Source: an uncultured Gammaproteobacteria bacterium (lineage in GTDB: Bacteria > Patescibacteriota > Patescibacteriia > Magasanikbacterales > UBA922). Taken from it: a stretch of DNA of 58,896 bases. Positions 1-58,896 of this stretch are shown here, in pieces. The notes beneath the pieces are model-generated. The model was not told the origin of the DNA. It saw only the letters and a list, made by a program, of their open reading frames with translations, and searched no databases. Location of the stretch: assembly GCA_964612105.1 (NCBI GenBank), contig CAZTEU010000004.1, forward strand, positions 1 through 58,896, given 5' to 3'. The position numbers and the translations under genes were made by a program. Each line of letters begins with the position of its first letter. Positions within the stretch are counted from its first letter, which is position 1.

Positions 1-70
1 ACCCCGCTGAGGGTTTTTTATTTATCAAAAAAAATGCTATACTGAAAGAGCTATTTTTTAAAAACTACCT

Positions 71-946
71 ATGGACACAAAAATAAAACCAGAAGCTGAA
101 AATGAAGAAACACATAACAACATAGAAAATACAGAAAAAATTCAAAAAACCGCACAGGTTGTTCACCCAACATGGACAATTGTAGTAATGATCGTTGCGT
201 TGACTGCCTTCGTGTTTGGAGGAGCAGGTTTTTTTGTTGCGAAGCTCGTGTGGAAGGATAGAGTGGACAACACTATTTCCCCTAGTGAGACAAACAAAAA
301 AACACCCACACTAACTACTATATCCTCGCCACAAAAAACAGAGACTTTATCAGGAAATACTCAAAAGTTAGAAAAAGTCGCCAACACTAAAAAAGATAGT
401 ACGCAATCGAGCATTAATACTGTTACTGTTATTAAAGAACCTAGCGAGCCCTCAACCCCTCCCCCTAATAACGACCCCACAAAAATACCAGACCACATTC
501 TAGAAACAATTGACCCTGTTGATCTTGCGTCATTTGAATTATTATCTGAAGGTTATTTCAACTACGAAAGCCCTCTTGGCTATTATATTTCAATTCATAG
601 AGATTGGGACTTTGAAGTAATGCCAAGTGGCGGTGAGGACTATTATTATATAGATGGAGAAGACGCAATATTGCGCATCTACCCAACCCTTCTTTCGTTA
701 GACCAGTGGATTGAAGAATATAATAAAAAAGATTTTGGTAATGGTTTCCCTCGAGTAAAATCATTTAGTGACTCTATTATAGACCACAATCCCGCACAAA
801 AAATTATCGCGTCCACTACCTGGGGAGATGATACAGAAATACACGTCTATTATATTCCTCGCAACGGCAAACCCTCTCTAGTTATAGAACTCTTTCCACA
901 CCACGAAGTACATAAAAACATGCTTAGAACTTTTGATATTATATAG
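71..946 (+). CDS. Membrane-anchored hypothetical surface protein (one N-terminal TM helix, Thr/Pro-rich linker, small C-terminal globular domain)
   Basis: 291-aa ORF; TM segment WTIVVMIVALTAFVFGGAGFFVA; T/S/P-rich stalk; TGCTATACT -10-like site upstream. Confidence 0.7.
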   Translation: MDTKIKPEAENEETHNNIENTEKIQKTAQVVHPTWTIVVMIVALTAFVFGGAGFFVAKLVWKDRVDNTISPSETNKKTPTLTTISSPQKTETLSGNTQKLEKVANTKKDSTQSSINTVTVIKEPSEPSTPPPNNDPTKIPDHILETIDPVDLASFELLSEGYFNYESPLGYYISIHRDWDFEVMPSGGEDYYYIDGEDAILRIYPTLLSLDQWIEEYNKKDFGNGFPRVKSFSDSIIDHNPAQKIIASTTWGDDTEIHVYYIPRNGKPSLVIELFPHHEVHKNMLRTFDII

Positions 947-950
947 TTAA

Positions 951-1454
951 ATGAATTTGACAATAATTGAAATAACTAGAATCGCTTATATTGTTTTGAG
1001 CACAACGGTTTTTATTGTATTTATTCTGCATCTTAAAAAACAAAAATTAGCAAACCCTAGTCAATTATTTTGGCCAATTATTCTCTTAGCTACCTCTTTC
1101 GCACTTCTTTTATTTCTTGGTTATCAAATATTTGTTGACACAATATCCTTTGAAAAATCGCGTGGAGAGGTGGTAGAATATGTTCAGGTAGACAATTGGT
1201 TATACGCCAAAATTAAATATGTTGATAATAGTGGTAATGAACAAGTCGGAACCAGTGTTTGGGGAGAAAATTCTCAAAATTACAAAATTGGAGAAACAGT
1301 TCCTTTATTATATGATTCAAATGATCCGACAAAAATAAAAATTTCATATAAGCTTATATACTCTATTCTCACATATCTTATAGTTTTCTTTGGAGGCTTC
1401 GGTCTGGTTTACCACTTCAAGAAACTTCCACGCTCATATTTTAGAAATCAATAG
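951..1454 (+). CDS. Membrane protein, DUF3592-like
   Basis: Three TM segments around a soluble beta region ending YKIGETVPLLYDSNDP, typical of DUF3592. Confidence 0.55.
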   Translation: MNLTIIEITRIAYIVLSTTVFIVFILHLKKQKLANPSQLFWPIILLATSFALLLFLGYQIFVDTISFEKSRGEVVEYVQVDNWLYAKIKYVDNSGNEQVGTSVWGENSQNYKIGETVPLLYDSNDPTKIKISYKLIYSILTYLIVFFGGFGLVYHFKKLPRSYFRNQ

Positions 1455-1606
1455 GGTGTTTGCACGCAAAGAAACAAACATCATTCTGGAGCACTTCCTC
1501 AATCCCCACCCAATCCAAAGTTCTGAACATGCCCCATATCCGACCCCGCTGGTGGGTTTTTTTATTATCAAAAAAACACCAAAGTTGGTATCTTTCTAAT
1601 TTCTGT

Positions 1607-2278
1607 TTAGAGCTTTTCAAATTTCTTATCACCCTGCTCCTTAGCGGCATCTTCCTCCTCGATTTCTTTTACCGCATCCAATATGTTCAATACCCCTTCA
1701 ATAGCATACTGCCCATCATAGTTGAGGTTGTATTTTTTATAAAGATGACTACCGAGATGGTCTGGATTTTCTGCCAATTCTTCATCTTCGAACATTTCGG
1801 GTCGAAAGTTTTGCAATCTTAAATTTCTGTCTTTATCCATAAATGCAAGTCGCAAGCCGAGCTCTTGTTTTGTACCACCATCTGCCCACTGAGATTCAGT
1901 TCTCTGGCGTGCAGACTGAGGCTCCACATTATCCAAATAACTTTCTAGTACTGCCTGCACTTTCATTCCCCACTCTTGGTCATTATGCTCAATATCTGAT
2001 GCCTGCTCTTGCTTGTGCACGGGTCCACCACCAAATATGACCCCATACTTAGTGTTCCCAATTGGGAGCTTGTCCTGAAGTCTCCTTGCGAATTTATGAT
2101 CAGTATCTATACGACGAAATATAGCTTCAATGTCGGCGTCAGTTGCAACAACATCTGCATGTTCCATAACCTCATCTATAGATTCAAATTTTCTGTAAAC
2201 CTCGTCTACACCAGGCTTTCCTTCCTCATTTGATACTACTCTTAGATGCCTTGGCACCTCTCTGGCTGTTTCTGACAT
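1607..2278 (-). CDS. Acidic hypothetical protein
   Basis: Long ORF; start trimmed to MSETARE; Glu/Asp rich; no recognisable motif. Confidence 0.65.
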   Translation of the reverse strand: MSETAREVPRHLRVVSNEEGKPGVDEVYRKFESIDEVMEHADVVATDADIEAIFRRIDTDHKFARRLQDKLPIGNTKYGVIFGGGPVHKQEQASDIEHNDQEWGMKVQAVLESYLDNVEPQSARQRTESQWADGGTKQELGLRLAFMDKDRNLRLQNFRPEMFEDEELAENPDHLGSHLYKKYNLNYDGQYAIEGVLNILDAVKEIEEEDAAKEQGDKKFEKL

Positions 2279-2387
2279 ATTAGTAATTTTATTTTTAATG
2301 CATATATTATTGCATATCAATCTGTAAAAGAAAAGTTCTAATAGATCCTACTAACCCACCCCGCTGGCGGGTTTTTTTATTTGTGTC

Positions 2388-2464
2388 AAAAAAACACCAT
2401 GGTTGGTGTTCTTTTGTTGCTCCCGAACCACGTCCGCAGAGCAATGTTGCACTGGTGGTTCGGG
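2388..2464 (-). terminator. 3' module: CCCGAACCAC...GTGGTTCGGG hairpin plus intrinsic terminator
   Basis: 10-bp perfect stem 2422-2431/2455-2464, then ACACC/GGTGT stem with T7 on the minus strand. Confidence 0.75.
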
Positions 2465-2473
2465 TCCCCTTTC

Positions 2474-2689
2474 TCACGCAGGCGTGACACTTTTGACAGA
2501 GTCAGCTCTAAACACGTACTCGGCACCGTGCCCCCAACGAATCCAAACAGACTGTTTGCCGACACGCATGTCTCCTCTGTATACATCAACCCTTACAGGT
2601 TCTTGTGGTGCGCTTTCTGCTCCTGGAGCGAACTGGAAGACAAGTGTGTCGTATCCCATCATGAGCTCAAAAATCTTTCTGATGTTCAT
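2474..2689 (-). CDS. Small GC-rich hypothetical protein (71 aa)
   Basis: Strong SD CAGGAGGGGGAG before ATG; ends just before the 3' hairpin module. Confidence 0.65.
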   Translation of the reverse strand: MNIRKIFELMMGYDTLVFQFAPGAESAPQEPVRVDVYRGDMRVGKQSVWIRWGHGAEYVFRADSVKSVTPA

Positions 2690-2720
2690 CTACTCCCCCT
2701 CCTGGCTTTGTTTTTTGAGG

Positions 2721-2969
2721 CTATGCCAGAGACATCTCATCAATCTTCCTCGTGTTTTCCTGACGCATAGCATGGAAGCGCATAAGCGCTCTCAAGATGT
2801 CGCCTGTAGATTTGCTCTTGTCTACATCAAAACCAGAGCTTTCGCACATTGCGAGCACAACATTGCGCCGCAAATCCTTGTCCTCTTGAGACTCTTCTGC
2901 ACACAGTCCGCAGTACGGGTTATCCAACAAGGGATCACCTATACAACTACAACGACAAGCTCTACACAT
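2721..2969 (-). CDS. Small Cys-rich (putative Zn-binding) hypothetical protein (82 aa)
   Basis: SD AAAGGAGGG; CxxC...CxxC pattern (CRAC...CGLC). Confidence 0.65.
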   Translation of the reverse strand: MCRACRCSCIGDPLLDNPYCGLCAEESQEDKDLRRNVVLAMCESSGFDVDKSKSTGDILRALMRFHAMRQENTRKIDEMSLA

Positions 2970-3138
2970 GCTTTCCCTCCTTTGGTGATTGGTGAGTACT
3001 TACTAGTATATGATAATAATTAAAAAAACACCATTGCTGGTGAGCCAAGTAAAATAATTATATTACACATTATCTCTCTATTGTAGTAATATATATGTAA
3101 AATTTGAAGTCTGGTGGAAAACCCTAAAATAATTCATC

Positions 3139-4695
3139 ATGAGATCTATATCCAAAAAATTAGCAATTTATATATTTATTGTTGTTAGTTTATCTACATG
3201 GCTCGCATTGTTTTTTGTGCGACCAATAGATATAGGGTCTGGAGACATTGGAAGGCACCTAAAAAACGGAGAGATAATTGTATCATCACTAAAATCCGGA
3301 GAGGGTATACATAATTTATTAAACACAAACTATTATTCATACACTCATACAGAATTTCCTTTTGTTAACCACCATTGGGGTACAGGTGTGGTGCTGTACT
3401 TAGTGTGGTCTGTTGGTGGTTTTGTTGGTTTGCAGGTGTTTGGGTTTTTATTAGCTCTTGCGACTCTTTTGTTCTCCTACAATCTTGCAATAAAAAGATC
3501 CAGTTTGTATGTTGCAACGCCTTTTGTTTTTCTAATCACTCCACTTTTAGCAAACAGGCGTAATATACGTCCAGAACTGTTTAGTTATTTATTCATAGCA
3601 GTTCTTCTCTGGCTGCTGTATAGTTACAAAGAGACAAGAGATAAAAAGTTGCTGTACATAATTCCGTTTTTATTCTTGCTCTGGATTAATCTTCATATTT
3701 ATTTCATATTCGGATTGTTTATCCTGGGAGTTTTCATATTAGATGAAGCAAAGCAGTGGAACAAGAGAGGTTTGGAGGTAAAAAAACTTAGCATGGCACT
3801 TGTTACAAGTTTGTTGCTAATGCTAATAAACCCTTTTGGGATTAAAGCAATAATATATCCCTTCACTGTGTTTGGTAACTACGGAATAGAAGTTAGTGAG
3901 ATTGCTTCTGTAACAAAAGCTAATGCAGTAGTGTTTAGCCAAAGCATAGCAACGACTTTCTATTTGTCACTATTTGTCTTGTTGGTAAGTCTTCTATATC
4001 TCATGATAAGCAAAAGGAAAGAAAGTCTTTTTGTAGACACTGTTTTGGCTATAATATTCTCTGCTCTGGCTTGGATGATAGTAAGAAATATAGCTATGTT
4101 TGCAATTGTTACTCTTCCAATTATTTCTGCAAGTGTGTGTATGCTTGTTAGCAAATTAGAAATATGGGAAAACAAAAATACAAAGTATTCTTTTGTGGCT
4201 ATTTCACTGGTTATTGTATTGGGAATATCCTTCACAAGAATCCCTCATGCCTGGAGTGCAGTTGGGTCCGGTATTACAATAGGTTCACAAGAAGCAGGTG
4301 AGTTTATTAGAGATAATGATATATCTGGACCACTTATTAATGATTTTAACTCCGGTGGGTATGCATCGTGGTATCTTTTTCCAGAACTACAATTGTTTGT
4401 AGATAATCGCCCAGAAGCATTTCCTGCAAATTTCTTTGTAGATGAATATACACCAATGCTTATCGATGAAGACGTGTGGTACAAGGTAGAAGAGAAATAC
4501 AGCCCAAATGTAATTTTATTAGGCTTCGAGGGGGCACCGAAACAGGTTACTTACTTTACTGCCAAAAGAATACAGGATCCGGGTTGGGTTCCTGTGTTTA
4601 TAAACAAAAAACATATTGTACTTGTAAAAAAACACGAGCGTAATGCCCGTGTAATAAATGAATTTGCAATTCCAGACAGTGTGTTTAGCTTCTAG
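3139..4695 (+). CDS. Polytopic membrane protein, probable GT-C fold glycosyltransferase
   Basis: 518 aa, about 12 TM segments; D..H...G, RPELFS, LW.NLH, NPFG and F.D.R motifs typical of this family. Confidence 0.6.
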   Translation: MRSISKKLAIYIFIVVSLSTWLALFFVRPIDIGSGDIGRHLKNGEIIVSSLKSGEGIHNLLNTNYYSYTHTEFPFVNHHWGTGVVLYLVWSVGGFVGLQVFGFLLALATLLFSYNLAIKRSSLYVATPFVFLITPLLANRRNIRPELFSYLFIAVLLWLLYSYKETRDKKLLYIIPFLFLLWINLHIYFIFGLFILGVFILDEAKQWNKRGLEVKKLSMALVTSLLLMLINPFGIKAIIYPFTVFGNYGIEVSEIASVTKANAVVFSQSIATTFYLSLFVLLVSLLYLMISKRKESLFVDTVLAIIFSALAWMIVRNIAMFAIVTLPIISASVCMLVSKLEIWENKNTKYSFVAISLVIVLGISFTRIPHAWSAVGSGITIGSQEAGEFIRDNDISGPLINDFNSGGYASWYLFPELQLFVDNRPEAFPANFFVDEYTPMLIDEDVWYKVEEKYSPNVILLGFEGAPKQVTYFTAKRIQDPGWVPVFINKKHIVLVKKHERNARVINEFAIPDSVFSF

Positions 4696-4700
4696 TCAAA

Positions 4701-5450
4701 CTATTCCAACCAAAGCAACGCCAACATAATACCAATTCCCAAGAGGAAGGCTATAAATTGCACGATAGACTTTCTCAGTCTTACTTCTTTGTGTATTTCT
4801 GGAATTAAGTCAGCAGATGAAATATATATAAACGACCCTGCCGCAAACGGAACTAGTAGGCTTGCAAAGCTCTCTGCACGAAAACCAATTAGCAAAGCAA
4901 CAACTACACCAAGCACAGCAACAAGAGCTGTAACAAGATTAAGGAAAAGTGCCTTGCCTTTTGTAAATCCACCGTGTACCAAAACAGCAAAGTCACTAAT
5001 CTCTTGTGGAATCTCATGGAGAATTACAGCAATAGTTGTGGCTATTCCTATTGGTATACTAACCAGATAACTTGCTCCTATAATAAGTCCGTCTATAAAA
5101 TTATGAACACTATCTCCAAGCAGGTTCATAATTGCAAAGGGGTGTACATGATGTTCTGTGGGAGTGTGATGACAATGTCTCCAGTGAATAACTTTTTCTA
5201 CCAAAAAGAGAATGGCTATTCCAAGTAGAATAGATAATGAAACCTCTATGGTAAAGCCCTTTTCTTCTACTGCTTCTGGAAGTAGGTGGATAAATGCATC
5301 TCCAAGCATTGCTCCTGCAGCAAAGCTTACAAACACAAATAAAGCTCTGTTAAGAAGTTTTGTTTTTACAGATAAAGTAAATATTCCAATAAGGGATATT
5401 GCACTTACTGCTAGCACGCTTATAATTGCGGCGAACCAAATGTCTGTCAT
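4701..5450 (-). CDS. ZIP family metal transporter
   Basis: AGAMLGDAFIHLLPEA, His-rich loop, HNFIDG and HEIPQE signatures. Confidence 0.95.
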   Translation of the reverse strand: MTDIWFAAIISVLAVSAISLIGIFTLSVKTKLLNRALFVFVSFAAGAMLGDAFIHLLPEAVEEKGFTIEVSLSILLGIAILFLVEKVIHWRHCHHTPTEHHVHPFAIMNLLGDSVHNFIDGLIIGASYLVSIPIGIATTIAVILHEIPQEISDFAVLVHGGFTKGKALFLNLVTALVAVLGVVVALLIGFRAESFASLLVPFAAGSFIYISSADLIPEIHKEVRLRKSIVQFIAFLLGIGIMLALLWLE

Positions 5451-5502
5451 AATAAAATATTTAGTGTCTTAATAAGATAACTCAAAAATAGAAAGTAGTC
5501 AA

Positions 5503-6576
5503 TCAGCCCACCCCTATCTGGTTAATAATCCAGGCTATTATAATAACCTGAGGTAGGGTAATTAAAGGAAGAAAGAAAGCTGTCTTCCATGAACCAGTTG
5601 TCTCTTTAAGAGATAAAATTTCTGTATAGTCTGTAGAAACTCCTGTCATTAGGAATGCAAAAGAGTTTCCTGGAGCGCCTGCTCTTGTAAGAAGATCGGC
5701 AGCAATTGGAGTAGACCCCTCGGAACAGACCTCTAGTATGGTTGCTACTAGTATTGTTAGTGCTAACCCAACAACAGAAGGACCAAAATATGTTGCAAAG
5801 TGCTCTGGAGAGATAAAAGTACGGATTAGTGAAGCAAGAATTACACCAAAGAATATCCATCTTAGGATCATCCTAGACCCGAGTAAACCGTCTACAACCA
5901 CCCTTACCAAAGCTCTCGGCCTCACACTCACATTCTTAAGAAGCTCTTTTGCCTCTTTTTTCAAGGAGAAGTTTTTAGGTAAATCCAAAGTGTTAGTATT
6001 TTTTGGTAGCTTTCCTCTTCTAACAAGATAATCAAAAAATAATCCAGAAACAATCCCTATAACCATCGAAACAAGCAAGAATATAAGTGTCCACCAAAAA
6101 CCAATAAGCGCCCAAAGTACAAAAGTAAGAGAAAGAGAGTTCCATGGACTTGCTATTAGAAATGCCATTGTCTGACCAAGACTTGCTCCTTTTTTGTATA
6201 ATTGCATTCCAACAAGCAGAACACCGTGAGAGCACAAATCAAGTAAGATGCCCGCTCCTGTTGCTCTTAATATTCCGGAGAAGGTTCCTCCTCTGCCCAG
6301 AACTCCTGCTAAAAACTCACGAGGCATATGTTTTAATAAACCAACAAACACTATTCCCAACAACAACCCCCATGCCATCTTGTTCATGAGCTCATAAATG
6401 CTGTCAGAAAAAACTGAAGTTGCCTCATTCGTGAAAAAACCCAAACCACCAACATATGAATAGACGTAAGCTAATACCAAAACAACAAAAGTAGCCCAGA
6501 GAAAATAGTCTATCCTCTTTTTCTTTTCTTTCTTTTTATCTTTACAACAAGATTTATCATGATCATTGTGATTCAT
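5503..6576 (-). CDS. Predicted permease (ArsP/DUF318 family)
   Basis: Duplicated CS motifs (LDLCSHG, LEVCSEG), AFL.A.P, multiple TM segments. Confidence 0.85.
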   Translation of the reverse strand: MNHNDHDKSCCKDKKKEKKKRIDYFLWATFVVLVLAYVYSYVGGLGFFTNEATSVFSDSIYELMNKMAWGLLLGIVFVGLLKHMPREFLAGVLGRGGTFSGILRATGAGILLDLCSHGVLLVGMQLYKKGASLGQTMAFLIASPWNSLSLTFVLWALIGFWWTLIFLLVSMVIGIVSGLFFDYLVRRGKLPKNTNTLDLPKNFSLKKEAKELLKNVSVRPRALVRVVVDGLLGSRMILRWIFFGVILASLIRTFISPEHFATYFGPSVVGLALTILVATILEVCSEGSTPIAADLLTRAGAPGNSFAFLMTGVSTDYTEILSLKETTGSWKTAFFLPLITLPQVIIIAWIINQIGVG

Positions 6577-6585
6577 ACAACAAAA

Positions 6586-6867
6586 TTATTTATTCATTTT
6601 TTTGAACAAAAAAAGCAGTTCATCTACTGTATTCTTTTTTCCTTTCTTTAGTCCTTCTGCAACACATCCATGTAGGTGGCAATCCAGCAACAAAATCTCC
6701 ACTTGTTTCATTGCGTTCTTGACTGCGGTGGTCTGTTGGAGAATGTCCATGCAGTACCTATCCTCGTTTACCATGCTTATTACTTTATTAAGATGTCCCC
6801 CAATTGTTTTTAGACGCTTATCTATAGATGCTTTGTTGCAACTGTTCTCACAAGTTTTGTTTTTCAT
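6586..6867 (-). CDS. csoR: CsoR/RcnR family metal-sensing repressor
   Basis: RLKTIGGHL...M...RYCMDILQQ...H...C signature. Confidence 0.88.
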   Translation of the reverse strand: MKNKTCENSCNKASIDKRLKTIGGHLNKVISMVNEDRYCMDILQQTTAVKNAMKQVEILLLDCHLHGCVAEGLKKGKKNTVDELLFLFKKMNK

Positions 6868-6880
6868 AATTATATTGGTT

Positions 6881-6906
6881 ATCCCTCCCCCTGGGGGTAT
6901 GGGTAT
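6881..6906. promoter_or_regulatory. Putative CsoR operator
   Basis: Imperfect C-tract/G-tract palindrome ATCCCTCCCCCTGGGGGTATGGGTAT between the minus-strand promoter (TTGACA at 6930-6935) and the csoR start. Confidence 0.7.
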
Positions 6907-6997
6907 ATAGTATCACAACATCCTATCCCTGTCAAGCCCTGCGTTCTACCATAACAAAACCGCCCAAATGGACGGTCTTTTATAACTATCTAATATT

Positions 6998-7492
6998 CTA
7001 TTTCAGCCACTTATACTTCTTTACTAACCCTGTCTTCCCCCACCATGACCCTAGTCCAAATTTTTCTGCAGAATTAGTTTGTAGCAGACCAATAAGAACA
7101 AGGATATATATAATATGATCATCTATTATTGGGTTGTGCTCTGGCGGTAGTGCAGCTAACCACATTAATAACATCATAAGGGATCCGCTCCAAACAGCAA
7201 TTTTCATGCCAATTCCAAGGATTAGGGCTAATCCTATTAACAGAAGCCCGAGCATAAACAACCAGTCGACCACAGGACTACCTGCCATAGCTTGAAACAC
7301 TCCAGCTAAAGGACCTTTGGTACCAAACTTTAGGAATCCCATGGTTGGAGACGCTCCTGTTAGCCAGTGTTTACCAGCCTCTGTAGCAAAACCAAGACCA
7401 AACACCTTGTCTATAAATGCCCAAAGAAAGATCCAGCCCAAACCTATACGCAGAAGCGCAGGTGTGTTTTTTGTGAGAAGTTTTCCACACAT
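6998..7492 (-). CDS. DoxX/DoxD family membrane protein
   Basis: LRIGLGWIFLWAFIDK...GLLLIGLALILG motif. Confidence 0.85.
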   Translation of the reverse strand: MCGKLLTKNTPALLRIGLGWIFLWAFIDKVFGLGFATEAGKHWLTGASPTMGFLKFGTKGPLAGVFQAMAGSPVVDWLFMLGLLLIGLALILGIGMKIAVWSGSLMMLLMWLAALPPEHNPIIDDHIIYILVLIGLLQTNSAEKFGLGSWWGKTGLVKKYKWLK

Positions 7493-7502
7493 ATTTGTTA
7501 TA

Positions 7503-8207
7503 TTAAGGACGAATAATTACTTTATTAACTTTTCCTCTAAACATTTCTGCTATTTCTTCTAACTCTTCATCAGAAAAAGACTTGTATCCTGCAAAAGATG
7601 GGTCTAAAACCTTACCTTCTCTAAACTTTTGTAAGTATAGCACTTTTGCACCTTCTATCATACCCGCCATATCCTCTAAAATCTCTTTTGTGTGTAGATC
7701 ACGAACCAAGGTTGACCTAAACTCATAATCCAAACCGCTATTCATTATCATTTTTATACTCTTCTCTATGTGTTCTGGTATTGCCCGCGAACCAACAAGT
7801 TCTTTATACAGAGGTGAACTGGTTTTTACATCCATTGCTACATAATCTACAATACCTTGTTCCAATATACTCTCCAACATGATTGGATTGTTTCCGTTTG
7901 TGTCTAATTTTACCAAGAAACCCATGTCTTTTATCTTTCTCATAAAATCTGGAAGATCCCTCATTATAGTTGGCTCTCCTCCTGTAATAACCACACCATC
8001 TAATAATCCTTTTCTATCATCCAAAAAGCGAAAGAATACATCTTCCGCTATAAAACTATCTTTTATTTGTTTAATTTTCTCAGGCAATACAAACTCTGGA
8101 TTGTGACAATAACCACACCTAAAATTACACCCAGGGGTAAACGCAATACAGGCAGTGCGATCCGGATAGTCTAGTACGGTAAATTTCTGTACACCGCTCA
8201 ATTGCAT
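7503..8207 (-). CDS. nrdG: Anaerobic ribonucleotide reductase activating enzyme (radical SAM)
   Basis: CNFRCGYCHNP, GVVITGGEP, KLDTNG; downstream of nrdD; start trimmed to MQLSG. Confidence 0.93.
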   Translation of the reverse strand: MQLSGVQKFTVLDYPDRTACIAFTPGCNFRCGYCHNPEFVLPEKIKQIKDSFIAEDVFFRFLDDRKGLLDGVVITGGEPTIMRDLPDFMRKIKDMGFLVKLDTNGNNPIMLESILEQGIVDYVAMDVKTSSPLYKELVGSRAIPEHIEKSIKMIMNSGLDYEFRSTLVRDLHTKEILEDMAGMIEGAKVLYLQKFREGKVLDPSFAGYKSFSDEELEEIAEMFRGKVNKVIIRP

Positions 8208-8212
8208 ACAAT

Positions 8213-8389
8213 CTAGCTGTACTGCTGTGTAAACTCTGAATTTGAAGCAATACACTCAACGAAGTGTTCTCTTTCGTAGTGTTCGGATTTCTTTCCTTTG
8301 TTGAATTGAGAAACAGGTCTGTAATATCCCATAACACGGGTCCAGACTTCGCAACGTGTGCGTTTGCTCTGTAATTCTTGTGATGTCAT
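8213..8389 (-). CDS. Stand-alone NrdD glycyl-radical C-terminal peptide (58 aa, absent from the ORF track)
   Basis: Hand translation MTSQELQSKRTRCEVWTRVMGYYRPVSQFNKGKKSEHYER...; RVMGY glycyl-radical motif. Confidence 0.9.
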   Translation of the reverse strand: MTSQELQSKRTRCEVWTRVMGYYRPVSQFNKGKKSEHYEREHFVECIASNSEFTQQYS

Positions 8390-8409
8390 AGTAAATTATT
8401 AAATATGTA

Positions 8410-10521
8410 TTAATGGCTTGTTGTTTCTAGATGATCCTCACGAAGCGAGTGGTCTATTGTACAGCTTGTAATACCTAGCTCTTCATCACACTTTGGACAA
8501 TAGTCGTGCTCTCCGTTTAGGTATCCATGTTTTGGGCAGATAGAAAAGGTTGGAGTGACTGTAATGTATGGTAATTTGAAGTTTGTAAGAACCTTCTTAA
8601 TTAGATTCTTACAGGCAATAGAGTCACTAACCCTTTCATTCATGTAGCAATGTAAAACAGTTCCTCCGGTATACCGTGTTTGTAGCTCGTCCTGTAATTT
8701 TAACACCTCAAATACATCGTCACTATAACCGACAGGAAGTTGTGATGAGTTTGTATAATATGGGGCTGATTCTGTGCCTGATTGAATAATGTCTGGGAAC
8801 CGCTTTTGATCTTCTCTAGCAAAGCGATATGTGGTTCCTTCTGCTGGAGTAGCCTCTAAATTATACAAATTACCTGTTTGTTCTTGGTAGTCCTGCAATT
8901 TGTTACGCATGAAGTCTAGAACCTCTTTTGCAAACTCGTTTCCAAACGGAGTGCCTATATTTTCTGCATCACCTGTAAAATTCCTTATTGCTTCATTGAT
9001 TCCATTTACACCAATTGTTGAAAAGTGGTTGTTTAGATAACCAAGGTATCGTTTTGTATATGGATACAGCCCAGCATCCATCCATTTCTGTATTTCTTTA
9101 CGCTTAATGTCTAATGATGTTTTTGCCAAATTCATTAAGTGTTCTATCCTTTTAAGAAATTGTTCTTTTGAGCCTTTACACGTGTACCCTATACGAGCAG
9201 CGTTTATTGTAACCACCCCTATTGAACCTGTCATCTCTGCGGACCCAAACAGCCCTCCACCTCTTTTCTTTAACTCTGTCATGTCTAGCTGTAAACGACA
9301 ACACATAGAGCGAACGTCTCCAGGATTTAGGTCTGAATTTACAAAATTCTGAAAATATGGAGTTCCATACTTAGCTGTCATTTCGAACAACTGCTCGTAT
9401 TTTGGATTGTCCCAATCAAAATCTTTCACTATGTTGTATGTTGGAATAGGAAAGGTAAATGTTCTACCTTTTGAGTCTCCTTGAGTCATAACATCTATAT
9501 ATGCCTTGTTTATCATATCCATCTCTTTCTGGAGCTCTCCAAAAGTGTATTCAAACTCTTCTCCTCCTAGCAAAAGTCTGCGGTCTTTCAAATCATCAGG
9601 TGGAATAAGGTCTAAAGTAATGTTTGTAAACGGAGTTTGTGTTCCCCAACGTGAAGGAATGTTTAGATTAAAAACAAATGACTGTATATTCTGATGTACG
9701 TAGGAGTACAGTTCCTTTTCTATATACTCGTCTCTTGCTTGGTCTGAACTAAACAACATTCCTCCCTCAGCAATACCCTTACGAATTTTTAGTTCTTTCT
9801 TTTTAACGAAGGGAGCCAGGTATGTATCAAAGCTGGAAAATGCCTGTGCTCCTGCCCACTCATTTTGTAGTGTTCCAAAGAAGTTGACCATCTGAGAGAC
9901 AGCAGAACTAAGGTGTCGTGGTGGATCTGATTCAATTTTGTTTGGCACACCATTAAATCCTTCTTCCAGAAGAGCCCTAAGACTCCACCCTGCACAATAC
10001 CCTGAAAGCATGTCTAAATCATGGATATGCATATCTCCATTGCGATGCGCCTCTCCAATGGCTCCTGGATACACATATGACAACCAATAGTTTGCTATAA
10101 CCTTTCCTGCTGTATTTAATACCATTCCACCAAGAGAATATCCTTGGTTTGAGTTAGCACTAACTCGCCAATCTAGTTGTTTTAGGTATTCTGTTACAGT
10201 TTTATCAACCTCAACGACAACATCATTCTGTTCACGTAGTTTACGTCTTTGGTCACGATACAATATGTATGCCTTAGCAATCTCACCATAGTCATATTTA
10301 ATCAATGTTTCCTCAACAGCATCCTGCACTTGCTCAACTGTTGGAATTTGACCATTAAAAGACTCGTCCAGGTGTATCTGAACGTCCTTTGAGAGGGTCT
10401 GTACAATAATTTTGTCATTATTACCTGTTGCTGTGGAAGCTTTAGAGATTGCTTCCTCGACTTTGGCACGATCAAAGTCAACTATGGTTCCATTCCTCTT
10501 TTGAATCTTGTAGATTGGCAT
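8410..10521 (-). CDS. nrdD: Anaerobic (class III) ribonucleoside-triphosphate reductase large subunit with ATP cone
   Basis: ATP cone IQKRNG; HIHDL, SMCCRL, EATPAEG, YYTNS, CxxH...CxxC; lacks the terminal RxxGY motif. Confidence 0.95.
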   Translation of the reverse strand: MPIYKIQKRNGTIVDFDRAKVEEAISKASTATGNNDKIIVQTLSKDVQIHLDESFNGQIPTVEQVQDAVEETLIKYDYGEIAKAYILYRDQRRKLREQNDVVVEVDKTVTEYLKQLDWRVSANSNQGYSLGGMVLNTAGKVIANYWLSYVYPGAIGEAHRNGDMHIHDLDMLSGYCAGWSLRALLEEGFNGVPNKIESDPPRHLSSAVSQMVNFFGTLQNEWAGAQAFSSFDTYLAPFVKKKELKIRKGIAEGGMLFSSDQARDEYIEKELYSYVHQNIQSFVFNLNIPSRWGTQTPFTNITLDLIPPDDLKDRRLLLGGEEFEYTFGELQKEMDMINKAYIDVMTQGDSKGRTFTFPIPTYNIVKDFDWDNPKYEQLFEMTAKYGTPYFQNFVNSDLNPGDVRSMCCRLQLDMTELKKRGGGLFGSAEMTGSIGVVTINAARIGYTCKGSKEQFLKRIEHLMNLAKTSLDIKRKEIQKWMDAGLYPYTKRYLGYLNNHFSTIGVNGINEAIRNFTGDAENIGTPFGNEFAKEVLDFMRNKLQDYQEQTGNLYNLEATPAEGTTYRFAREDQKRFPDIIQSGTESAPYYTNSSQLPVGYSDDVFEVLKLQDELQTRYTGGTVLHCYMNERVSDSIACKNLIKKVLTNFKLPYITVTPTFSICPKHGYLNGEHDYCPKCDEELGITSCTIDHSLREDHLETTSH

Positions 10522-10598
10522 ACTGGTTTGAGTGTTTAAGACTAAGCATAGTATTAAACACTTAAAAACAAAAAAGGTGTCATATTTGACACCTTCTT

Positions 10599-11678
10599 CT
10601 AGTCGTTTAATAGATTTCTTATCTTTTTCCTGGTACGGCTCAGTATTAGCTTAATTGCATTTTCTGTCTTATCCAACAAACCAGCAATTTCTCGTACGGA
10701 AAACCCGTCCTTGTATCTCATAGACATCACACGATTTTCAACTCCAGACAGACTCTTAATTGCCCCCCATATTTCTGAGCGATCCAGCATCTTTGACAGC
10801 CTGTCCTTGTCTGGAATAATGCTGAGCTGCTCATCATCTATGGAATAAGTTGTTTTCTTACGATAATGATTAACCAGCAGGTTGTGAGCAATCCTTAGCA
10901 GATAGGTCTTGTAGGATGAATTACCCGGTGTGTATGAATGGAGACTCTTTAGTGCCCTATAAAATGTCTCCTGAGTAAGGTCTTGAGAGATGTTTTTCTG
11001 AAGTGATAGGTGATGAAGAAAATAGTTATATATCTGTTCGTAATATTTACTATACAGCTCCTGAAATGCTTCTGAATCATTCTGCGCATCACTTACAAGA
11101 CAATAGTCCACCCCTCTTTCTTTGAAGCGTAATTGAGTCGGCTCAATAAAGGTCTTTTGGATAAATAATGAAACAGGCATACTGGGTGAAAAATCTATCT
11201 GCTCTTCAATACCTGTCCATGTGCTTAACTTAGAATACCACTCTCCTGCTGTAATGGACTTGTCAGACATGGTCTCAGAAAACTTAGATGGAAATGATCT
11301 TTCACCTGTATCAGTCTTTTGGGGCTGTATCTCAACGTAGTATTTAGTTTCACTCTTTTCATTAATTATTGGAGCAACATGAATTCTCTCTCTCATTCTT
11401 TCCCCACTTTTGTTCTGATTAGACACAAAGCCAACAAAAGGGCTTTTATGCTCACGAATTTGGTACCACAATTCATCATAAAATTGTCTGTCCATATGAC
11501 CACCCCAAAGATCCCCTGGCTGTTTGCCAATCACTTCTGGAGCATCATATCCCATTCTCTCCTTAATACTCTTACTTGCATATAGGCACTTGCCAGAATT
11601 GTCGGTTATTAGAAGAGAGCCGAGTTTTCGGCTGTTTTGCTCAGTATTTTGACTCTCACAGGAGCATTGATTTCTCAT
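10599..11678 (-). CDS. PAS domain-ECF sigma factor fusion
   Basis: N-terminal PAS (LITDNSG...GY...EVIGK...LW..I...N..KSG); C-terminal sigma2 (DLTQETF...YLLRIAHN) and sigma4 (S.REIA.LL...IK...SR). Confidence 0.85.
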   Translation of the reverse strand: MRNQCSCESQNTEQNSRKLGSLLITDNSGKCLYASKSIKERMGYDAPEVIGKQPGDLWGGHMDRQFYDELWYQIREHKSPFVGFVSNQNKSGERMRERIHVAPIINEKSETKYYVEIQPQKTDTGERSFPSKFSETMSDKSITAGEWYSKLSTWTGIEEQIDFSPSMPVSLFIQKTFIEPTQLRFKERGVDYCLVSDAQNDSEAFQELYSKYYEQIYNYFLHHLSLQKNISQDLTQETFYRALKSLHSYTPGNSSYKTYLLRIAHNLLVNHYRKKTTYSIDDEQLSIIPDKDRLSKMLDRSEIWGAIKSLSGVENRVMSMRYKDGFSVREIAGLLDKTENAIKLILSRTRKKIRNLLND

Positions 11679-11750
11679 GCCCCAATTATAGCATAAAGGC
11701 AAAAACATGGCTCTTTCCATAGGAAGTTACTTGATGTATGATAGCTGAGT

Positions 11751-12821
11751 ATGAAAAAGCTACTATTGGTGTCCGTTTCTGCTGGTTCTGGTCACGTACG
11801 CGCTGCAGAAGCAGTAAAAAAGACAGCAGAATTAAATCATCCAGATTTAGAGGTACAACACATAGACTTAATGGATTATATCAGTCTTCCCATGAAAAAA
11901 GCAGTGGTCGGTTCTTATGATTTGCTCGTTAGACAAGCTCCAGAGTTGTGGGGATATATATATGAAAAAACAAATAATCCAAAAATTACAAAGAAGCTAA
12001 AAAAGCTCAACAAGAAACTCAAAAAAATAAACGCATATAAGTTTAATGAGTATGTTTCAGAATATAATCCAGACTACATACTATACACAAACTTCCTCCC
12101 TACAGACATGCTGGACAATACCTCAATGGGTGAGGCACGCATTGGTACTCTTGTTACAGATTATGACCTGCACGAGCTTTGGGTTTCACACAAATCACAA
12201 GACTATTTTGTAGCAACAGAAAAAATTGCATGGAAGTTAGAGTACCGTGGTTTTGATAGAAAAAACATAACTGTAAGTGGAATTCCAATAGACCCAAAGT
12301 TTTACAAACAGATAAATACTCCTGCATATAATGCAGAAGTGAAAGAAATCCTAGTTCTTTCTGGAGGTCAGGGGTTGGCACACAGTGATAATGTAGTAAG
12401 AACATTGTTTAAACTAACGAAAGATGTAAAGGTTACAGTGATTGCTGGTAAGAATAAGGCCTTGCAGAAGAAACTAGAAAAATTAGAGGCTCCGGAAAAT
12501 ATAGAGTATTCTGTAATAGGCTGGACAGACAGGATTGAGGAGTACATGGCGTCTGCAGATGTAATAATTAGCAAGCCAGGAGGTCTTACAACCACAGAGT
12601 GTGCTGTGCTTGGAAAATGGTTAATAGCAGTAGACCCAATTCCAGGGCAGGAGGAAGGAAATGCACAGTTCCTATTGGAGAGAGGAATAGGAGATGTTGC
12701 ACACAACACAGAAGATCTTCTTTATTATGTAAGCTCAACCAAGGGAAGGAAGCATAGCAAGCCCTTGCAGGAAAAGTCTGCTTCAGAAATAATATTGGAA
12801 AAAATAAAAAACCCCGACTAG
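11751..12821 (+). CDS. GT28 glycosyltransferase (MGDG synthase/UgtP-like)
   Basis: GSGH.RAAEA, VTDY..H..W, GIPI, SKPGGLTTTE, PIPGQEEGNA. Confidence 0.9.
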   Translation: MKKLLLVSVSAGSGHVRAAEAVKKTAELNHPDLEVQHIDLMDYISLPMKKAVVGSYDLLVRQAPELWGYIYEKTNNPKITKKLKKLNKKLKKINAYKFNEYVSEYNPDYILYTNFLPTDMLDNTSMGEARIGTLVTDYDLHELWVSHKSQDYFVATEKIAWKLEYRGFDRKNITVSGIPIDPKFYKQINTPAYNAEVKEILVLSGGQGLAHSDNVVRTLFKLTKDVKVTVIAGKNKALQKKLEKLEAPENIEYSVIGWTDRIEEYMASADVIISKPGGLTTTECAVLGKWLIAVDPIPGQEEGNAQFLLERGIGDVAHNTEDLLYYVSSTKGRKHSKPLQEKSASEIILEKIKNPD

Positions 12822-12836
12822 CTCGGGGATTTTTTT
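12806..12836. terminator. Bidirectional terminator with a CCCGA/TCGGG stem
   Basis: AAAAACCCCGACTAGCTCGGGGATTTTTT between convergent genes. Confidence 0.75.
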
Positions 12837-13332
12837 AGTAATCTTCACATCCAGGAATGGCACTATTAATCTTACCTGTCCCAAGAGGGTCATCCGGATT
12901 TCCTCCGTCCTGCTCTATAGTACAATAAGAACCTTGTTGCGCTTGATTGCCAGTAGCAAACCTAACAGCAAGTTTTGTAAGTCCGTATGCACTCAGTATA
13001 ATTGCTAAGCCAATTACTCCATTCTTTAACACATTCTTTCCTTTTGTAACCTGCTCCTCATTACCCCCTGCTGTCATTATTAGGTAGCCAGCATATATAA
13101 CATATACAAGAGCTACAGTACCAAGTAGGCCTAATAAGGAGTTTATAATCTTCGCTGCAATAAGTTGTGGTGGCTGAGCATTTCCAAAACCTGCACCTTG
13201 CTTACCTGCAAAACTCCCTGACTGCTTTGCAATGTCTGCTTTTAGGTCTGCAGACACCTGTGTCGGAGACAAAACAAGTGCTGCTGCAAACAGTGTCAGC
13301 CCAATAAAACCTGTAACTAATAAACGTTTCAT
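12835..13332 (-). CDS. VirB2/TrbC-like (T4SS-type) pilin
   Basis: Signal peptide; YAGYLIMTAGGNEEQVTKGK...IGLAIILSAY core. Confidence 0.85.
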   Translation of the reverse strand: MKRLLVTGFIGLTLFAAALVLSPTQVSADLKADIAKQSGSFAGKQGAGFGNAQPPQLIAAKIINSLLGLLGTVALVYVIYAGYLIMTAGGNEEQVTKGKNVLKNGVIGLAIILSAYGLTKLAVRFATGNQAQQGSYCTIEQDGGNPDDPLGTGKINSAIPGCEDY

Positions 13333-13341
13333 ATTATGTTT

Positions 13342-13773
13342 TTAGAAAAATCCACCTTGGAAAGATGATGACTCAGTATTATATGTATCTGCTCCAGTAG
13401 AAGCATTGTATATTCTCTTTGCTACAAAATTTGTAATAGCATAAGCCATAAGAGTAATTGTTAATCCTATTACAGCTCCACGAATTGTCCTTTGCGCCTT
13501 TTGTATCCTATCTTCTTCACCGTGAGATGTAAGGTACAGGTATCCTGCGTATAGCACCAGAGAGGTGAACACAATACCAACTGTCTTAAGCAATATCATT
13601 ATTGCATCAGCAACTATCAATTGAGGACTCTTTGGGTTTTTTACCTGATAGCCCGCTGTATCTCCACCAGCCTTTAGCTGATTTGTAACGTTTGTCTTAA
13701 GACTTTGAGCCCCAACAATCCCTGGGCTAAGTCCCAGAGCAAGCAATAAAGATAATACAATAAACTTCTTCAT
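13342..13773 (-). CDS. VirB2/TrbC-like pilin
   Basis: YAGYLYLTSHGEEDRIQKA...IGL...AYAITNFV. Confidence 0.85.
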   Translation of the reverse strand: MKKFIVLSLLLALGLSPGIVGAQSLKTNVTNQLKAGGDTAGYQVKNPKSPQLIVADAIMILLKTVGIVFTSLVLYAGYLYLTSHGEEDRIQKAQRTIRGAVIGLTITLMAYAITNFVAKRIYNASTGADTYNTESSSFQGGFF

Positions 13774-13775
13774 AT

Positions 13776-14177
13776 TTACTTTTGGGGTTTTAGCTGTGTC
13801 TCAGGTGCGCTAACCTTATCTAACATTTTTCCCACAACAAAATTACTTATACTATATGCACCAAGCGTAATTATTATTCCTATAATAGACGCATTAATAA
13901 TATTCTTTGCTTTTTCAATCTGACTTTCTTCACCACGAGCTGTCATCCAAAGGTATCCTGCGTATACCATTAGTACAGTAAAAATAATTCCAACAAAGGA
14001 AAGGGCCGCGTTTACAATTTGACCAACAGTCTCAGCAAAAGTTGTTTCTGTTGCTTTTTTAAAACCAGCTGTTTTTCCAGCTTTGTGAACCTCGTCCACT
14101 CCCAAATTGACTGCCCCCACATATGATGGAACAGCAATTAAACCTGCAATGGCTAGACACAATATTATTTTTTTCAT
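13776..14177 (-). CDS. VirB2/TrbC-like pilin
   Basis: YAGYLWMTARGEESQIEKAK...AYSISNFV. Confidence 0.85.
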   Translation of the reverse strand: MKKIILCLAIAGLIAVPSYVGAVNLGVDEVHKAGKTAGFKKATETTFAETVGQIVNAALSFVGIIFTVLMVYAGYLWMTARGEESQIEKAKNIINASIIGIIITLGAYSISNFVVGKMLDKVSAPETQLKPQK

Positions 14178-14186
14178 AAGAAATGG

Positions 14187-14567
14187 TTAGAAGGCAGATA
14201 ACCTGCTTGTAACAAATGTAGTTATTGCATATGCGCTCAGCACGACCACTATACCAATTATAGATGCCTTTATTATATTCTGCGCCTTCTCCACCTGCGC
14301 CTCTTCTCCCGCAGCTGTCATCCAAAGATATCCCGCATATACCATCAGTATTAGGAAGATAATACCCACCAAAGTAAGGGCAGCGCTTATTATTCCACCA
14401 ACAAGCGTAGGTAGGTCTGCAGCGGTGTTTGCCCCTGCCTTGCTGCCGACAAAGTTTAGGTTGTTATTTGCATCCTTCAATCCTTGAGAAAAAACAGACT
14501 GGGCACCAATTGCCATCACAGCAACCATTGCGCAAATAGTGGAAAGTTTAATTATTTTATTATTCAT
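14187..14567 (-). CDS. VirB2/TrbC-like pilin
   Basis: YAGYLWMTAAGEEAQVEKA...AYAITTFV. Confidence 0.85.
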   Translation of the reverse strand: MNNKIIKLSTICAMVAVMAIGAQSVFSQGLKDANNNLNFVGSKAGANTAADLPTLVGGIISAALTLVGIIFLILMVYAGYLWMTAAGEEAQVEKAQNIIKASIIGIVVVLSAYAITTFVTSRLSAF

Positions 14568-14598
14568 AATATATTTCTGAGGTATAAAGAGTTAATAA

Positions 14599-15237
14599 TT
14601 AAAATGGATTCAAGTAGTCTCCAACATCTATGTCTATGAGCTTTTCACATTCGAGCTTACACTCATTTCCGGAAAGTCCATCAATCCACTTGTATTCTGT
14701 AAACACATCTCCTGCTGTTTTTACTTTTGCTTTTGTCTTACAAGTAGATTCTGTAGAAATCTTACATGTGTAATTCTTAATAGACGCTGTAGTACCAAAA
14801 CGATCTGCACAACATCCTAGGGGTTCTCCGCCAAGTGTAGGAGCTTGCGTACTGCTTCCAGCTGGAACCTTACCATCTATAACCCTCGTTGTAATAAACG
14901 AAGTAATGGCGTATGCACCTACAATGAAGATTAGCCCAAAGACTGCTCCTATAATAGTGTTTCTTGCCTTGTTAACCATTTCCTCCTCACCACGAGCTGT
15001 CATCCACCTAAAACCAGCATATACCATAATTACAAGGAAGACCAGACCAGACACAGAAAAGCCTATCTGAATCACTCTCGCTGCGAAGGTCTTTGCGTCC
15101 ACTTTTTCTGACCCTGCCTTTTGTGTAATTATTTCTAGATTTGCACCATGAGAATCGAAAGTCTGACGTGCCATACCTATCCCTGGCACCAGCATCATGG
15201 AGAAAACAAATATTATTATTAATCTCTTCAAATTCAT
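14599..15237 (-). CDS. Pilin with Cys-rich C-terminal domain
   Basis: Pilin core plus a GCC...C...C...C...C tail. Confidence 0.85.
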   Translation of the reverse strand: MNLKRLIIIFVFSMMLVPGIGMARQTFDSHGANLEIITQKAGSEKVDAKTFAARVIQIGFSVSGLVFLVIMVYAGFRWMTARGEEEMVNKARNTIIGAVFGLIFIVGAYAITSFITTRVIDGKVPAGSSTQAPTLGGEPLGCCADRFGTTASIKNYTCKISTESTCKTKAKVKTAGDVFTEYKWIDGLSGNECKLECEKLIDIDVGDYLNPF

Positions 15238-15238
15238 A

Positions 15239-15829
15239 TTATTCAGATGGTTTTGCTATACAACACACTATATTGTTCTTATCACTAGGACACGCACTGC
15301 CAATATACTTGTCTCCTGGTGTATATGTTCCAACATTCTTTACCCCATAAGCAGCCTTTACCTTGTCTCCTGCTGTAGGGTCACATTGCGTACCTGCATC
15401 GTAACAACCAAAACCACTGTCTAGGGCTTTGTATACACTACACGTACCCTCATCTACAGACACCTTCTGCTCTCCAGAAGTTGCCCTAAACACAAAGGCT
15501 GTAATTGCATATGCTGCAAAAATGATTAATATACCAATGATGGATGATGTAATTATACCTTGAGCCTTTTCTATCTCCTGCTCGTTACCTCTGGCTACCA
15601 TCCAACGGAATCCAGCGTATAGTATAAGGACAAAGAATACGATAGAAACAAGTGACAATGCGGTACTTACAACATCCCCTATAATCTCCACAATATTTCC
15701 TTTGCTCTGCCCCTTAAGCCCAGATCGTGAAGCTGTCTCATCTAAACCAAGCTGAGCAAAAGCAGGAACACCTACAAATAGTGCCGTGCAGGCAATTACC
15801 ATTATTATCTTCCTTATATTCTTTCTCAT
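15239..15829 (-). CDS. Pilin with Cys-rich C-terminal domain
   Basis: Pilin core plus a PGDKYIGSACP...VCC module. Confidence 0.85.
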   Translation of the reverse strand: MRKNIRKIIMVIACTALFVGVPAFAQLGLDETASRSGLKGQSKGNIVEIIGDVVSTALSLVSIVFFVLILYAGFRWMVARGNEQEIEKAQGIITSSIIGILIIFAAYAITAFVFRATSGEQKVSVDEGTCSVYKALDSGFGCYDAGTQCDPTAGDKVKAAYGVKNVGTYTPGDKYIGSACPSDKNNIVCCIAKPSE

Positions 15830-15830
15830 A

Positions 15831-17105
15831 TTATTTCTTTACACAACACACTTGTGAGCCTGGGCATACTCCTCCTATATAACCATTGCCAGGAACACCC
15901 TTCTTTTTTTCATTGAATATTTTATTAATTGCACCTTTAGGTGTATCGTCGTTCTTGCAACCAGAAATATTTGCTACACACTCCATGCCAGTTGTGCCGT
16001 ATTCAAGAGCACACGTACCTCCTTTTATCTTCTCACAAGTCTCCTTGTCTTTATTTGAAAAACCAAAGCTCCTGTTAGTTGCTGGATTTAGTTTCTCACA
16101 ATCCTTATCGTCCATCAACACACAACTTCCGTTGTCCAACAGACAATATACCTGCTTTGAATTCCTCTTATCCCGCTCGTCTGTGCATTTCTGCTTGTAC
16201 TCAACACCAGCATCTTTTGCGCTGTAATATACCGAAGGAGTGTTATTTTTTACACCTTCTGCATCACAATCTTTTTTAGAAAATGTATTACATGACCATT
16301 GTCCTGTATCTTTTGTGAAGTACAGACATGCTCCACTCTGAGAGTTTAATGCGAACATGTCCTGCTGACACGCCTCTAGGTTTTCTTTTACAGCACCTTG
16401 CTGAGCAGAGCAGTTGAGAGGACTTACTTTATCCAAACACTTGTACATTCCCTGGTTTTCCTTGTCTGGGATAAGACAAGCCTTTTCTTTTTCTAAAGGA
16501 ATACAACACTCAATTCCTTCTCCTTCACACAGCCCTAGTATGTATTTGTCACCAGGTGCATATACTCCTTCTTTTACCTTATCATGTTCAACCGCATATG
16601 TTTCAGGTATTCCACCACAGTTAGAGATTCCTGTACAACTAAAATCGCTGTAAGCTGACGAACACTCGTTTACTTGTCCACCAGAATCATTTTGAGATGT
16701 AGGAACCTCTACTTGCACCAAATCTGACACCCCAATACTCTGGAATAAGAACCTTGTAATTGCGTATGCACTCAACACTATAATAACACCTACAATTGCA
16801 CCAAATAACACCTCTCTTGCTTTCTTTTCTTGTTCCGCATCACCACGTGATGTCATCCACATAAATCCTGCGTAGAGGATAAGTAGAAAGAATAATGCAG
16901 ATACAAGAGACAGTACAGCTCCTAATGCATTACCTGCTATCTGTGCCAGACTATCGCCTGTGCCTTTCTTTGGTAGAAGAGTAGATTCACGAGCTATTGA
17001 GCTTAGGTTATAGTTTACTTTTTCAGCAGACACATTTTGTGCAACACCAAAGAACAGCATTATTGCTAGCCCACATATAACAGATGCTTTAGTAATAACT
17101 TTCAT
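15831..17105 (-). CDS. Pilin with long multi-module Cys-rich extension
   Basis: Pilin core followed by about 290 aa with many Cys, including two PG..YI.G.C...CC modules. Confidence 0.85.
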   Translation of the reverse strand: MKVITKASVICGLAIMLFFGVAQNVSAEKVNYNLSSIARESTLLPKKGTGDSLAQIAGNALGAVLSLVSALFFLLILYAGFMWMTSRGDAEQEKKAREVLFGAIVGVIIVLSAYAITRFLFQSIGVSDLVQVEVPTSQNDSGGQVNECSSAYSDFSCTGISNCGGIPETYAVEHDKVKEGVYAPGDKYILGLCEGEGIECCIPLEKEKACLIPDKENQGMYKCLDKVSPLNCSAQQGAVKENLEACQQDMFALNSQSGACLYFTKDTGQWSCNTFSKKDCDAEGVKNNTPSVYYSAKDAGVEYKQKCTDERDKRNSKQVYCLLDNGSCVLMDDKDCEKLNPATNRSFGFSNKDKETCEKIKGGTCALEYGTTGMECVANISGCKNDDTPKGAINKIFNEKKKGVPGNGYIGGVCPGSQVCCVKK

Positions 17106-17107
17106 AT

Positions 17108-17623
17108 TTATATTAATTTCCTGCTACAGGCTTTACTGCACACACTTTCTTTTCCGGATGAACAATACACAGCTGTATGATCCTTGCAGTCCGCATCTAC
17201 ATTACACTTGCCGTCTACCGCCACAGTTCCTGGCTTTATCGTACTTGTCCCTCCAGCACCCACACTCTCAAAAACAAAACTAGTTATGGCATATGCTGCA
17301 AGAACAATTATTATTCCAATGATTGCGCTAAATATAGTTTTAAGAGCTTCGCTACTCTGCTCCTCATTTCCACGAGATGTCATCCAAAGAAAGCCCCCGT
17401 ACAGGACTAGAATGAAAAACACTACTCCTGTAAGAGTGAGTAGTGCTCCAACTACATTTCCAATTCTGTTTGCAAGCTGTCCTTCTGGTCCCGACTTATA
17501 GAAACCACTTCCAACTTCTTTTGCTGTTTCCTCAAGACCAAACTTAGCATCTGCCGGTAGAGCCGGACTCCAGATACCTATCCCCATTATTATACATAAT
17601 GCTGTAACACGCCATATCTTCAT
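17108..17623 (-). CDS. Pilin with short Cys-rich tail
   Basis: YGGFLWMTSRGNEEQ...AYAITSFV plus a 5-Cys tail. Confidence 0.85.
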   Translation of the reverse strand: MKIWRVTALCIIMGIGIWSPALPADAKFGLEETAKEVGSGFYKSGPEGQLANRIGNVVGALLTLTGVVFFILVLYGGFLWMTSRGNEEQSSEALKTIFSAIIGIIIVLAAYAITSFVFESVGAGGTSTIKPGTVAVDGKCNVDADCKDHTAVYCSSGKESVCSKACSRKLI

Positions 17624-17637
17624 AGCTCAGTGCTATA

Positions 17638-18039
17638 TTATTTCGGCACCTGATATGCCTGCCCTGTTGTTTTTTCGTAAAGATTCGTGACCACAAAATT
17701 CGTTATGGCGTATGCAGACAGAACAATCAAAAGCCCAATTACTGCCTGACCTAGTCTGTTCTTAGCAGTAGTCACTTTCTCTTCGTTGCCACCAGCTGTC
17801 ATCCACTCAAAACCAGCATATATAACAATCACTACCATTATAATACCAAGCAAACTAAGAGCAACTTGGATTATCTTTGCTATTGTTGTACGAATATCTT
17901 CATTACCCAAACCTGTTGCTTCACCATAACCTAGTCCTAAGGGGTCTGGATCCTGCTGAGCCAGTGCATCTGCTCCAACAAATACCATTCCTCCCATCAA
18001 TAGCACAAAAGCTAGTGAAAGTAATATCTTTTTTTTCAT
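17638..18039 (-). CDS. VirB2/TrbC-like pilin
   Basis: YAGFEWMTAGGNEEKVTTAK...AYAITNFV. Confidence 0.88.
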   Translation of the reverse strand: MKKKILLSLAFVLLMGGMVFVGADALAQQDPDPLGLGYGEATGLGNEDIRTTIAKIIQVALSLLGIIMVVIVIYAGFEWMTAGGNEEKVTTAKNRLGQAVIGLLIVLSAYAITNFVVTNLYEKTTGQAYQVPK

Positions 18040-18064
18040 ATGTAAGTGTTAATTATATGAATCT

Positions 18065-18136
18065 GTCCTCCGACTCGCGTCAGAAGACTTGTTCATATAA
18101 AGAACGTCGTGGGGGGACGTATACACTCCCCCCACG
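18065..18136 (-). promoter_or_regulatory. Two strong intergenic hairpins after the putative major pilin (mRNA stabiliser or attenuator)
   Basis: 10-bp stem CGTGGGGGGA/TCCCCCCACG (18108-18136) and GTCTTCTGAC-GCGA-GTCGGAGGAC (18065-18088, GNRA loop on the minus strand). Confidence 0.65.
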
Positions 18137-18140
18137 CGGA

Positions 18141-18680
18141 CTATGTTGCTTTCAAAGTAGGTACTGTTCCAGATCCTGTCTGTTGTGATAGTTGCTGAAT
18201 TACGAAGTACGCAATTGCCCAAGCGGAAAGGATAATAGCCAAACCGATTATACCTTGGAAAATACGCTTTCGTGCTTCTGTAACTTTCTCTTCGTTACCT
18301 CCAGCAGTCATCCATTGGAAACCACCGATTAAGATAACTACTACAGCCACGATACCAAGTAGACTTAATGCTACGTTAATAATACCTGTTGCTGTCTTTC
18401 TAAGATCTTTGCTTCCCAAACCAATATCATCTCCAACTGGTTTGATACCAAAAGTATCTGCTGCCTGACATACTCCGGATGAAGTTTGTGCAGAACAGAC
18501 ATCAGTAGATTTTGTACAGCTGTATGTTGTTTTTCCGTTAACTGTTTTAGCAATACATTTGGCTCCTGTGTCTCCATTTGCAGCATTTGTAGTCGCTGGA
18601 GTAAACACAAATACCATAGCTGCTGCTGCAATAATTGCTAGAAAAATCTTAGTGCGTGTCATTGTTAGTGTTGTGCTCAT
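18141..18680 (-). CDS. Probable major pilin
   Basis: GGFQWMTAGGNEEKVTEARK core; only array member with an extended SD (AAAGGGGGTGA); 4-Cys N-terminal insert. Confidence 0.85.
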   Translation of the reverse strand: MSTTLTMTRTKIFLAIIAAAAMVFVFTPATTNAANGDTGAKCIAKTVNGKTTYSCTKSTDVCSAQTSSGVCQAADTFGIKPVGDDIGLGSKDLRKTATGIINVALSLLGIVAVVVILIGGFQWMTAGGNEEKVTEARKRIFQGIIGLAIILSAWAIAYFVIQQLSQQTGSGTVPTLKAT

Positions 18681-18729
18681 GTGTTCACCCCCTTTCTTTG
18701 TAGGATTTTTTTCATATTGTTGTTCAATA

Positions 18730-19146
18730 TTATATCACACCAGTAAGTCCCAAAGCTTTCATAACTGTGCGTAGTATAGCATATGCTGAGAAAATGATGA
18801 ACACTCCAATCGTAGCCCAAACCATAATATCTTTTCCTTTTTTTACTCTCTCAGGACTGCCGGCACTTGTTAGCCACAAAAACCCTCCCACAACAAACGC
18901 AAGAAGTGTTAGAGACCCAATAATTCCAAGTGCTGTTTGTATAATTCCACCTAGAAGGACAGGAAACTCCGTAACTCCTTTTGCATCTGCTTTTACTTTT
19001 TTCTGGTCTGTTTCTGTAGACACCTTTCCACCAATTGGATTTACTAGATACACCTCCGTAGGCACTGCGTCTTGTGCGCTTACTACTGCAGGACTAATAG
19101 GAAGAACTAACAAAGCCATGATTCCAAGGGTAAGTATTGTTTTCAT
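18730..19146 (-). CDS. VirB2/TrbC-like pilin
   Basis: L.NPIG motif; GGFLWLTSAGSPERVKKGK...AYAI. Confidence 0.85.
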   Translation of the reverse strand: MKTILTLGIMALLVLPISPAVVSAQDAVPTEVYLVNPIGGKVSTETDQKKVKADAKGVTEFPVLLGGIIQTALGIIGSLTLLAFVVGGFLWLTSAGSPERVKKGKDIMVWATIGVFIIFSAYAILRTVMKALGLTGVI

Positions 19147-19147
19147 A

Positions 19148-20638
19148 TTATTTAGGTAAGTCTAATGTGCCAACAGCACGAAAGTCATCGCCCACACGGA
19201 GTGAGTCCAGAACAAAATCTGTGACTATATACGCACTAAAAGTAATTATTATCCCGATAATAGAAGCAACCAGAACAGCTTTCCCTTGCTTTATCCTTTC
19301 TTCCATTCCAAAGCCTGTAATCATTAAGAATCCTCCATACATGAAGAATGCAAAAGCAAACATTCCAACAAGAGTGAGGAGGGCATTACCAAGATTGATG
19401 AATAGCTCCACTAAATCATTAATATTGTCACAAGTACCAGAAAAAGCACAGTCTGGAAGTGGTCCCGCATACCCCTCTGGTTTTCCATACCTACTCTTTA
19501 GGTATTTCTCTGTTTGTTCTGTCAATAAAGCCTGCTGCTCTTCTGCTGTAAGTTCTGACTTTTTCTTACACTGCTTATCGAAATATGCACAATTGTTTGC
19601 TTCTATACACGCAGATTTACAATCAGCCTGATTTTGCTCTTTTGTACAGTCATAGTTTTTTATTTGATCCTTGCAATCAAAAGTTGCGATATTATACTGC
19701 TCCATTGTCATGCAGGATGATTTGTAGAACTTACAACCAACCATTGCACCACAAGCCTCCACTCCTTGTAAAGTAATGCACTCAGCACCCTCGCCAAGTA
19801 ACTTTACATTAAGTGTAAAAAGTGATGTTAGTTTTGATAAGCCCACTCTTCTAATATCAAAATTTACTGTATATGTTTGACCAATCTTATAAGAATCCTT
19901 TGAAAAATCCCACTCTATGTCAACCTCTATACTCTTCTGGTCGTCTGCAACAGGTTTTTGTAGGCACACCGCCCCATCATTTGTTACACATTTAATAGAT
20001 TGCAGTTTAGTTTCCCCTTCAGATGAAAACACAAGGGTCTTTTCAAACTTTTTCTTGGGGAACAACAAATTTGAATTGCTGATATCCCATTTTATTCCAC
20101 TTTTAGAGAAGCCGGCTCCCTGTTTTTTTGGATTAGGTTCACCAATATAGTATAAGTATAAATCCCCACCCGGTGGTTGCATCCTATATCTTACACGTTT
20201 TGAAGAAGGGAGTTGTTCTAGCGTACAAGTGAAACTCTTATGTGTTACAAACTCATATTTTAATTCTTTAGCTTTTGGGTCTATTGTAAACTCATCTGTC
20301 CAACCAGGAAGACAGCTCTTCCATTGTGGTACAGCCTCCTCCTCAGCCCAACTAGCCTCGAACAGTGTAACAGGAAGTAGTGGGTTTGCTATTTCTGCAA
20401 AAGATGCGCTGGTTGCGCCTTTGGGGAAAGCAATGCACGCCTCTGTTCCTGATTTTGGTTCTTTTCCGTTGGTGTTAGATTCTGTGCTCAGAACAAATAG
20501 GGCAAGTTTGTGTGTCTCTGGATTAATCTGAGGACAAGACAGATTATCTAATGACCATTTTGAATATGCACTACCACCAAAAACTCCAGATACCATTATT
20601 AGAGCCACAAATAATATGTATTTAGTAAAACGTCCCAT
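19148..20638 (-). CDS. Large secreted-domain protein with C-terminal pilin domain
   Basis: Signal peptide, about 380-aa variable region, then LPDCAFSGTC...YGGFLMITGFGMEERIKQGK...AY. Confidence 0.8.
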   Translation of the reverse strand: MGRFTKYILFVALIMVSGVFGGSAYSKWSLDNLSCPQINPETHKLALFVLSTESNTNGKEPKSGTEACIAFPKGATSASFAEIANPLLPVTLFEASWAEEEAVPQWKSCLPGWTDEFTIDPKAKELKYEFVTHKSFTCTLEQLPSSKRVRYRMQPPGGDLYLYYIGEPNPKKQGAGFSKSGIKWDISNSNLLFPKKKFEKTLVFSSEGETKLQSIKCVTNDGAVCLQKPVADDQKSIEVDIEWDFSKDSYKIGQTYTVNFDIRRVGLSKLTSLFTLNVKLLGEGAECITLQGVEACGAMVGCKFYKSSCMTMEQYNIATFDCKDQIKNYDCTKEQNQADCKSACIEANNCAYFDKQCKKKSELTAEEQQALLTEQTEKYLKSRYGKPEGYAGPLPDCAFSGTCDNINDLVELFINLGNALLTLVGMFAFAFFMYGGFLMITGFGMEERIKQGKAVLVASIIGIIITFSAYIVTDFVLDSLRVGDDFRAVGTLDLPK

Positions 20639-20640
20639 AA

Positions 20641-22011
20641 TTATAATGTTTGCTGTACTACAGCTGCAGCATTATTAATAATCGCTGCATCTCTTTGATA
20701 TGGGTCTACATCACCGTATGGTTCTAAGAACTGATCAATCATATTCCTCATTGCCTGCCCTGCTGTCTCAAAATCAAAACCTCTGTACCAATTCTCTGCC
20801 GTAAGTAATGTAATGGTGAAAGGTCCTAGTATTTTATCTTCTGCCTGCTCTGCCACCTGAGACCTTAGCGGAGTAAGTCTTCCTGTTGCTTTTGTGTATT
20901 CAGCAATCTTATCTGGAGTAGATATGAATCTTACAAAATCCCAAGCTGTGTTCTGATTTGTGGATTTAGCGACCACAGATTCTACCCAATAATTTGCAAC
21001 ATTCTTAGGGTCCCCTGGATTAAGTTGTGGCAAAGGAATTACACCTAAATTAATTTGAGGAGATCTTGCTTTAATTTCTCCTGCATCGAAAGCAAATCCA
21101 ATATAGAATGCTGTACGTCCATTAGCAAAAGCCTCTAGCGCATCTCCCTGACTTTCGTTCCAGCTATATGCTTCTTTAGTTGGCCTAGCAAAATCTGTAT
21201 AGAAGCGTAGTGTCTCTCTTGCTGGGTGCCCTTCTATATTCTGCTCTACTCCAGAAGAAAATGTCACAAAGCCGTCTTTAATAACAGGAATCCCATTTTG
21301 TAAAAATAGAGCAGAGATTATATCCGGTGAGTTGTTTATATTTTTACCTGTCCCAATAGCTATACCAGATTGCACAATATTTCCAAGTGCATCAAACTTT
21401 GTAACCTTTTTAACCACCTCTAGTAATTCTGACCATGTTGTTGGCGGTATAGCCACACCAGAACGATCTAATATATCCCTGTTATAGTAAACTGCCAGAG
21501 AGTCTACAGAAAGAGGAAGTCCATACACTTCGTTATCTCTTACAACATCACGACCTACTGTATTAATGAAAGCGCTTTTTACAACATCTGTATTTGGCAT
21601 CTCATTATTTAGTGTCTCCACAACAGTTTCTTTTGCATATTTTCCTTTTGTGACTAAACGAGATACGGACACAGCTGGTGGCATTATGGACAGGCGCCCT
21701 AAGTATCTTGGTAACCATCTTACATGCAGTGAGACTATGTCTGGTTGTACATCATCTGCAAGCGCATTAACAAAGAGTTCGTCAAATTCTCCATATCTCA
21801 CCTGACGCACATTAATCTGCACTTGTGGCCTTTCTTTCTGGTATTCCTCAGCAAATTTGTTCAGTATTGTTGTGTCATTAAAAACAGTCCAGTACTCCAA
21901 AGTCTCTGGTTGAACTGTCTGTATTTCTTCCTCCGAAAGACCCTTACAGCCAAGACCAGCCGTTATGAGTAATACTGCTATTATTCCTATTGAGAGAAGA
22001 GTTTTTTTCAT
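20641..22011 (-). CDS. Extracellular solute-binding lipoprotein (sugar-binding family 1)
   Basis: Lipobox GLGC; PDIV, YGLPLSVDSLAVYYNRD, PPTTWSEL, FANGRTA, AWDFVRF. Confidence 0.9.
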   Translation of the reverse strand: MKKTLLSIGIIAVLLITAGLGCKGLSEEEIQTVQPETLEYWTVFNDTTILNKFAEEYQKERPQVQINVRQVRYGEFDELFVNALADDVQPDIVSLHVRWLPRYLGRLSIMPPAVSVSRLVTKGKYAKETVVETLNNEMPNTDVVKSAFINTVGRDVVRDNEVYGLPLSVDSLAVYYNRDILDRSGVAIPPTTWSELLEVVKKVTKFDALGNIVQSGIAIGTGKNINNSPDIISALFLQNGIPVIKDGFVTFSSGVEQNIEGHPARETLRFYTDFARPTKEAYSWNESQGDALEAFANGRTAFYIGFAFDAGEIKARSPQINLGVIPLPQLNPGDPKNVANYWVESVVAKSTNQNTAWDFVRFISTPDKIAEYTKATGRLTPLRSQVAEQAEDKILGPFTITLLTAENWYRGFDFETAGQAMRNMIDQFLEPYGDVDPYQRDAAIINNAAAVVQQTL

Positions 22012-22036
22012 AATTAATGAGTGTTAATAGGTGTTT

Positions 22037-23200
22037 TTATTTGCATTTCCCAAGCTGCAGGTTTTCTATGTAGCCTCCACAGATATTAGAGACACACTGA
22101 TTATTATTCTTGCAACCTGCACCACCCAGGCCGTCAGAACAAAACAAGTCCTTACTGCCCAGTTTAGGATTACAAAATCCAGAAGCACACTGATCTGCTT
22201 TTTCACACCATATTCCAGCCCCACCATTAGAACACCTATAATCTGTTCCTCCGTTTGGAAGCTTGTATTTACTACAGAAACCACCGACACACTCGCTGTT
22301 GCTTTCACATACCTGCCCATGCGCTATCTTTCCACACTTACCGGCTGAATTACATAGCCCACTTTCACACTGATTTGGGTTGTTACATGGCTTTCCGTCT
22401 TTTAGCTTAACGTCTGGTGTTGGTGGGGCGTCTGGAACCACCGGTTTAGTTGTATCACTGTTTCCTGATGAACTACTGTTTACTTTTGGAGATGACACGC
22501 TAGATTCGAAAGGATCAAAAACCATGTCTACAATTGCGTAACTAGAAAATATTACAAACAATCCAGCAACAGTCCACACCAATACGTCTTTGGATTTACT
22601 TATACCCTCCTGATTCCCACTTGCAGAAGCTACCATGAAATATACTCCTCCAAATATTAGGAGAGCGAACACAACCGTACCCAACAGCCCCATTCCTGCC
22701 CGTATTATTCTTCCTATTAGCTTGGGTAATGTTGTTCCTTTTGGTAATTGGTTTAGGTTGTCTAGTTTTTCTGCCTGATTTATCGTAAGAGCAAAGCCTT
22801 TTCCTCCTGTTGGTTTTGTTGGCACTGGAGCGTCACTAAGCACCCACTCACAACTTACAGCAACAAGAGGGTTGAGCTTTGGATAATTTGCACATGCTTT
22901 GTCTCCACCAGCCTTAACCACTATTGCCTTGCCTTTCGGACTCTTGCAGCGACACTCATCCTCTGCTTTGGACATAACCTTTTCAGGGGTCCATGAACAT
23001 GTCTTAAATATAAGTGGTTTGGTTTTTGGAAGATTAATGCAGTCTTTTTCATTTGCAACCCCAGCAGCCACTGTGGACTTGTTAGCTGTGTCCACACAAC
23101 CACAAATACCTGCTGCTTGCACAGAAGCCGGAGCAAAAAATACAAAGCCTATTATAAATAAAGTAATTGGTAGCGTAATGAATGAAAGTCTTATCTTCAT
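22037..23200 (-). CDS. Pilin-domain protein with N- and C-terminal Cys-rich repeats
   Basis: Central pilin core (GGVYFM.SASGNQE.ISKSK...YAIV); four C-x5-C-x4-C repeats. Confidence 0.8.
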   Translation of the reverse strand: MKIRLSFITLPITLFIIGFVFFAPASVQAAGICGCVDTANKSTVAAGVANEKDCINLPKTKPLIFKTCSWTPEKVMSKAEDECRCKSPKGKAIVVKAGGDKACANYPKLNPLVAVSCEWVLSDAPVPTKPTGGKGFALTINQAEKLDNLNQLPKGTTLPKLIGRIIRAGMGLLGTVVFALLIFGGVYFMVASASGNQEGISKSKDVLVWTVAGLFVIFSSYAIVDMVFDPFESSVSSPKVNSSSSGNSDTTKPVVPDAPPTPDVKLKDGKPCNNPNQCESGLCNSAGKCGKIAHGQVCESNSECVGGFCSKYKLPNGGTDYRCSNGGAGIWCEKADQCASGFCNPKLGSKDLFCSDGLGGAGCKNNNQCVSNICGGYIENLQLGKCK

Positions 23201-23201
23201 A

Positions 23202-24074
23202 CTAAAATAAATTGGATATCTCTTTTTTCATCTCTTTATCTTTAATAGCAAAATGAAGAGCTGTTTTTAACAAAGCCACTTTGTTTCCCGTGTCAAAATA
23301 CCTACCTTCATATTCGTAGGCGTAGAACGGTTTTCTCCTTGCTAATTTATCTGCAGAATCAGACAACCACACCTCTCCGCTACGACCTGCTTTTTGTTTT
23401 TCTAAGATTGGCCAAATGTCTTTTGTAAAAATGTAGCGCATCCCTCCAACAATTAGTCCTTCTGGTGATACTTTCTTCACTTCTGGCTTCTCTACAAACT
23501 TGCTTACTTTGTATAACCCATTGTCTCCCGTGGGTTTACCAAAAACATTGCCGTATTTGGTCATTTCGTGTTTGTCACCAATTCTTTGCACTCCAATTAT
23601 TGGTGCATTTTTCTTTTCAAAGACTTTTAACAATTGTTTTGTTACAGGGGTTTTAGAGTCTATAATGCTGTCACCATCAGAAAAGGCAAAGGGCTCGTCT
23701 CCAATTATCTGGCGCGCACATAAGAGTGCGTCCCCATTTCCCAAAGCCTTGGATTGTCTTGTGTATATAAATCTAACCTTTTTAGCAAGACTTACTAGGT
23801 CTTTTATCTGATCGTATTTTCCTTTTTTCTTGAGATATTGCTCATAATCAAGATTACGATCAAAATGATCCTCAATTGCTCTCTTCTGAGAGCTCGTAAC
23901 AAAAATAATTTCTGTAATTCCACTACTTGCCATTTCTTCTACAATGTACTGCACTACCGGTTTATCTAGAACAGGCAACATTTCTTTTGGCATGGCTTTA
24001 GTTGCAGGCAAAAAACGTGTTCCGTGTCCTGCAACCGTAATCACCCCCTTGCGAACTGCTGGGATTTTTGACAT
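23202..24074 (-). CDS. galU: UTP--glucose-1-phosphate uridylyltransferase
   Basis: AGHGTRFLPATKAMPKEMLPVLDKP; start trimmed to MSKIP. Confidence 0.92.
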   Translation of the reverse strand: MSKIPAVRKGVITVAGHGTRFLPATKAMPKEMLPVLDKPVVQYIVEEMASSGITEIIFVTSSQKRAIEDHFDRNLDYEQYLKKKGKYDQIKDLVSLAKKVRFIYTRQSKALGNGDALLCARQIIGDEPFAFSDGDSIIDSKTPVTKQLLKVFEKKNAPIIGVQRIGDKHEMTKYGNVFGKPTGDNGLYKVSKFVEKPEVKKVSPEGLIVGGMRYIFTKDIWPILEKQKAGRSGEVWLSDSADKLARRKPFYAYEYEGRYFDTGNKVALLKTALHFAIKDKEMKKEISNLF

Positions 24075-24131
24075 AAGTGATTCAATTGTTAATGTACATA
24101 TTATAGCAGAGTTTTTGTTTTGTAACAAAAT

Positions 24132-24398
24132 AAAAAAACACCTGTTGGTGTTTATTATCTAAGATAAGTTCTGAGGCGGGCTGGACGATTTTGGATGATC
24201 AGAACATGAGACAAGTCTCGAGTGTGATAATCCTCACGTCCAGCGCCGCGCCCCCTTTTGTGTTGGGCTTGATATACAGGGGCCCCTGTGCGAAAATATG
24301 CTTTCTCCTATGTGCCCACCGAAGTGGGGTCAAGATGGTGAGGCGTATAGCCTCTTTGGCGTCATGCGTGGCGCGAGCGGGCTCGCGACAAAAGCAGT
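24132..24398 (-). ncRNA. Candidate structured ncRNA (about 265 nt), family unknown
   Basis: TTGACA-17-AATAAT promoter, at least six stems including a C(UUCG)G loop, own terminator; GC-rich; no convincing ORF. Confidence 0.5.
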
Positions 24399-24477
24399 GC
24401 AAGAATTATTTCATGCCAGTGTGTATTTGTCAAAAAACCCCACTCTTTCAAGTGGGGTTCTCTTAATTTGCTTGTGT

Positions 24478-24699
24478 TTACTTTGGAGCAAAAGGAATCA
24501 AGCCTGCAATGCGTGCCTGCTTAATAGCTTTTGATACTTTGCGCTGGTATGTAGCGGAAAGTCCTGTCTTACGTCTTGGCAAAATCTTGTTGTATGAGGA
24601 CATAAACTTGCGAAGTAGTTCCACTTCTTTATAATCCACATCACGTATATCATTTGCAAGAAAGTAACACTGTTTTTTCTTGGTTTTCTTGTTTGCCAT
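24478..24699 (-). CDS. rpsR: 30S ribosomal protein S18
   Basis: VDYK...LLRKF...KILPRR.TG...QR....AIK.AR...L.PF. Confidence 0.97.
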
Positions 24700-24701
24700 A
24701 T

Positions 24702-25130
24702 TTAGAATGGTATATCATCTACGTTAATTTCTTCGTCTGCTTGTATGGTTGGGAGTTGTTCGCCCTGCTGTACTGGTGCTGATGCTTTTCCACCAGAACC
24801 TCTTGGTCCGTCCAGCATTATCATGTCTTTTGCAATGATTTCTGTACGATATCTTTTTACGCCATCCTGACCATCCCAGCTACGAGTTTCTATACGCCCT
24901 TCTACAAAGACTCTTTGTCCTTTTACTAGGTATTGTCCAGCTATTTCTCCTAACTTTCCCCAGAGAACACAATTGTGAAACTCAGACTTCTCTTGTCTGT
25001 TTCCTGCCTGGTCTTTCCAACCATAACTTGTTGCGACTGTCATGTTTGCTACAGTTTTTCCAGACGGTGTTGTTTTTAGTTCTGGGTCACGAGTTAATCG
25101 TCCGAGAACACTTGCGCGATTTAGGTCCAT
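24702..25130 (-). CDS. ssb: Single-stranded DNA-binding protein
   Basis: [22 protein letters not shown]-terminal DDIPF. Confidence 0.98.
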
Positions 25131-25165
25131 ATTTTTGGTGTTTAATAATTACGCAACGACATCAC

Positions 25166-25759
25166 TTATACGTTCTCAAGAGTCTTGTCTAGAATCTCAT
25201 CAAGTTGCTTGTCTAACTGTTCTATTGTAGAAGCTTTTGGCTGTTCTGTGGTCTTCTCTTCTTTGACCACTTCTTCTGCCTTGGTCTCTGCAACCTCTTC
25301 TGTTGGTTTTACCTCTTCCTTACTTTCTTTAACCTCTTCTACTTTTTTTGGTTCTGAGACAGCTTCTGGTTTTTGCAAGTTTTTTACAGTAGCTTTTTCC
25401 GAAGCTTCCTTTTTTTGCTTTACTTGCTGTACTTGCGCACGCTCAATAGCCTTTTGCATCTTTGCTCTTTTTTCCGGATTGAATATGGAAATAATAGCAC
25501 GCAAGAGTTGGCGGTCAAGACGTAGTTTTTCTTGAATTCCGGAAATTTGATCCGGTTCTGCTACAAAGTCAAAGCGGTAAAAGTATCCATAGCGGATATG
25601 CTTTATTGGATACGCTAGGCGGGCTTTGCCTCTGTCTTCTTTTTGTATGTTTTCTACGCCTGCTTCCTGCAGTACTTTTTCCACACCATCCACCAAAGAT
25701 GGTAGATCTGCTTCTGCCAGAGTTCCAGGAAGGACGCAGAGGAGTTCGTAATTCTTCAT
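25166..25759 (-). CDS. rpsF: 30S ribosomal protein S6 with long charged C-terminal extension
   Basis: MKNYEL...G.ARLAYPIK...GY; rpsF-ssb-rpsR synteny. Confidence 0.95.
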   Translation of the reverse strand: MKNYELLCVLPGTLAEADLPSLVDGVEKVLQEAGVENIQKEDRGKARLAYPIKHIRYGYFYRFDFVAEPDQISGIQEKLRLDRQLLRAIISIFNPEKRAKMQKAIERAQVQQVKQKKEASEKATVKNLQKPEAVSEPKKVEEVKESKEEVKPTEEVAETKAEEVVKEEKTTEQPKASTIEQLDKQLDEILDKTLENV

Positions 25760-25771
25760 AATTAATCTATT

Positions 25772-25814
25772 TCACTACCCCCCAACGTCCGGACCGACCT
25801 CCGAACAATAGTGA
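25772..25814 (-). promoter_or_regulatory. Structured rpsF leader (possible S6:S18 autoregulatory element)
   Basis: Minus strand TCACTAT...GTTCGGA-loop-TCCGGAC...GTAGTGA nested stems, downstream of a TTGACA...TACACT promoter. Confidence 0.45.
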
Positions 25815-25959
25815 TTACGTTGTTTATATAATGTAATAAGCCAGAATAGTGTAGCAATTGTCCAGTGATTTGTCAAGATATGGCTAAAAGTAAACTTTTT
25901 GTTTACTTTTAAGGAAAAACAGACGGAATAGCCGTCTGTTTTTTCTATATTCTTTTAAA

Positions 25960-26346
25960 TTAGTTATTCGCCCTGTCGTACTCACCAAGAACATACACTC
26001 CTGGCTTCCAATACTCATTTCCATAACTTCTCCCTTCTGTAGTTAGGTCACCATTTACAGGGTCTACAACAACTTCAGATCCTGCCTGAGGAACAACAAC
26101 CAAATATGCCCCCGCCTCCGCGTCTGCAAGATTCATAAGCATAAGACTCTCACCTGTTGCTGTAACAGTAAACTGTTTATCACTAGCTCCCATTACAGTT
26201 GTTTTTGTTGAGGCTATGTCATAAGAAGAACCTACTGCTGGAATATCTTTTACTTCTGTTGCGGGTTTGTTTATGTTTGTACTAACACTACATCCAGAAA
26301 GAAGGAGTGTAATTACTAGGGTGGTTGCTATTTTTCCAAAACTCAT
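25960..26346 (-). CDS. Hypothetical lipoprotein
   Basis: Lipobox LSGC. Confidence 0.75.
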   Translation of the reverse strand: MSFGKIATTLVITLLLSGCSVSTNINKPATEVKDIPAVGSSYDIASTKTTVMGASDKQFTVTATGESLMLMNLADAEAGAYLVVVPQAGSEVVVDPVNGDLTTEGRSYGNEYWKPGVYVLGEYDRANN

Positions 26347-26424
26347 ATTATATGTATTATGTTAATGAATAGATTATACCAAATATTTAACAACCATTGA
26401 ATTAGTTTCTAATTGTGGTAGTAT

Positions 26425-27510
26425 ATGCCCAGTATGCTTTCTATAGGAATAGTCGGACTGCCGAATGTTGGTAAATCAACGCTTTTCAATGCGCTAACCA
26501 AATCCAAACAGGCAGACGCTCAAAATTACCCTTTCTGCACCATAGAACCAAATGTTGGTGTTGTTGAGGTTCCAGATGAAAGGCTGACTCCACTTGCTGA
26601 GGTATCCAAGTCTCAGAAAATAATTCCTACTGCGATAGAGTTTACAGATATTGCAGGCATAGTTAAGGGAGCTTCAGAAGGAGAGGGCTTGGGAAACAAA
26701 TTCCTCTCTCACATTCGCGAGGTGGATGCAATTGTGCAGGTAGTTCGTGCTTTCGAAGATGGAAAGGTAACTCATGTGCACAACAAAGTGGACCCAAAGG
26801 AAGATGCAGACGTTATAAATTTAGAATTGGTGCTTGCAGATTGGCAAACAGTTAGCAAAAGGCTTGCAAATGTAAAATCCAAAGCAAAAGGAATTGCTGC
26901 AAAAGAGTTCGTGGGCGAAATTACACTTTTAGAAAAAGTAAATTCGCATTTAGAAGCATCTAAACCAGCGCGTACCCTAGATTACACAGAAGAAGAGTTG
27001 TTAATAATGCGTGACCTGCACCTGCTCACAATGAAACCTATAATGTATGTAATAAATACAGATGAGCTTCCAAGCGAGAATCAGAAAAAATTAATTGTAG
27101 AAGATAACACTCCTCATATATATATTTCCGCAAAGCTGGAAGCTGAGCTCGTAGAATTATCTGATGAAGAAGCAAAGGAGTATATGAATGAGCTTGGAAT
27201 GGAGCAAACAGGGCTCGACAAAATGATTACTGCAGGATACAAATTATTAAACTTGATTACTTTTTTAACTTCCGGAGAACCAGAGACAAGGGCTTGGACA
27301 TGCAAAGCTGGTACGCTTGGTCCAGATGCAGCGGGAGTAATTCACACGGATTTTATAAAAGGATATATTAAAGCGGATGTTGCGAATTGGAACGACTTTG
27401 TAGAATTAGGCGGTTGGAGCGGAGTGAAAGAATCCGGGAAAATGAAACTTGTAGGAAAAGATTATGAAGTGCAGGATGGAGATGTTTGCTACTTCCATGT
27501 GGCGACATAA
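26425..27510 (+). CDS. ychF: Redox-regulated ATPase YchF
   Basis: [44 protein letters not shown] domain. Confidence 0.98.
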
Positions 27511-27556
27511 TGTATAAATGAGCAAACAAAAAAACACCTTTCCGGTGTTTTTTCTA

Positions 27557-28273
27557 TTATATAAACCTCTCAACTAGTTGTCCTGCTACATAACCAATTG
27601 CCCCTGCTAAACTTGCTAGAGCTAACATTTCAGAACCTGCCTTAAACCAGTTGCGTTTTGAGAACTTTGTGGTTACTGCTCCTACCATGAACAATGCGAG
27701 CAGAGTAATCGGGATAGACAATATTATTGCTTTGTCTATCGGAAAAAAGAAGTAGGAGGAAAGAGGAACAAGCCCTCCAACAATATATGAAAATAGCATG
27801 GCGACAGCATTCTTTTTGGGAGAGCCAAGATTGTCTGGAAATACCTTTAACTCTCGGTATGCCATTTCTCTTAGCATTAATTTCTTATCTTTTGCAGTAA
27901 CCTCTGACATCTTCTTAGCAATAGCTTTTGGCCATCCGTCTTTTATAAACAACTCCTTCATCTCCTCTGTTTCGTGTTCTAACTCTTCCTTTACTTCTAT
28001 CTTTTCTTCATGAAGCTTTCTCTTGTTTATGGCTATCTCTGATTTTGATGAAATAAACGAACCTACACCCATCGACACAGACTCAACAGAAATAATTACA
28101 ATACCTGTAAGAAGTACTATAAAAGGGTCGCCTGTAGCGGCTGCAATTCCTGTAATTGCACCAAATGTGGACACCATACCATCCTCAACCCCAAAAACAG
28201 ACTCCCGAACTGTAGAAGTCGATACCTTTTGTTGATGATGAATGAAGTCTTTTCTATTATGCTCGTATATCAT
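27557..28273 (-). CDS. VIT1/CCC1 family iron/manganese transporter
   Basis: VFGVEDGMVS, SMGVGSFISSKSE, SYIVGGLVPL. Confidence 0.92.
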   Translation of the reverse strand: MIYEHNRKDFIHHQQKVSTSTVRESVFGVEDGMVSTFGAITGIAAATGDPFIVLLTGIVIISVESVSMGVGSFISSKSEIAINKRKLHEEKIEVKEELEHETEEMKELFIKDGWPKAIAKKMSEVTAKDKKLMLREMAYRELKVFPDNLGSPKKNAVAMLFSYIVGGLVPLSSYFFFPIDKAIILSIPITLLALFMVGAVTTKFSKRNWFKAGSEMLALASLAGAIGYVAGQLVERFI

Positions 28274-28297
28274 ACACACAAGCGCGTCACAGCTCTG

Positions 28298-28414
28298 TTA
28301 GATTAAAAAAACAGCAGTTACAATGCTGAATACTAATACCAGATATCTCTTTTTGTTAAAAAGAGTAAAGAAAACACGAGACTTCGCACTTAGGGGCGGA
28401 ATTGCAGAGATCAT
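28298..28414 (-). CDS. Candidate 38-aa membrane peptide upstream of the VIT transporter
   Basis: MISAIPPLSAKSRVFFTLFNKKRYLVLVFSIVTAVFLI; downstream of a perfect TTGACA-17-TATAAT promoter (28482-28510). Confidence 0.4.
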   Translation of the reverse strand: MISAIPPLSAKSRVFFTLFNKKRYLVLVFSIVTAVFLI

Positions 28415-28666
28415 ACAATTATTATTTGTGTTTGTATTTATTTTTAGTCATCGAGCTATTTTTGGCACGATGAACAAAGGTATTATAACATAAAAAAGTG
28501 CTTTTGTCAAGGGTTTTTTGACTAAAATAGGCTGTTGACAGCAATATAAGCCTGTGATACAGTCAGGTGTGCGTTCTTTTTAGCTGAGGTGGAAAGAAAG
28601 CTTTGCCCGAACAAATATCGGGTCTTGCTATGCTTTTCACCTCCAACAGAGAAGGAGTTTCCTGTC

Positions 28667-29773
28667 ATGAAGCGTTTCATTCTACTCATCTGCCTGGCTT
28701 CCATGCTGGGCTGTGGCGGACCACAGCGTGTCCAGCCGGAAGGTTCGGTCGCCAAGACCTCTCCCGTCGAGAAGAAGGTAGACATGGGCTACGACCATGC
28801 CCTGCACCACAACGAGCCAGATGTTCCCAAGCGAAAGCTCAAGAAGCTGACCAGGGATCAGGAGCGGGTGGTTCACAGGATGTACCTGGAACTCGTCCGT
28901 GTGATCAGCGACTACAACCACGAGATCGCAAACTACCAAGCTCTCCTCGACAAGTCGTTGCCTGCTCTGCACAAACACCTCGCAAACATCATGCGTGCAG
29001 AAAGTGTGGCTCGCAAGAAGTGCCCCAGAAAGACCTTCAAGACCTTGTCAGACCATGACCCTCGGCTCAAGGAGTGTCGTATTCTTTGGGCAAGACGGCT
29101 CAGTGCAATCAGAACGTCGGGGGATCAGACAGTCCAGCTGTACGAGCAACTATCCAAGCAGGAGAAGGAGCGAGTCAAGTGGTTCCGTCAGATTCTCATC
29201 TCGGTTTTCAGGATCAAGATGGTCACTGCGGAACACGACGCCGGCAAGCTCGAGAAGAACATCGTTCGCGACATGGTGAAGAAGATCAAAAGGCTTCAGT
29301 CGAGACTTCCTCTTCCCAAAGACATGGACAAGTACGCCCTCTCTGCCTACAAGGCGGTGGAGGCACTCGGAAAGATGCCGGAACACATGTACCTGAGGCC
29401 AGGAACAAAGGACTGGGAATCCAGGAATCTCGACTTCCACACTTCTTACATCGCCGTACAAGGACTGACAGACTGGGGAAGGGTTGGTTTCTTTTCCTCT
29501 CAAGCTGAGAAGATGAGGAAGGCTCGTCTGCAGGCAGAGTTCGATGTGGCGACCTTCCAATCAGATCGCTTTGATCATTTCGTCAGACAGAGTTCGGGGC
29601 GTGTGATCGAGGACATCAAGAAGCTGAGCGGAGAAATCATCAGAAACTACTCTGGTGCCCCAAGAACACAGCGCAAACTCCCGCCTCAAACGAAGAAGCC
29701 GAACGATATTCTCAAGAAGCTCAAGGAGATGAAGAAGCGCCTGAGACGCTACGAGGAACAAGGTCCCAGGTGA
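28667..29773 (+). CDS. GC-rich, basic, helical lipoprotein of unknown function
   Basis: SD AAGGAG; lipobox MLGC; own promoter TTGACA-17-TACAGT at 28535-28563. Confidence 0.8.
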   Translation: MKRFILLICLASMLGCGGPQRVQPEGSVAKTSPVEKKVDMGYDHALHHNEPDVPKRKLKKLTRDQERVVHRMYLELVRVISDYNHEIANYQALLDKSLPALHKHLANIMRAESVARKKCPRKTFKTLSDHDPRLKECRILWARRLSAIRTSGDQTVQLYEQLSKQEKERVKWFRQILISVFRIKMVTAEHDAGKLEKNIVRDMVKKIKRLQSRLPLPKDMDKYALSAYKAVEALGKMPEHMYLRPGTKDWESRNLDFHTSYIAVQGLTDWGRVGFFSSQAEKMRKARLQAEFDVATFQSDRFDHFVRQSSGRVIEDIKKLSGEIIRNYSGAPRTQRKLPPQTKKPNDILKKLKEMKKRLRRYEEQGPR

Positions 29774-29776
29774 CCA

Positions 29777-29836
29777 AACCCCCGTTGACCAAAAAGCAGA
29801 ACCCCTGCGATTTCGGTCACGGGGGTTCTTGCTTTT
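29777..29836 (+). terminator. Terminator with an alternative overlapping hairpin
   Basis: AAAAGCAGAACCCC...GGGGTTCTTGCTTTT competes with AACCCCCG-TGACC...GGTCA-CGGGGGTT. Confidence 0.7.
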
Positions 29837-29854
29837 ATAATGTATTTTTAGAAG

Positions 29855-30934
29855 CTAAACCTTTTTGAAGAAAAATATTTCTCTTCCAACAAACTGTTTT
29901 TTGCGATGATATAAAAGTGGTTCGTGTGTTTGTTCAAAACCTAGTTTTTCTATTTGTTCGACACAGTCTACCGTAACCCAATCATCCTCATACTTAAACC
30001 TTGGAATAATAAAGACGACCGGTGCGTTTTCTTTTAATACAACATGAAACCTTTCAAAAGAGTCTATATATAATGAGGCAAGTTCTTGTGCCTGACCTTT
30101 CAAAAAACCTAAGCTTTCTTTCCCTCCGAGAGGTCTCCCTAAGTACGGCTCAGACGCAATAGCGTCTACTGTTTCTTTGTCTACTTTTGTAGATATTTTT
30201 CTTGCATCACAATCAAAAACTCTTCCTTCTTTTTCTATCCACTTCAAATTTTTCTTTGTATCGTTGACTGCTTTTTGTGAAATATCAGAACCAATCACAT
30301 CAAAACCAAGCAAAGATGCTTCCATAAGCAGAACTCCAGAACCACAAAAAGGGTCTAACAGCGTTCCGCTGTCCAAGCCTGTAAGATTTACCATCGTCCT
30401 TGCAAGTTTTGGAGGGAGCATACCACTTTTGCTGTCTACTCCAGGTTTTCCATAGTCTCTTTTACTCAATTCTTCTATCGGCTGAATGGCACGTGTAACA
30501 AAAACCTCTTTTCCTGATATTGTAAAGTCTGTTCCTTTCTCTACAAGATTGTTGTGCAAAATAGTGGCTGTGTTTTTTGGCTCCACATATCTTACACTGC
30601 GCCCTCGTGCTTTTAATTCCTTTTTAATAATGAGTCCTAGCTTTTTCTCTCCACCATGTACAGAAAAGTGAATCTTAGCCTCTGGAATATGTTTAGAGAT
30701 ATAGTCTGCAATCAAAACATCTAAACTGTTGCTTTCTCCTATAAGCTCTGCAATATACACAGTCCCACCAAGCCTCTTCATTATTTCTCCTGAATCTAAC
30801 CTCTCTTCTGTCTCTACAAGAAGATCTACATCTCTCATTTTTGATGCAAAGTTAATATTCTGTAATTTTAAAACTGCCTCAATTTCCATGGCAGATATAT
30901 GTGGTTGGTGTCCTAGTTTGAAAAAATATTTCAT
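29855..30934 (-). CDS. Trm11/TrmG10-like SAM-dependent RNA methyltransferase
   Basis: GMLPPKLARTMVNL, LDPFCGSG, EPYLG. Confidence 0.85.
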   Translation of the reverse strand: MKYFFKLGHQPHISAMEIEAVLKLQNINFASKMRDVDLLVETEERLDSGEIMKRLGGTVYIAELIGESNSLDVLIADYISKHIPEAKIHFSVHGGEKKLGLIIKKELKARGRSVRYVEPKNTATILHNNLVEKGTDFTISGKEVFVTRAIQPIEELSKRDYGKPGVDSKSGMLPPKLARTMVNLTGLDSGTLLDPFCGSGVLLMEASLLGFDVIGSDISQKAVNDTKKNLKWIEKEGRVFDCDARKISTKVDKETVDAIASEPYLGRPLGGKESLGFLKGQAQELASLYIDSFERFHVVLKENAPVVFIIPRFKYEDDWVTVDCVEQIEKLGFEQTHEPLLYHRKKQFVGREIFFFKKV

Positions 30935-31080
30935 AGTAGTTGAATAACTTATACTATAATACCACACTTGTCAATTTGACGTTATGGGCTATTCATTTAT
31001 TAGGTGGTTTGGTAGATAAAAACAACAATAACATATAAGTCTGTTTTATTTTACGACATTGCTTTTGTTGTAATCCAAGC

Positions 31081-31386
31081 TTAATTAAAACCCAGATAAT
31101 TTTTTATAAAAGAGAAGGTTCGCGTTAGCAAGCCTGTACCCCCTTGTTCTTCTGGGTTTGTCCTACCCACACTTTTTTTGCAGTTGCAAACGGGCGTAGC
31201 TTTGCTATGACGAACCACATGAACATAGAACATCAGTGCTCCCGCAACAAGCAGTCTTGTGGCCACATCTACCGAAGTTGTCGCATCTTTGGATAGTATG
31301 AAAAAGTGTATGGCTAGATGAGCCAGGAAAAACACCTCAAAGATCCAAAAAAAGAATCTCCAAAACCACATCTTCTCTGCTTTCAT
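31081..31386 (-). CDS. Small two-TM hypothetical protein
   Basis: SD AAGGAGG before MKAEKMW; two hydrophobic segments. Confidence 0.5.
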   Translation of the reverse strand: MKAEKMWFWRFFFWIFEVFFLAHLAIHFFILSKDATTSVDVATRLLVAGALMFYVHVVRHSKATPVCNCKKSVGRTNPEEQGGTGLLTRTFSFIKNYLGFN

Positions 31387-31647
31387 CTCGACCTCCTTGC
31401 TTGCAAACAAACTGAAATAGCTGTTACAGGGTATCACTTGCTTTTGGAAATATCAAATTATCACTTATTGCGACAGAGAGGTGGTGTTGGTATTATCCTT
31501 TAAAACAGCGAACCTTCTAATTGTAATGTCTGCTGCCCCTAACTGCACAGGTCAGAACAAGTGAAAGACTCACGCTTTTCTGACCCCCCATGCAAAAACT
31601 CGCTCAAAATATATCTGTTTGTATACACTAGTGTATACATCTGAAAA

Positions 31648-31742
31648 GTATATACGAACTCTAGGCGCGATAATACTCAAAATCAGGGGTATATACGAAC
31701 TCTAGGCGCGATAACAACGGATTTTGGGGGTATATACGAACT
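31648..31742. repeat. Direct repeats with 41-bp period
   Basis: GTATATACGAACTCTAGGCGCGATAA at 31648 and 31689; 13-bp partial copy at 31730. Confidence 0.9.
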
Positions 31743-31791
31743 ATTTCATTAAAAAAACTCCCAAACGTAGGAAGCTTTTTCTTTTGTCTTG

Positions 31792-31864
31792 TGACCCCAC
31801 CACGACTCGAACGCAGATCTGTTCCTTAGGAGGGAACCGTTCTATCCAGTTGAACTATGAGGTC
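31792..31864 (-). tRNA. tRNA-Arg(CCT)
   Basis: Cloverleaf: GACCTCA/TGGGGTC acceptor, GTTCC-CTCCTAA-GGAAC anticodon arm, TTCGA T-loop; CCA not encoded. Confidence 0.93.
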
Positions 31865-32131
31865 ATATCCACAGGCTAGTTTCCTTTGAAACTATTACTA
31901 TGTTTGTTAGAAAAATACAGTTTTAGTAAATTACTTAGTTATAGGTTATTTTTGGGTCGTACAATTATCTTAGAAAACATGTACATTTTCTATATTTTGT
32001 CAACTCAAACGGGCTAAAACACCCCATTTGTAAACTTTTCGTTTACTTTTTGACCTTTTTAAGCAAAACACTTGCACACTAAACTGCTGGTGCTATAATA
32101 GGGGAACTAATCATAAAAATCAAGTCTATAT

Positions 32132-33250
32132 ATGCAAACTGTACTCATAACCTCTCTATCCTCTCTGCTTATCGTCTCTCTTATTTTTATATATATTATA
32201 AACAAGCGCTTAACAGAGCTAAAAAAACCACAGGAAGGTGATCATAGCCTGTTCCTTATGCTTCAGCAACAAATACAAGAACTAAACAAGACTGTGGACA
32301 CAAAAATGGCTGAGAGTAGTAAAACAATGCAACAAACTCAGTTAGATATAAATAAAACACTGCAGGAGCAGTTTGGACAGAGTACAAAAATTATACAGGG
32401 GATTACAGGTCAGAGTGCTAAGATGATTGCTGACATAACAGAGAAGCTTACAAGCTTAGATAAGACAAATCAGCAGGTTATTGGCTTTTCTGAACAACTA
32501 CACAACCTAGAGAAGGTATTAAAACACCAAAAACAGCGTGGAAACCTAGGAGAAGCTGGATTACAGCTTGTTTTAGAGAATATTTTACCTCCGACAGCTT
32601 TTAATTTACAATATTCTTTCGAGAATGGCTCAATGGTGGATGCTGTTGTTATAACAAAAGACGGATTAATTCCTGTTGATGCAAAGTTTTCTCTGGATAA
32701 TTATGAAAGACTTGTGCACGAAGACGATCCAGAACGCAAAAAAGTATTGGAGCGCGAGTTTAAGAACGACCTAAAGAAACGAATAGACGAAACAGCAAAA
32801 TATATCCTGCCTAAGTACGGAACACTAGAGTTTGCTTTCATGTTCATACCAAGCGAAGCAATATACTATGATCTTCTTGTAAATGAAGTTGGTGCTGTAA
32901 AAGTAAACACAAGAAGTTTGGTGGATTATGCTTACAATGAAAAAAAAGTTATAATAGTTTCACCAACAACCTTCGCTGCATACTTACAAACTGTACTACA
33001 AGGGTTGCGAGCATTAAAAATAGAGGAAAGCGCCAAAGATATTCGTAAAAACGTAAGTGCACTACAGAAGCATATCCTTGCATACGAAGATTACATGAAA
33101 AAACTTGGGAACAGCATGGGAACAACTGTTAATCATTACAATACTGCATACAAAGAGCTGGGGAAGATAGAAAAAGATGTGATAAAAATAACGGGAGGGG
33201 ATAAAAGTTTGGAGCCAATAAAACTAGATAAACCGAAAATGGAGGAATAG
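32132..33250 (+). CDS. rmuC: DNA recombination protein RmuC
   Basis: RGNLGE..L..VLE, IPVDAKF, FMFIPSEAIY, VSPTT. Confidence 0.95.
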   Translation: MQTVLITSLSSLLIVSLIFIYIINKRLTELKKPQEGDHSLFLMLQQQIQELNKTVDTKMAESSKTMQQTQLDINKTLQEQFGQSTKIIQGITGQSAKMIADITEKLTSLDKTNQQVIGFSEQLHNLEKVLKHQKQRGNLGEAGLQLVLENILPPTAFNLQYSFENGSMVDAVVITKDGLIPVDAKFSLDNYERLVHEDDPERKKVLEREFKNDLKKRIDETAKYILPKYGTLEFAFMFIPSEAIYYDLLVNEVGAVKVNTRSLVDYAYNEKKVIIVSPTTFAAYLQTVLQGLRALKIEESAKDIRKNVSALQKHILAYEDYMKKLGNSMGTTVNHYNTAYKELGKIEKDVIKITGGDKSLEPIKLDKPKMEE

Positions 33251-33347
33251 GCTAGTGAAAACAAGAAACATTGCAAGTAAATGTCGCGGTGTTCATACTT
33301 GCAAAAAAACCTTTTTTGCAATATAATACAGACCTAATAAACAAGTC

Positions 33348-33743
33348 ATGAATATGGGGAAAAAACACTCAAAACAAGATTTGGGGGAAATAAAAAAAGA
33401 GCTCTTGGAAGAAAAAACACGCATTGAAAGCGAGCTTGGGGTTGTTGCTGATAAAAATACAGACGTTGCGGACGGCATGGAGTACGATGCAAAGTTTGAG
33501 GATGTGGGAGATGAAGTAGACGATAGTGTGCACGAAGTAGAGCAGTTCCAAGTAAACAAGTCTTTGGAAATTACACTGGAGAAGAGGTTGCGAGATATTA
33601 AAAAATCACTTGAGCGTATAGATAAAGGCGACTATGGTATTTGTAAGTACTGTGATGAACCTATAAACGTGGAAAGACTAAAAGTGCGACCAACTTCTGG
33701 CTCTTGTGTTAGCTGTAAAAAAACACTCAAGGACGAGATATAA
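33348..33743 (+). CDS. TraR/DksA C4-type zinc finger protein
   Basis: L.RI..G.YGICKYC...I..ERL...P....CVSC. Confidence 0.92.
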   Translation: MNMGKKHSKQDLGEIKKELLEEKTRIESELGVVADKNTDVADGMEYDAKFEDVGDEVDDSVHEVEQFQVNKSLEITLEKRLRDIKKSLERIDKGDYGICKYCDEPINVERLKVRPTSGSCVSCKKTLKDEI

Positions 33744-33749
33744 CAAAAT

Positions 33750-34190
33750 ATGAGAAGAATCCCTCCAACAAATACTATTGCAATATTGGGGGGGATTTTT
33801 TTATTACTCGACCAAGGACTAAAGTATCTTGCAAACACCTACCCTTCTTTTAGTCTATACATCTGGAAACCCTGGTTTGGCTGGGAGTTTTTTCCAAACC
33901 CAGGAATCGCTTTCTCTCTCCCTTTTCCACAGTTCATTTTGATTATTGGAACTCCTATTGTTCTGTTTTGGCTGTATTACATAATAATTAAGGAAGAAAA
34001 AAAGAATAGGCTTGCTATGCCTGGACTTATTTTTATTGTATATGGTGCGCTTTCTAATTTTATAGACAGACTAATGTTTGGATACACGATTGATTACTTG
34101 CGTATCTTTACAGGAATTATAAATCTTGCAGACATAATGATTATCATTGGTGTTGTTGCTCTGCTTCTGGGAGAAAAACACCGCAAGTAG
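33750..34190 (+). CDS. lspA: Lipoprotein signal peptidase II
   Basis: DQ..K, NPGIAFS, GALSNFIDR, IDY, NLAD. Confidence 0.92.
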   Translation: MRRIPPTNTIAILGGIFLLLDQGLKYLANTYPSFSLYIWKPWFGWEFFPNPGIAFSLPFPQFILIIGTPIVLFWLYYIIIKEEKKNRLAMPGLIFIVYGALSNFIDRLMFGYTIDYLRIFTGIINLADIMIIIGVVALLLGEKHRK

Positions 34191-34970
34191 CTAGCTTAGC
34201 GTGTTCCACATGTGATTAAACCAGTTTTTAAACGTGCTGACCACAGCACTGTTTTCTATTACAACACCAGAAGGGTGCTCTCCCAAGTCCACATATGCTA
34301 TTTTGTTTAACCAACACAGCGTGTCTGTAGGAAACTCCTCCAGCTCTTTTGGCCAAGACTTGTATTTATGATTTTTGTTACGGTGAGTCATTGTTTCCAC
34401 ATACAAGTCGTGCATAAACGATGGAAACAAAATTCCTCTTTTAGAAATATCTAAGTCATCATCCATTATCTGCGTTTTTTCAAACCAACCTGGAATTGTT
34501 TTTTGTAGCTTGTCTGGAGAAAAAACAGTAAGCAGCTCTTTCCCTGTTGGATTTTTTGCAAGATCATTTCTAGACTCATAATATATTCTATAAACTCCGT
34601 CTATGCCGTCAAAAAAACGAACGTTTGTTTTATGTTTCTTTTTTCCTGCACTTAGTTTATGAAACTCGCTGGCCGTTTCTACAAAAGCTTCCTTTAGTTC
34701 TCCTAGTTCAGAGTGCTTGTGGGATATTACAGAAAGAAGTCCGTCATGGTCCACAGCATGAAAATGTTTTACTCCGTCCTTCTGCGTCTTTATTATCAGA
34801 CCCAAGTCCACGAGAGGCTCCACAAGGTCATATACGTGTGTTCTTGTAATGCCTGACCTGTCTGATATTCCCTTAGCTGTAGACTTTCCTTGTTTTACGA
34901 TACACAGAAAAACGTCTGCTTGTTTCTGACTTAACCCAAAATCTAACAGGAGTTGCTTAATCTTAGCCAT
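34191..34970 (-). CDS. TrmB-family transcriptional regulator
   Basis: GLS...A.V....HTH (ITRTHVYDLVEPL...GL), VRFFDG..GV, IEN......F...W. Confidence 0.85.
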   Translation of the reverse strand: MAKIKQLLLDFGLSQKQADVFLCIVKQGKSTAKGISDRSGITRTHVYDLVEPLVDLGLIIKTQKDGVKHFHAVDHDGLLSVISHKHSELGELKEAFVETASEFHKLSAGKKKHKTNVRFFDGIDGVYRIYYESRNDLAKNPTGKELLTVFSPDKLQKTIPGWFEKTQIMDDDLDISKRGILFPSFMHDLYVETMTHRNKNHKYKSWPKELEEFPTDTLCWLNKIAYVDLGEHPSGVVIENSAVVSTFKNWFNHMWNTLS

Positions 34971-35058
34971 ATATAGTGTATTTGTAAGTTTTTTTCGACG
35001 CCAATAACTTAACACACAGTTTCTCCACTGTAAAGGTCAAAAAATCTGTAAATATTTG

Positions 35059-35180
35059 TTGACATGAAAGCGCCCGGATGATAAGGTCGGTTCATAAAAC
35101 AACAAAAAAGTGACCTCTGGGAAGGGCACATGATGATTATCGTGTGCGGTCACAATAAAATCCCGAGTTATCGGGATTTT
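35059..35180 (+). ncRNA. Candidate small RNA unit (promoter, about 90-nt hairpin RNA, terminator)
   Basis: TTGACA-17-TAAGGT; GTGACC...GCACATGAT/ATCGTGTGC-GGTCAC stem; ATCCCGA/TCGGGAT-TTT terminator; no ORF. Confidence 0.5.
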
Positions 35181-35195
35181 ATAATGCAACTACGA

Positions 35196-37886
35196 TTATT
35201 TTATTTGCCCCCAGCTTGTATTTACACCTACATGCACCTCAATTGGAACGTCCAGTTTTGTTACATTTTCCATTATCTTTTTTACAAGCTCTCCCACCTC
35301 ATCTTCTAACCCTTTTTTTACTTCTATAACAAGTTCATCGTGCACTTGCAACAGCAATTTTACTTCGTTCTTTTTATATTTTTCAGAGAGGTGTTTGTGT
35401 ACATCTATCATTGCCATTTTCATGAGGTCTGCAGCTGTTCCTTGTACAGGCATATTTATTGCCATCCTCTCTCCTGCGTTTCTAATCTGGAAATTATCCG
35501 AGGACAACTCAGGGATGTACCTGCGACGACCAAACAGCGTTTCTACATAACCACTCTTCTGTGCTTTTTTTGTTGTGCTGTCTAAATACTTCTTTACTTT
35601 TGCAAATCCTTTAAAGTACCTTTCGATAAACTCTTTTGCCTCGTAGTGTGCTAAACCTGTTCGCGCAGAAAGTCCGTGTGCTCCCATTCCGTACAGAACA
35701 CCGAAGTTTACCGCTTTAGCTTTTGATCTCATGCTTTTCGTGACATCTTTTAGAGGAACTCCTTGAATTATAGCTGCCGTTGCTTTGTGTACATCATGAC
35801 CTTTCTTAAAAATGTCTATTAGCTTTTCATCATCAGCAAGAGAAGCAACTATTCTGAGCTCTATCTGCGAATAGTCCGCAGCTATAAGAACATTTCCTTT
35901 TTCTGCAACAAAGGCGTCTCTTATTTTTTTACCAAGCTCTGTGCGGACTGGTATGTTTTGTAAATTTGGTTCTGAACTCGACAACCTACCTGTTGTCGTA
36001 ACCGCCTGATTAAAACTCGTGTGAATTCTATTTGTTTTTTTATTAATAAGGGTTGGGAACACATCAATGTATGTGTTACGCAGTTTCTCCAGTTCGCGAT
36101 ATTCTTCTACCAGTGAAATTATTTTGTGCTCATCTCTTAATTTTTCCAGCTCACTTGCAGAGGTAGAGTAGCCTGTTTTTCCTTTCTTAATTCCTTTTGT
36201 TGGAAGGTTGAGTTTTTCGAACAACACCTCTCTTAGTTGTACAGACGAAGAAACGTTAAACTCCTCCCCCGCAAGTTTGTGAATCTTTTTCACAAGAGCA
36301 TCTATATCTTTTCTGGCCTGCTTTGATAACCTCTCCATCATCTTTGTGTCTATTGCAATTCCATTTAGTTCCATTTGAGCAAGTGTGGTAATTAGTGGCA
36401 TCTCAACATCCTCAAACAGCGCATCATTCTCTTCGCTTTTTAATTCTTTTTCATGCTTCTTGTATACCTCCACCACCAAACTAAGCTCTCTTGCAACCAC
36501 ACCTGGATCCTCGCCAAACAAGCTGCCTTGCGCCCCTTTTTCTCCCAAATCTTCGCCTGTCTCTCTCAGAACAACAGAGCGAAGGTCGTGTGCCCGTGTG
36601 CTGGAGTTTACAATATATGAAGATATCATAGTATCAAAGAGACTACACTCCACTTTTGTTCCAGCAACCAGCAAGGCTTTTGTTAGTTTTTTCAGGTCGT
36701 GCCCCACAACTAAGTGTTTGTTACTTCCAAAAACAGAAAAAACATCTTCTAAATCTTTTGGGGCTAGTTTGTTTAGTTGGACATAGTAGTGATCTCTTTC
36801 CACCAAACAACTAAGTCCGACAAGGTCTGCGTTTATAATATCTTCTCCAGTCAAAACTTCCTTACAGGCAAATTCTTTTACTGTGCGAACGTGCTTTACA
36901 AAAGACTTAACCGCTTTTGGTGAATCTATTGTCTGCACTTTAATCTTTGTTTTTGGTTTTGGTTTTTTTTCTTCCTTTTTTTTCTTTTCATTACCAGGAA
37001 CACGCGAAAGTAGTGAGAAAAATTCATAGTTCCTGAGTAAACTCAAAACTTCTTCCATTTTAAAATTATATGCGTCACAGTCTTTTAGCTTAAAACCAAG
37101 CTCTGTGACATCTGTGTGGATTGTTGCTAAGTCAAAACTCATTCTAGCACTTTCTTCTCCTTCTTCTAGCTTCTTAATTGCTCCTGGTTTAAATAGTTCA
37201 CGCACTTGTGAGTCCTTTTTCTTTAGATCTTTATATATTTCATCTATTCCTCCTATTTTTTTAATAAGCTCCGTCGCTGTCTTATCTCCAATACCCCGAA
37301 CGCCTGGAATGTTATCCGAAGAGTCTCCTTTTAGTGCCTTGTAGTCTACGACCCTGTCCGGACCAAAGCCAAACTTCTTCTCCACCTCTTTTTCGTTGTA
37401 TAGCTTCATGTCAGAGAAACCTCTTCTTAGCAAATATACTTCTGTCTTCTCATCATCTACCAACTGCAACATGTCTGCGTCTCCTGTAGCTATGATCGTT
37501 TGTATGGATTTTTTTTCTTTTTTGAGTCTTTTTGCAACTGTACCAATAACGTCATCTGCCTCGAAACCCTCTTTCTCGTAAATAGGTATATTAAAGGCAT
37601 TTACCACATCATACACAAGAGGAATCTGGTCATAAAGATCCTGGTCTGCTTTTTGACGTGTTCCTTTATAATCTTCATAGATTTCATCACGGAAAGTGCC
37701 TCCTGCAACATCAAAAGAAACAGCCAAATAGTCCGGCTTGAGTTGCTCATATACCTTTAACAACATAGAAGAGAACCCGAACACAGCGTTCACAATTGTG
37801 CCGTCTTTTATGGTCAAACCGGGTATTGCGTGGTACGCCCGATGTATAATTGCGTGACCGTCGATGATAACAAATTTCTTTTTCAT
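35196..37886 (-). CDS. polA: DNA polymerase I
   Basis: 5'-3' exonuclease (IDGH...RAYHA, EADDVIGT, GDSSDNIPG) and polymerase motifs (DYSQIELR, KAVNFGVLYG, QVHDEL). Confidence 0.98.
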   Translation of the reverse strand: MKKKFVIIDGHAIIHRAYHAIPGLTIKDGTIVNAVFGFSSMLLKVYEQLKPDYLAVSFDVAGGTFRDEIYEDYKGTRQKADQDLYDQIPLVYDVVNAFNIPIYEKEGFEADDVIGTVAKRLKKEKKSIQTIIATGDADMLQLVDDEKTEVYLLRRGFSDMKLYNEKEVEKKFGFGPDRVVDYKALKGDSSDNIPGVRGIGDKTATELIKKIGGIDEIYKDLKKKDSQVRELFKPGAIKKLEEGEESARMSFDLATIHTDVTELGFKLKDCDAYNFKMEEVLSLLRNYEFFSLLSRVPGNEKKKKEEKKPKPKTKIKVQTIDSPKAVKSFVKHVRTVKEFACKEVLTGEDIINADLVGLSCLVERDHYYVQLNKLAPKDLEDVFSVFGSNKHLVVGHDLKKLTKALLVAGTKVECSLFDTMISSYIVNSSTRAHDLRSVVLRETGEDLGEKGAQGSLFGEDPGVVARELSLVVEVYKKHEKELKSEENDALFEDVEMPLITTLAQMELNGIAIDTKMMERLSKQARKDIDALVKKIHKLAGEEFNVSSSVQLREVLFEKLNLPTKGIKKGKTGYSTSASELEKLRDEHKIISLVEEYRELEKLRNTYIDVFPTLINKKTNRIHTSFNQAVTTTGRLSSSEPNLQNIPVRTELGKKIRDAFVAEKGNVLIAADYSQIELRIVASLADDEKLIDIFKKGHDVHKATAAIIQGVPLKDVTKSMRSKAKAVNFGVLYGMGAHGLSARTGLAHYEAKEFIERYFKGFAKVKKYLDSTTKKAQKSGYVETLFGRRRYIPELSSDNFQIRNAGERMAINMPVQGTAADLMKMAMIDVHKHLSEKYKKNEVKLLLQVHDELVIEVKKGLEDEVGELVKKIMENVTKLDVPIEVHVGVNTSWGQIK

Positions 37887-37956
37887 AATATCTTCATATT
37901 AGCACAAACACCTCTTGAAAAAAAGACTTAATTATGATATGATAGCGCCTGAAAAC

Positions 37957-38028
37957 GGTACCGTGGCCAAGTGGTAAGGCAGAGGTTTGCAAAACCTTTA
38001 TTCGCGAGTTCGAATCTCGCCGGTACCT
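37957..38028 (+). tRNA. tRNA-Cys(GCA)
   Basis: GGTACCG/CGGTACC acceptor, TTGCAAA anticodon loop, GTTCGAATC T-loop. Confidence 0.95.
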
Positions 38029-38089
38029 CAGATAATTGATGGAACAAAAAACAGCCTTGTGGCTGTTTTTTTAGTATTGCGTTGATATG

Positions 38090-38656
38090 TTACTTCCCAA
38101 ACACTTCCATCTCCATGCGTTTTAGTCCAAAGTTTTTTGCTTTTTGTTTAGAAGCCTGTGTGTCTAAAACACCATCTTCGTCTAAAACTGCTGTGTAGAA
38201 ATCAATTCTGTTTGTTCTGTTATAGCGAGCATTCATCCTGTCTCTTACAACAAATATCTTATCACCGTAAACCTCCGGAAAGCGCACCTGCGTTCCTTTT
38301 GGTAAAAAGTTTGCTGCAATAGTGTTTACCTCTCCACGCTCTGCGGCTTCACACAAGTCATAGTTGATAGCAGGAATACACGGGGTGTTATCCGTCTGAT
38401 ATGGATCACTGGAGTATGCTGTTGCAATAATGCTTTTTACACGTGCTGGATCGCGGTCTTCTGCCACAGGAAAATCATTTTTCATAAAATAGTTTCCATA
38501 CTCTGGCAACACTAACACTCTTTCTGGAAACACAGAAGCAACAATCTCATAGTTGGATGTTCTCACAATCTGAGTTGGGCTCATAGCAAAAACCAGAGCC
38601 ATAATGACTGCAATTATTAGTATTTTGTCCTTTAAATAAATTTTCATAGACTGCAA
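38090..38656 (-). CDS. 3D-domain protein (cell-wall lytic type)
   Basis: ATAYSS...QTD.TPC, AANFLP.GT, V.DRM, RIDF, A..FG. Confidence 0.85.
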   Translation of the reverse strand: MQSMKIYLKDKILIIAVIMALVFAMSPTQIVRTSNYEIVASVFPERVLVLPEYGNYFMKNDFPVAEDRDPARVKSIIATAYSSDPYQTDNTPCIPAINYDLCEAAERGEVNTIAANFLPKGTQVRFPEVYGDKIFVVRDRMNARYNRTNRIDFYTAVLDEDGVLDTQASKQKAKNFGLKRMEMEVFGK

Positions 38657-38829
38657 TATAATAGCAATTTTAGTGTTATTTTACAAGGGTCTATACCTAA
38701 ATAAACAACCGCGCATTATAGCACCTTTTGAGGTTTTTGTCAAGGTGTGATAAGGTGTGAAATCAAGAAATGTGCTATAATAATGCCATGTAAATTATTA
38801 TAGATTTTTGGCTAAAATAAGCTTTTTTT

Positions 38830-41796
38830 ATGACAAAAAGAAGAAGGTACGGATATACAAAGAAAACAAAGGGTGGAGCAAAAAAAACACGCAGTCGCGG
38901 TAAATTACTACGTACTGAGGCTTGGTGGATAAGTGTATTGCTTGCACCCATAAAAGTCACGTGGTGGGCTCTTGTTATGTTATGGACATTCTCTGTTTGG
39001 GTACGTAAGAAAATACCACACATGAGCTCTGGAACTAAGGAAGAGGTCAGGCAAAAGATTATTTGGGGAGGGTTAGGAGGAGCTGTCCTTTTGTTTATTT
39101 TTGGAACAATAACCGTTGCCTGGGTGAGTAAAGATTTACCAGACCCAGACAGACTAACAGACAGGAAAGTTGCCCAAAGTACAAAAATATATGATCACAC
39201 CGGAGAGCATTTGCTTTATGAAATATTTACAGACCAAAGAAGAACCGTTATTGAATATGAAGATATTCCGGAACAGCTAATTAATGCTGTAATCGCAACA
39301 GAAGACACGAAGTTCTACGAACACAAAGGTATTCGTCCTTTGAGCATACTTCGTGCTGTTGTTTTTGGTGTGTTTACAACAAAAAGGATAAGCGGAACAT
39401 CCACACTAACCCAGCAACTTGTTAAGAATGCGATTCTTACAAACGAAAGATCTATTCTTAGGAAAATAAAAGAGGCGATTCTTTCAATTAGGCTGGAACA
39501 AAAATACACAAAGAAACAGATATTAAAAATTTACTTTAATGAGATTCCATACGGCTCAACAAACTACGGAGTGGAGGCGGCTTCTTTAAATTATTTTGGT
39601 AAGTCAACAAACGAGCTAAACTTACAAGAGTTGGCAACGCTTGCTGGTCTTCCAAAGGCTCCTTCTAGATATCTAAAAAACAAGGATGCACTAAAAGAGC
39701 GAAGAGATTTTGTGTTGAGGAGAATGCATGACGAAGGGTATATCACAAAAGAAGAAAAAGAGTCTGCACAGGCAGAAGAAGTTACCCTAGAGCAGCGCTT
39801 CGATAACATTAGAGCTCCCCATTTTGTACTTCATGTAAAAGAGCAGCTTGTAGAAATGTTTGGGGAGAATATGGTTAACACGGAAGGGTTAAATGTTCTT
39901 ACAACCTTGGACTGGGAGAAACAAGAGGCTGCAGAAAAGGCGTTTGAAGAGGTTGGTCAAGAGAAATTAACAAACGCAGAAGCAAACAATGCTTCTCTCG
40001 TCGCCCTTAATCCAACAAACGGACACATTGTGAGCATGGTTGGTTCTGCTGATTTCTTTAATGAAGAAATTGATGGACAGTTTAATGTTGCAACACAAGG
40101 CCTGCGTCAGCCTGGATCTTCTTTTAAGCCGATTGTATATACCGCTGCTTTTGAAAAAGGCTACACACCTTCTACTGTCTTGTTTGATGTAGTCACAAAC
40201 TTTGCAGCAAGTGGAAAAGACTACAAACCATTAAACTACAACCTAAAAGAGTTGGGTCCTGTCAGCATGAGACAGGCTCTACAAGGCTCCCTCAACATTC
40301 CAGCTGTAAAAGCCTTGTATCTTGTAGGAGCAAAAAAAGGAGTAGACTTTGCAGAAAGACTTGGTTACTCCACACTTAGTGAAGGCTCTTTTGGTCTGTC
40401 TCTGGTGCTTGGTGGAGGGGAAGTAAAACTACTAGAGCATGTATCTGCTTACGGAGTTTTTGCAAACGAGGGTGTGCGTCATGAAGCTGTTTCTATTGTA
40501 CAAGTGGAGGACAGGTCTGGGGACGTTTTATACAAATGGAAACAGAAGAGAGGGGAGCGTGTTCTTGATAAAAAAATAACAGCTACAATTTCTAATGTGC
40601 TAAGTGATGATTCTGCGAGAGCTTTTGCTTTTGGGACAGGAGGAGTGCTTACCCTGCCTGGTCGTCCTGTAGCAGCAAAGACAGGAACAACAAACGCCTA
40701 TGTAGATGCGTGGACTGTTGGATACACTCCAGACCTTGTTGCTGGAGTTTGGGCAGGAAACACAGATAACACACCAATGAAGAGAGGTTATGGTGGAAGC
40801 AAGGTTGCTGGACCAATATGGAAAGCTTTTATGACAGAAGCCCTAAAAGGGTCTCCTGTAAAAGGTTTCCCAAACCCTCCAGAAAACGATGCTAAAAAAC
40901 CAGCTCTTCTCGGAAGTGCAGGAGGAAATATAACTCTTTCTATCAACAATACGTCCGGTCGCAGAGCAACAAGCTCTACACCAGAACACCTCATTGTACA
41001 AAGAACATATATACAGCCTCACTCTATTTTGCATTATGTAAAAAAAGATAACCCTCGCGGCCCCTCTCCTAAAAACCCATCAGATGACCCACAATACACG
41101 ATTTGGGAAACTGCAATACAAGATTGGATTACAAGAAAGAAAGAGGAGGAGCCAGATTGGGATATTAGTTTTGAGGAGCCCCCAACAGAGATAGACGATG
41201 AATACTCCATGGAGTTACAACCAACACTGGAACTTGTGTACCCAATAAAAGGTGAAACAATTTTTAGTAGACAGATAGACACAGATGTCCGTGTTGGTGC
41301 ACCTCGCGGAGTTGCAAAAGTGTCATATAAAATAGATGATGCTTGGGTAGGTGTTGTTAGAGAACACCCCTTCAACCTAAACTATTACGCAAAAGGGTTA
41401 ACACCAGGAGAGCACACGCTTGTGGTTCTTGTGGAAGATGATGTAGGAAACCGTTTGGAAGAAAGAGTGCCTTTCACATTGATGGCAGATATAGAGAAAC
41501 CTAGTGTGTATTGGGCAGATGCTCCAAAAACAATAAGCCAAAATAAGTTTCCAAGAACCCTCTTCTTTGATCATTACGAGCTAGACAAAATAAAGCAAGT
41601 TACTGTCACAGGAAAGCATAATGGAAATACAGAGGTTATAAAAATAATAGAAGACTTCTCAGATTTGTTTAATAACCAAATCTCATTCCAATGGAAAAAT
41701 ACTCCAGAGAAGGGTGAGTGGTTATTAGAAACTGAAATAAAATTAGATGATGGTGGTAAACACAGTGGACCATCAATTAAGGTTTCTATTAATTAA
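38830..41796 (+). CDS. Class A penicillin-binding protein (PBP1A family) with C-terminal Ig-like domains
   Basis: EDTKFYEH.G, STLTQQLVKN, RQPGSSFKP, SLN, KTGTT. Confidence 0.96.
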   Translation: MTKRRRYGYTKKTKGGAKKTRSRGKLLRTEAWWISVLLAPIKVTWWALVMLWTFSVWVRKKIPHMSSGTKEEVRQKIIWGGLGGAVLLFIFGTITVAWVSKDLPDPDRLTDRKVAQSTKIYDHTGEHLLYEIFTDQRRTVIEYEDIPEQLINAVIATEDTKFYEHKGIRPLSILRAVVFGVFTTKRISGTSTLTQQLVKNAILTNERSILRKIKEAILSIRLEQKYTKKQILKIYFNEIPYGSTNYGVEAASLNYFGKSTNELNLQELATLAGLPKAPSRYLKNKDALKERRDFVLRRMHDEGYITKEEKESAQAEEVTLEQRFDNIRAPHFVLHVKEQLVEMFGENMVNTEGLNVLTTLDWEKQEAAEKAFEEVGQEKLTNAEANNASLVALNPTNGHIVSMVGSADFFNEEIDGQFNVATQGLRQPGSSFKPIVYTAAFEKGYTPSTVLFDVVTNFAASGKDYKPLNYNLKELGPVSMRQALQGSLNIPAVKALYLVGAKKGVDFAERLGYSTLSEGSFGLSLVLGGGEVKLLEHVSAYGVFANEGVRHEAVSIVQVEDRSGDVLYKWKQKRGERVLDKKITATISNVLSDDSARAFAFGTGGVLTLPGRPVAAKTGTTNAYVDAWTVGYTPDLVAGVWAGNTDNTPMKRGYGGSKVAGPIWKAFMTEALKGSPVKGFPNPPENDAKKPALLGSAGGNITLSINNTSGRRATSSTPEHLIVQRTYIQPHSILHYVKKDNPRGPSPKNPSDDPQYTIWETAIQDWITRKKEEEPDWDISFEEPPTEIDDEYSMELQPTLELVYPIKGETIFSRQIDTDVRVGAPRGVAKVSYKIDDAWVGVVREHPFNLNYYAKGLTPGEHTLVVLVEDDVGNRLEERVPFTLMADIEKPSVYWADAPKTISQNKFPRTLFFDHYELDKIKQVTVTGKHNGNTEVIKIIEDFSDLFNNQISFQWKNTPEKGEWLLETEIKLDDGGKHSGPSIKVSIN

Positions 41797-41851
41797 TAAC
41801 TACATATTAAAAAAGCCTAGACTATTCTAGGCTTTTGTTTTGCTTTTATTT

Positions 41852-42973
41852 TTATTGCCTAATAGGCATAACAATATACAGATAAGAATCATCTTCTACA
41901 CTCCTAAACAAACAAGGTGCGTCTGAGCTGTTTAAACTAAAAGCCACATTTCCTTTCATATTATTTAGCCCATCATAGACATACCTGTGGTTTAGTAATG
42001 TTGAGTTCTCATCACCCGTTACGTCTGCCTCTATAATTGCGCTGTAAGCGCCTGTTTGCGCACTTGTTGATGATATAGCAATTGTGTTCTCCGAAGCGTT
42101 TACATCGAAAGATATCGCGTTTACGCCGCTTGTTGTAAACAGACTAGCCCCTTTAATGTGTTTGGTTATCTCTTCCACAGCAAACACAGCACTTGTATTA
42201 AAATCACTTGGAATTATTTGTTTATAGTCTGGATATTTTCCATCCACCAATCTACTTGTCATTTCAAAATTATCATAACGTAGAGCAATCTGATTCTCAC
42301 TCACCCAAACTCTAGCATCACTTTCTACACCCTCACCTTTTGATAGACTCAATATCCTAACCATCTCTCCAGCTGTCTTAGCTGGGATAATGCAGGAGAA
42401 TTCTGAGTCTCCTTGTTTTACAGAAACCTTCTTCTCTGCAAGCCTATACGAGTCTGTCGCCGCCAAAACCAAACCTTTGTGCTGTTCTGTAAAAAAGCCT
42501 GCATATATACCAGCTAGTTCTGGTCTTATATCATTACGAGCAACAGCAACAAGTGCTTTTGACAAGGACTCTCTCAGATGTGTTGCATCTATTAGATAGT
42601 TAGTCTCCTCCTGTATATCTGGTATTACAGGAAAATCGTCTGTAGAAGCGCCTTTTATACTCGTGCTTGTAGAACCAGCTTTTACTTCTAACTCACCCTC
42701 TTTGAGTGAAACTTCTACATTAGTATCTGACAACACACTAACAACATCTAGAATTGTTTTTGCTGGTACAGTGAAGGAACCTACATTATCTACCTTTGCT
42801 CTAACAACTACACGCATTGCTATCTCTAAGTCTGTTGCAATTATTTCCACGTTTGACTCTTTTGCATGTATTGCAATGTTTCCAAGTATTGGAAGATTAA
42901 CACCTCTCCCAACCACTCCACTTACAAGTCCCAGAGCCTTTGTTAAATTTTCTTTTGTGCATGTGAATAACAT
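41852..42973 (-). CDS. dnaN: DNA polymerase III beta clamp
   Basis: LPIL, ATDLE, ATDSYRLAE, G.YPDY...IP, IVMPIR. Confidence 0.98.
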   Translation of the reverse strand: MLFTCTKENLTKALGLVSGVVGRGVNLPILGNIAIHAKESNVEIIATDLEIAMRVVVRAKVDNVGSFTVPAKTILDVVSVLSDTNVEVSLKEGELEVKAGSTSTSIKGASTDDFPVIPDIQEETNYLIDATHLRESLSKALVAVARNDIRPELAGIYAGFFTEQHKGLVLAATDSYRLAEKKVSVKQGDSEFSCIIPAKTAGEMVRILSLSKGEGVESDARVWVSENQIALRYDNFEMTSRLVDGKYPDYKQIIPSDFNTSAVFAVEEITKHIKGASLFTTSGVNAISFDVNASENTIAISSTSAQTGAYSAIIEADVTGDENSTLLNHRYVYDGLNNMKGNVAFSLNSSDAPCLFRSVEDDSYLYIVMPIRQ

Positions 42974-42974
42974 A

Positions 42975-43225
42975 GCCTTTTATTCTTATTCTATATATTT
43001 ATATAAATAATAGTAGTAGTAGGGGGTGTTAATAGTGTTAATAACTTGGAAAAAAGCTTTTGTTTAGTTGTGTATTGGCTTTTGCTCTTGTTATTAATTC
43101 GCGAACGAAACGTGTACTTAATTTGTACAGGTGTGTACCGTTTTTTCCTCACTGTGGATAGCTATCTTTTTATTAACAAGATGTGAACATAGAAGATCCC
43201 AGAAAAATGAACAGTTATAAACAAG
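42975..43225. promoter_or_regulatory. oriC: oriC: AT-rich region, DnaA-trios and DnaA boxes
   Basis: TAATAGTAGTAGTAG-GGGG-TGTTAATAG-TGTTAATAA at 43008-43044 matches the basal unwinding system layout; further boxes at 43153, 43170 and 43215. Confidence 0.85.
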
Positions 43226-43227
43226 AC

Positions 43228-44622
43228 CTACACACTTTCTGTGTACAACTGCTGTTTTATTACCTGCAAATCTTGTTTTAGTTTTGCATCTTGTTCTACA
43301 AAAGTACTAATCTTTGTGTGTGCATGCATTGCTGTTGTATGATCTCTTCCTCCCAACTCATCTCCAATTGCTGGGTATGATAGCTTTAATTCTTCACGAA
43401 GCAGGAACATAACAATTTGTCTTGGGAAAGAGAGTCTCTTCTCCCTACTCTTACCTACAATGTCTTCTATTGTGATATCAAAATATTTTGTAACAATATT
43501 AACAACCTCTTTTGGTGTGATAGATCTTTTAATGTGTTGAGTCGTGAGAGTGCTCAAAATACTTTTAATACTATCCTTTGTTGGTTCCATCTTCTTTAGT
43601 TCATGGAAAGCAATAATTTTATTTAAAGCCCCTTCCAGCTCACGTATGTTGTTTTGTATGCTGGAGGCTATAACATAGGCCAAATCTTCTGGAAGAAAGA
43701 ATTGCCTCTCCTCTGCTTTCATCTGCAAGATAGCAGAGCGGGTTTCTAGGTCTGGAGCAGCAATATCTACAAGCATTCCCCACTCAAAACGACTGCGTAA
43801 CCTGTCTTCCAGAGAAGGAATTGCCTTCGGTGGACGATCGCTTGTAAGAACAACCTGCTTATTTTGCTGATGAAGCTCGTTAAATGTGTGAAAAAACTCT
43901 TCCTGAGTCTGCTCTTTACCTGCAATGAATTGAATATCATCAATTAGGAATAAGTCTACGTTACGATAACGGTCCTTGAACTCTTTTGCTCGACCTTCCT
44001 TAACAGCAGAGATAAAATCATTTGTAAATTTTTCAGAACTAACATATAAAACGCGAAGATCTTGGTTATCTTCTAGCATTTGGTGAGCAATTGCTTGTAA
44101 AAGGTGTGTTTTTCCTAATCCTACACCTCCATATATAAATAAAGGATTATATGACTCCCCCGGACGCTTTGCTACAGCTTGGGCTGCTGCATGTGCTAGC
44201 TCATTTGCCTTTCCAACAACAAAACTCTTAAATGTGTAGTGAGAATTAATACCAAATCTACCAGCAGCCGAGTTTGCAGCAGGAGTTTGCACCCTAACAG
44301 GGGTTTTTACAGGTTCTTGCTCTATAGCAACTGGTTTTGGTGCTAAAATAGCCTCTTTTTCTGTTAAATGTTTAATATTTTGCACCTGATATTCCACCTT
44401 TTTTACAGGTTTTCCTGTAACTCTCTCTAGAGACTGCACTAAAGGAGAGTGATATTTCTTCTGTAACCAGCTCTGTGTGAACTGATTTGGCACACAAACA
44501 ACAACATAGCCACTTTCGTAGTGAGATATACCAGTATTACTAAACCATGTTGTGAAATTGGCTTTTGAGAGGTTTATTTCGAATTCAGCGAGGACAGATT
44601 GCCATATTTCGTAGTTTGTCAT
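43228..44622 (-). CDS. dnaA: Chromosomal replication initiator
   Basis: YNPLFIYGGVGLGKTHL, IDDIQF, RLRSRFEWG, GGRDHTT. Confidence 0.99.
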   Translation of the reverse strand: MTNYEIWQSVLAEFEINLSKANFTTWFSNTGISHYESGYVVVCVPNQFTQSWLQKKYHSPLVQSLERVTGKPVKKVEYQVQNIKHLTEKEAILAPKPVAIEQEPVKTPVRVQTPAANSAAGRFGINSHYTFKSFVVGKANELAHAAAQAVAKRPGESYNPLFIYGGVGLGKTHLLQAIAHQMLEDNQDLRVLYVSSEKFTNDFISAVKEGRAKEFKDRYRNVDLFLIDDIQFIAGKEQTQEEFFHTFNELHQQNKQVVLTSDRPPKAIPSLEDRLRSRFEWGMLVDIAAPDLETRSAILQMKAEERQFFLPEDLAYVIASSIQNNIRELEGALNKIIAFHELKKMEPTKDSIKSILSTLTTQHIKRSITPKEVVNIVTKYFDITIEDIVGKSREKRLSFPRQIVMFLLREELKLSYPAIGDELGGRDHTTAMHAHTKISTFVEQDAKLKQDLQVIKQQLYTESV

Positions 44623-44714
44623 AGTGTTTTATGTTTATATTTGGTCCAAAAACGGACATTAGGGCTATTTTATCACAAGTAAGGCTTCTAAAAAATGGCT
44701 TAATATAGCCAAAA

Positions 44715-44754
44715 AGTGGGTAAGTTGGGGATAAGTTGGGGACAGTGGGGATAA
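44715..44754. promoter_or_regulatory. DnaA-box array upstream of dnaA
   Basis: AGTGGGTAA, TGGGGATAA, TGGGGACAG, TGGGGATAA at 9-11 bp spacing. Confidence 0.75.
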
Positions 44755-44843
44755 CTACAAGTAATAATTGGCTCATTATACATAAAAAGGTTGACTTTTT
44801 CCACCATCTTTTATATAATAGTGCTCACGAATAATCAATACCT

Positions 44844-45020
44844 ATGCCAAAACGAACATATCAGCCAAAAAAGCGTAAACGTGCCAAAGCACACGGCTTT
44901 CGCTCAAGAATGGAAGACAAAAACGGACGCTCAGTCCTAAAAAGACGTCGTGTAAAGGGAAGAAAAAAATTATCTGTCAGTAATGAAAAATCAGGTAAGA
45001 GACGAAGAAAAACACGATAA
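44844..45020 (+). CDS. rpmH: 50S ribosomal protein L34 (58 aa, absent from the ORF track)
   Basis: [23 protein letters not shown]...[18 protein letters not shown] plus a basic tail. Confidence 0.97.
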
Positions 45021-45085
45021 ATAAGCTAAAAATCCCGATACTGTCGGGATTTGTGCTATAATGACATAAATTAATAAGACAAAAT

Positions 45086-45409
45086 ATGAGCATTGGGGAA
45101 CCAGGAGGAGGAAGGAAAAGAGAAAAACCACTAGACCCTCTAGAAATAATTGCAAAAATAGATGATGTAAGTCCAGAGCAGGTGGTGGTTTTCAAAGAAG
45201 GTCTTAGTGAAGAAGCAAGAAAGGCGCTAGAGGAGCTTATGTCTGGAGAAGATCCTCTTATTACCCAAGAAGACTTGGAAATAATTGTATCCATAGACCT
45301 GCTAAGTGACGAAGAAAAACACGCAATAGCATATAGTACAGAAAAAGACTTCGCTCTCCATGATCTCAGAGGACATCTTTCAAAATTAAAAATGATAAAA
45401 GATCTTTAG
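45086..45409 (+). CDS. Acidic hypothetical protein
   Basis: 107-aa ORF with TGCTATAAT extended -10 upstream. Confidence 0.6.
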   Translation: MSIGEPGGGRKREKPLDPLEIIAKIDDVSPEQVVVFKEGLSEEARKALEELMSGEDPLITQEDLEIIVSIDLLSDEEKHAIAYSTEKDFALHDLRGHLSKLKMIKDL

Positions 45410-45413
45410 TTCT

Positions 45414-45791
45414 ATGATTCCAAAAGAGCACCGACTAAAACACATGAAAGATTTTGACATCCTTTTTAAGGAAGGTCGTTTTGTTGGTGGTGATCTGGTT
45501 ACACTAAAAGTTTGGAGCATTAATCCAGAAAAATATCCTCGTAGGAAATATAACAAAGACGAACTAAAAATTGGTTTTGTTGTTGGGCTAAAAGTTAATA
45601 AGAGTGCTGTAAAAAGAAACAGACTAAAAAGACAGATGAGAGAGGCTGTAGCTCTTTTATTAAAAGAAGAAAAAATAAAAAATGGCTATATGGTTGCTGT
45701 AATTGCAAAAAAAGAAATGCTGGAAAAAGAGTACAAGGAAATTGAAAAAGAAATTATAAAAACTTTTAAGGGTGCAAGACTTCTAAAATAA
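45414..45791 (+). CDS. rnpA: Ribonuclease P protein component
   Basis: RLK...DF, IGFVV..KV.KSAVKRNRLKR. Confidence 0.96.
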   Translation: MIPKEHRLKHMKDFDILFKEGRFVGGDLVTLKVWSINPEKYPRRKYNKDELKIGFVVGLKVNKSAVKRNRLKRQMREAVALLLKEEKIKNGYMVAVIAKKEMLEKEYKEIEKEIIKTFKGARLLK

Positions 45792-45792
45792 T

Positions 45793-46050
45793 ATGTTTAG
45801 AAAGATACACGAGATTTTGTGCCTGCCACTTTTGTGGGGGATACGCCTGTACCAGAAAACACTTTCACCAGATCATGGACCCTTAAAAAAACTACATCCG
45901 TTTGGATACTGCAAATTTTATCCCTCTTGCAGTGAGTATGGTCATCGTATAATAAAAAAAAGAGGAATGATTATAGGCATTCCAAAAACTTTGTGGAGGA
46001 TAATAAGGTGTAACCCATTTAATAAGGGAGGTGTGGATCTGCCTTACTGA
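45793..46050 (+). CDS. yidD: Membrane protein insertion efficiency factor
   Basis: YQKTLSP, CKFYPSCSEY, RIIRCNPF..GG.D. Confidence 0.95.
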   Translation: MFRKIHEILCLPLLWGIRLYQKTLSPDHGPLKKLHPFGYCKFYPSCSEYGHRIIKKRGMIIGIPKTLWRIIRCNPFNKGGVDLPY

Positions 46051-46275
46051 CTAAGAAATAATTTCCACAATTTTATTCCTACCCTTTGCTCCTTTTACTA
46101 TTCTAATTAAAGACTTTGCAACCCCAAACTTCTTACTCAACAGAGCAAGAAGTTTTTTATTTGCTTCACCATCAACAGGTGCAGAAGTTAGTTTAGCTTT
46201 GTAATTTCCCTCTACATCCGGACCTGCAATTTCGTTTCTGCTTGAGCGAGGAATAACTTTTATTGAGATTTTCAT
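46051..46275 (-). CDS. DUF167 family protein
   Basis: VIPRSSR...APVDGEANK.L...L...FG.....I..G..GRNK. Confidence 0.9.
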   Translation of the reverse strand: MKISIKVIPRSSRNEIAGPDVEGNYKAKLTSAPVDGEANKKLLALLSKKFGVAKSLIRIVKGAKGRNKIVEIIS

Positions 46276-46388
46276 AGTGTAAATATTAAAACACATTTTT
46301 AATACAAATGAAAAGATACTCTTGGTCTTGTTTGACAGAAAAGAAAGCATTGTGTACACTAAAGATACACAGGGTATAGTTATACAAT

Positions 46389-46637
46389 ATGACCACGAAA
46401 ATTATAGGAATAAGAGAGTTCCGCCAAAACATGGCGACGCTATATAAGAAAGCACAGAAAAACAACCTGCGCTATATTGTGCTAAATCGCAACAAACCGA
46501 TGTTTAAGGTGGAACCATTAAGCGAGAAAGAGACTGTTTTAGAAAAACTTACCGCAGACATTGCAGAAGCAAGAGAAGATATAAAAAAAGGCCGGGTGTA
46601 TCATTTTGAAGAAGTGTGCAAAGAGCTTGGAATATGA
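46389..46637 (+). CDS. Phd/YefM-like antitoxin
   Basis: IGIREFRQN...IVL.R.KP; ATGA overlap with the toxin; TTGACA-17-TACACT promoter. Confidence 0.85.
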   Translation: MTTKIIGIREFRQNMATLYKKAQKNNLRYIVLNRNKPMFKVEPLSEKETVLEKLTADIAEAREDIKKGRVYHFEEVCKELGI

Positions 46638-46900
46638 AGTACAAGCTATACATGACTAAAAAAGCGAAGGGGGATTTTTTTATTTTAGAAAGAAAAATAC
46701 AGAAACAAATTGCAAACAAGCTTAGGTTTTTCATTTCTCAGCCAAACCCAATTAAATACGCAAAGAAATTGGTAAAGTACGAACACGGTACACATAGGTT
46801 TCGTATTGGAAATTACAGAGCGATTTTTGATGTAGACAAAAGAGGGAAAATAACAATCCTTATGATTTTAAGGATAAAACACAGGAAAAAAATATATTAA
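46634..46900 (+). CDS. RelE/ParE family toxin
   Basis: A..D...L....Q..I...L, RFRIGNYRAIF, I.HR..IY. Confidence 0.9.
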   Translation: MKYKLYMTKKAKGDFFILERKIQKQIANKLRFFISQPNPIKYAKKLVKYEHGTHRFRIGNYRAIFDVDKRGKITILMILRIKHRKKIY

Positions 46901-46930
46901 AAAACCGACGCACACGCCGGTTTTTTTGTA

Positions 46931-48334
46931 TTATTTATTGTCTTCTTGTTTTTCTTCCTCCACCTTCTCGCCTTCATGACTATGCACGTGTCCCGGCTCG
47001 TGCGAATGATCGCAACAGCCAAGGTCTTTTAGGTTCTTATCTTCCATAATTTGCTCACCTAGTATTTTTGCCTTTAGCCAATCCATAACCTTTCTGTTCT
47101 GCATAGACGTTGCAATAGTATCTCTCACCTCTGGACGAGCTAAGTTGTCTGAATACTCTTTATTATCTTTGTACATTTCTTTTAATGTTTCTAGCTCACG
47201 ATCCAGCTCTTCATCAGCAATAGTTATGTCATTGTCCATGGCAACCTGACGAGAAATTAAAGCAGCTTTTGCTCTTTTCTCTGCTTGTGCACGGAAGTCT
47301 TCGAAGAGTTGCTGTTCAGTTTTTTTAATATCTGCTAGATACTGATCAATAGGAATATTATTCTTATCTAAATCACGTTTTAGCTCATAAAACATCTTCT
47401 GTCTTTCGCTATTAAGAAGAACTTCTGGAATTGGGTCAAACTTTGTCTTTTCAATAAGCTGCTCTAACATTTCTGCCTCAGCAGACTGCATTGCTTTTTG
47501 GTCAGCCTCTTTTAACAAGTTGCTACGCAAAAGCTCACGAAGCTTTTCTACTGATTCCTGTCCTAGTTTTTTTGCAAACTCCTCATCCAGCTCTGGAAGT
47601 TGGCGTTCATAAACATCTTTAATGCTTACTTTGAAATCAACTTTTTTTCCAGCAAGGTGTTTTTGGTAGTGAGTATCAGGAAAAGACAAAGAAAACTCTT
47701 TCTGGTCACCTTTCTTTAGTCCAACAACCTGCTCAGAAAAACCAGGGATGTAGTGTTTTTCACTCAGGTATACCTGATGATCTTTTGCTTGTCCTCCCTC
47801 AAGAGGAACATTGTCTATAAGCATGTCCATGTCTAGAACAACCTTATCTGTGCCTTCTGCTGTCCCGTCTTTTATAATTTCTGTAGCCTGCATTCCACGA
47901 AGCATATCAAAAGTTTCTTCTACTTTTTCATCAGAGACATCAACTTCCTTTTTTTCCACTTTTATTTTATCTAAATTTGGAAGTTTAACAACAGGCATTA
48001 GAGCCACAGTTGCTTTATACACGACATCATTGTCTGGAGCTATTTTTTCTATATTAATTTGAGGCATTCCAAGAGTTTCTAGTTTTTCATCAATAACTGC
48101 TTTGTAGAATGTTTCTTTCACCACATCCTCTACAGCTTCTTGTAGGATGGCCATTTCTCCCAACTCTTTTTTAACTATATCTGCTGGAATTTTCCCCTTC
48201 CTAAAACCTTTTACATTAATTTTTGCAGAAAGCCTATCAGAAGCACTCTCCAGGTGTTTTTTATAATCCTCCGGAGTAACAGTAATAGTTAACTCAGCCT
48301 GAGAATTATCCAAAGTTTTACATGTGTAGTTCAT
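46931..48334 (-). CDS. tig: Trigger factor with His/Cys-rich tail
   Basis: GFRKGKIP ribosome-binding motif; FKBP domain YIPGF; tail GCCDHSHEPGHVHSH. Confidence 0.97.
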   Translation of the reverse strand: MNYTCKTLDNSQAELTITVTPEDYKKHLESASDRLSAKINVKGFRKGKIPADIVKKELGEMAILQEAVEDVVKETFYKAVIDEKLETLGMPQINIEKIAPDNDVVYKATVALMPVVKLPNLDKIKVEKKEVDVSDEKVEETFDMLRGMQATEIIKDGTAEGTDKVVLDMDMLIDNVPLEGGQAKDHQVYLSEKHYIPGFSEQVVGLKKGDQKEFSLSFPDTHYQKHLAGKKVDFKVSIKDVYERQLPELDEEFAKKLGQESVEKLRELLRSNLLKEADQKAMQSAEAEMLEQLIEKTKFDPIPEVLLNSERQKMFYELKRDLDKNNIPIDQYLADIKKTEQQLFEDFRAQAEKRAKAALISRQVAMDNDITIADEELDRELETLKEMYKDNKEYSDNLARPEVRDTIATSMQNRKVMDWLKAKILGEQIMEDKNLKDLGCCDHSHEPGHVHSHEGEKVEEEKQEDNK

Positions 48335-48483
48335 AAAGATATATTAATTCTGCGCAAGTATAGCTAAATATTACAAATAAGTCAAGTATGAGGATACGAA
48401 ATTTTGCTAAAAATAGTGAAATTTAATATGCCTAGGCCTCTGTTGTGGTATAATATTTATGCTAATAATTATTATAAAATAGT

Positions 48484-48765
48484 ATGGAAAGAAGAAGAGG
48501 GTATACCCCACCAAGAGAAGAAAGACCAAAATCGTCGCTTGGGGACTTGTTACGCGAGGTTGAATTAGATGAGGAACAAGAGAGCTCTCCAATAGTGGAC
48601 AGTGACGGCAATTTTATACTACCAGACAATACAGAAAATCTACCCACTCTTGTAATGGAAGATGCAGACCCTGTGGAGGTTGGGCAAGTAGACGTGGATG
48701 AGAATGCGGAAACTGTGTCTGCAGATGTGTTGGAAGAAGAAACAAAACAAGTTGATACAATATAA
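48484..48765 (+). CDS. Acidic hypothetical protein
   Basis: 93-aa Glu/Asp-rich ORF after a TGGTATAAT -10. Confidence 0.55.
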   Translation: MERRRGYTPPREERPKSSLGDLLREVELDEEQESSPIVDSDGNFILPDNTENLPTLVMEDADPVEVGQVDVDENAETVSADVLEEETKQVDTI

Positions 48766-48772
48766 CAAAAAT

Positions 48773-49279
48773 ATGGTATATCGTAGAAGTAGAAAAAATA
48801 CACCAGCAGACGGCGCAACTAGAACAGGTGTTAGTGAAGCCGCAAGAAAAAAGACAGCAATAGAAATAGAAGCAGCTCCTGTAACAACTGCAGAGTTTGA
48901 GGCATATCAGGAAGAGCTTGCTTTGCAAAGAGGGGAAAGGGAGAGTGACGCGCACAAGCAACTAAGGGCGCGGGCAGAACAGAGAGAGCAAGAAAGAAGA
49001 GAAAAAGAAAGAGGAGAGAGGAGAGAGCGTGATGAGACAAGTTTGGCACAAGACAAGCTAAAAGACCTAGAAGTAGATTCGGACACGCTGAGGGAAATAA
49101 ACACAAGCAGAGGCGATGTGACCATACCTCTTGCTACATTAGAAGCGCGAGTACAAGACGCTGAGGGTTTTATTGGTAATGCTACACTAGACTCTGGAGA
49201 CGAAAACCTTTCTAGGCTGGTAGGCGCTGTAGACAATGCTAAAATTCTATTAGAAAACATAAAACGCAACGTTGCTTAA
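48773..49279 (+). CDS. Charged coiled-coil hypothetical protein
   Basis: Start trimmed to MVYRRS; E/R-rich helix. Confidence 0.6.
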   Translation: MVYRRSRKNTPADGATRTGVSEAARKKTAIEIEAAPVTTAEFEAYQEELALQRGERESDAHKQLRARAEQREQERREKERGERRERDETSLAQDKLKDLEVDSDTLREINTSRGDVTIPLATLEARVQDAEGFIGNATLDSGDENLSRLVGAVDNAKILLENIKRNVA

Positions 49280-49288
49280 TAAAAACAT

Positions 49289-49744
49289 ATGACACCAGAA
49301 CAAATATCTCAGACTGGCATTAATCCAATGGAGAGTCCAATCAAAAAAATAGTCAAAGAAGAAAACAGAATCGTAGTTCCTGTTGAGGCGCAAGGAAAAG
49401 AGGTTCTTAAATCTGCAGAGTCAGAACTGCTTTATAAGATTGATAATTTTGAGGCAAAAATAGCAATGTCAGCCTCCGAGGTTATGGCGATTACAGATCC
49501 AGAAGAAGCAAAACAAAGAGGGATAGACGTAAATGAAAGTAGAGAAACAGCACTAAGTGCGGCGGTAGCGATAAAGAATAGCGCGGATTCTTGGAAAATG
49601 GAGCTCGGAGAGCTTCTTCTTCATGAGGGCATCAAGAACAAAAAATACGAAGAGCGCCTATTAGATTTGGATAGATATATAGACAAAATAGTAAAGAAGG
49701 CTGACCAGGTTTTGGTTACTGTTCCAGACGGAACAATAAACTAA
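49289..49744 (+). CDS. Hypothetical protein
   Basis: 151-aa ORF in an apparent operon with the two preceding ORFs. Confidence 0.6.
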   Translation: MTPEQISQTGINPMESPIKKIVKEENRIVVPVEAQGKEVLKSAESELLYKIDNFEAKIAMSASEVMAITDPEEAKQRGIDVNESRETALSAAVAIKNSADSWKMELGELLLHEGIKNKKYEERLLDLDRYIDKIVKKADQVLVTVPDGTIN

Positions 49745-49799
49745 AAACCCCTTTTTTGCTAGTTGACTTCGTACATAATATTAGGCATACTAACAACAT

Positions 49800-51179
49800 A
49801 TGCGTTACTTCGCGTATAAAATACTGTTAGCAATCCTCCGTCTGCTTGTATATGTCAAACGGGGGCTTTTTTGGCTTTGGGAAAGATCACAGCCGGGCGT
49901 TTTTTTAGTTGCAAAAATATACAACAACACAATTGGTTTTTGGTTATATAAGCTGTGGTACACGGCACATAGACGAATTGGAAAATGGCTACACCCTTGG
50001 AGGAATAGCTTTTTTGACATGCTTGGAAAAAGAAACACCCTGCAAATTACAGCTTTGGTTGCTTCTTTTATTATAATGTTTCCTCATACCAAGCTGTATT
50101 CTCAAGATACGATTGAAATTCCTGGAAGAAAAACTTTATTATACGAACTTATTGGTCCCGGTGAGCAGGATTTTGATATCGAAGAAATAGAAATAGATGT
50201 TACACAGCTAGCTCAACAAGATTCTAGGGTTTGGACAGAAGGGGCAGTTATTAATCAGAATGCAGGGGGAGTAAACCAGGACGAAGTTATTGTAGTACCT
50301 CAAGAAATATCTAGTATTAGTGCAGGAGGAACAGCACTTTCTAAGCCTACAATAATTTCTGGAGATGCTGTAGCTACAATCCCAGCAGAGTCTGGAGAGG
50401 TTTCTACAAAACGGTCAAAAATCGTTGAGTATGAGGTGCGGTCAGGCGACACAATTGGAGCAATCGCAGAAAGGTACGGAATTAGTGTAGAAACAATTCT
50501 ATGGTCCAACAACCTATCTGTACGTTCATATATTAGACCAGGCGACACACTAAAAATACTACCATCTACAGGTGTTCTTCATAAGGTAAAAAGAGGAGAA
50601 ACAGTTTCCAGGATTGCAAAACTATATGACGCGGAAGCCAGTGACATAATAGAAAAAAATCGTCTACAAAACGATGGTTCAGACATTGTAATAGGAGAGG
50701 AGCTTATCGTTCCAGGAGGAAGAAAGGCAACTCCTAGAGCAACATACACAACAAGACGATATACTTCCCTCTCTGGTCTTTCCGCCCCTCCTCCTTCTGC
50801 GACCGCACCAGCAGGTTCTGGATATATTTGGCCAACAAATGTGCGTAGGCTTACACAGTATTATGGATGGAGACATACCGGGTTAGATATTGCTGGACCT
50901 ACTGGCTCTCCCCTATATGCGTCTCGCTCTGGTAGGGTAGTTAAATCACAGTGTGGTTGGAATGGGGGATATGGGTGTTATATTATTATAGACCATGGTG
51001 GGGGAATACAAACTTTGTATGCTCACAACTCTCGCTTATATGTTAGTGTTGGTCAGCAAGTAAATCAGGGGCAGACAATTGCACTTATGGGGTCCACGGG
51101 AAGATCCACAGGTCCGCACATTCACTTCGAGGTGCGCGTAAATGGAAAAAGACAAAACCCACTGAGATACGTCAGGTAA
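49800..51179 (+). CDS. LysM-M23 peptidoglycan endopeptidase
   Basis: Two LysM repeats; HTGLD, YAH, GSTGRSTGPHIHFE. Confidence 0.96.
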   Translation: MRYFAYKILLAILRLLVYVKRGLFWLWERSQPGVFLVAKIYNNTIGFWLYKLWYTAHRRIGKWLHPWRNSFFDMLGKRNTLQITALVASFIIMFPHTKLYSQDTIEIPGRKTLLYELIGPGEQDFDIEEIEIDVTQLAQQDSRVWTEGAVINQNAGGVNQDEVIVVPQEISSISAGGTALSKPTIISGDAVATIPAESGEVSTKRSKIVEYEVRSGDTIGAIAERYGISVETILWSNNLSVRSYIRPGDTLKILPSTGVLHKVKRGETVSRIAKLYDAEASDIIEKNRLQNDGSDIVIGEELIVPGGRKATPRATYTTRRYTSLSGLSAPPPSATAPAGSGYIWPTNVRRLTQYYGWRHTGLDIAGPTGSPLYASRSGRVVKSQCGWNGGYGCYIIIDHGGGIQTLYAHNSRLYVSVGQQVNQGQTIALMGSTGRSTGPHIHFEVRVNGKRQNPLRYVR

Positions 51180-51197
51180 AAACATAAATAGACAAAC

Positions 51198-51263
51198 AAA
51201 AACAGCTTTTAACAAAGCTGTTTTTGAGTACGCCCGATCTTTCAAAGCTCAGGCGACCCCCTT
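51198..51263 (-). terminator. 3' module: CGCCTGA...TCGGGCG hairpin plus bidirectional terminator
   Basis: Minus strand AAGGGGGT-CGCCTGA...TCGGGCG-TACTC-AAAAACAGCTTTGTTAAAAGCTGTTTTT. Confidence 0.7.
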
Positions 51264-51298
51264 ACTTGCTGCGTAGTGTGTCTGGTGGACAGAAAAGG

Positions 51299-51964
51299 TC
51301 ACTCGTTCGTAATCACCCTGTCCAAAACCTCGACGTATGCACCAAAGTGCACATCAGAGCCCCTAAGAAGGAGCTGTGCATAGGGTTTTGAGTCACCAAC
51401 CGGCTCTGCGATGATCTTTTTTGCACAGTCCACACAAATCACCGTGTCGATACTGTCTCGTCTACGGAACAAGACAGCCCCTCTCATTGAGAGACCGCGA
51501 TGAGGATGTCTGCATGCGTTGATGCCGTTTGCGCAAACACCTCTTTGGCTGGTCAGCACATCGAACATTCTCTCAATCATGGTTACAGAGACTGCTTTGG
51601 TTTGGATTGGCCTCAGAACGAGCCCTTTCCAGTCGAAACTGGCTGGCATTGCGTCTTCTGTCTCTACGTGTATCAGGTCAATCCACTCGTTCCCCTCATC
51701 ATCAGAATCGACAGTGACACGAAACATGCCGCTTGCGCCCTCCGGAAGATCCTGAGGGAAGGGAAGGTCTGGGTGGATGAAGTGGAAGGTGCGCCCGTCC
51801 CCCTCAACAGAGATACAACTTCCAACTGCCTCGTCCTCTCCGAAGCGGTTGTGTTGATAAAGGACGCCAACAGGGTACGGAGTTTTGAACAGCCCTGCGA
51901 GGTTTGCTGGTGTCAGAAGTGTGAACGGGTGACTACCGTCACTAAAGAGCTTGTTGCATGCCAC
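51299..51964 (-). CDS. GC-rich hypothetical protein with C-terminal Cys cluster
   Basis: SD AAGGAGGG with GTG start; promoter TTGACT-17-TAAGCT (52015-52043); C...C.H...CxxC. Confidence 0.75.
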   Translation of the reverse strand: MACNKLFSDGSHPFTLLTPANLAGLFKTPYPVGVLYQHNRFGEDEAVGSCISVEGDGRTFHFIHPDLPFPQDLPEGASGMFRVTVDSDDEGNEWIDLIHVETEDAMPASFDWKGLVLRPIQTKAVSVTMIERMFDVLTSQRGVCANGINACRHPHRGLSMRGAVLFRRRDSIDTVICVDCAKKIIAEPVGDSKPYAQLLLRGSDVHFGAYVEVLDRVITNE

Positions 51965-52093
51965 GGAACCCTCCTTGTGGTCTTATTTGTTTTTGTGTCG
52001 CTAGAACCAGACAAAGCTTAACAAGGTTCTATCGTCCAGTCAACAACAATTAATTAAAAAACCCTCCTTGCGGAGGATTTTCTGTGTGGTGTG

Positions 52094-52528
52094 TTATTTT
52101 TTCTTTATATCACACCAGTTCCAACATTCATTATCTCGCATCCATTGCCACTGTCCGCCACCAAGCATGGTTATGGCGAAAGTACCACCCAAGAGAGCTA
52201 TAACTAATTCCGCCTGAGCGAAACCTCCCTTTAGGTGAACGGTCAAAACAGCAATGACCATGATAATGAAGAGGACTTTTGCTGCAAAGCGAACCCAGAT
52301 TCCAAGGATTACAGCTAGACCACCAAGAAACTCAGAAAGAGCTACAAGGTATGCCCAGAAAGCAGCCGCAGGGAAACTCATTGAAGAGAAAAACCCAATT
52401 GTAGCATCCATGTTGGTTAGTTTTCCCCATCCGTGATAGAGAAAAATCACACCAACAGCCAAGCGAAGTACAAAAAGTCCCCACTTCTCCATGCTAGCTG
52501 GGTCACAGCAACCAGAAAGTTTCTTCAT
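52094..52528 (-). CDS. DoxX family protein
   Basis: LRLAVGVIFLYHGWGKL, EFLGGL...LG, H...G, GGG. Confidence 0.92.
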   Translation of the reverse strand: MKKLSGCCDPASMEKWGLFVLRLAVGVIFLYHGWGKLTNMDATIGFFSSMSFPAAAFWAYLVALSEFLGGLAVILGIWVRFAAKVLFIIMVIAVLTVHLKGGFAQAELVIALLGGTFAITMLGGGQWQWMRDNECWNWCDIKKK

Positions 52529-52559
52529 AGACCTGAATTAAGAATAAATAAATTAAAAA

Positions 52560-53795
52560 CTAGTCACGAGGGTCGTGCATGTCTATTATATACCTAAAGC
52601 CAAGAGCGTGCAAAGTCCAATCAATAACTATTTTTATTTTTCTTATAATACCTGGAAGAAAAAACAGGTAAGCTGTGCGCCTAATCCACCAAGCTATTCT
52701 TCCGAAAAAGATTATACGACCAATAATAGCAACACCATACCAATCCCCGACAGGAATCAGTGTTCCTCGTGATTTAAACCTAAAACTTTTACACTTCTTC
52801 CCTTTTATCTTTTTTACAATATTTCTTGCAACATATTTTCCTTCTTTATGAGCAGCTTCGCCTAGTTGAGGGGCAACAAGTCCGGATTTCTGATCATGAA
52901 AAAGCACAATATCTCCAACAGCATACAAGCTCTCTGCTTTTTCATGCACAAGACAGTCTGTGACAGGCACACGACCTCTTTCTGTATACCCCTTTGGAAG
53001 AAAACTGTCTGCTATGTTAAGAAAACCACCACACCAAACAGTAATATCGCTGTGTAGTTTTATATCATTATTTAATATAACATCAGACTCTGTTATCTTT
53101 TTTGCACTGCTGTTATTTTGTATATGAACACCCTGCTTTTCTAGTCTTTCAGAAACCTTCCTTCTTACAACCAAAGGCATGTTTTTTAATATTGTCTCTC
53201 CAGACTCAATAATATTTATATGTAGACGTTTTTCTTTGTACAGTTTTTTAATATCTGAACGAAACATGTGACTTAGTTGTCCAGCAACTTCTATGCCTGT
53301 AAAACCTCCCCCGACAATAGTTATATGTATATCTTCTTTTGTTGGGCTCTCAAGACACTCCACAACAGCTTCCTGCAGTGCAATTGCGCTTTCCAAATCA
53401 CGCACATGATACGAGTGTTCTTTTGCACCTGGGATGTTGTAGTAATTTGTTTTGCTCCCTAGGGCTAGCACGCAATACTTGTATAAAAAAACACCACGAT
53501 TCGTCAACACCTTCCTGTTTTTTGGATCGATGTTTTTTACCGTAGCTTTTACAAATTTATGTTTTGTCTTATAAACCAAGCCTCTAAGAGGTATTGCACA
53601 GTGCTGAGGCTCTATCGCCCCGGAAGCTACCTCATGCAACATTGGTGTGAAAGTGAAATAGTTGTGTTGGTCTATTAATGTAATTGTTTTTTTTATTCTC
53701 TTTCGCCTAAACAGCTTCGCAAGAGTACGAAAAGTTTCATAACCACCAATCCCAGCCCCAAGGATTAGGACATCTGTATGAAAGTCTTTTTTCAT
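52560..53795 (-). CDS. Type II NADH dehydrogenase-like FAD oxidoreductase
   Basis: ILGAGIGG, FTPMLHEVASG, IVGGGFTGIEVAG, YAVGD. Confidence 0.9.
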   Translation of the reverse strand: MKKDFHTDVLILGAGIGGYETFRTLAKLFRRKRIKKTITLIDQHNYFTFTPMLHEVASGAIEPQHCAIPLRGLVYKTKHKFVKATVKNIDPKNRKVLTNRGVFLYKYCVLALGSKTNYYNIPGAKEHSYHVRDLESAIALQEAVVECLESPTKEDIHITIVGGGFTGIEVAGQLSHMFRSDIKKLYKEKRLHINIIESGETILKNMPLVVRRKVSERLEKQGVHIQNNSSAKKITESDVILNNDIKLHSDITVWCGGFLNIADSFLPKGYTERGRVPVTDCLVHEKAESLYAVGDIVLFHDQKSGLVAPQLGEAAHKEGKYVARNIVKKIKGKKCKSFRFKSRGTLIPVGDWYGVAIIGRIIFFGRIAWWIRRTAYLFFLPGIIRKIKIVIDWTLHALGFRYIIDMHDPRD

Positions 53796-53796
53796 A

Positions 53797-54222
53797 CTAT
53801 TTTTTTGCTTTGCTCGACGCCCCCAAACTTCTCAACATTCTTTTTATGCTAGCTAAATCTTTTTGCATAGCCTGTGCTTCTCTTTCTATCTTGCGGTTTA
53901 CAGCATAATCATATCTTGCCTCTATCCTATCTCGCTCCGTCTGCCTGTTTTGGCTCATTAAAATAATTGGAGCCTGGAACGCAGCAAGACAGGACAGTGC
54001 AAGATTGAGAAGAATAAAAGGATATGGATCCCAATGACTCACCCACGCATATACATTAAGAGACATCCAAACAAGAAGAAAAGCAAAAAACAATGTCAAG
54101 AATTTCCAACTTCCAAGAAAGTTTGTGAGGACATCAGAAGCACGCTGAGAGATGTTTAGCTTTCCTCTGTGGGAAATCACCGGGTGATCTTTTAGTTCTT
54201 TGAGAGAGTATTGTTTTTTCAT
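53797..54222 (-). CDS. DUF1003 membrane protein
   Basis: GSW.F, DPYPFILLNL.LS..AA.QAPIILMSQNRQ. Confidence 0.93.
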   Translation of the reverse strand: MKKQYSLKELKDHPVISHRGKLNISQRASDVLTNFLGSWKFLTLFFAFLLVWMSLNVYAWVSHWDPYPFILLNLALSCLAAFQAPIILMSQNRQTERDRIEARYDYAVNRKIEREAQAMQKDLASIKRMLRSLGASSKAKK

Positions 54223-54286
54223 ATGCTAAAATTATACCATGCTTTGGGTTGCCAGAGAAGCATATACGTATTACAATGCAGACACT

Positions 54287-55252
54287 ATGATCTTATTCCT
54301 TCACGGTAAGGACACGTTTCGTTCTCGCCAACAACTTAAAAGAATAAAAGAAAAGTTCAAAAGCGACAGAGATCCGCAGGGTATCAATGTTTCGACTATC
54401 GTTGCAAATAGTCACGAACCAAGTGAAATATTGACAGAGATTCTTTCTGCTCCGTTTCTTTCCGAGAAGCGTATGGTTGTAATAGAAAAGCTTCTTACAA
54501 GTAAACACAAGGAGTTAATGAAGACGGTTTTGGACAGAATAAACGAAGACTCAATTCCTCAAGACACAATATTGGTTTTTTGGGAGGGAGGAGAGTTACC
54601 TAAAACAAAAAATGGAAAAGCGCTTTTAGAAAGACTAAAAAAAGAAAAATTCGCACAGCTCTTTGAAGAACTTAAGGGTATTAAACTGGGTGCCTGGATT
54701 ACTCAAGAAATAAAAGAGAGAGGGGGAGAAATATCTCCAGAAGCTGTACAGTACCTAGCAACACACATTGCAGACACTTGGCAGATGAGTTCAATAATAG
54801 ATCAACTAATTGCGTATAGTGGAGAAGAGCAGGTAACGAAGAAAGAGGCGCAAGTGTTTGCTCCAGAAAAAGTAGATGATAATATTTTCAATCTTGTAGA
54901 TGCAATAGTTGCAGGGCAGACAAAAAAAGTTTTTGCTATGCTACAAGAACAGTATAGGTTAGGAAAAGATGCTGGATATATCCTAGCAATGTTAATAAGG
55001 CAGTTTCGTATATTATTAGAACTAAGAGACTTATTTGATCGTGACGAGCTGGGGAATAGTGGAGCAGTGGCTAAAGAATTAGGACTACACCCGTTTGTTG
55101 TAAAAAAAACATTGCCAATGGTAAAAAGACTCTCATATGAAGAACTAAGGAAGGCGTATGAACAACTCTTAGAAATAGACACCAAAACAAAAACTGGCCA
55201 AGCTGACCAGTCATTGTTAATTGATGTTTTTGTTGGACGACAGTCTTTGTAG
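54287..55252 (+). CDS. holA: DNA polymerase III delta subunit
   Basis: LFLHG.D.F, PFLSEKRMVVI, NIFNLVDAI, LHPFVVKK, D..TKTG; adjacent to rpsT. Confidence 0.93.
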   Translation: MILFLHGKDTFRSRQQLKRIKEKFKSDRDPQGINVSTIVANSHEPSEILTEILSAPFLSEKRMVVIEKLLTSKHKELMKTVLDRINEDSIPQDTILVFWEGGELPKTKNGKALLERLKKEKFAQLFEELKGIKLGAWITQEIKERGGEISPEAVQYLATHIADTWQMSSIIDQLIAYSGEEQVTKKEAQVFAPEKVDDNIFNLVDAIVAGQTKKVFAMLQEQYRLGKDAGYILAMLIRQFRILLELRDLFDRDELGNSGAVAKELGLHPFVVKKTLPMVKRLSYEELRKAYEQLLEIDTKTKTGQADQSLLIDVFVGRQSL

Positions 55253-55256
55253 TAAT

Positions 55257-55517
55257 TTACTTACCCGCTTTCCTTGCTTGAGCTACTAGGCGTGACAATT
55301 TGCGAGAAGCGGTATTTTTTTTGATAATACCTTTCTTTGCTGCTTTATCAAGCTTCTTTTGAGCAAGACGCAACTCTTCTTTTACGTCTTTTCCAGCAAT
55401 AATACCCTTACGAGCTGTTTTTACTGCTGTCTTGTAAGCATTTTTAACTACTTTATTCCTCAAAGCCTTCTTTTCTGCTTGACGAAGCGCTTTTTTAGCT
55501 GATTTTAGATTTGGCAT
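55257..55517 (-). CDS. rpsT: 30S ribosomal protein S20
   Basis: MPNLKSAKKALRQ...LDKAAKKGII.KN.ASR..SRL. Confidence 0.97.
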   Translation of the reverse strand: MPNLKSAKKALRQAEKKALRNKVVKNAYKTAVKTARKGIIAGKDVKEELRLAQKKLDKAAKKGIIKKNTASRKLSRLVAQARKAGK

Positions 55518-55614
55518 AATGATTATATGTTTACCTTGAGAGCGCAAGGTGGTAAGAGTATATACAAAAGAGTGGAAATTGTCAATATGTACCAATAATT
55601 TACTAATTTTAGCA

Positions 55615-56026
55615 AAATAAAAAGGCGACGTACGCCCTAAGATAATTTCTGGCGAGTCGCCTTTATATCCTAGGGAACAGGTAAGTGCAGAACTATGTTC
55701 TGCAATACTATGATTTCGCTAGGATAAACCCACCTTCCGTTCCATGGTGTAGATTCTCGATGGATCAGCGCGAAGCATGAGCCACATATAGTGAGAAAGC
55801 ACCGTTTTCCTGTTCGCTTCGAAGTTTTTGCATTTATTTTTGTTTTGGTAGGTTTTTGCGGGGAGCTGCCGAGAAGTGGCGCTCAACCCTTACCCAAGGC
55901 CCCAGCACGTATAATAAACATGCTATAAAGTGAACAGGAGAGTGGGAATAGAATTGGTGGGTAGTCATGTTGCTTACGATAACTCGTAGGCAACTGACCA
56001 ATATGTAATGAGCGAATCACTTACCT
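55615..56026 (-). ncRNA. Candidate large structured RNA (about 410 nt) or structured small-peptide mRNA
   Basis: TTGACA-17-TATTAT promoter (56031-56059); 5'-end/3'-region 9-bp complementarity; many stems; terminator at 55615-55664. Confidence 0.55.
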
Positions 56027-56126
56027 ATATATAATACCACATTTTTTCGGTTTTGTCAATATTAGGGGTTTTTTGGCTAATTTTAGCTGCAAAACAGCCT
56101 TTTTTAGTAATTTTTTTGTATAGATT

Positions 56127-56264
56127 TGTGTATACAAACACAGAAAAAGTGGATAAATGTGGAAAAGTTATCCACAATTTGGCTAACCTACCCACAGAGT
56201 TATCCACAATGTATAGAGTAGTGTATACAAATAGACGCAATATTTGTGGATTTTCAGTGGAAAA
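56127..56264. promoter_or_regulatory. Second DnaA-box cluster
   Basis: Perfect TTATCCACA at 56168 and 56200; near-consensus boxes at 56127, 56148, 56158, 56188, 56245 and 56256. Confidence 0.8.
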
Positions 56265-56286
56265 CATGATTATTTTCTGTGAAAAC

Positions 56287-56363
56287 AAAAAATAGCCAAT
56301 ATTTGGCTACTTTTCTCCTCCCCCGACCCCGTATGTGTTGTACAAGGTCGGAGAAAACCCCTT
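56287..56363 (-). repeat. Duplicated 3' module, copy 1
   Basis: 56287-56328 matches 56904-56945 at 41 of 42 nt; CTCCGACC...GGTCGGGG hairpin plus TAGCCA/TGGCTA terminator. Confidence 0.85.
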
Positions 56364-56371
56364 GAAAAGAG

Positions 56372-56584
56372 CTATTTGTTGAGCCTGCTACACTTCTGAC
56401 AGAAGAAGAGGGCTTTTTGCCCTTCATCAGTGTACACCGATGTGACTGACAAATATGTGCCCCCACAGCCGACATGTCCGCATCTGTTTCCCTTCAGAAA
56501 CTCAGGTATGGACGAGAAGATGACAGGAGGGGGCTGCGGCAGGTCTTTTGGCGCTCTTGGTCCGTTCGAAACTTCGTTTACCAT
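56372..56584 (-). CDS. Small Zn-ribbon-like protein, paralog 1
   Basis: SD CAGGAG; CGHVGC...TDEG.KAL.FCQKC. Confidence 0.75.
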   Translation of the reverse strand: MVNEVSNGPRAPKDLPQPPPVIFSSIPEFLKGNRCGHVGCGGTYLSVTSVYTDEGQKALFFCQKCSRLNK

Positions 56585-56602
56585 GACTTCTCCTGTGTTC
56601 GT

Positions 56603-56806
56603 TCAGTTGGAGTAGGATCCGCATCGTCTGCAGAAGGAAAGTGATCGTGGGCCGTGGTCTGTCTCCACGACACGCACTTCCAATACACGGTTGTGGCAAC
56701 CGGTTTCGCCACACTCTCTCCTGCCACCAAACTTCCTGAGTCTTTTGACAAGAGAAAGCTTGAGCACTCTGCTTTCTGGAATCTTCTTCGCTGTGGACTG
56801 GCTCAC
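56603..56806 (-). CDS. Small Zn-ribbon-like protein, paralog 2
   Basis: SD GGAGGAG with GTG start; CGETGC...TDHG.RSL.FCRRC; promoter TTGACT-17-TATATT. Confidence 0.72.
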   Translation of the reverse strand: MSQSTAKKIPESRVLKLSLVKRLRKFGGRRECGETGCHNRVLEVRVVETDHGPRSLSFCRRCGSYSN

Positions 56807-56903
56807 GACTCCTCCCCACCCAAAAGGGCGTTAGCGTTATAAAATAGAACCTAAATTAATATATAGCACACACCCCAAATAGTCAATGGTTGTTTAATTA
56901 ATA

Positions 56904-56976
56904 AAAAAATAGCCAATATTTGGCTACTTTTCTCCTCCTCCGACCAGTACTGTGTACATGGTCGGAGAACACTCCA
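56904..56976 (-). repeat. Duplicated 3' module, copy 2
   Basis: CTCCGACCA...TGGTCGGAG stem plus a terminator identical to copy 1. Confidence 0.85.
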
Positions 56977-56981
56977 AAAGA

Positions 56982-57197
56982 TCATCTGTTGTACCTCTTG
57001 CAGTCAACACAGAAAGGAAGAGCTTTTGCTCCTACGTCTGTGAGGACAATGCTGGGCACAAGATTGGGGCCACCACACTCCTTATGGCCACATCTTCTGC
57101 CAATAAGGTAGTTTGGAAGACTGCTAAGAACAACTGGTCGCACTTTTTTTGGGACAAACCCGCCAAACCTGAGCTTTTCTACAGATTTCTTGCCCAC
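56982..57197 (-). CDS. Small Zn-ribbon-like protein, paralog 3
   Basis: SD GGAGGG with GTG start; CGHKEC...TDVG.KAL.FCVDC. Confidence 0.75.
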   Translation of the reverse strand: MGKKSVEKLRFGGFVPKKVRPVVLSSLPNYLIGRRCGHKECGGPNLVPSIVLTDVGAKALPFCVDCKRYNR

Positions 57198-57370
57198 GTT
57201 TCCCTCCAGAGCAAAGGTGTTGTAATCTCATGCCTGCCTTACTTCGTTCTATATTAAAAAAATACAGCAACACTGTTCTTTTGTCAATTAGAGTAGAGAA
57301 GGTTGACAAAAAGTCCAAAATATTGCTAAGGTCTTGTTGCCAAAAGAAAAACAAACAAGGAGGAAAGAAG

Positions 57371-58438
57371 ATGAGCATACGAGCATATGTTCTCAACACA
57401 GGTGGGACACTCGGTATGGTCGGAAAACCTCTCCGCCCCGCCAAATCCGCCGACGAACTGCTCGAGGGAATCAAAATCCCCCAAGGCATCACTCTCACGC
57501 TCGAGGACTTCCCGCTCCGGCAGGACTCGACCAATATCAACCACAGAGATCGTGTGGAGATGGGGCGTCTGGTGCAGACGAACTACGACTCCCACGATGC
57601 TTTCATCTTGCTTCATGGGACGGACAGCTTGTCGGAGACGTGTGCGTTTCTGTCCATGTCGCTCAACATATCCCTGCAGAAACCTCTGTTCGTAATTGGT
57701 GCGCAGGTGTCCAAAGGAAAAGCTGGGTCCGACGTGCCAATGCAAATTGCCAACTCCCTGCGTGTCGCGAAAGCATTTGTACGCAATGAAGTTGTTGGTG
57801 TGTACACTGTGTGTGTCGGTGCGGTACTGGACGGTTCTCGTGTGCGTAAGCGCAACGATTCGGACTTCAACGCATTCCACACGCCCGGTCGGTATCCCAT
57901 CGCCCAGGCATGGCCACACGTCCTGATTATGCCGAATGCGAGGAAGTTGGATGTACGCAGGTCTGTACTTGGACTCAATCTTGAAGACAGATTCGAGACA
58001 GACGTGGTAACCATCAAGGTGACCGCGGACACTCCGCCGTACGTCCTGACATCTCTCATTGCGTATGGTGAGATTAAGGGAGTGATCATCGAGTGCATGG
58101 GTGCGGGTAACATTCCAAATCGCAAGTGGGGGTCTGGCGAAAAAGCCACGTCATGGATTCATGCAATCCAGATGGCAACAGAAGCCGGGGTTCATGTCGG
58201 CATTCTGTCCCCGTTCGAGGACGGGCGGGTCAACCTGGATCGTTACGAGCTCGGCGCAGAAGCCAAGAGAGCAGGAGCGCTTAGTCTCGAGAGCCTAACC
58301 CCTGCCATGGCCGACGCCAAGTTCCGCATGGCGATTGCTCGTCATCCGAAGAATCCAGACAGGATTCAGAAGTTTCTCTCAACAGATCTGGTCGGTGAAC
58401 TTCTGCCCGGTGTCGAGGACGAAGAAGGCGACGAGTAG
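57371..58438 (+). CDS. L-asparaginase-family protein (type I-like), GC-rich
   Basis: NTGGTLGM, DST, HGTDS, GAQ, R.RK...AF, G.GN; SD AAGGAGG; promoter TTGACA-18-TAAGGT. Confidence 0.9.
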   Translation: MSIRAYVLNTGGTLGMVGKPLRPAKSADELLEGIKIPQGITLTLEDFPLRQDSTNINHRDRVEMGRLVQTNYDSHDAFILLHGTDSLSETCAFLSMSLNISLQKPLFVIGAQVSKGKAGSDVPMQIANSLRVAKAFVRNEVVGVYTVCVGAVLDGSRVRKRNDSDFNAFHTPGRYPIAQAWPHVLIMPNARKLDVRRSVLGLNLEDRFETDVVTIKVTADTPPYVLTSLIAYGEIKGVIIECMGAGNIPNRKWGSGEKATSWIHAIQMATEAGVHVGILSPFEDGRVNLDRYELGAEAKRAGALSLESLTPAMADAKFRMAIARHPKNPDRIQKFLSTDLVGELLPGVEDEEGDE

Positions 58439-58445
58439 TAGCAAC

Positions 58446-58544
58446 AAAGGAGAACAAACTCCGAACCACAAATGTGGTGTCCGCACGGACAACGCACTGG
58501 GAGGTTCGGGGACATCAAAAGAGCACCTATAAAGGTGTTTTTTT
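58446..58544 (+). terminator. 3' module: CTCCGAACC...GGTTCGGGG hairpin plus terminator
   Basis: AAAGGAGA tract, stem 58459-58467/58503-58511, then AAAAGAGCACC...GGTGTTTTTTT. Confidence 0.75.
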
Positions 58545-58648
58545 GATTAGTAAACGAATCGTTTACTAATACACATAAAATACAGACTTAGTTTGCTCTA
58601 ATACACCATATTTGGGTTAATACCCACATAATTATTAATAGGAGGAAT

Positions 58649-58896
58649 ATGAATAAAAAAAACTTCTTTCTTGCCTGCACACTATTTTGCACTTCTTTGG
58701 TCCCAATAGGCGCAAAGACAGAAACAACATCCACAATACCTTTCGAGTGTATTCCTTTTTTAACAAACCAAGATACTGTAGAAACATCTACTACCTCAAC
58801 AAAAAAAACTGAGATAGCAATTCCGCCACTCCCAACAACAATTGTAATAAACGAAGCCTTTCCAAACCCTGTTGGTAGTGATAATGAGAACGAGTT
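58649..58896 (+). CDS. Secreted lamin-tail-domain protein (truncated by the window end)
   Basis: Signal peptide, then IVINEAFPNPVGSD..NE, the start of a lamin-tail domain. Confidence 0.75.
   Translation, partial: MNKKNFFLACTLFCTSLVPIGAKTETTSTIPFECIPFLTNQDTVETSTTSTKKTEIAIPPLPTTIVINEAFPNPVGSDNENE

Follow-up and report, generated by a model that had tools for sequence, protein, structure and literature searches.

Chromosomal integrons carry genus-specific families of palindromic attC sites behind unrelated genes of foreign composition, with the bottom strand being the one that folds. In the dif/pdif modules of Acinetobacter plasmids, gene modules lie between short palindromic recombinase-type sites, and phage morons are independent units with their own promoter and factor-independent terminator and with deviating base composition. 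On the RNA side, 3′-UTR-derived sRNAs have a conserved single-stranded tract followed by a hairpin and an intrinsic terminator; retroregulator and REP stem-loops stabilize mRNAs by blocking exonucleases at the 3′ end, with REPs being high-copy and conserved in sequence; and STAB-SD of Bacillus thuringiensis cryIIIA, an SD-like tract without a start codon, is an mRNA stabilizer of the 5′ UTR.

The window analyzed here, a 58,896-nucleotide stretch from a 945-kb Patescibacteria genome, contains five copies of a 3′ module that shares features with each of these systems and, as far as we have found, has not been described (Table 1). All five sequences given in the earlier note are present at their coordinates and on their strands. 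As RNA, each folds into two adjacent hairpins—the module hairpin and an A-tract/T-run terminator—with minimum free energies of −31 to −43.8 kcal/mol and z-scores of −4.38 to −7.65, and in no copy did any of 200 shuffles fold equally well.

Table 1. Modules in the window, their parts, and the GC-rich genes concerned.
Feature	Position	Strand	Details
Two-gene GC-rich cassette (module A)	2474..2969	−	ORFs 2721-2969 (82 aa) and 2474-2689 (71 aa)
Module A	2388..2473	−	z −4.65; covariance model R1, 50.7 bits
A, tract	2473-2465	−	GAAAGGGGA
A, hairpin arms	2464-2455 / 2431-2422	−	CCCGAACCAC / GTGGTTCGGG
A, terminator	2415-2388	−	AAAAGAACACC..GGTGTTTTTTT; spacer AGCAAC
Lipoprotein-like GC-rich gene (other 3′ style)	28667..29840	+	ATG 28667, stop 29773
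Module C	51198..51263	−	z −4.38; R1, 27 bits
C, tract	51263-51257	−	AAGGGGG
C, arms	51255-51249 / 51237-51231	−	CGCCTGA / TCGGGCG
C, terminator		−	AAAAACAGC..GCTGTTTTT; spacer TACTC
GC-rich ORF (module C)	51299..51964	−	221 aa
Module D	56287..56363	−	z −7.65
D, tract	56363-56358	−	AAGGGG
D, hairpin core	56353-56346 / 56328-56321	−	CTCCGACC / GGTCGGGG
D, terminator		−	AAAAGTAGCCAAATATTGGCTATTTTTT
Small Cys-rich GC-rich genes (module D)	56372..56806	−	56603-56806 (67 aa); 56372-56584 (70 aa)
Module E	56904..56976	−	z −6.65
E, GGAG	56975-56972	−	GGAG
E, arms	56967-56960 / 56945-56938	−	CTCCGACC / GGTCGGAG
E, terminator		−	as in D
Cys-rich gene (module E)	56982..57197	−	71 aa; paralog of 56372-56584
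GC-rich asparaginase-family gene (module B)	57368..58438	+	SD AAGGAGG before ATG 57368
Module B	58446..58544	+	z −6.57
B, tract	58446-58453	+	AAAGGAGA
B, arms	58459-58467 / 58503-58511	+	CTCCGAACC / GGTTCGGGG; inner hairpin nested within
B, terminator	58517-58544	+	AAAAGAGCACC..GGTGTTTTTTT; spacer ACATC

Some of the reported details need correction. Module E has just GGAG in place of the AAGGRG tract; the CCGA..TCGG stem base does not extend to module C, which has CCTGA..TCGGG; and the spacer given as 6-7 nt depends on where the stem is taken to end, measuring 5-6 nt for modules A, B, and C and about 2-3 nt for D and E, where the predicted stem is longer. Furthermore, D and E are real sites but not independent, since they follow paralogous genes and share an identical terminator, so that no more than four instances in the window count as independent. 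The second hairpin has the classic A-tract/stem/T-run form of an intrinsic terminator, a type that native genes use too. The first hairpin of the five copies, in contrast, has no U-tract; it comes after a conserved SD-like tract, and native genes lack it. Other cassettes have a U-rich tail directly on their GC hairpin. The AACACC..GGTGTTTTTTT terminator (30 matches) also stands directly after the stops of AT-rich genes with no module hairpin, as had been claimed for native terminators. Taken alone, the string CCGA-N20-50-TCGG-N4-12-AAAA does not stand out from chance (3 matches versus a mean of 0.75, with 11 of 100 shuffles reaching 3); the significance of the module rests in structure and context.

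Genome-wide counts bore out the proposal of a shared, non-random 3′ module after mostly unrelated GC-rich, SD-positive genes and showed the observation to be genuine and more extensive than first reported. Under a strict definition—an SD-like tract at most 70 nt from the stop, followed, no more than 14 nt on, by the start of a perfect, GC-rich hairpin of 6 bp or more—the module follows 28 of 103 ORFs with GC3 of at least 0.5, 0 of 50 with GC3 of 0.38-0.5, and 2 of 783 with GC3 below 0.38, the ORFs coming from a greedy longest-ORF call with no gene finder, with errors in some starts and in some small genes as a result. Mononucleotide-shuffled flanks, used as the control, gave 0, 3, and 2 of the 103 high-GC3 ORFs and 1, 1, and 1 of the 783 low-GC3 ORFs. 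The SD-like tract alone was found after 38 of the 103 (8.6 expected; maximum of 12 in 20 shuffles), and its reverse complement after 16. Only 27% of high-GC3 ORFs fall under the strict definition, others having a hairpin with a TCATTGTTTTTAT-like tail or having no SD-like tract. Many modules are without a second terminator, and the upstream genes comprise about 18 unrelated cargo families. A covariance model yielded 18 genome matches: in each of the 12 with both hairpins, the preceding DNA has a GC content of 0.42-0.62, whereas in the six terminator-only matches it is 0.36-0.41 for five and 0.56 for one. The equal frequency behind housekeeping genes that the earlier note had named as contrary evidence was thus not observed.

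The host is AT-rich and SD-poor, and its GC-rich genes are SD-led, with a 5-mer SD upstream of 1% of 755 low-GC3 ORFs versus 27% of 97 high-GC3 ORFs; a 16S-like 3′ end (..GGATCACCTCCTTTCT) is present at a contig end. Judged from TTGACA/TATAAT-like hexamers read by eye, the GC-rich cassettes seem to have promoters of their own; they are scattered among native genes, singly or in twos and threes. In the window, both ORFs of the module A cassette have an AGGAGG-type SD upstream and match no Pfam family; promoter-like TTGACT..TATATA (by eye) precedes the module D genes at ~56885-56855; and the two paralogous Cys-rich proteins (71 and 70 aa) are 53% identical over 51 aa. The lipoprotein-like gene, with its own TTGACA-type promoter and SD (by eye), ends in a GC hairpin and TTCTTGCTTTTAT tail (~29800-29840) without an SD-like tract. 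As promoter-gene-terminator units of foreign composition between resident genes, the cassettes resemble phage morons; however, no prophage context was seen at these cassettes, and a lineage-specific 3′ module common to them is not a described moron property.

Pairing in the module is kept while both arms change: 9 of 9 P1 pairs are changed on both sides, and 94% of all alignment cells pair versus 49-55% when slid, figures that lean towards structure because the alignment is model-fitted. Conservation across the family does not extend to the sequence of the hairpin, with CCGA..TCGG marking one subfamily. G·T outnumbers A·C in the stems by 21 to 4 (291 pairs in 28 hairpins; symmetric scoring, balanced flank composition), a count in which paralogous modules recur and which fits RNA and sense-strand ssDNA alike. 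As G·T is tolerated and A·C is not, it is the sense strand that folds.

Our preferred reading, held tentatively, is that the five sites may well be a lineage-specific 3′-end mRNA module of moron-like, GC-rich, SD-led cassettes that doubles as a recombination patch. The module would act in the sense transcript, in which an unpaired (C)AACAAGGRG tract, matching the anti-SD of the host's own 16S rRNA, is followed by a GC-rich stem-loop kept in structure rather than sequence; the transcript would end in a U-rich tail on the module stem or, for the five copies of the window, 5-12 nt farther on at a second terminator, which is bidirectional and of the host's AACACC/GGTGTT type. A ribosome or 30S subunit on the tract, together with the stem-loop, could then give GC-rich foreign mRNAs a stable, exonuclease-resistant 3′ end. 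Among the functions suggested in the earlier note, stability or processing would seem the most plausible; no finding favors a tag for export or packaging. Like STAB-SD, the tract lacks a start codon and is able to pair with the 16S 3′ end, and, like retroregulator and REP stem-loops, the hairpin may form an exonuclease barrier; unlike STAB-SD in the 5′ UTR or the high-copy, sequence-conserved REPs, the module unites both features at the 3′ end and is restricted to GC-rich accessory genes. No precedent for ribosome docking on a 3′ SD-like tract was found in the literature.

The same anatomy—AAGGAG seed, stem-loop, and terminator—is that of 3′-UTR-derived sRNAs, and an sRNA or a ribosome/anti-SD decoy acting in trans on translation would account for a tract that is as conserved across species as the stem and is predicted to be unpaired in A, B, and E, and for a stem that, in the CCGA subfamily, itself pairs CUCC with GGAG/GGGG. 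We consider such a role improbable: neither an Hfq nor a CsrA gene was found in the 97.8%-complete genome, nothing points to an internal promoter or to processing, the Rfam search proposed earlier matched the module to no family, and the seed is SD-like and not anti-SD-like, making ordinary mRNA targets unlikely. An attenuator, in which the first hairpin is opened by a ribosome near the stop or at the SD-like tract, so that the hairpin's 3′ arm pairs with the terminator 5′ arm and read-through follows, is very hard to credit. One subfamily (G000 C1:171.5k, C2:24.1k, C5:78.9k) does have a 3′ arm, ..GGATGA, that can pair with TCATCC of the terminator 5′ arm, but no such complementarity is seen by eye in A, B, or most other modules, no alternative pairing comes near the strength of the GC-rich first hairpin with its 9-13 bp, and the second terminator is often missing.

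The association recurs in a same-genus genome, where the same test on the first 400 kb of 1.23 Mb gave 15 of 58, 6 of 54, and 0 of 317 ORFs of high, intermediate, and low GC3 (shuffles, 0-1), and the module is present behind GC-rich genes in four further genera of the family. The hairpin and purine tract could be passive baggage, that is, terminators or 3′ UTRs of the donors that arrived with acquired genes and have no host role. Consistent with this, the GC-rich stretch spans the 5′ UTR to the hairpin and is followed by a host-type AT-rich terminator, and the asparaginase gene, whose protein has its nearest relatives in Patescibacteria/DPANN (55-69% identity, plus one at 96%, P0002), is a GC-rich island also in four other AT-rich Patescibacteria genomes, in two of which AAGGAG and a structure follow the stop. 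A published survey reports that other Patescibacteria are the source of most genes transferred into Patescibacteria (PMC12455944). However, the module is behind 0 of 94 high-GC3 ORFs and 0 of 140 others at 32 loci of other Patescibacteria/DPANN, GC-rich genomes included, and is thus no by-product of GC-richness; one subfamily follows different genes in two species; and one cargo gene, the 221-aa ORF before module C, has no relative among 5.8 billion proteins. Copies of module B in the same-genus genome are 74-80% identical behind other genes, while native genes of the two species are 66-72% identical in DNA. Together with modules that are identical beside diverged or unrelated coding sequences, these observations make mere baggage unlikely.

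Such identity, read base for base from an alignment, is seen over ~55 nt from AAGGAG to the hairpin behind paralogs whose proteins share just 36-42% identity and whose terminators differ, and over ~67 nt from the AGGAGA tract, within a 101-nt aligned stretch, behind two proteins without BLAST similarity. Of four adjacent ORF-anchored module pairs, two have an identity of 0.89 or more, whereas two among 492 non-adjacent pairs reach 0.8, and near-identical modules of neighboring cassettes have sharp edges, from the SD-like tract to the T-run. Identical modules behind diverged genes are as much a sign of recent copying as of selection for an RNA function.

A DNA recombination site, attC-like or Xer/dif-like, at which a tyrosine recombinase moves cassettes and the RNA hairpin is a by-product, would explain these sharply bounded copies, but is rather unlikely overall. 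The likeness to attC lies in imperfect palindromes 3′ of unrelated foreign-composition genes, with conserved outer stem bases and a variable center, in families similar within a genus, and in near-identical sites of adjacent cassettes. Cassette A lies between two AACACC-type palindromes, and the genome has four tyrosine recombinase genes, one of which (270 aa) exceeds the cut-off of a XerA/integron-integrase model (232.5 versus 220). That recombinase, however, scores 214 bits in two stretches on the integron-integrase subfamily model (cut-off 265) and is not beside a cassette array; the genome has no integron integrase that passes its curated cut-off, and no RT or Y1 transposase was found. The earlier suggestion of attC membership is further opposed by the folding of the sense strand rather than the bottom one, stems that differ widely between subfamilies, CCGAAC/GTTCGG deviating from RYYYAAC/GTTRRRY at the fourth base, the lack of visible R/L boxes or extrahelical bases, scattered cassettes with SDs and apparent promoters of their own, and an SD-like tract and separate terminator that belong to the module unit. 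Sequencing runs that contain this DNA include none of RNA; in contigs of four DNA runs there is no cassette-less form, a weak argument as these represent nearly one strain. Discrete gene modules between short palindromes recall dif/pdif, but no XerC/XerD half-site pattern is evident and bracketing by two palindromes is clear in some cassettes only. Under the preferred mRNA-module reading, similar modules would serve at the DNA level as a patch for cassette duplication, insertion, or homogenization; in one array of three mini-cassettes, two modules of 64 nt each are identical.

In the genome to which the window belongs, roughly 100-130 accessory ORFs are GC-rich and SD-led, and about one in four of them carries a common, lineage-specific 3′ module, consisting of an SD-like tract and a GC-rich hairpin. 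The genome (944,782 bases in eight contigs, with the first 58,896 bases of contig C4 forming the window; 97.8% complete, with a GC content of 0.365-0.401 per contig) has a sharp two-class organization—that is, an AT-rich core almost without SD, and GC-rich, SD-led accessory ORFs, some of them without found relatives. In a set of 978 ORFs, obtained by a greedy longest-ORF call rather than by a gene finder and therefore including some wrong starts and small genes, GC3 was bimodal, its main mode falling at 0.25-0.30 and the second extending across 0.45-0.84. A 5-mer SD was found upstream of 27% of the 97 high-GC3 ORFs, but of only 1% of the 755 low-GC3 ORFs. Each GC-rich gene or gene pair is preceded by a TTGACA/TATAAT-like promoter, read by eye, and by a GC-rich 5′ UTR with a strong SD; the hexamers upstream of individual cassettes, also read by eye, have a TTGACA-N17-TATAAT-like form. 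The Rfam SSU model had no match in this genome or in the same-genus genome (G001), and an initial motif search for 16S rRNA was also empty; a later motif search located a 16S-like 3′ end, GGATCACCTCCTTTCT, containing CCTCC, at the end of contig C5, and the anti-SD thus appears to be retained. In the 5′ UTRs of one paralog family, CTTCCTCTT is placed opposite GAGGAG in a common hairpin, and an SD may be sequestered in this way.

An asparaginase is encoded among the GC-rich ORFs; further products, judged on N-terminal sequence only, are nucleotide-salvage enzymes and numerous lipoprotein-like proteins that have Cys-rich repeats. Another GC-rich ORF is one of 221 aa with an SD, promoter-like hexamers, and a module, for whose product a word-seeded search among 5.8 billion proteins returned no relatives. 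The nearest relatives of the asparaginase, besides one at 96% (P0002), are proteins of other Patescibacteria and of DPANN archaea at 55-69% identity, and its gene forms a GC-rich island in four other AT-rich Patescibacteria genomes (L028, L030, L031, and L051; GC 0.61-0.65, compared with 0.34-0.45 in the flanks). One survey (PMC12455944) reports other Patescibacteria as the source of most genes transferred into this group; in the text searched, terms for terminators, hairpins, integrons, or cassettes had no match. As an alternative to GC-rich donors, GC-biased gene conversion of often-recombining cassettes could account for the composition of these genes.

The five copies in the window (see the table) were confirmed as written in the earlier note. 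In transcript sense, a purine tract follows the stop codon in each, and after it come a GC-rich hairpin and, beyond a short spacer, a terminator made of an A-tract, a stem, and a T-run. The purine tracts are GAAAGGGGA, AAAGGAGA, AAGGGGG, and AAGGGG, with copy E having GGAG only. RNAfold predicted two adjacent hairpins in all five copies, with an MFE of -31 to -43.8 kcal/mol and z of -4.38 to -7.65—folding equalled in none of 200 shuffles—and predicted the purine tract to be unpaired in copies A, B, and E. The genes before D and E are paralogs encoding Cys-rich products of 70 and 71 aa with 53% identity over 51 aa, and the two copies count as one event, because their upstream genes are paralogous and they share one terminator.

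Coordinates of the modules and of associated features (G000, the genome containing the window; G001, the same-genus genome; window positions are those of G000 C4)
Feature	Sequence	Position	Strand	Remark
Module A	G000 C4	2388-2473	-	serves cassette A
Module B	G000 C4	58446-58544	+	serves the asparaginase-family gene
Module C	G000 C4	51198-51263	-	
Module D	G000 C4	56287-56363	-	
Module E	G000 C4	56904-56976	-	
Cassette A	G000 C4	2474-2969	-	GC-rich two-gene unit
Palindrome	G000 C4	3020-3040		upstream of cassette A
221-aa ORF	G000 C4	51299-51964	-	GC-rich
Asparaginase-family gene	G000 C4	57368-58438	+	
GC-rich cassettes, example without purine tract		28.7-29.8 kb		
Host-type terminator, example	G000 C7	54275		close to an AT-rich gene stop
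Host-type terminator, example	G000 C5	83522		close to an AT-rich gene stop
Host-type terminator, example	G000 C4	27533		close to an AT-rich gene stop
Array of three mini-cassettes	G000 C4	65500-66810 (65.5-66.8 kb)		beyond the window
270-aa tyrosine recombinase	G000 C8	9776-10588	-	
Paralog family with 5′ UTR hairpin	G000 C1	171585-172406		
Paralog family with 5′ UTR hairpin	G000 C2	24303-24776		
Paralog family with 5′ UTR hairpin	G000 C6	12143-12643		
Unit runs beside aldehyde-dehydrogenase island	G001 C1	247200-247330		L025
Unit runs beside aldehyde-dehydrogenase island	G001 C1	248990-249190		L025
Unit runs 3′ of another module	G001 C1	downstream of 991209		

In all five copies the second hairpin has the build of an intrinsic terminator, namely a GC-rich stem-loop followed directly by a U-run, and the first hairpin has it in none; across the genome, T4 or longer lies within 15 nt after the first hairpin in 7 of 28 modules. 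Function of the module as an attenuator is highly improbable. The observation that native terminators lack the extra hairpin is borne out by the host-type terminator AACACC..GGTGTTTTTTT (30 matches), which is also found directly after the stops of AT-rich genes, no extra hairpin being present there. Host-type terminators often start 0-5 nt past AT-rich gene stops, inside the footprint of the terminating ribosome. A terminator-like palindrome, CACCAGCAATGGTG, with a T-run lies upstream of cassette A, where no gene on that strand is there to be terminated; cassette A is thus bracketed by two similar palindromes.

The bare string CCGA..TCGG..AAAA, which had been put forward as the shared element, stays within chance (3 matches, the mean being 0.75, with 3 reached in 11 of 100 shuffles). 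The module was defined by its architecture, as an SD-like tract at most 70 nt past the stop, with a perfect hairpin rich in GC (6 bp or more, including 4 or more G:C pairs) that begins no more than 14 nt further on, and ORFs were classed by GC3 as high (at least 0.5), intermediate (0.38-0.5), or low (below 0.38). Modules were found behind 28 of 103 high, 0 of 50 intermediate, and 2 of 783 low-GC3 ORFs; shuffled flanks gave 0, 3, and 2 of 103 and 1, 1, and 1 of 783. In the first 400 kb of the 1.23-Mb same-genus genome, the counts were 15/58, 6/54, and 0/317, respectively, with 0-1 in shuffles. Across 32 loci of other Patescibacteria and DPANN, none was found behind 94 high-GC3 genes or behind 140 with GC3 below 0.5 (intermediate included), which shows that a high GC content is not sufficient to produce the module. 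The samples of 12 further relatives, 6.6-20 kb in size, did not enter the counts, being too small for them. Taken alone, the SD-like tract is present in 38 of the 103 high-GC3 flanks, compared with 8.6 expected (maximum of 12 in 20 shuffles) and with 16 for its reverse complement. Taken together, the genome-wide counts, their replication in the same-genus genome, the zero in other Patescibacteria and DPANN, and the fold z-scores led to the rejection of a chance origin of the architecture.

The proteins upstream of the 28 modules belong to about 18 unrelated families, and like-built modules lie behind GC-rich genes in four other genera of the same family; an extended motif, CAACAAGGRG, is prominent in the same-genus genome. 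The CCGA..TCGG subfamily is conserved between the two species: in that genome, GC-rich genes other than the asparaginase are followed by copies of module B, with 74-80% identity across about 100 nt. The window's GC-rich genes themselves have no DNA match there, and native genes match at 66-72%. Set beside these distributions, the reading of the module as passive baggage brought along from a donor is improbable. Some GC-rich cassettes lack the purine tract. Many GC-rich genes of this genome show a second 3′ style, in which the hairpin is followed directly by a TCATTGTTTTTAT-like tail, also seen in L030 and L051 from other Patescibacteria, and the large lipoprotein genes have a CATTTGTTTATCAAC-like tail in common.

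The hairpin sequence is highly variable, CCGA..TCGG representing one subfamily only. Outer stem, inner extension, and apical hairpin are common to the five closest copies, in which the AGG-G tract is invariant. A covariance model built from these copies gave 18 matches in this genome and 22 in the same-genus genome, as well as weaker matches in 19 of 29 further relatives. The 12 of the 18 matches with both hairpins all lie behind DNA of 0.42-0.62 GC, and the six terminator-only matches lie behind DNA of 0.36-0.41 GC in five cases and of 0.56 in one. In the alignment of the 40 matches, which had been fitted to the structure and contained some terminator matches on the reverse strand, all nine outer-stem pairs were changed on both sides, and 94% of cells were paired, compared with 49-55% with slid partners; the observed values were reached in none of 500 shuffles. 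From this model-fitted alignment, we read only that the structure of the hairpin, rather than its sequence, is apparently kept. A cleaner case is a single subfamily in which CACCCTGCTCAGC/GCTGGGCAGGGTG and CATCCTACCTAGT/ACTGGGTAGGATG differ by three double changes.

The folding strand was assessed in 28 hairpins sought with symmetric scoring, G·T and A·C being admitted equally. The stems contain 266 Watson-Crick, 21 G·T, and 4 A·C pairs, with flank composition balanced and paralogous modules counted repeatedly. The excess of G·T on the sense strand has a clear direction, indicating that it is the coding-sense strand that folds. This fits an RNA element and speaks against bottom-strand folding of the attC type; sense-strand ssDNA is also compatible with the pair counts. 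An asymmetry between a C-rich 5′ arm and a G-rich 3′ arm was only mild (C 101 and G 85 in 5′ arms) and was dropped.

The best-supported account, held tentatively, is that of an mRNA 3′-end module of moron-like accessory cassettes, the lineage's own, which doubles as a recombination patch. We infer the functional steps as follows. The GC hairpin would give the mRNA a stable 3′ structure, transcription would stop at the hairpin's own U-tail or at the host-type terminator after it, and a ribosome might dock through its anti-SD on the unpaired AAGGRG tract. This tract is the sole feature with an obvious reader in the cell, the apparently retained ribosomal anti-SD. A look-up of RNA runs for 55900-58896 listed none that contained this stretch. 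Docking is suggested by analogy with STAB-SD, an SD-like mRNA stabilizer of the 5′ UTR: the tract of the module likewise has no start codon and is complementary to the cell's own 16S-like 3′ end. Unlike STAB-SD, which lies in the 5′ UTR and has a measured stabilizing effect, it lies 3′ of the stop codon. Phage morons have their own promoter and terminator, a deviating composition, and a place in a prophage; promoter-like hexamers, terminators, and a contrast in GC are present here, and in the regions inspected there was no sign of a prophage. A phage origin was not supported, viral contigs giving no match to two module patterns; metagenome contigs gave one match to the spacer-plus-terminator pattern, which is uninformative.

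Other RNA-level candidates were considered. Over the whole window, Rfam returned only two tRNAs above the gathering threshold, and in E-value scans module A scored at best 22.5 bits (threshold 47) and module B 19.9 bits (threshold 66.5), so that a known Rfam family was rejected. No match to CsrA (PF02599) or Hfq (PF17209) was found in the genome, and an RNA bound by either was therefore rejected. A 3′-derived sRNA or decoy, acting in trans on translation, is quite improbable. Fold-back of the hok type was discarded, as the SD-like tracts of 28 cassettes paired with their own 5′ UTRs no better than with those of other cassettes (means of -10.69 and -10.64 kcal/mol). A short ORF begun by the tract was also discarded, with no ATG, GTG, or TTG at initiation distance in A, B, and the other copies checked by eye.

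At the DNA level, the module behaves as a unit. Two adjacent genes on contig C7 without protein similarity are followed by a 101-nt aligned stretch, identical from the AGGAGA tract through about 67 nt. A paralog pair with only 36-42% protein identity has no base difference over about 55 nt, a stretch that starts at AAGGAG and ends shortly after the hairpin; the terminators differ. An array contains three mini-cassettes, in each of which a TTGACA-type promoter and an SD precede a small Cys-rich (CxxC) ORF that is followed by a module; two of these modules have the same sequence over 64 nt, with the purine tract and the T-run as limits. Among ORF-anchored modules, two of four adjacent pairs are at least 0.89 identical, compared with 2 of 492 non-adjacent pairs at least 0.8 identical. 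GC-rich islands occupy differing intergenic places in the two genomes of the genus. By these local identities and differing sites, the module behaves as a discrete unit, locally duplicated or homogenized; possible routes are insertion of a cassette at a resident module, tandem duplication, and gene conversion. From the same local identity, the account of an mRNA 3′-end module takes its second role, that of a recombination patch. That the module is instead a dedicated recombination site is rather unlikely. Synteny of the two genomes yielded no clean pair of filled and empty sites. Contigs from four DNA runs, all of nearly the same strain, covering 48000-58896 contained no cassette-removing joint, their breaks at repeated terminators being due to assembly.

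The earlier note had likened the module to attC. The stem base of attC has the consensus RYYYAAC for the inverse core and GTTRRRY for the core. The CCGAAC/GTTCGG subfamily departs from this core at the fourth base, and other subfamilies (CATCCTACC.., GACGATC, CCCCGTCCAGT..) lack AAC/GTT altogether. In attC, the bottom strand folds and recombines, predicting an excess of A·C, whereas in the module G·T predominates (21 to 4) on the coding-sense strand. Integron cassettes are promoterless and stand in a tandem array under a common promoter; the cassettes here are scattered between native genes and have their own promoter-like hexamers. The genome has four tyrosine recombinase genes, all AT-rich and three of them near contig ends, and an NCBIfam scan took in three. 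One, a 270-aa recombinase that resembles integron integrases, scored 214.3 bits against a cut-off of 265 for TIGR02249, in two stretches with the middle part of the model absent, and 147.5 against 435 for NF011946, passing only the XerA/integron-integrase model (232.5 against 220); it flanks no array, and no IntI beside a cassette array was found. The identity with attC is thus not upheld in integrase, core motif, folding strand, or array. A retroelement 3′ tag (retron, DGR, or group II intron) was rejected, as no reverse transcriptase (PF00078) matched in the genome, and a REP/BIME with RAYT or an IS200/IS605 end was rejected because no Y1 (HUH) transposase/RAYT (PF01797) matched in a genome that is 97.8% complete and because the palindromes show no sequence conservation.

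Patescibacteria (CPR), whose genomes are tiny, rely on other cells, and their abilities are believed to be shaped by the gain of genes. Speculatively, and with a rather low likelihood, this family might have an undescribed gene-cassette system, in which foreign or fast-evolving ORFs form self-contained units of promoter, SD, ORF, and module. The module would then be an RNA element that allows the expression and survival of GC-rich, SD-dependent mRNAs in a cell where native genes make no use of SD, plus a DNA site for cassette capture, duplication, and interspecies exchange. A module with two such roles would be a functional analogue of integron attC, with a different strand logic and no integron integrase; as a recombination site, it would represent a cassette system outside the integron paradigm. 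If functional, it would offer a handle on the expression and shuffling of acquired genes in such cells, a practical marker for accessory cassettes in related genomes, and possibly a ready-made 3′ expression part. Its components—stem-loop stabilizers, intrinsic terminators, morons, and palindromic cassette ends—are already known; what appears to be new is the combination of class-restricted placement, an SD-like tract in an SD-poor host, and genus-level sequence families, no published description having been found in the literature searched. A small part of the probability falls to explanations not yet thought of. In the same-genus genome, a GC-rich aldehyde-dehydrogenase island is bordered by runs of a unit of 9-10 nt that resembles AAAGCCTTTA/AAGGCCTTT, and such runs are also present 3′ of another module.
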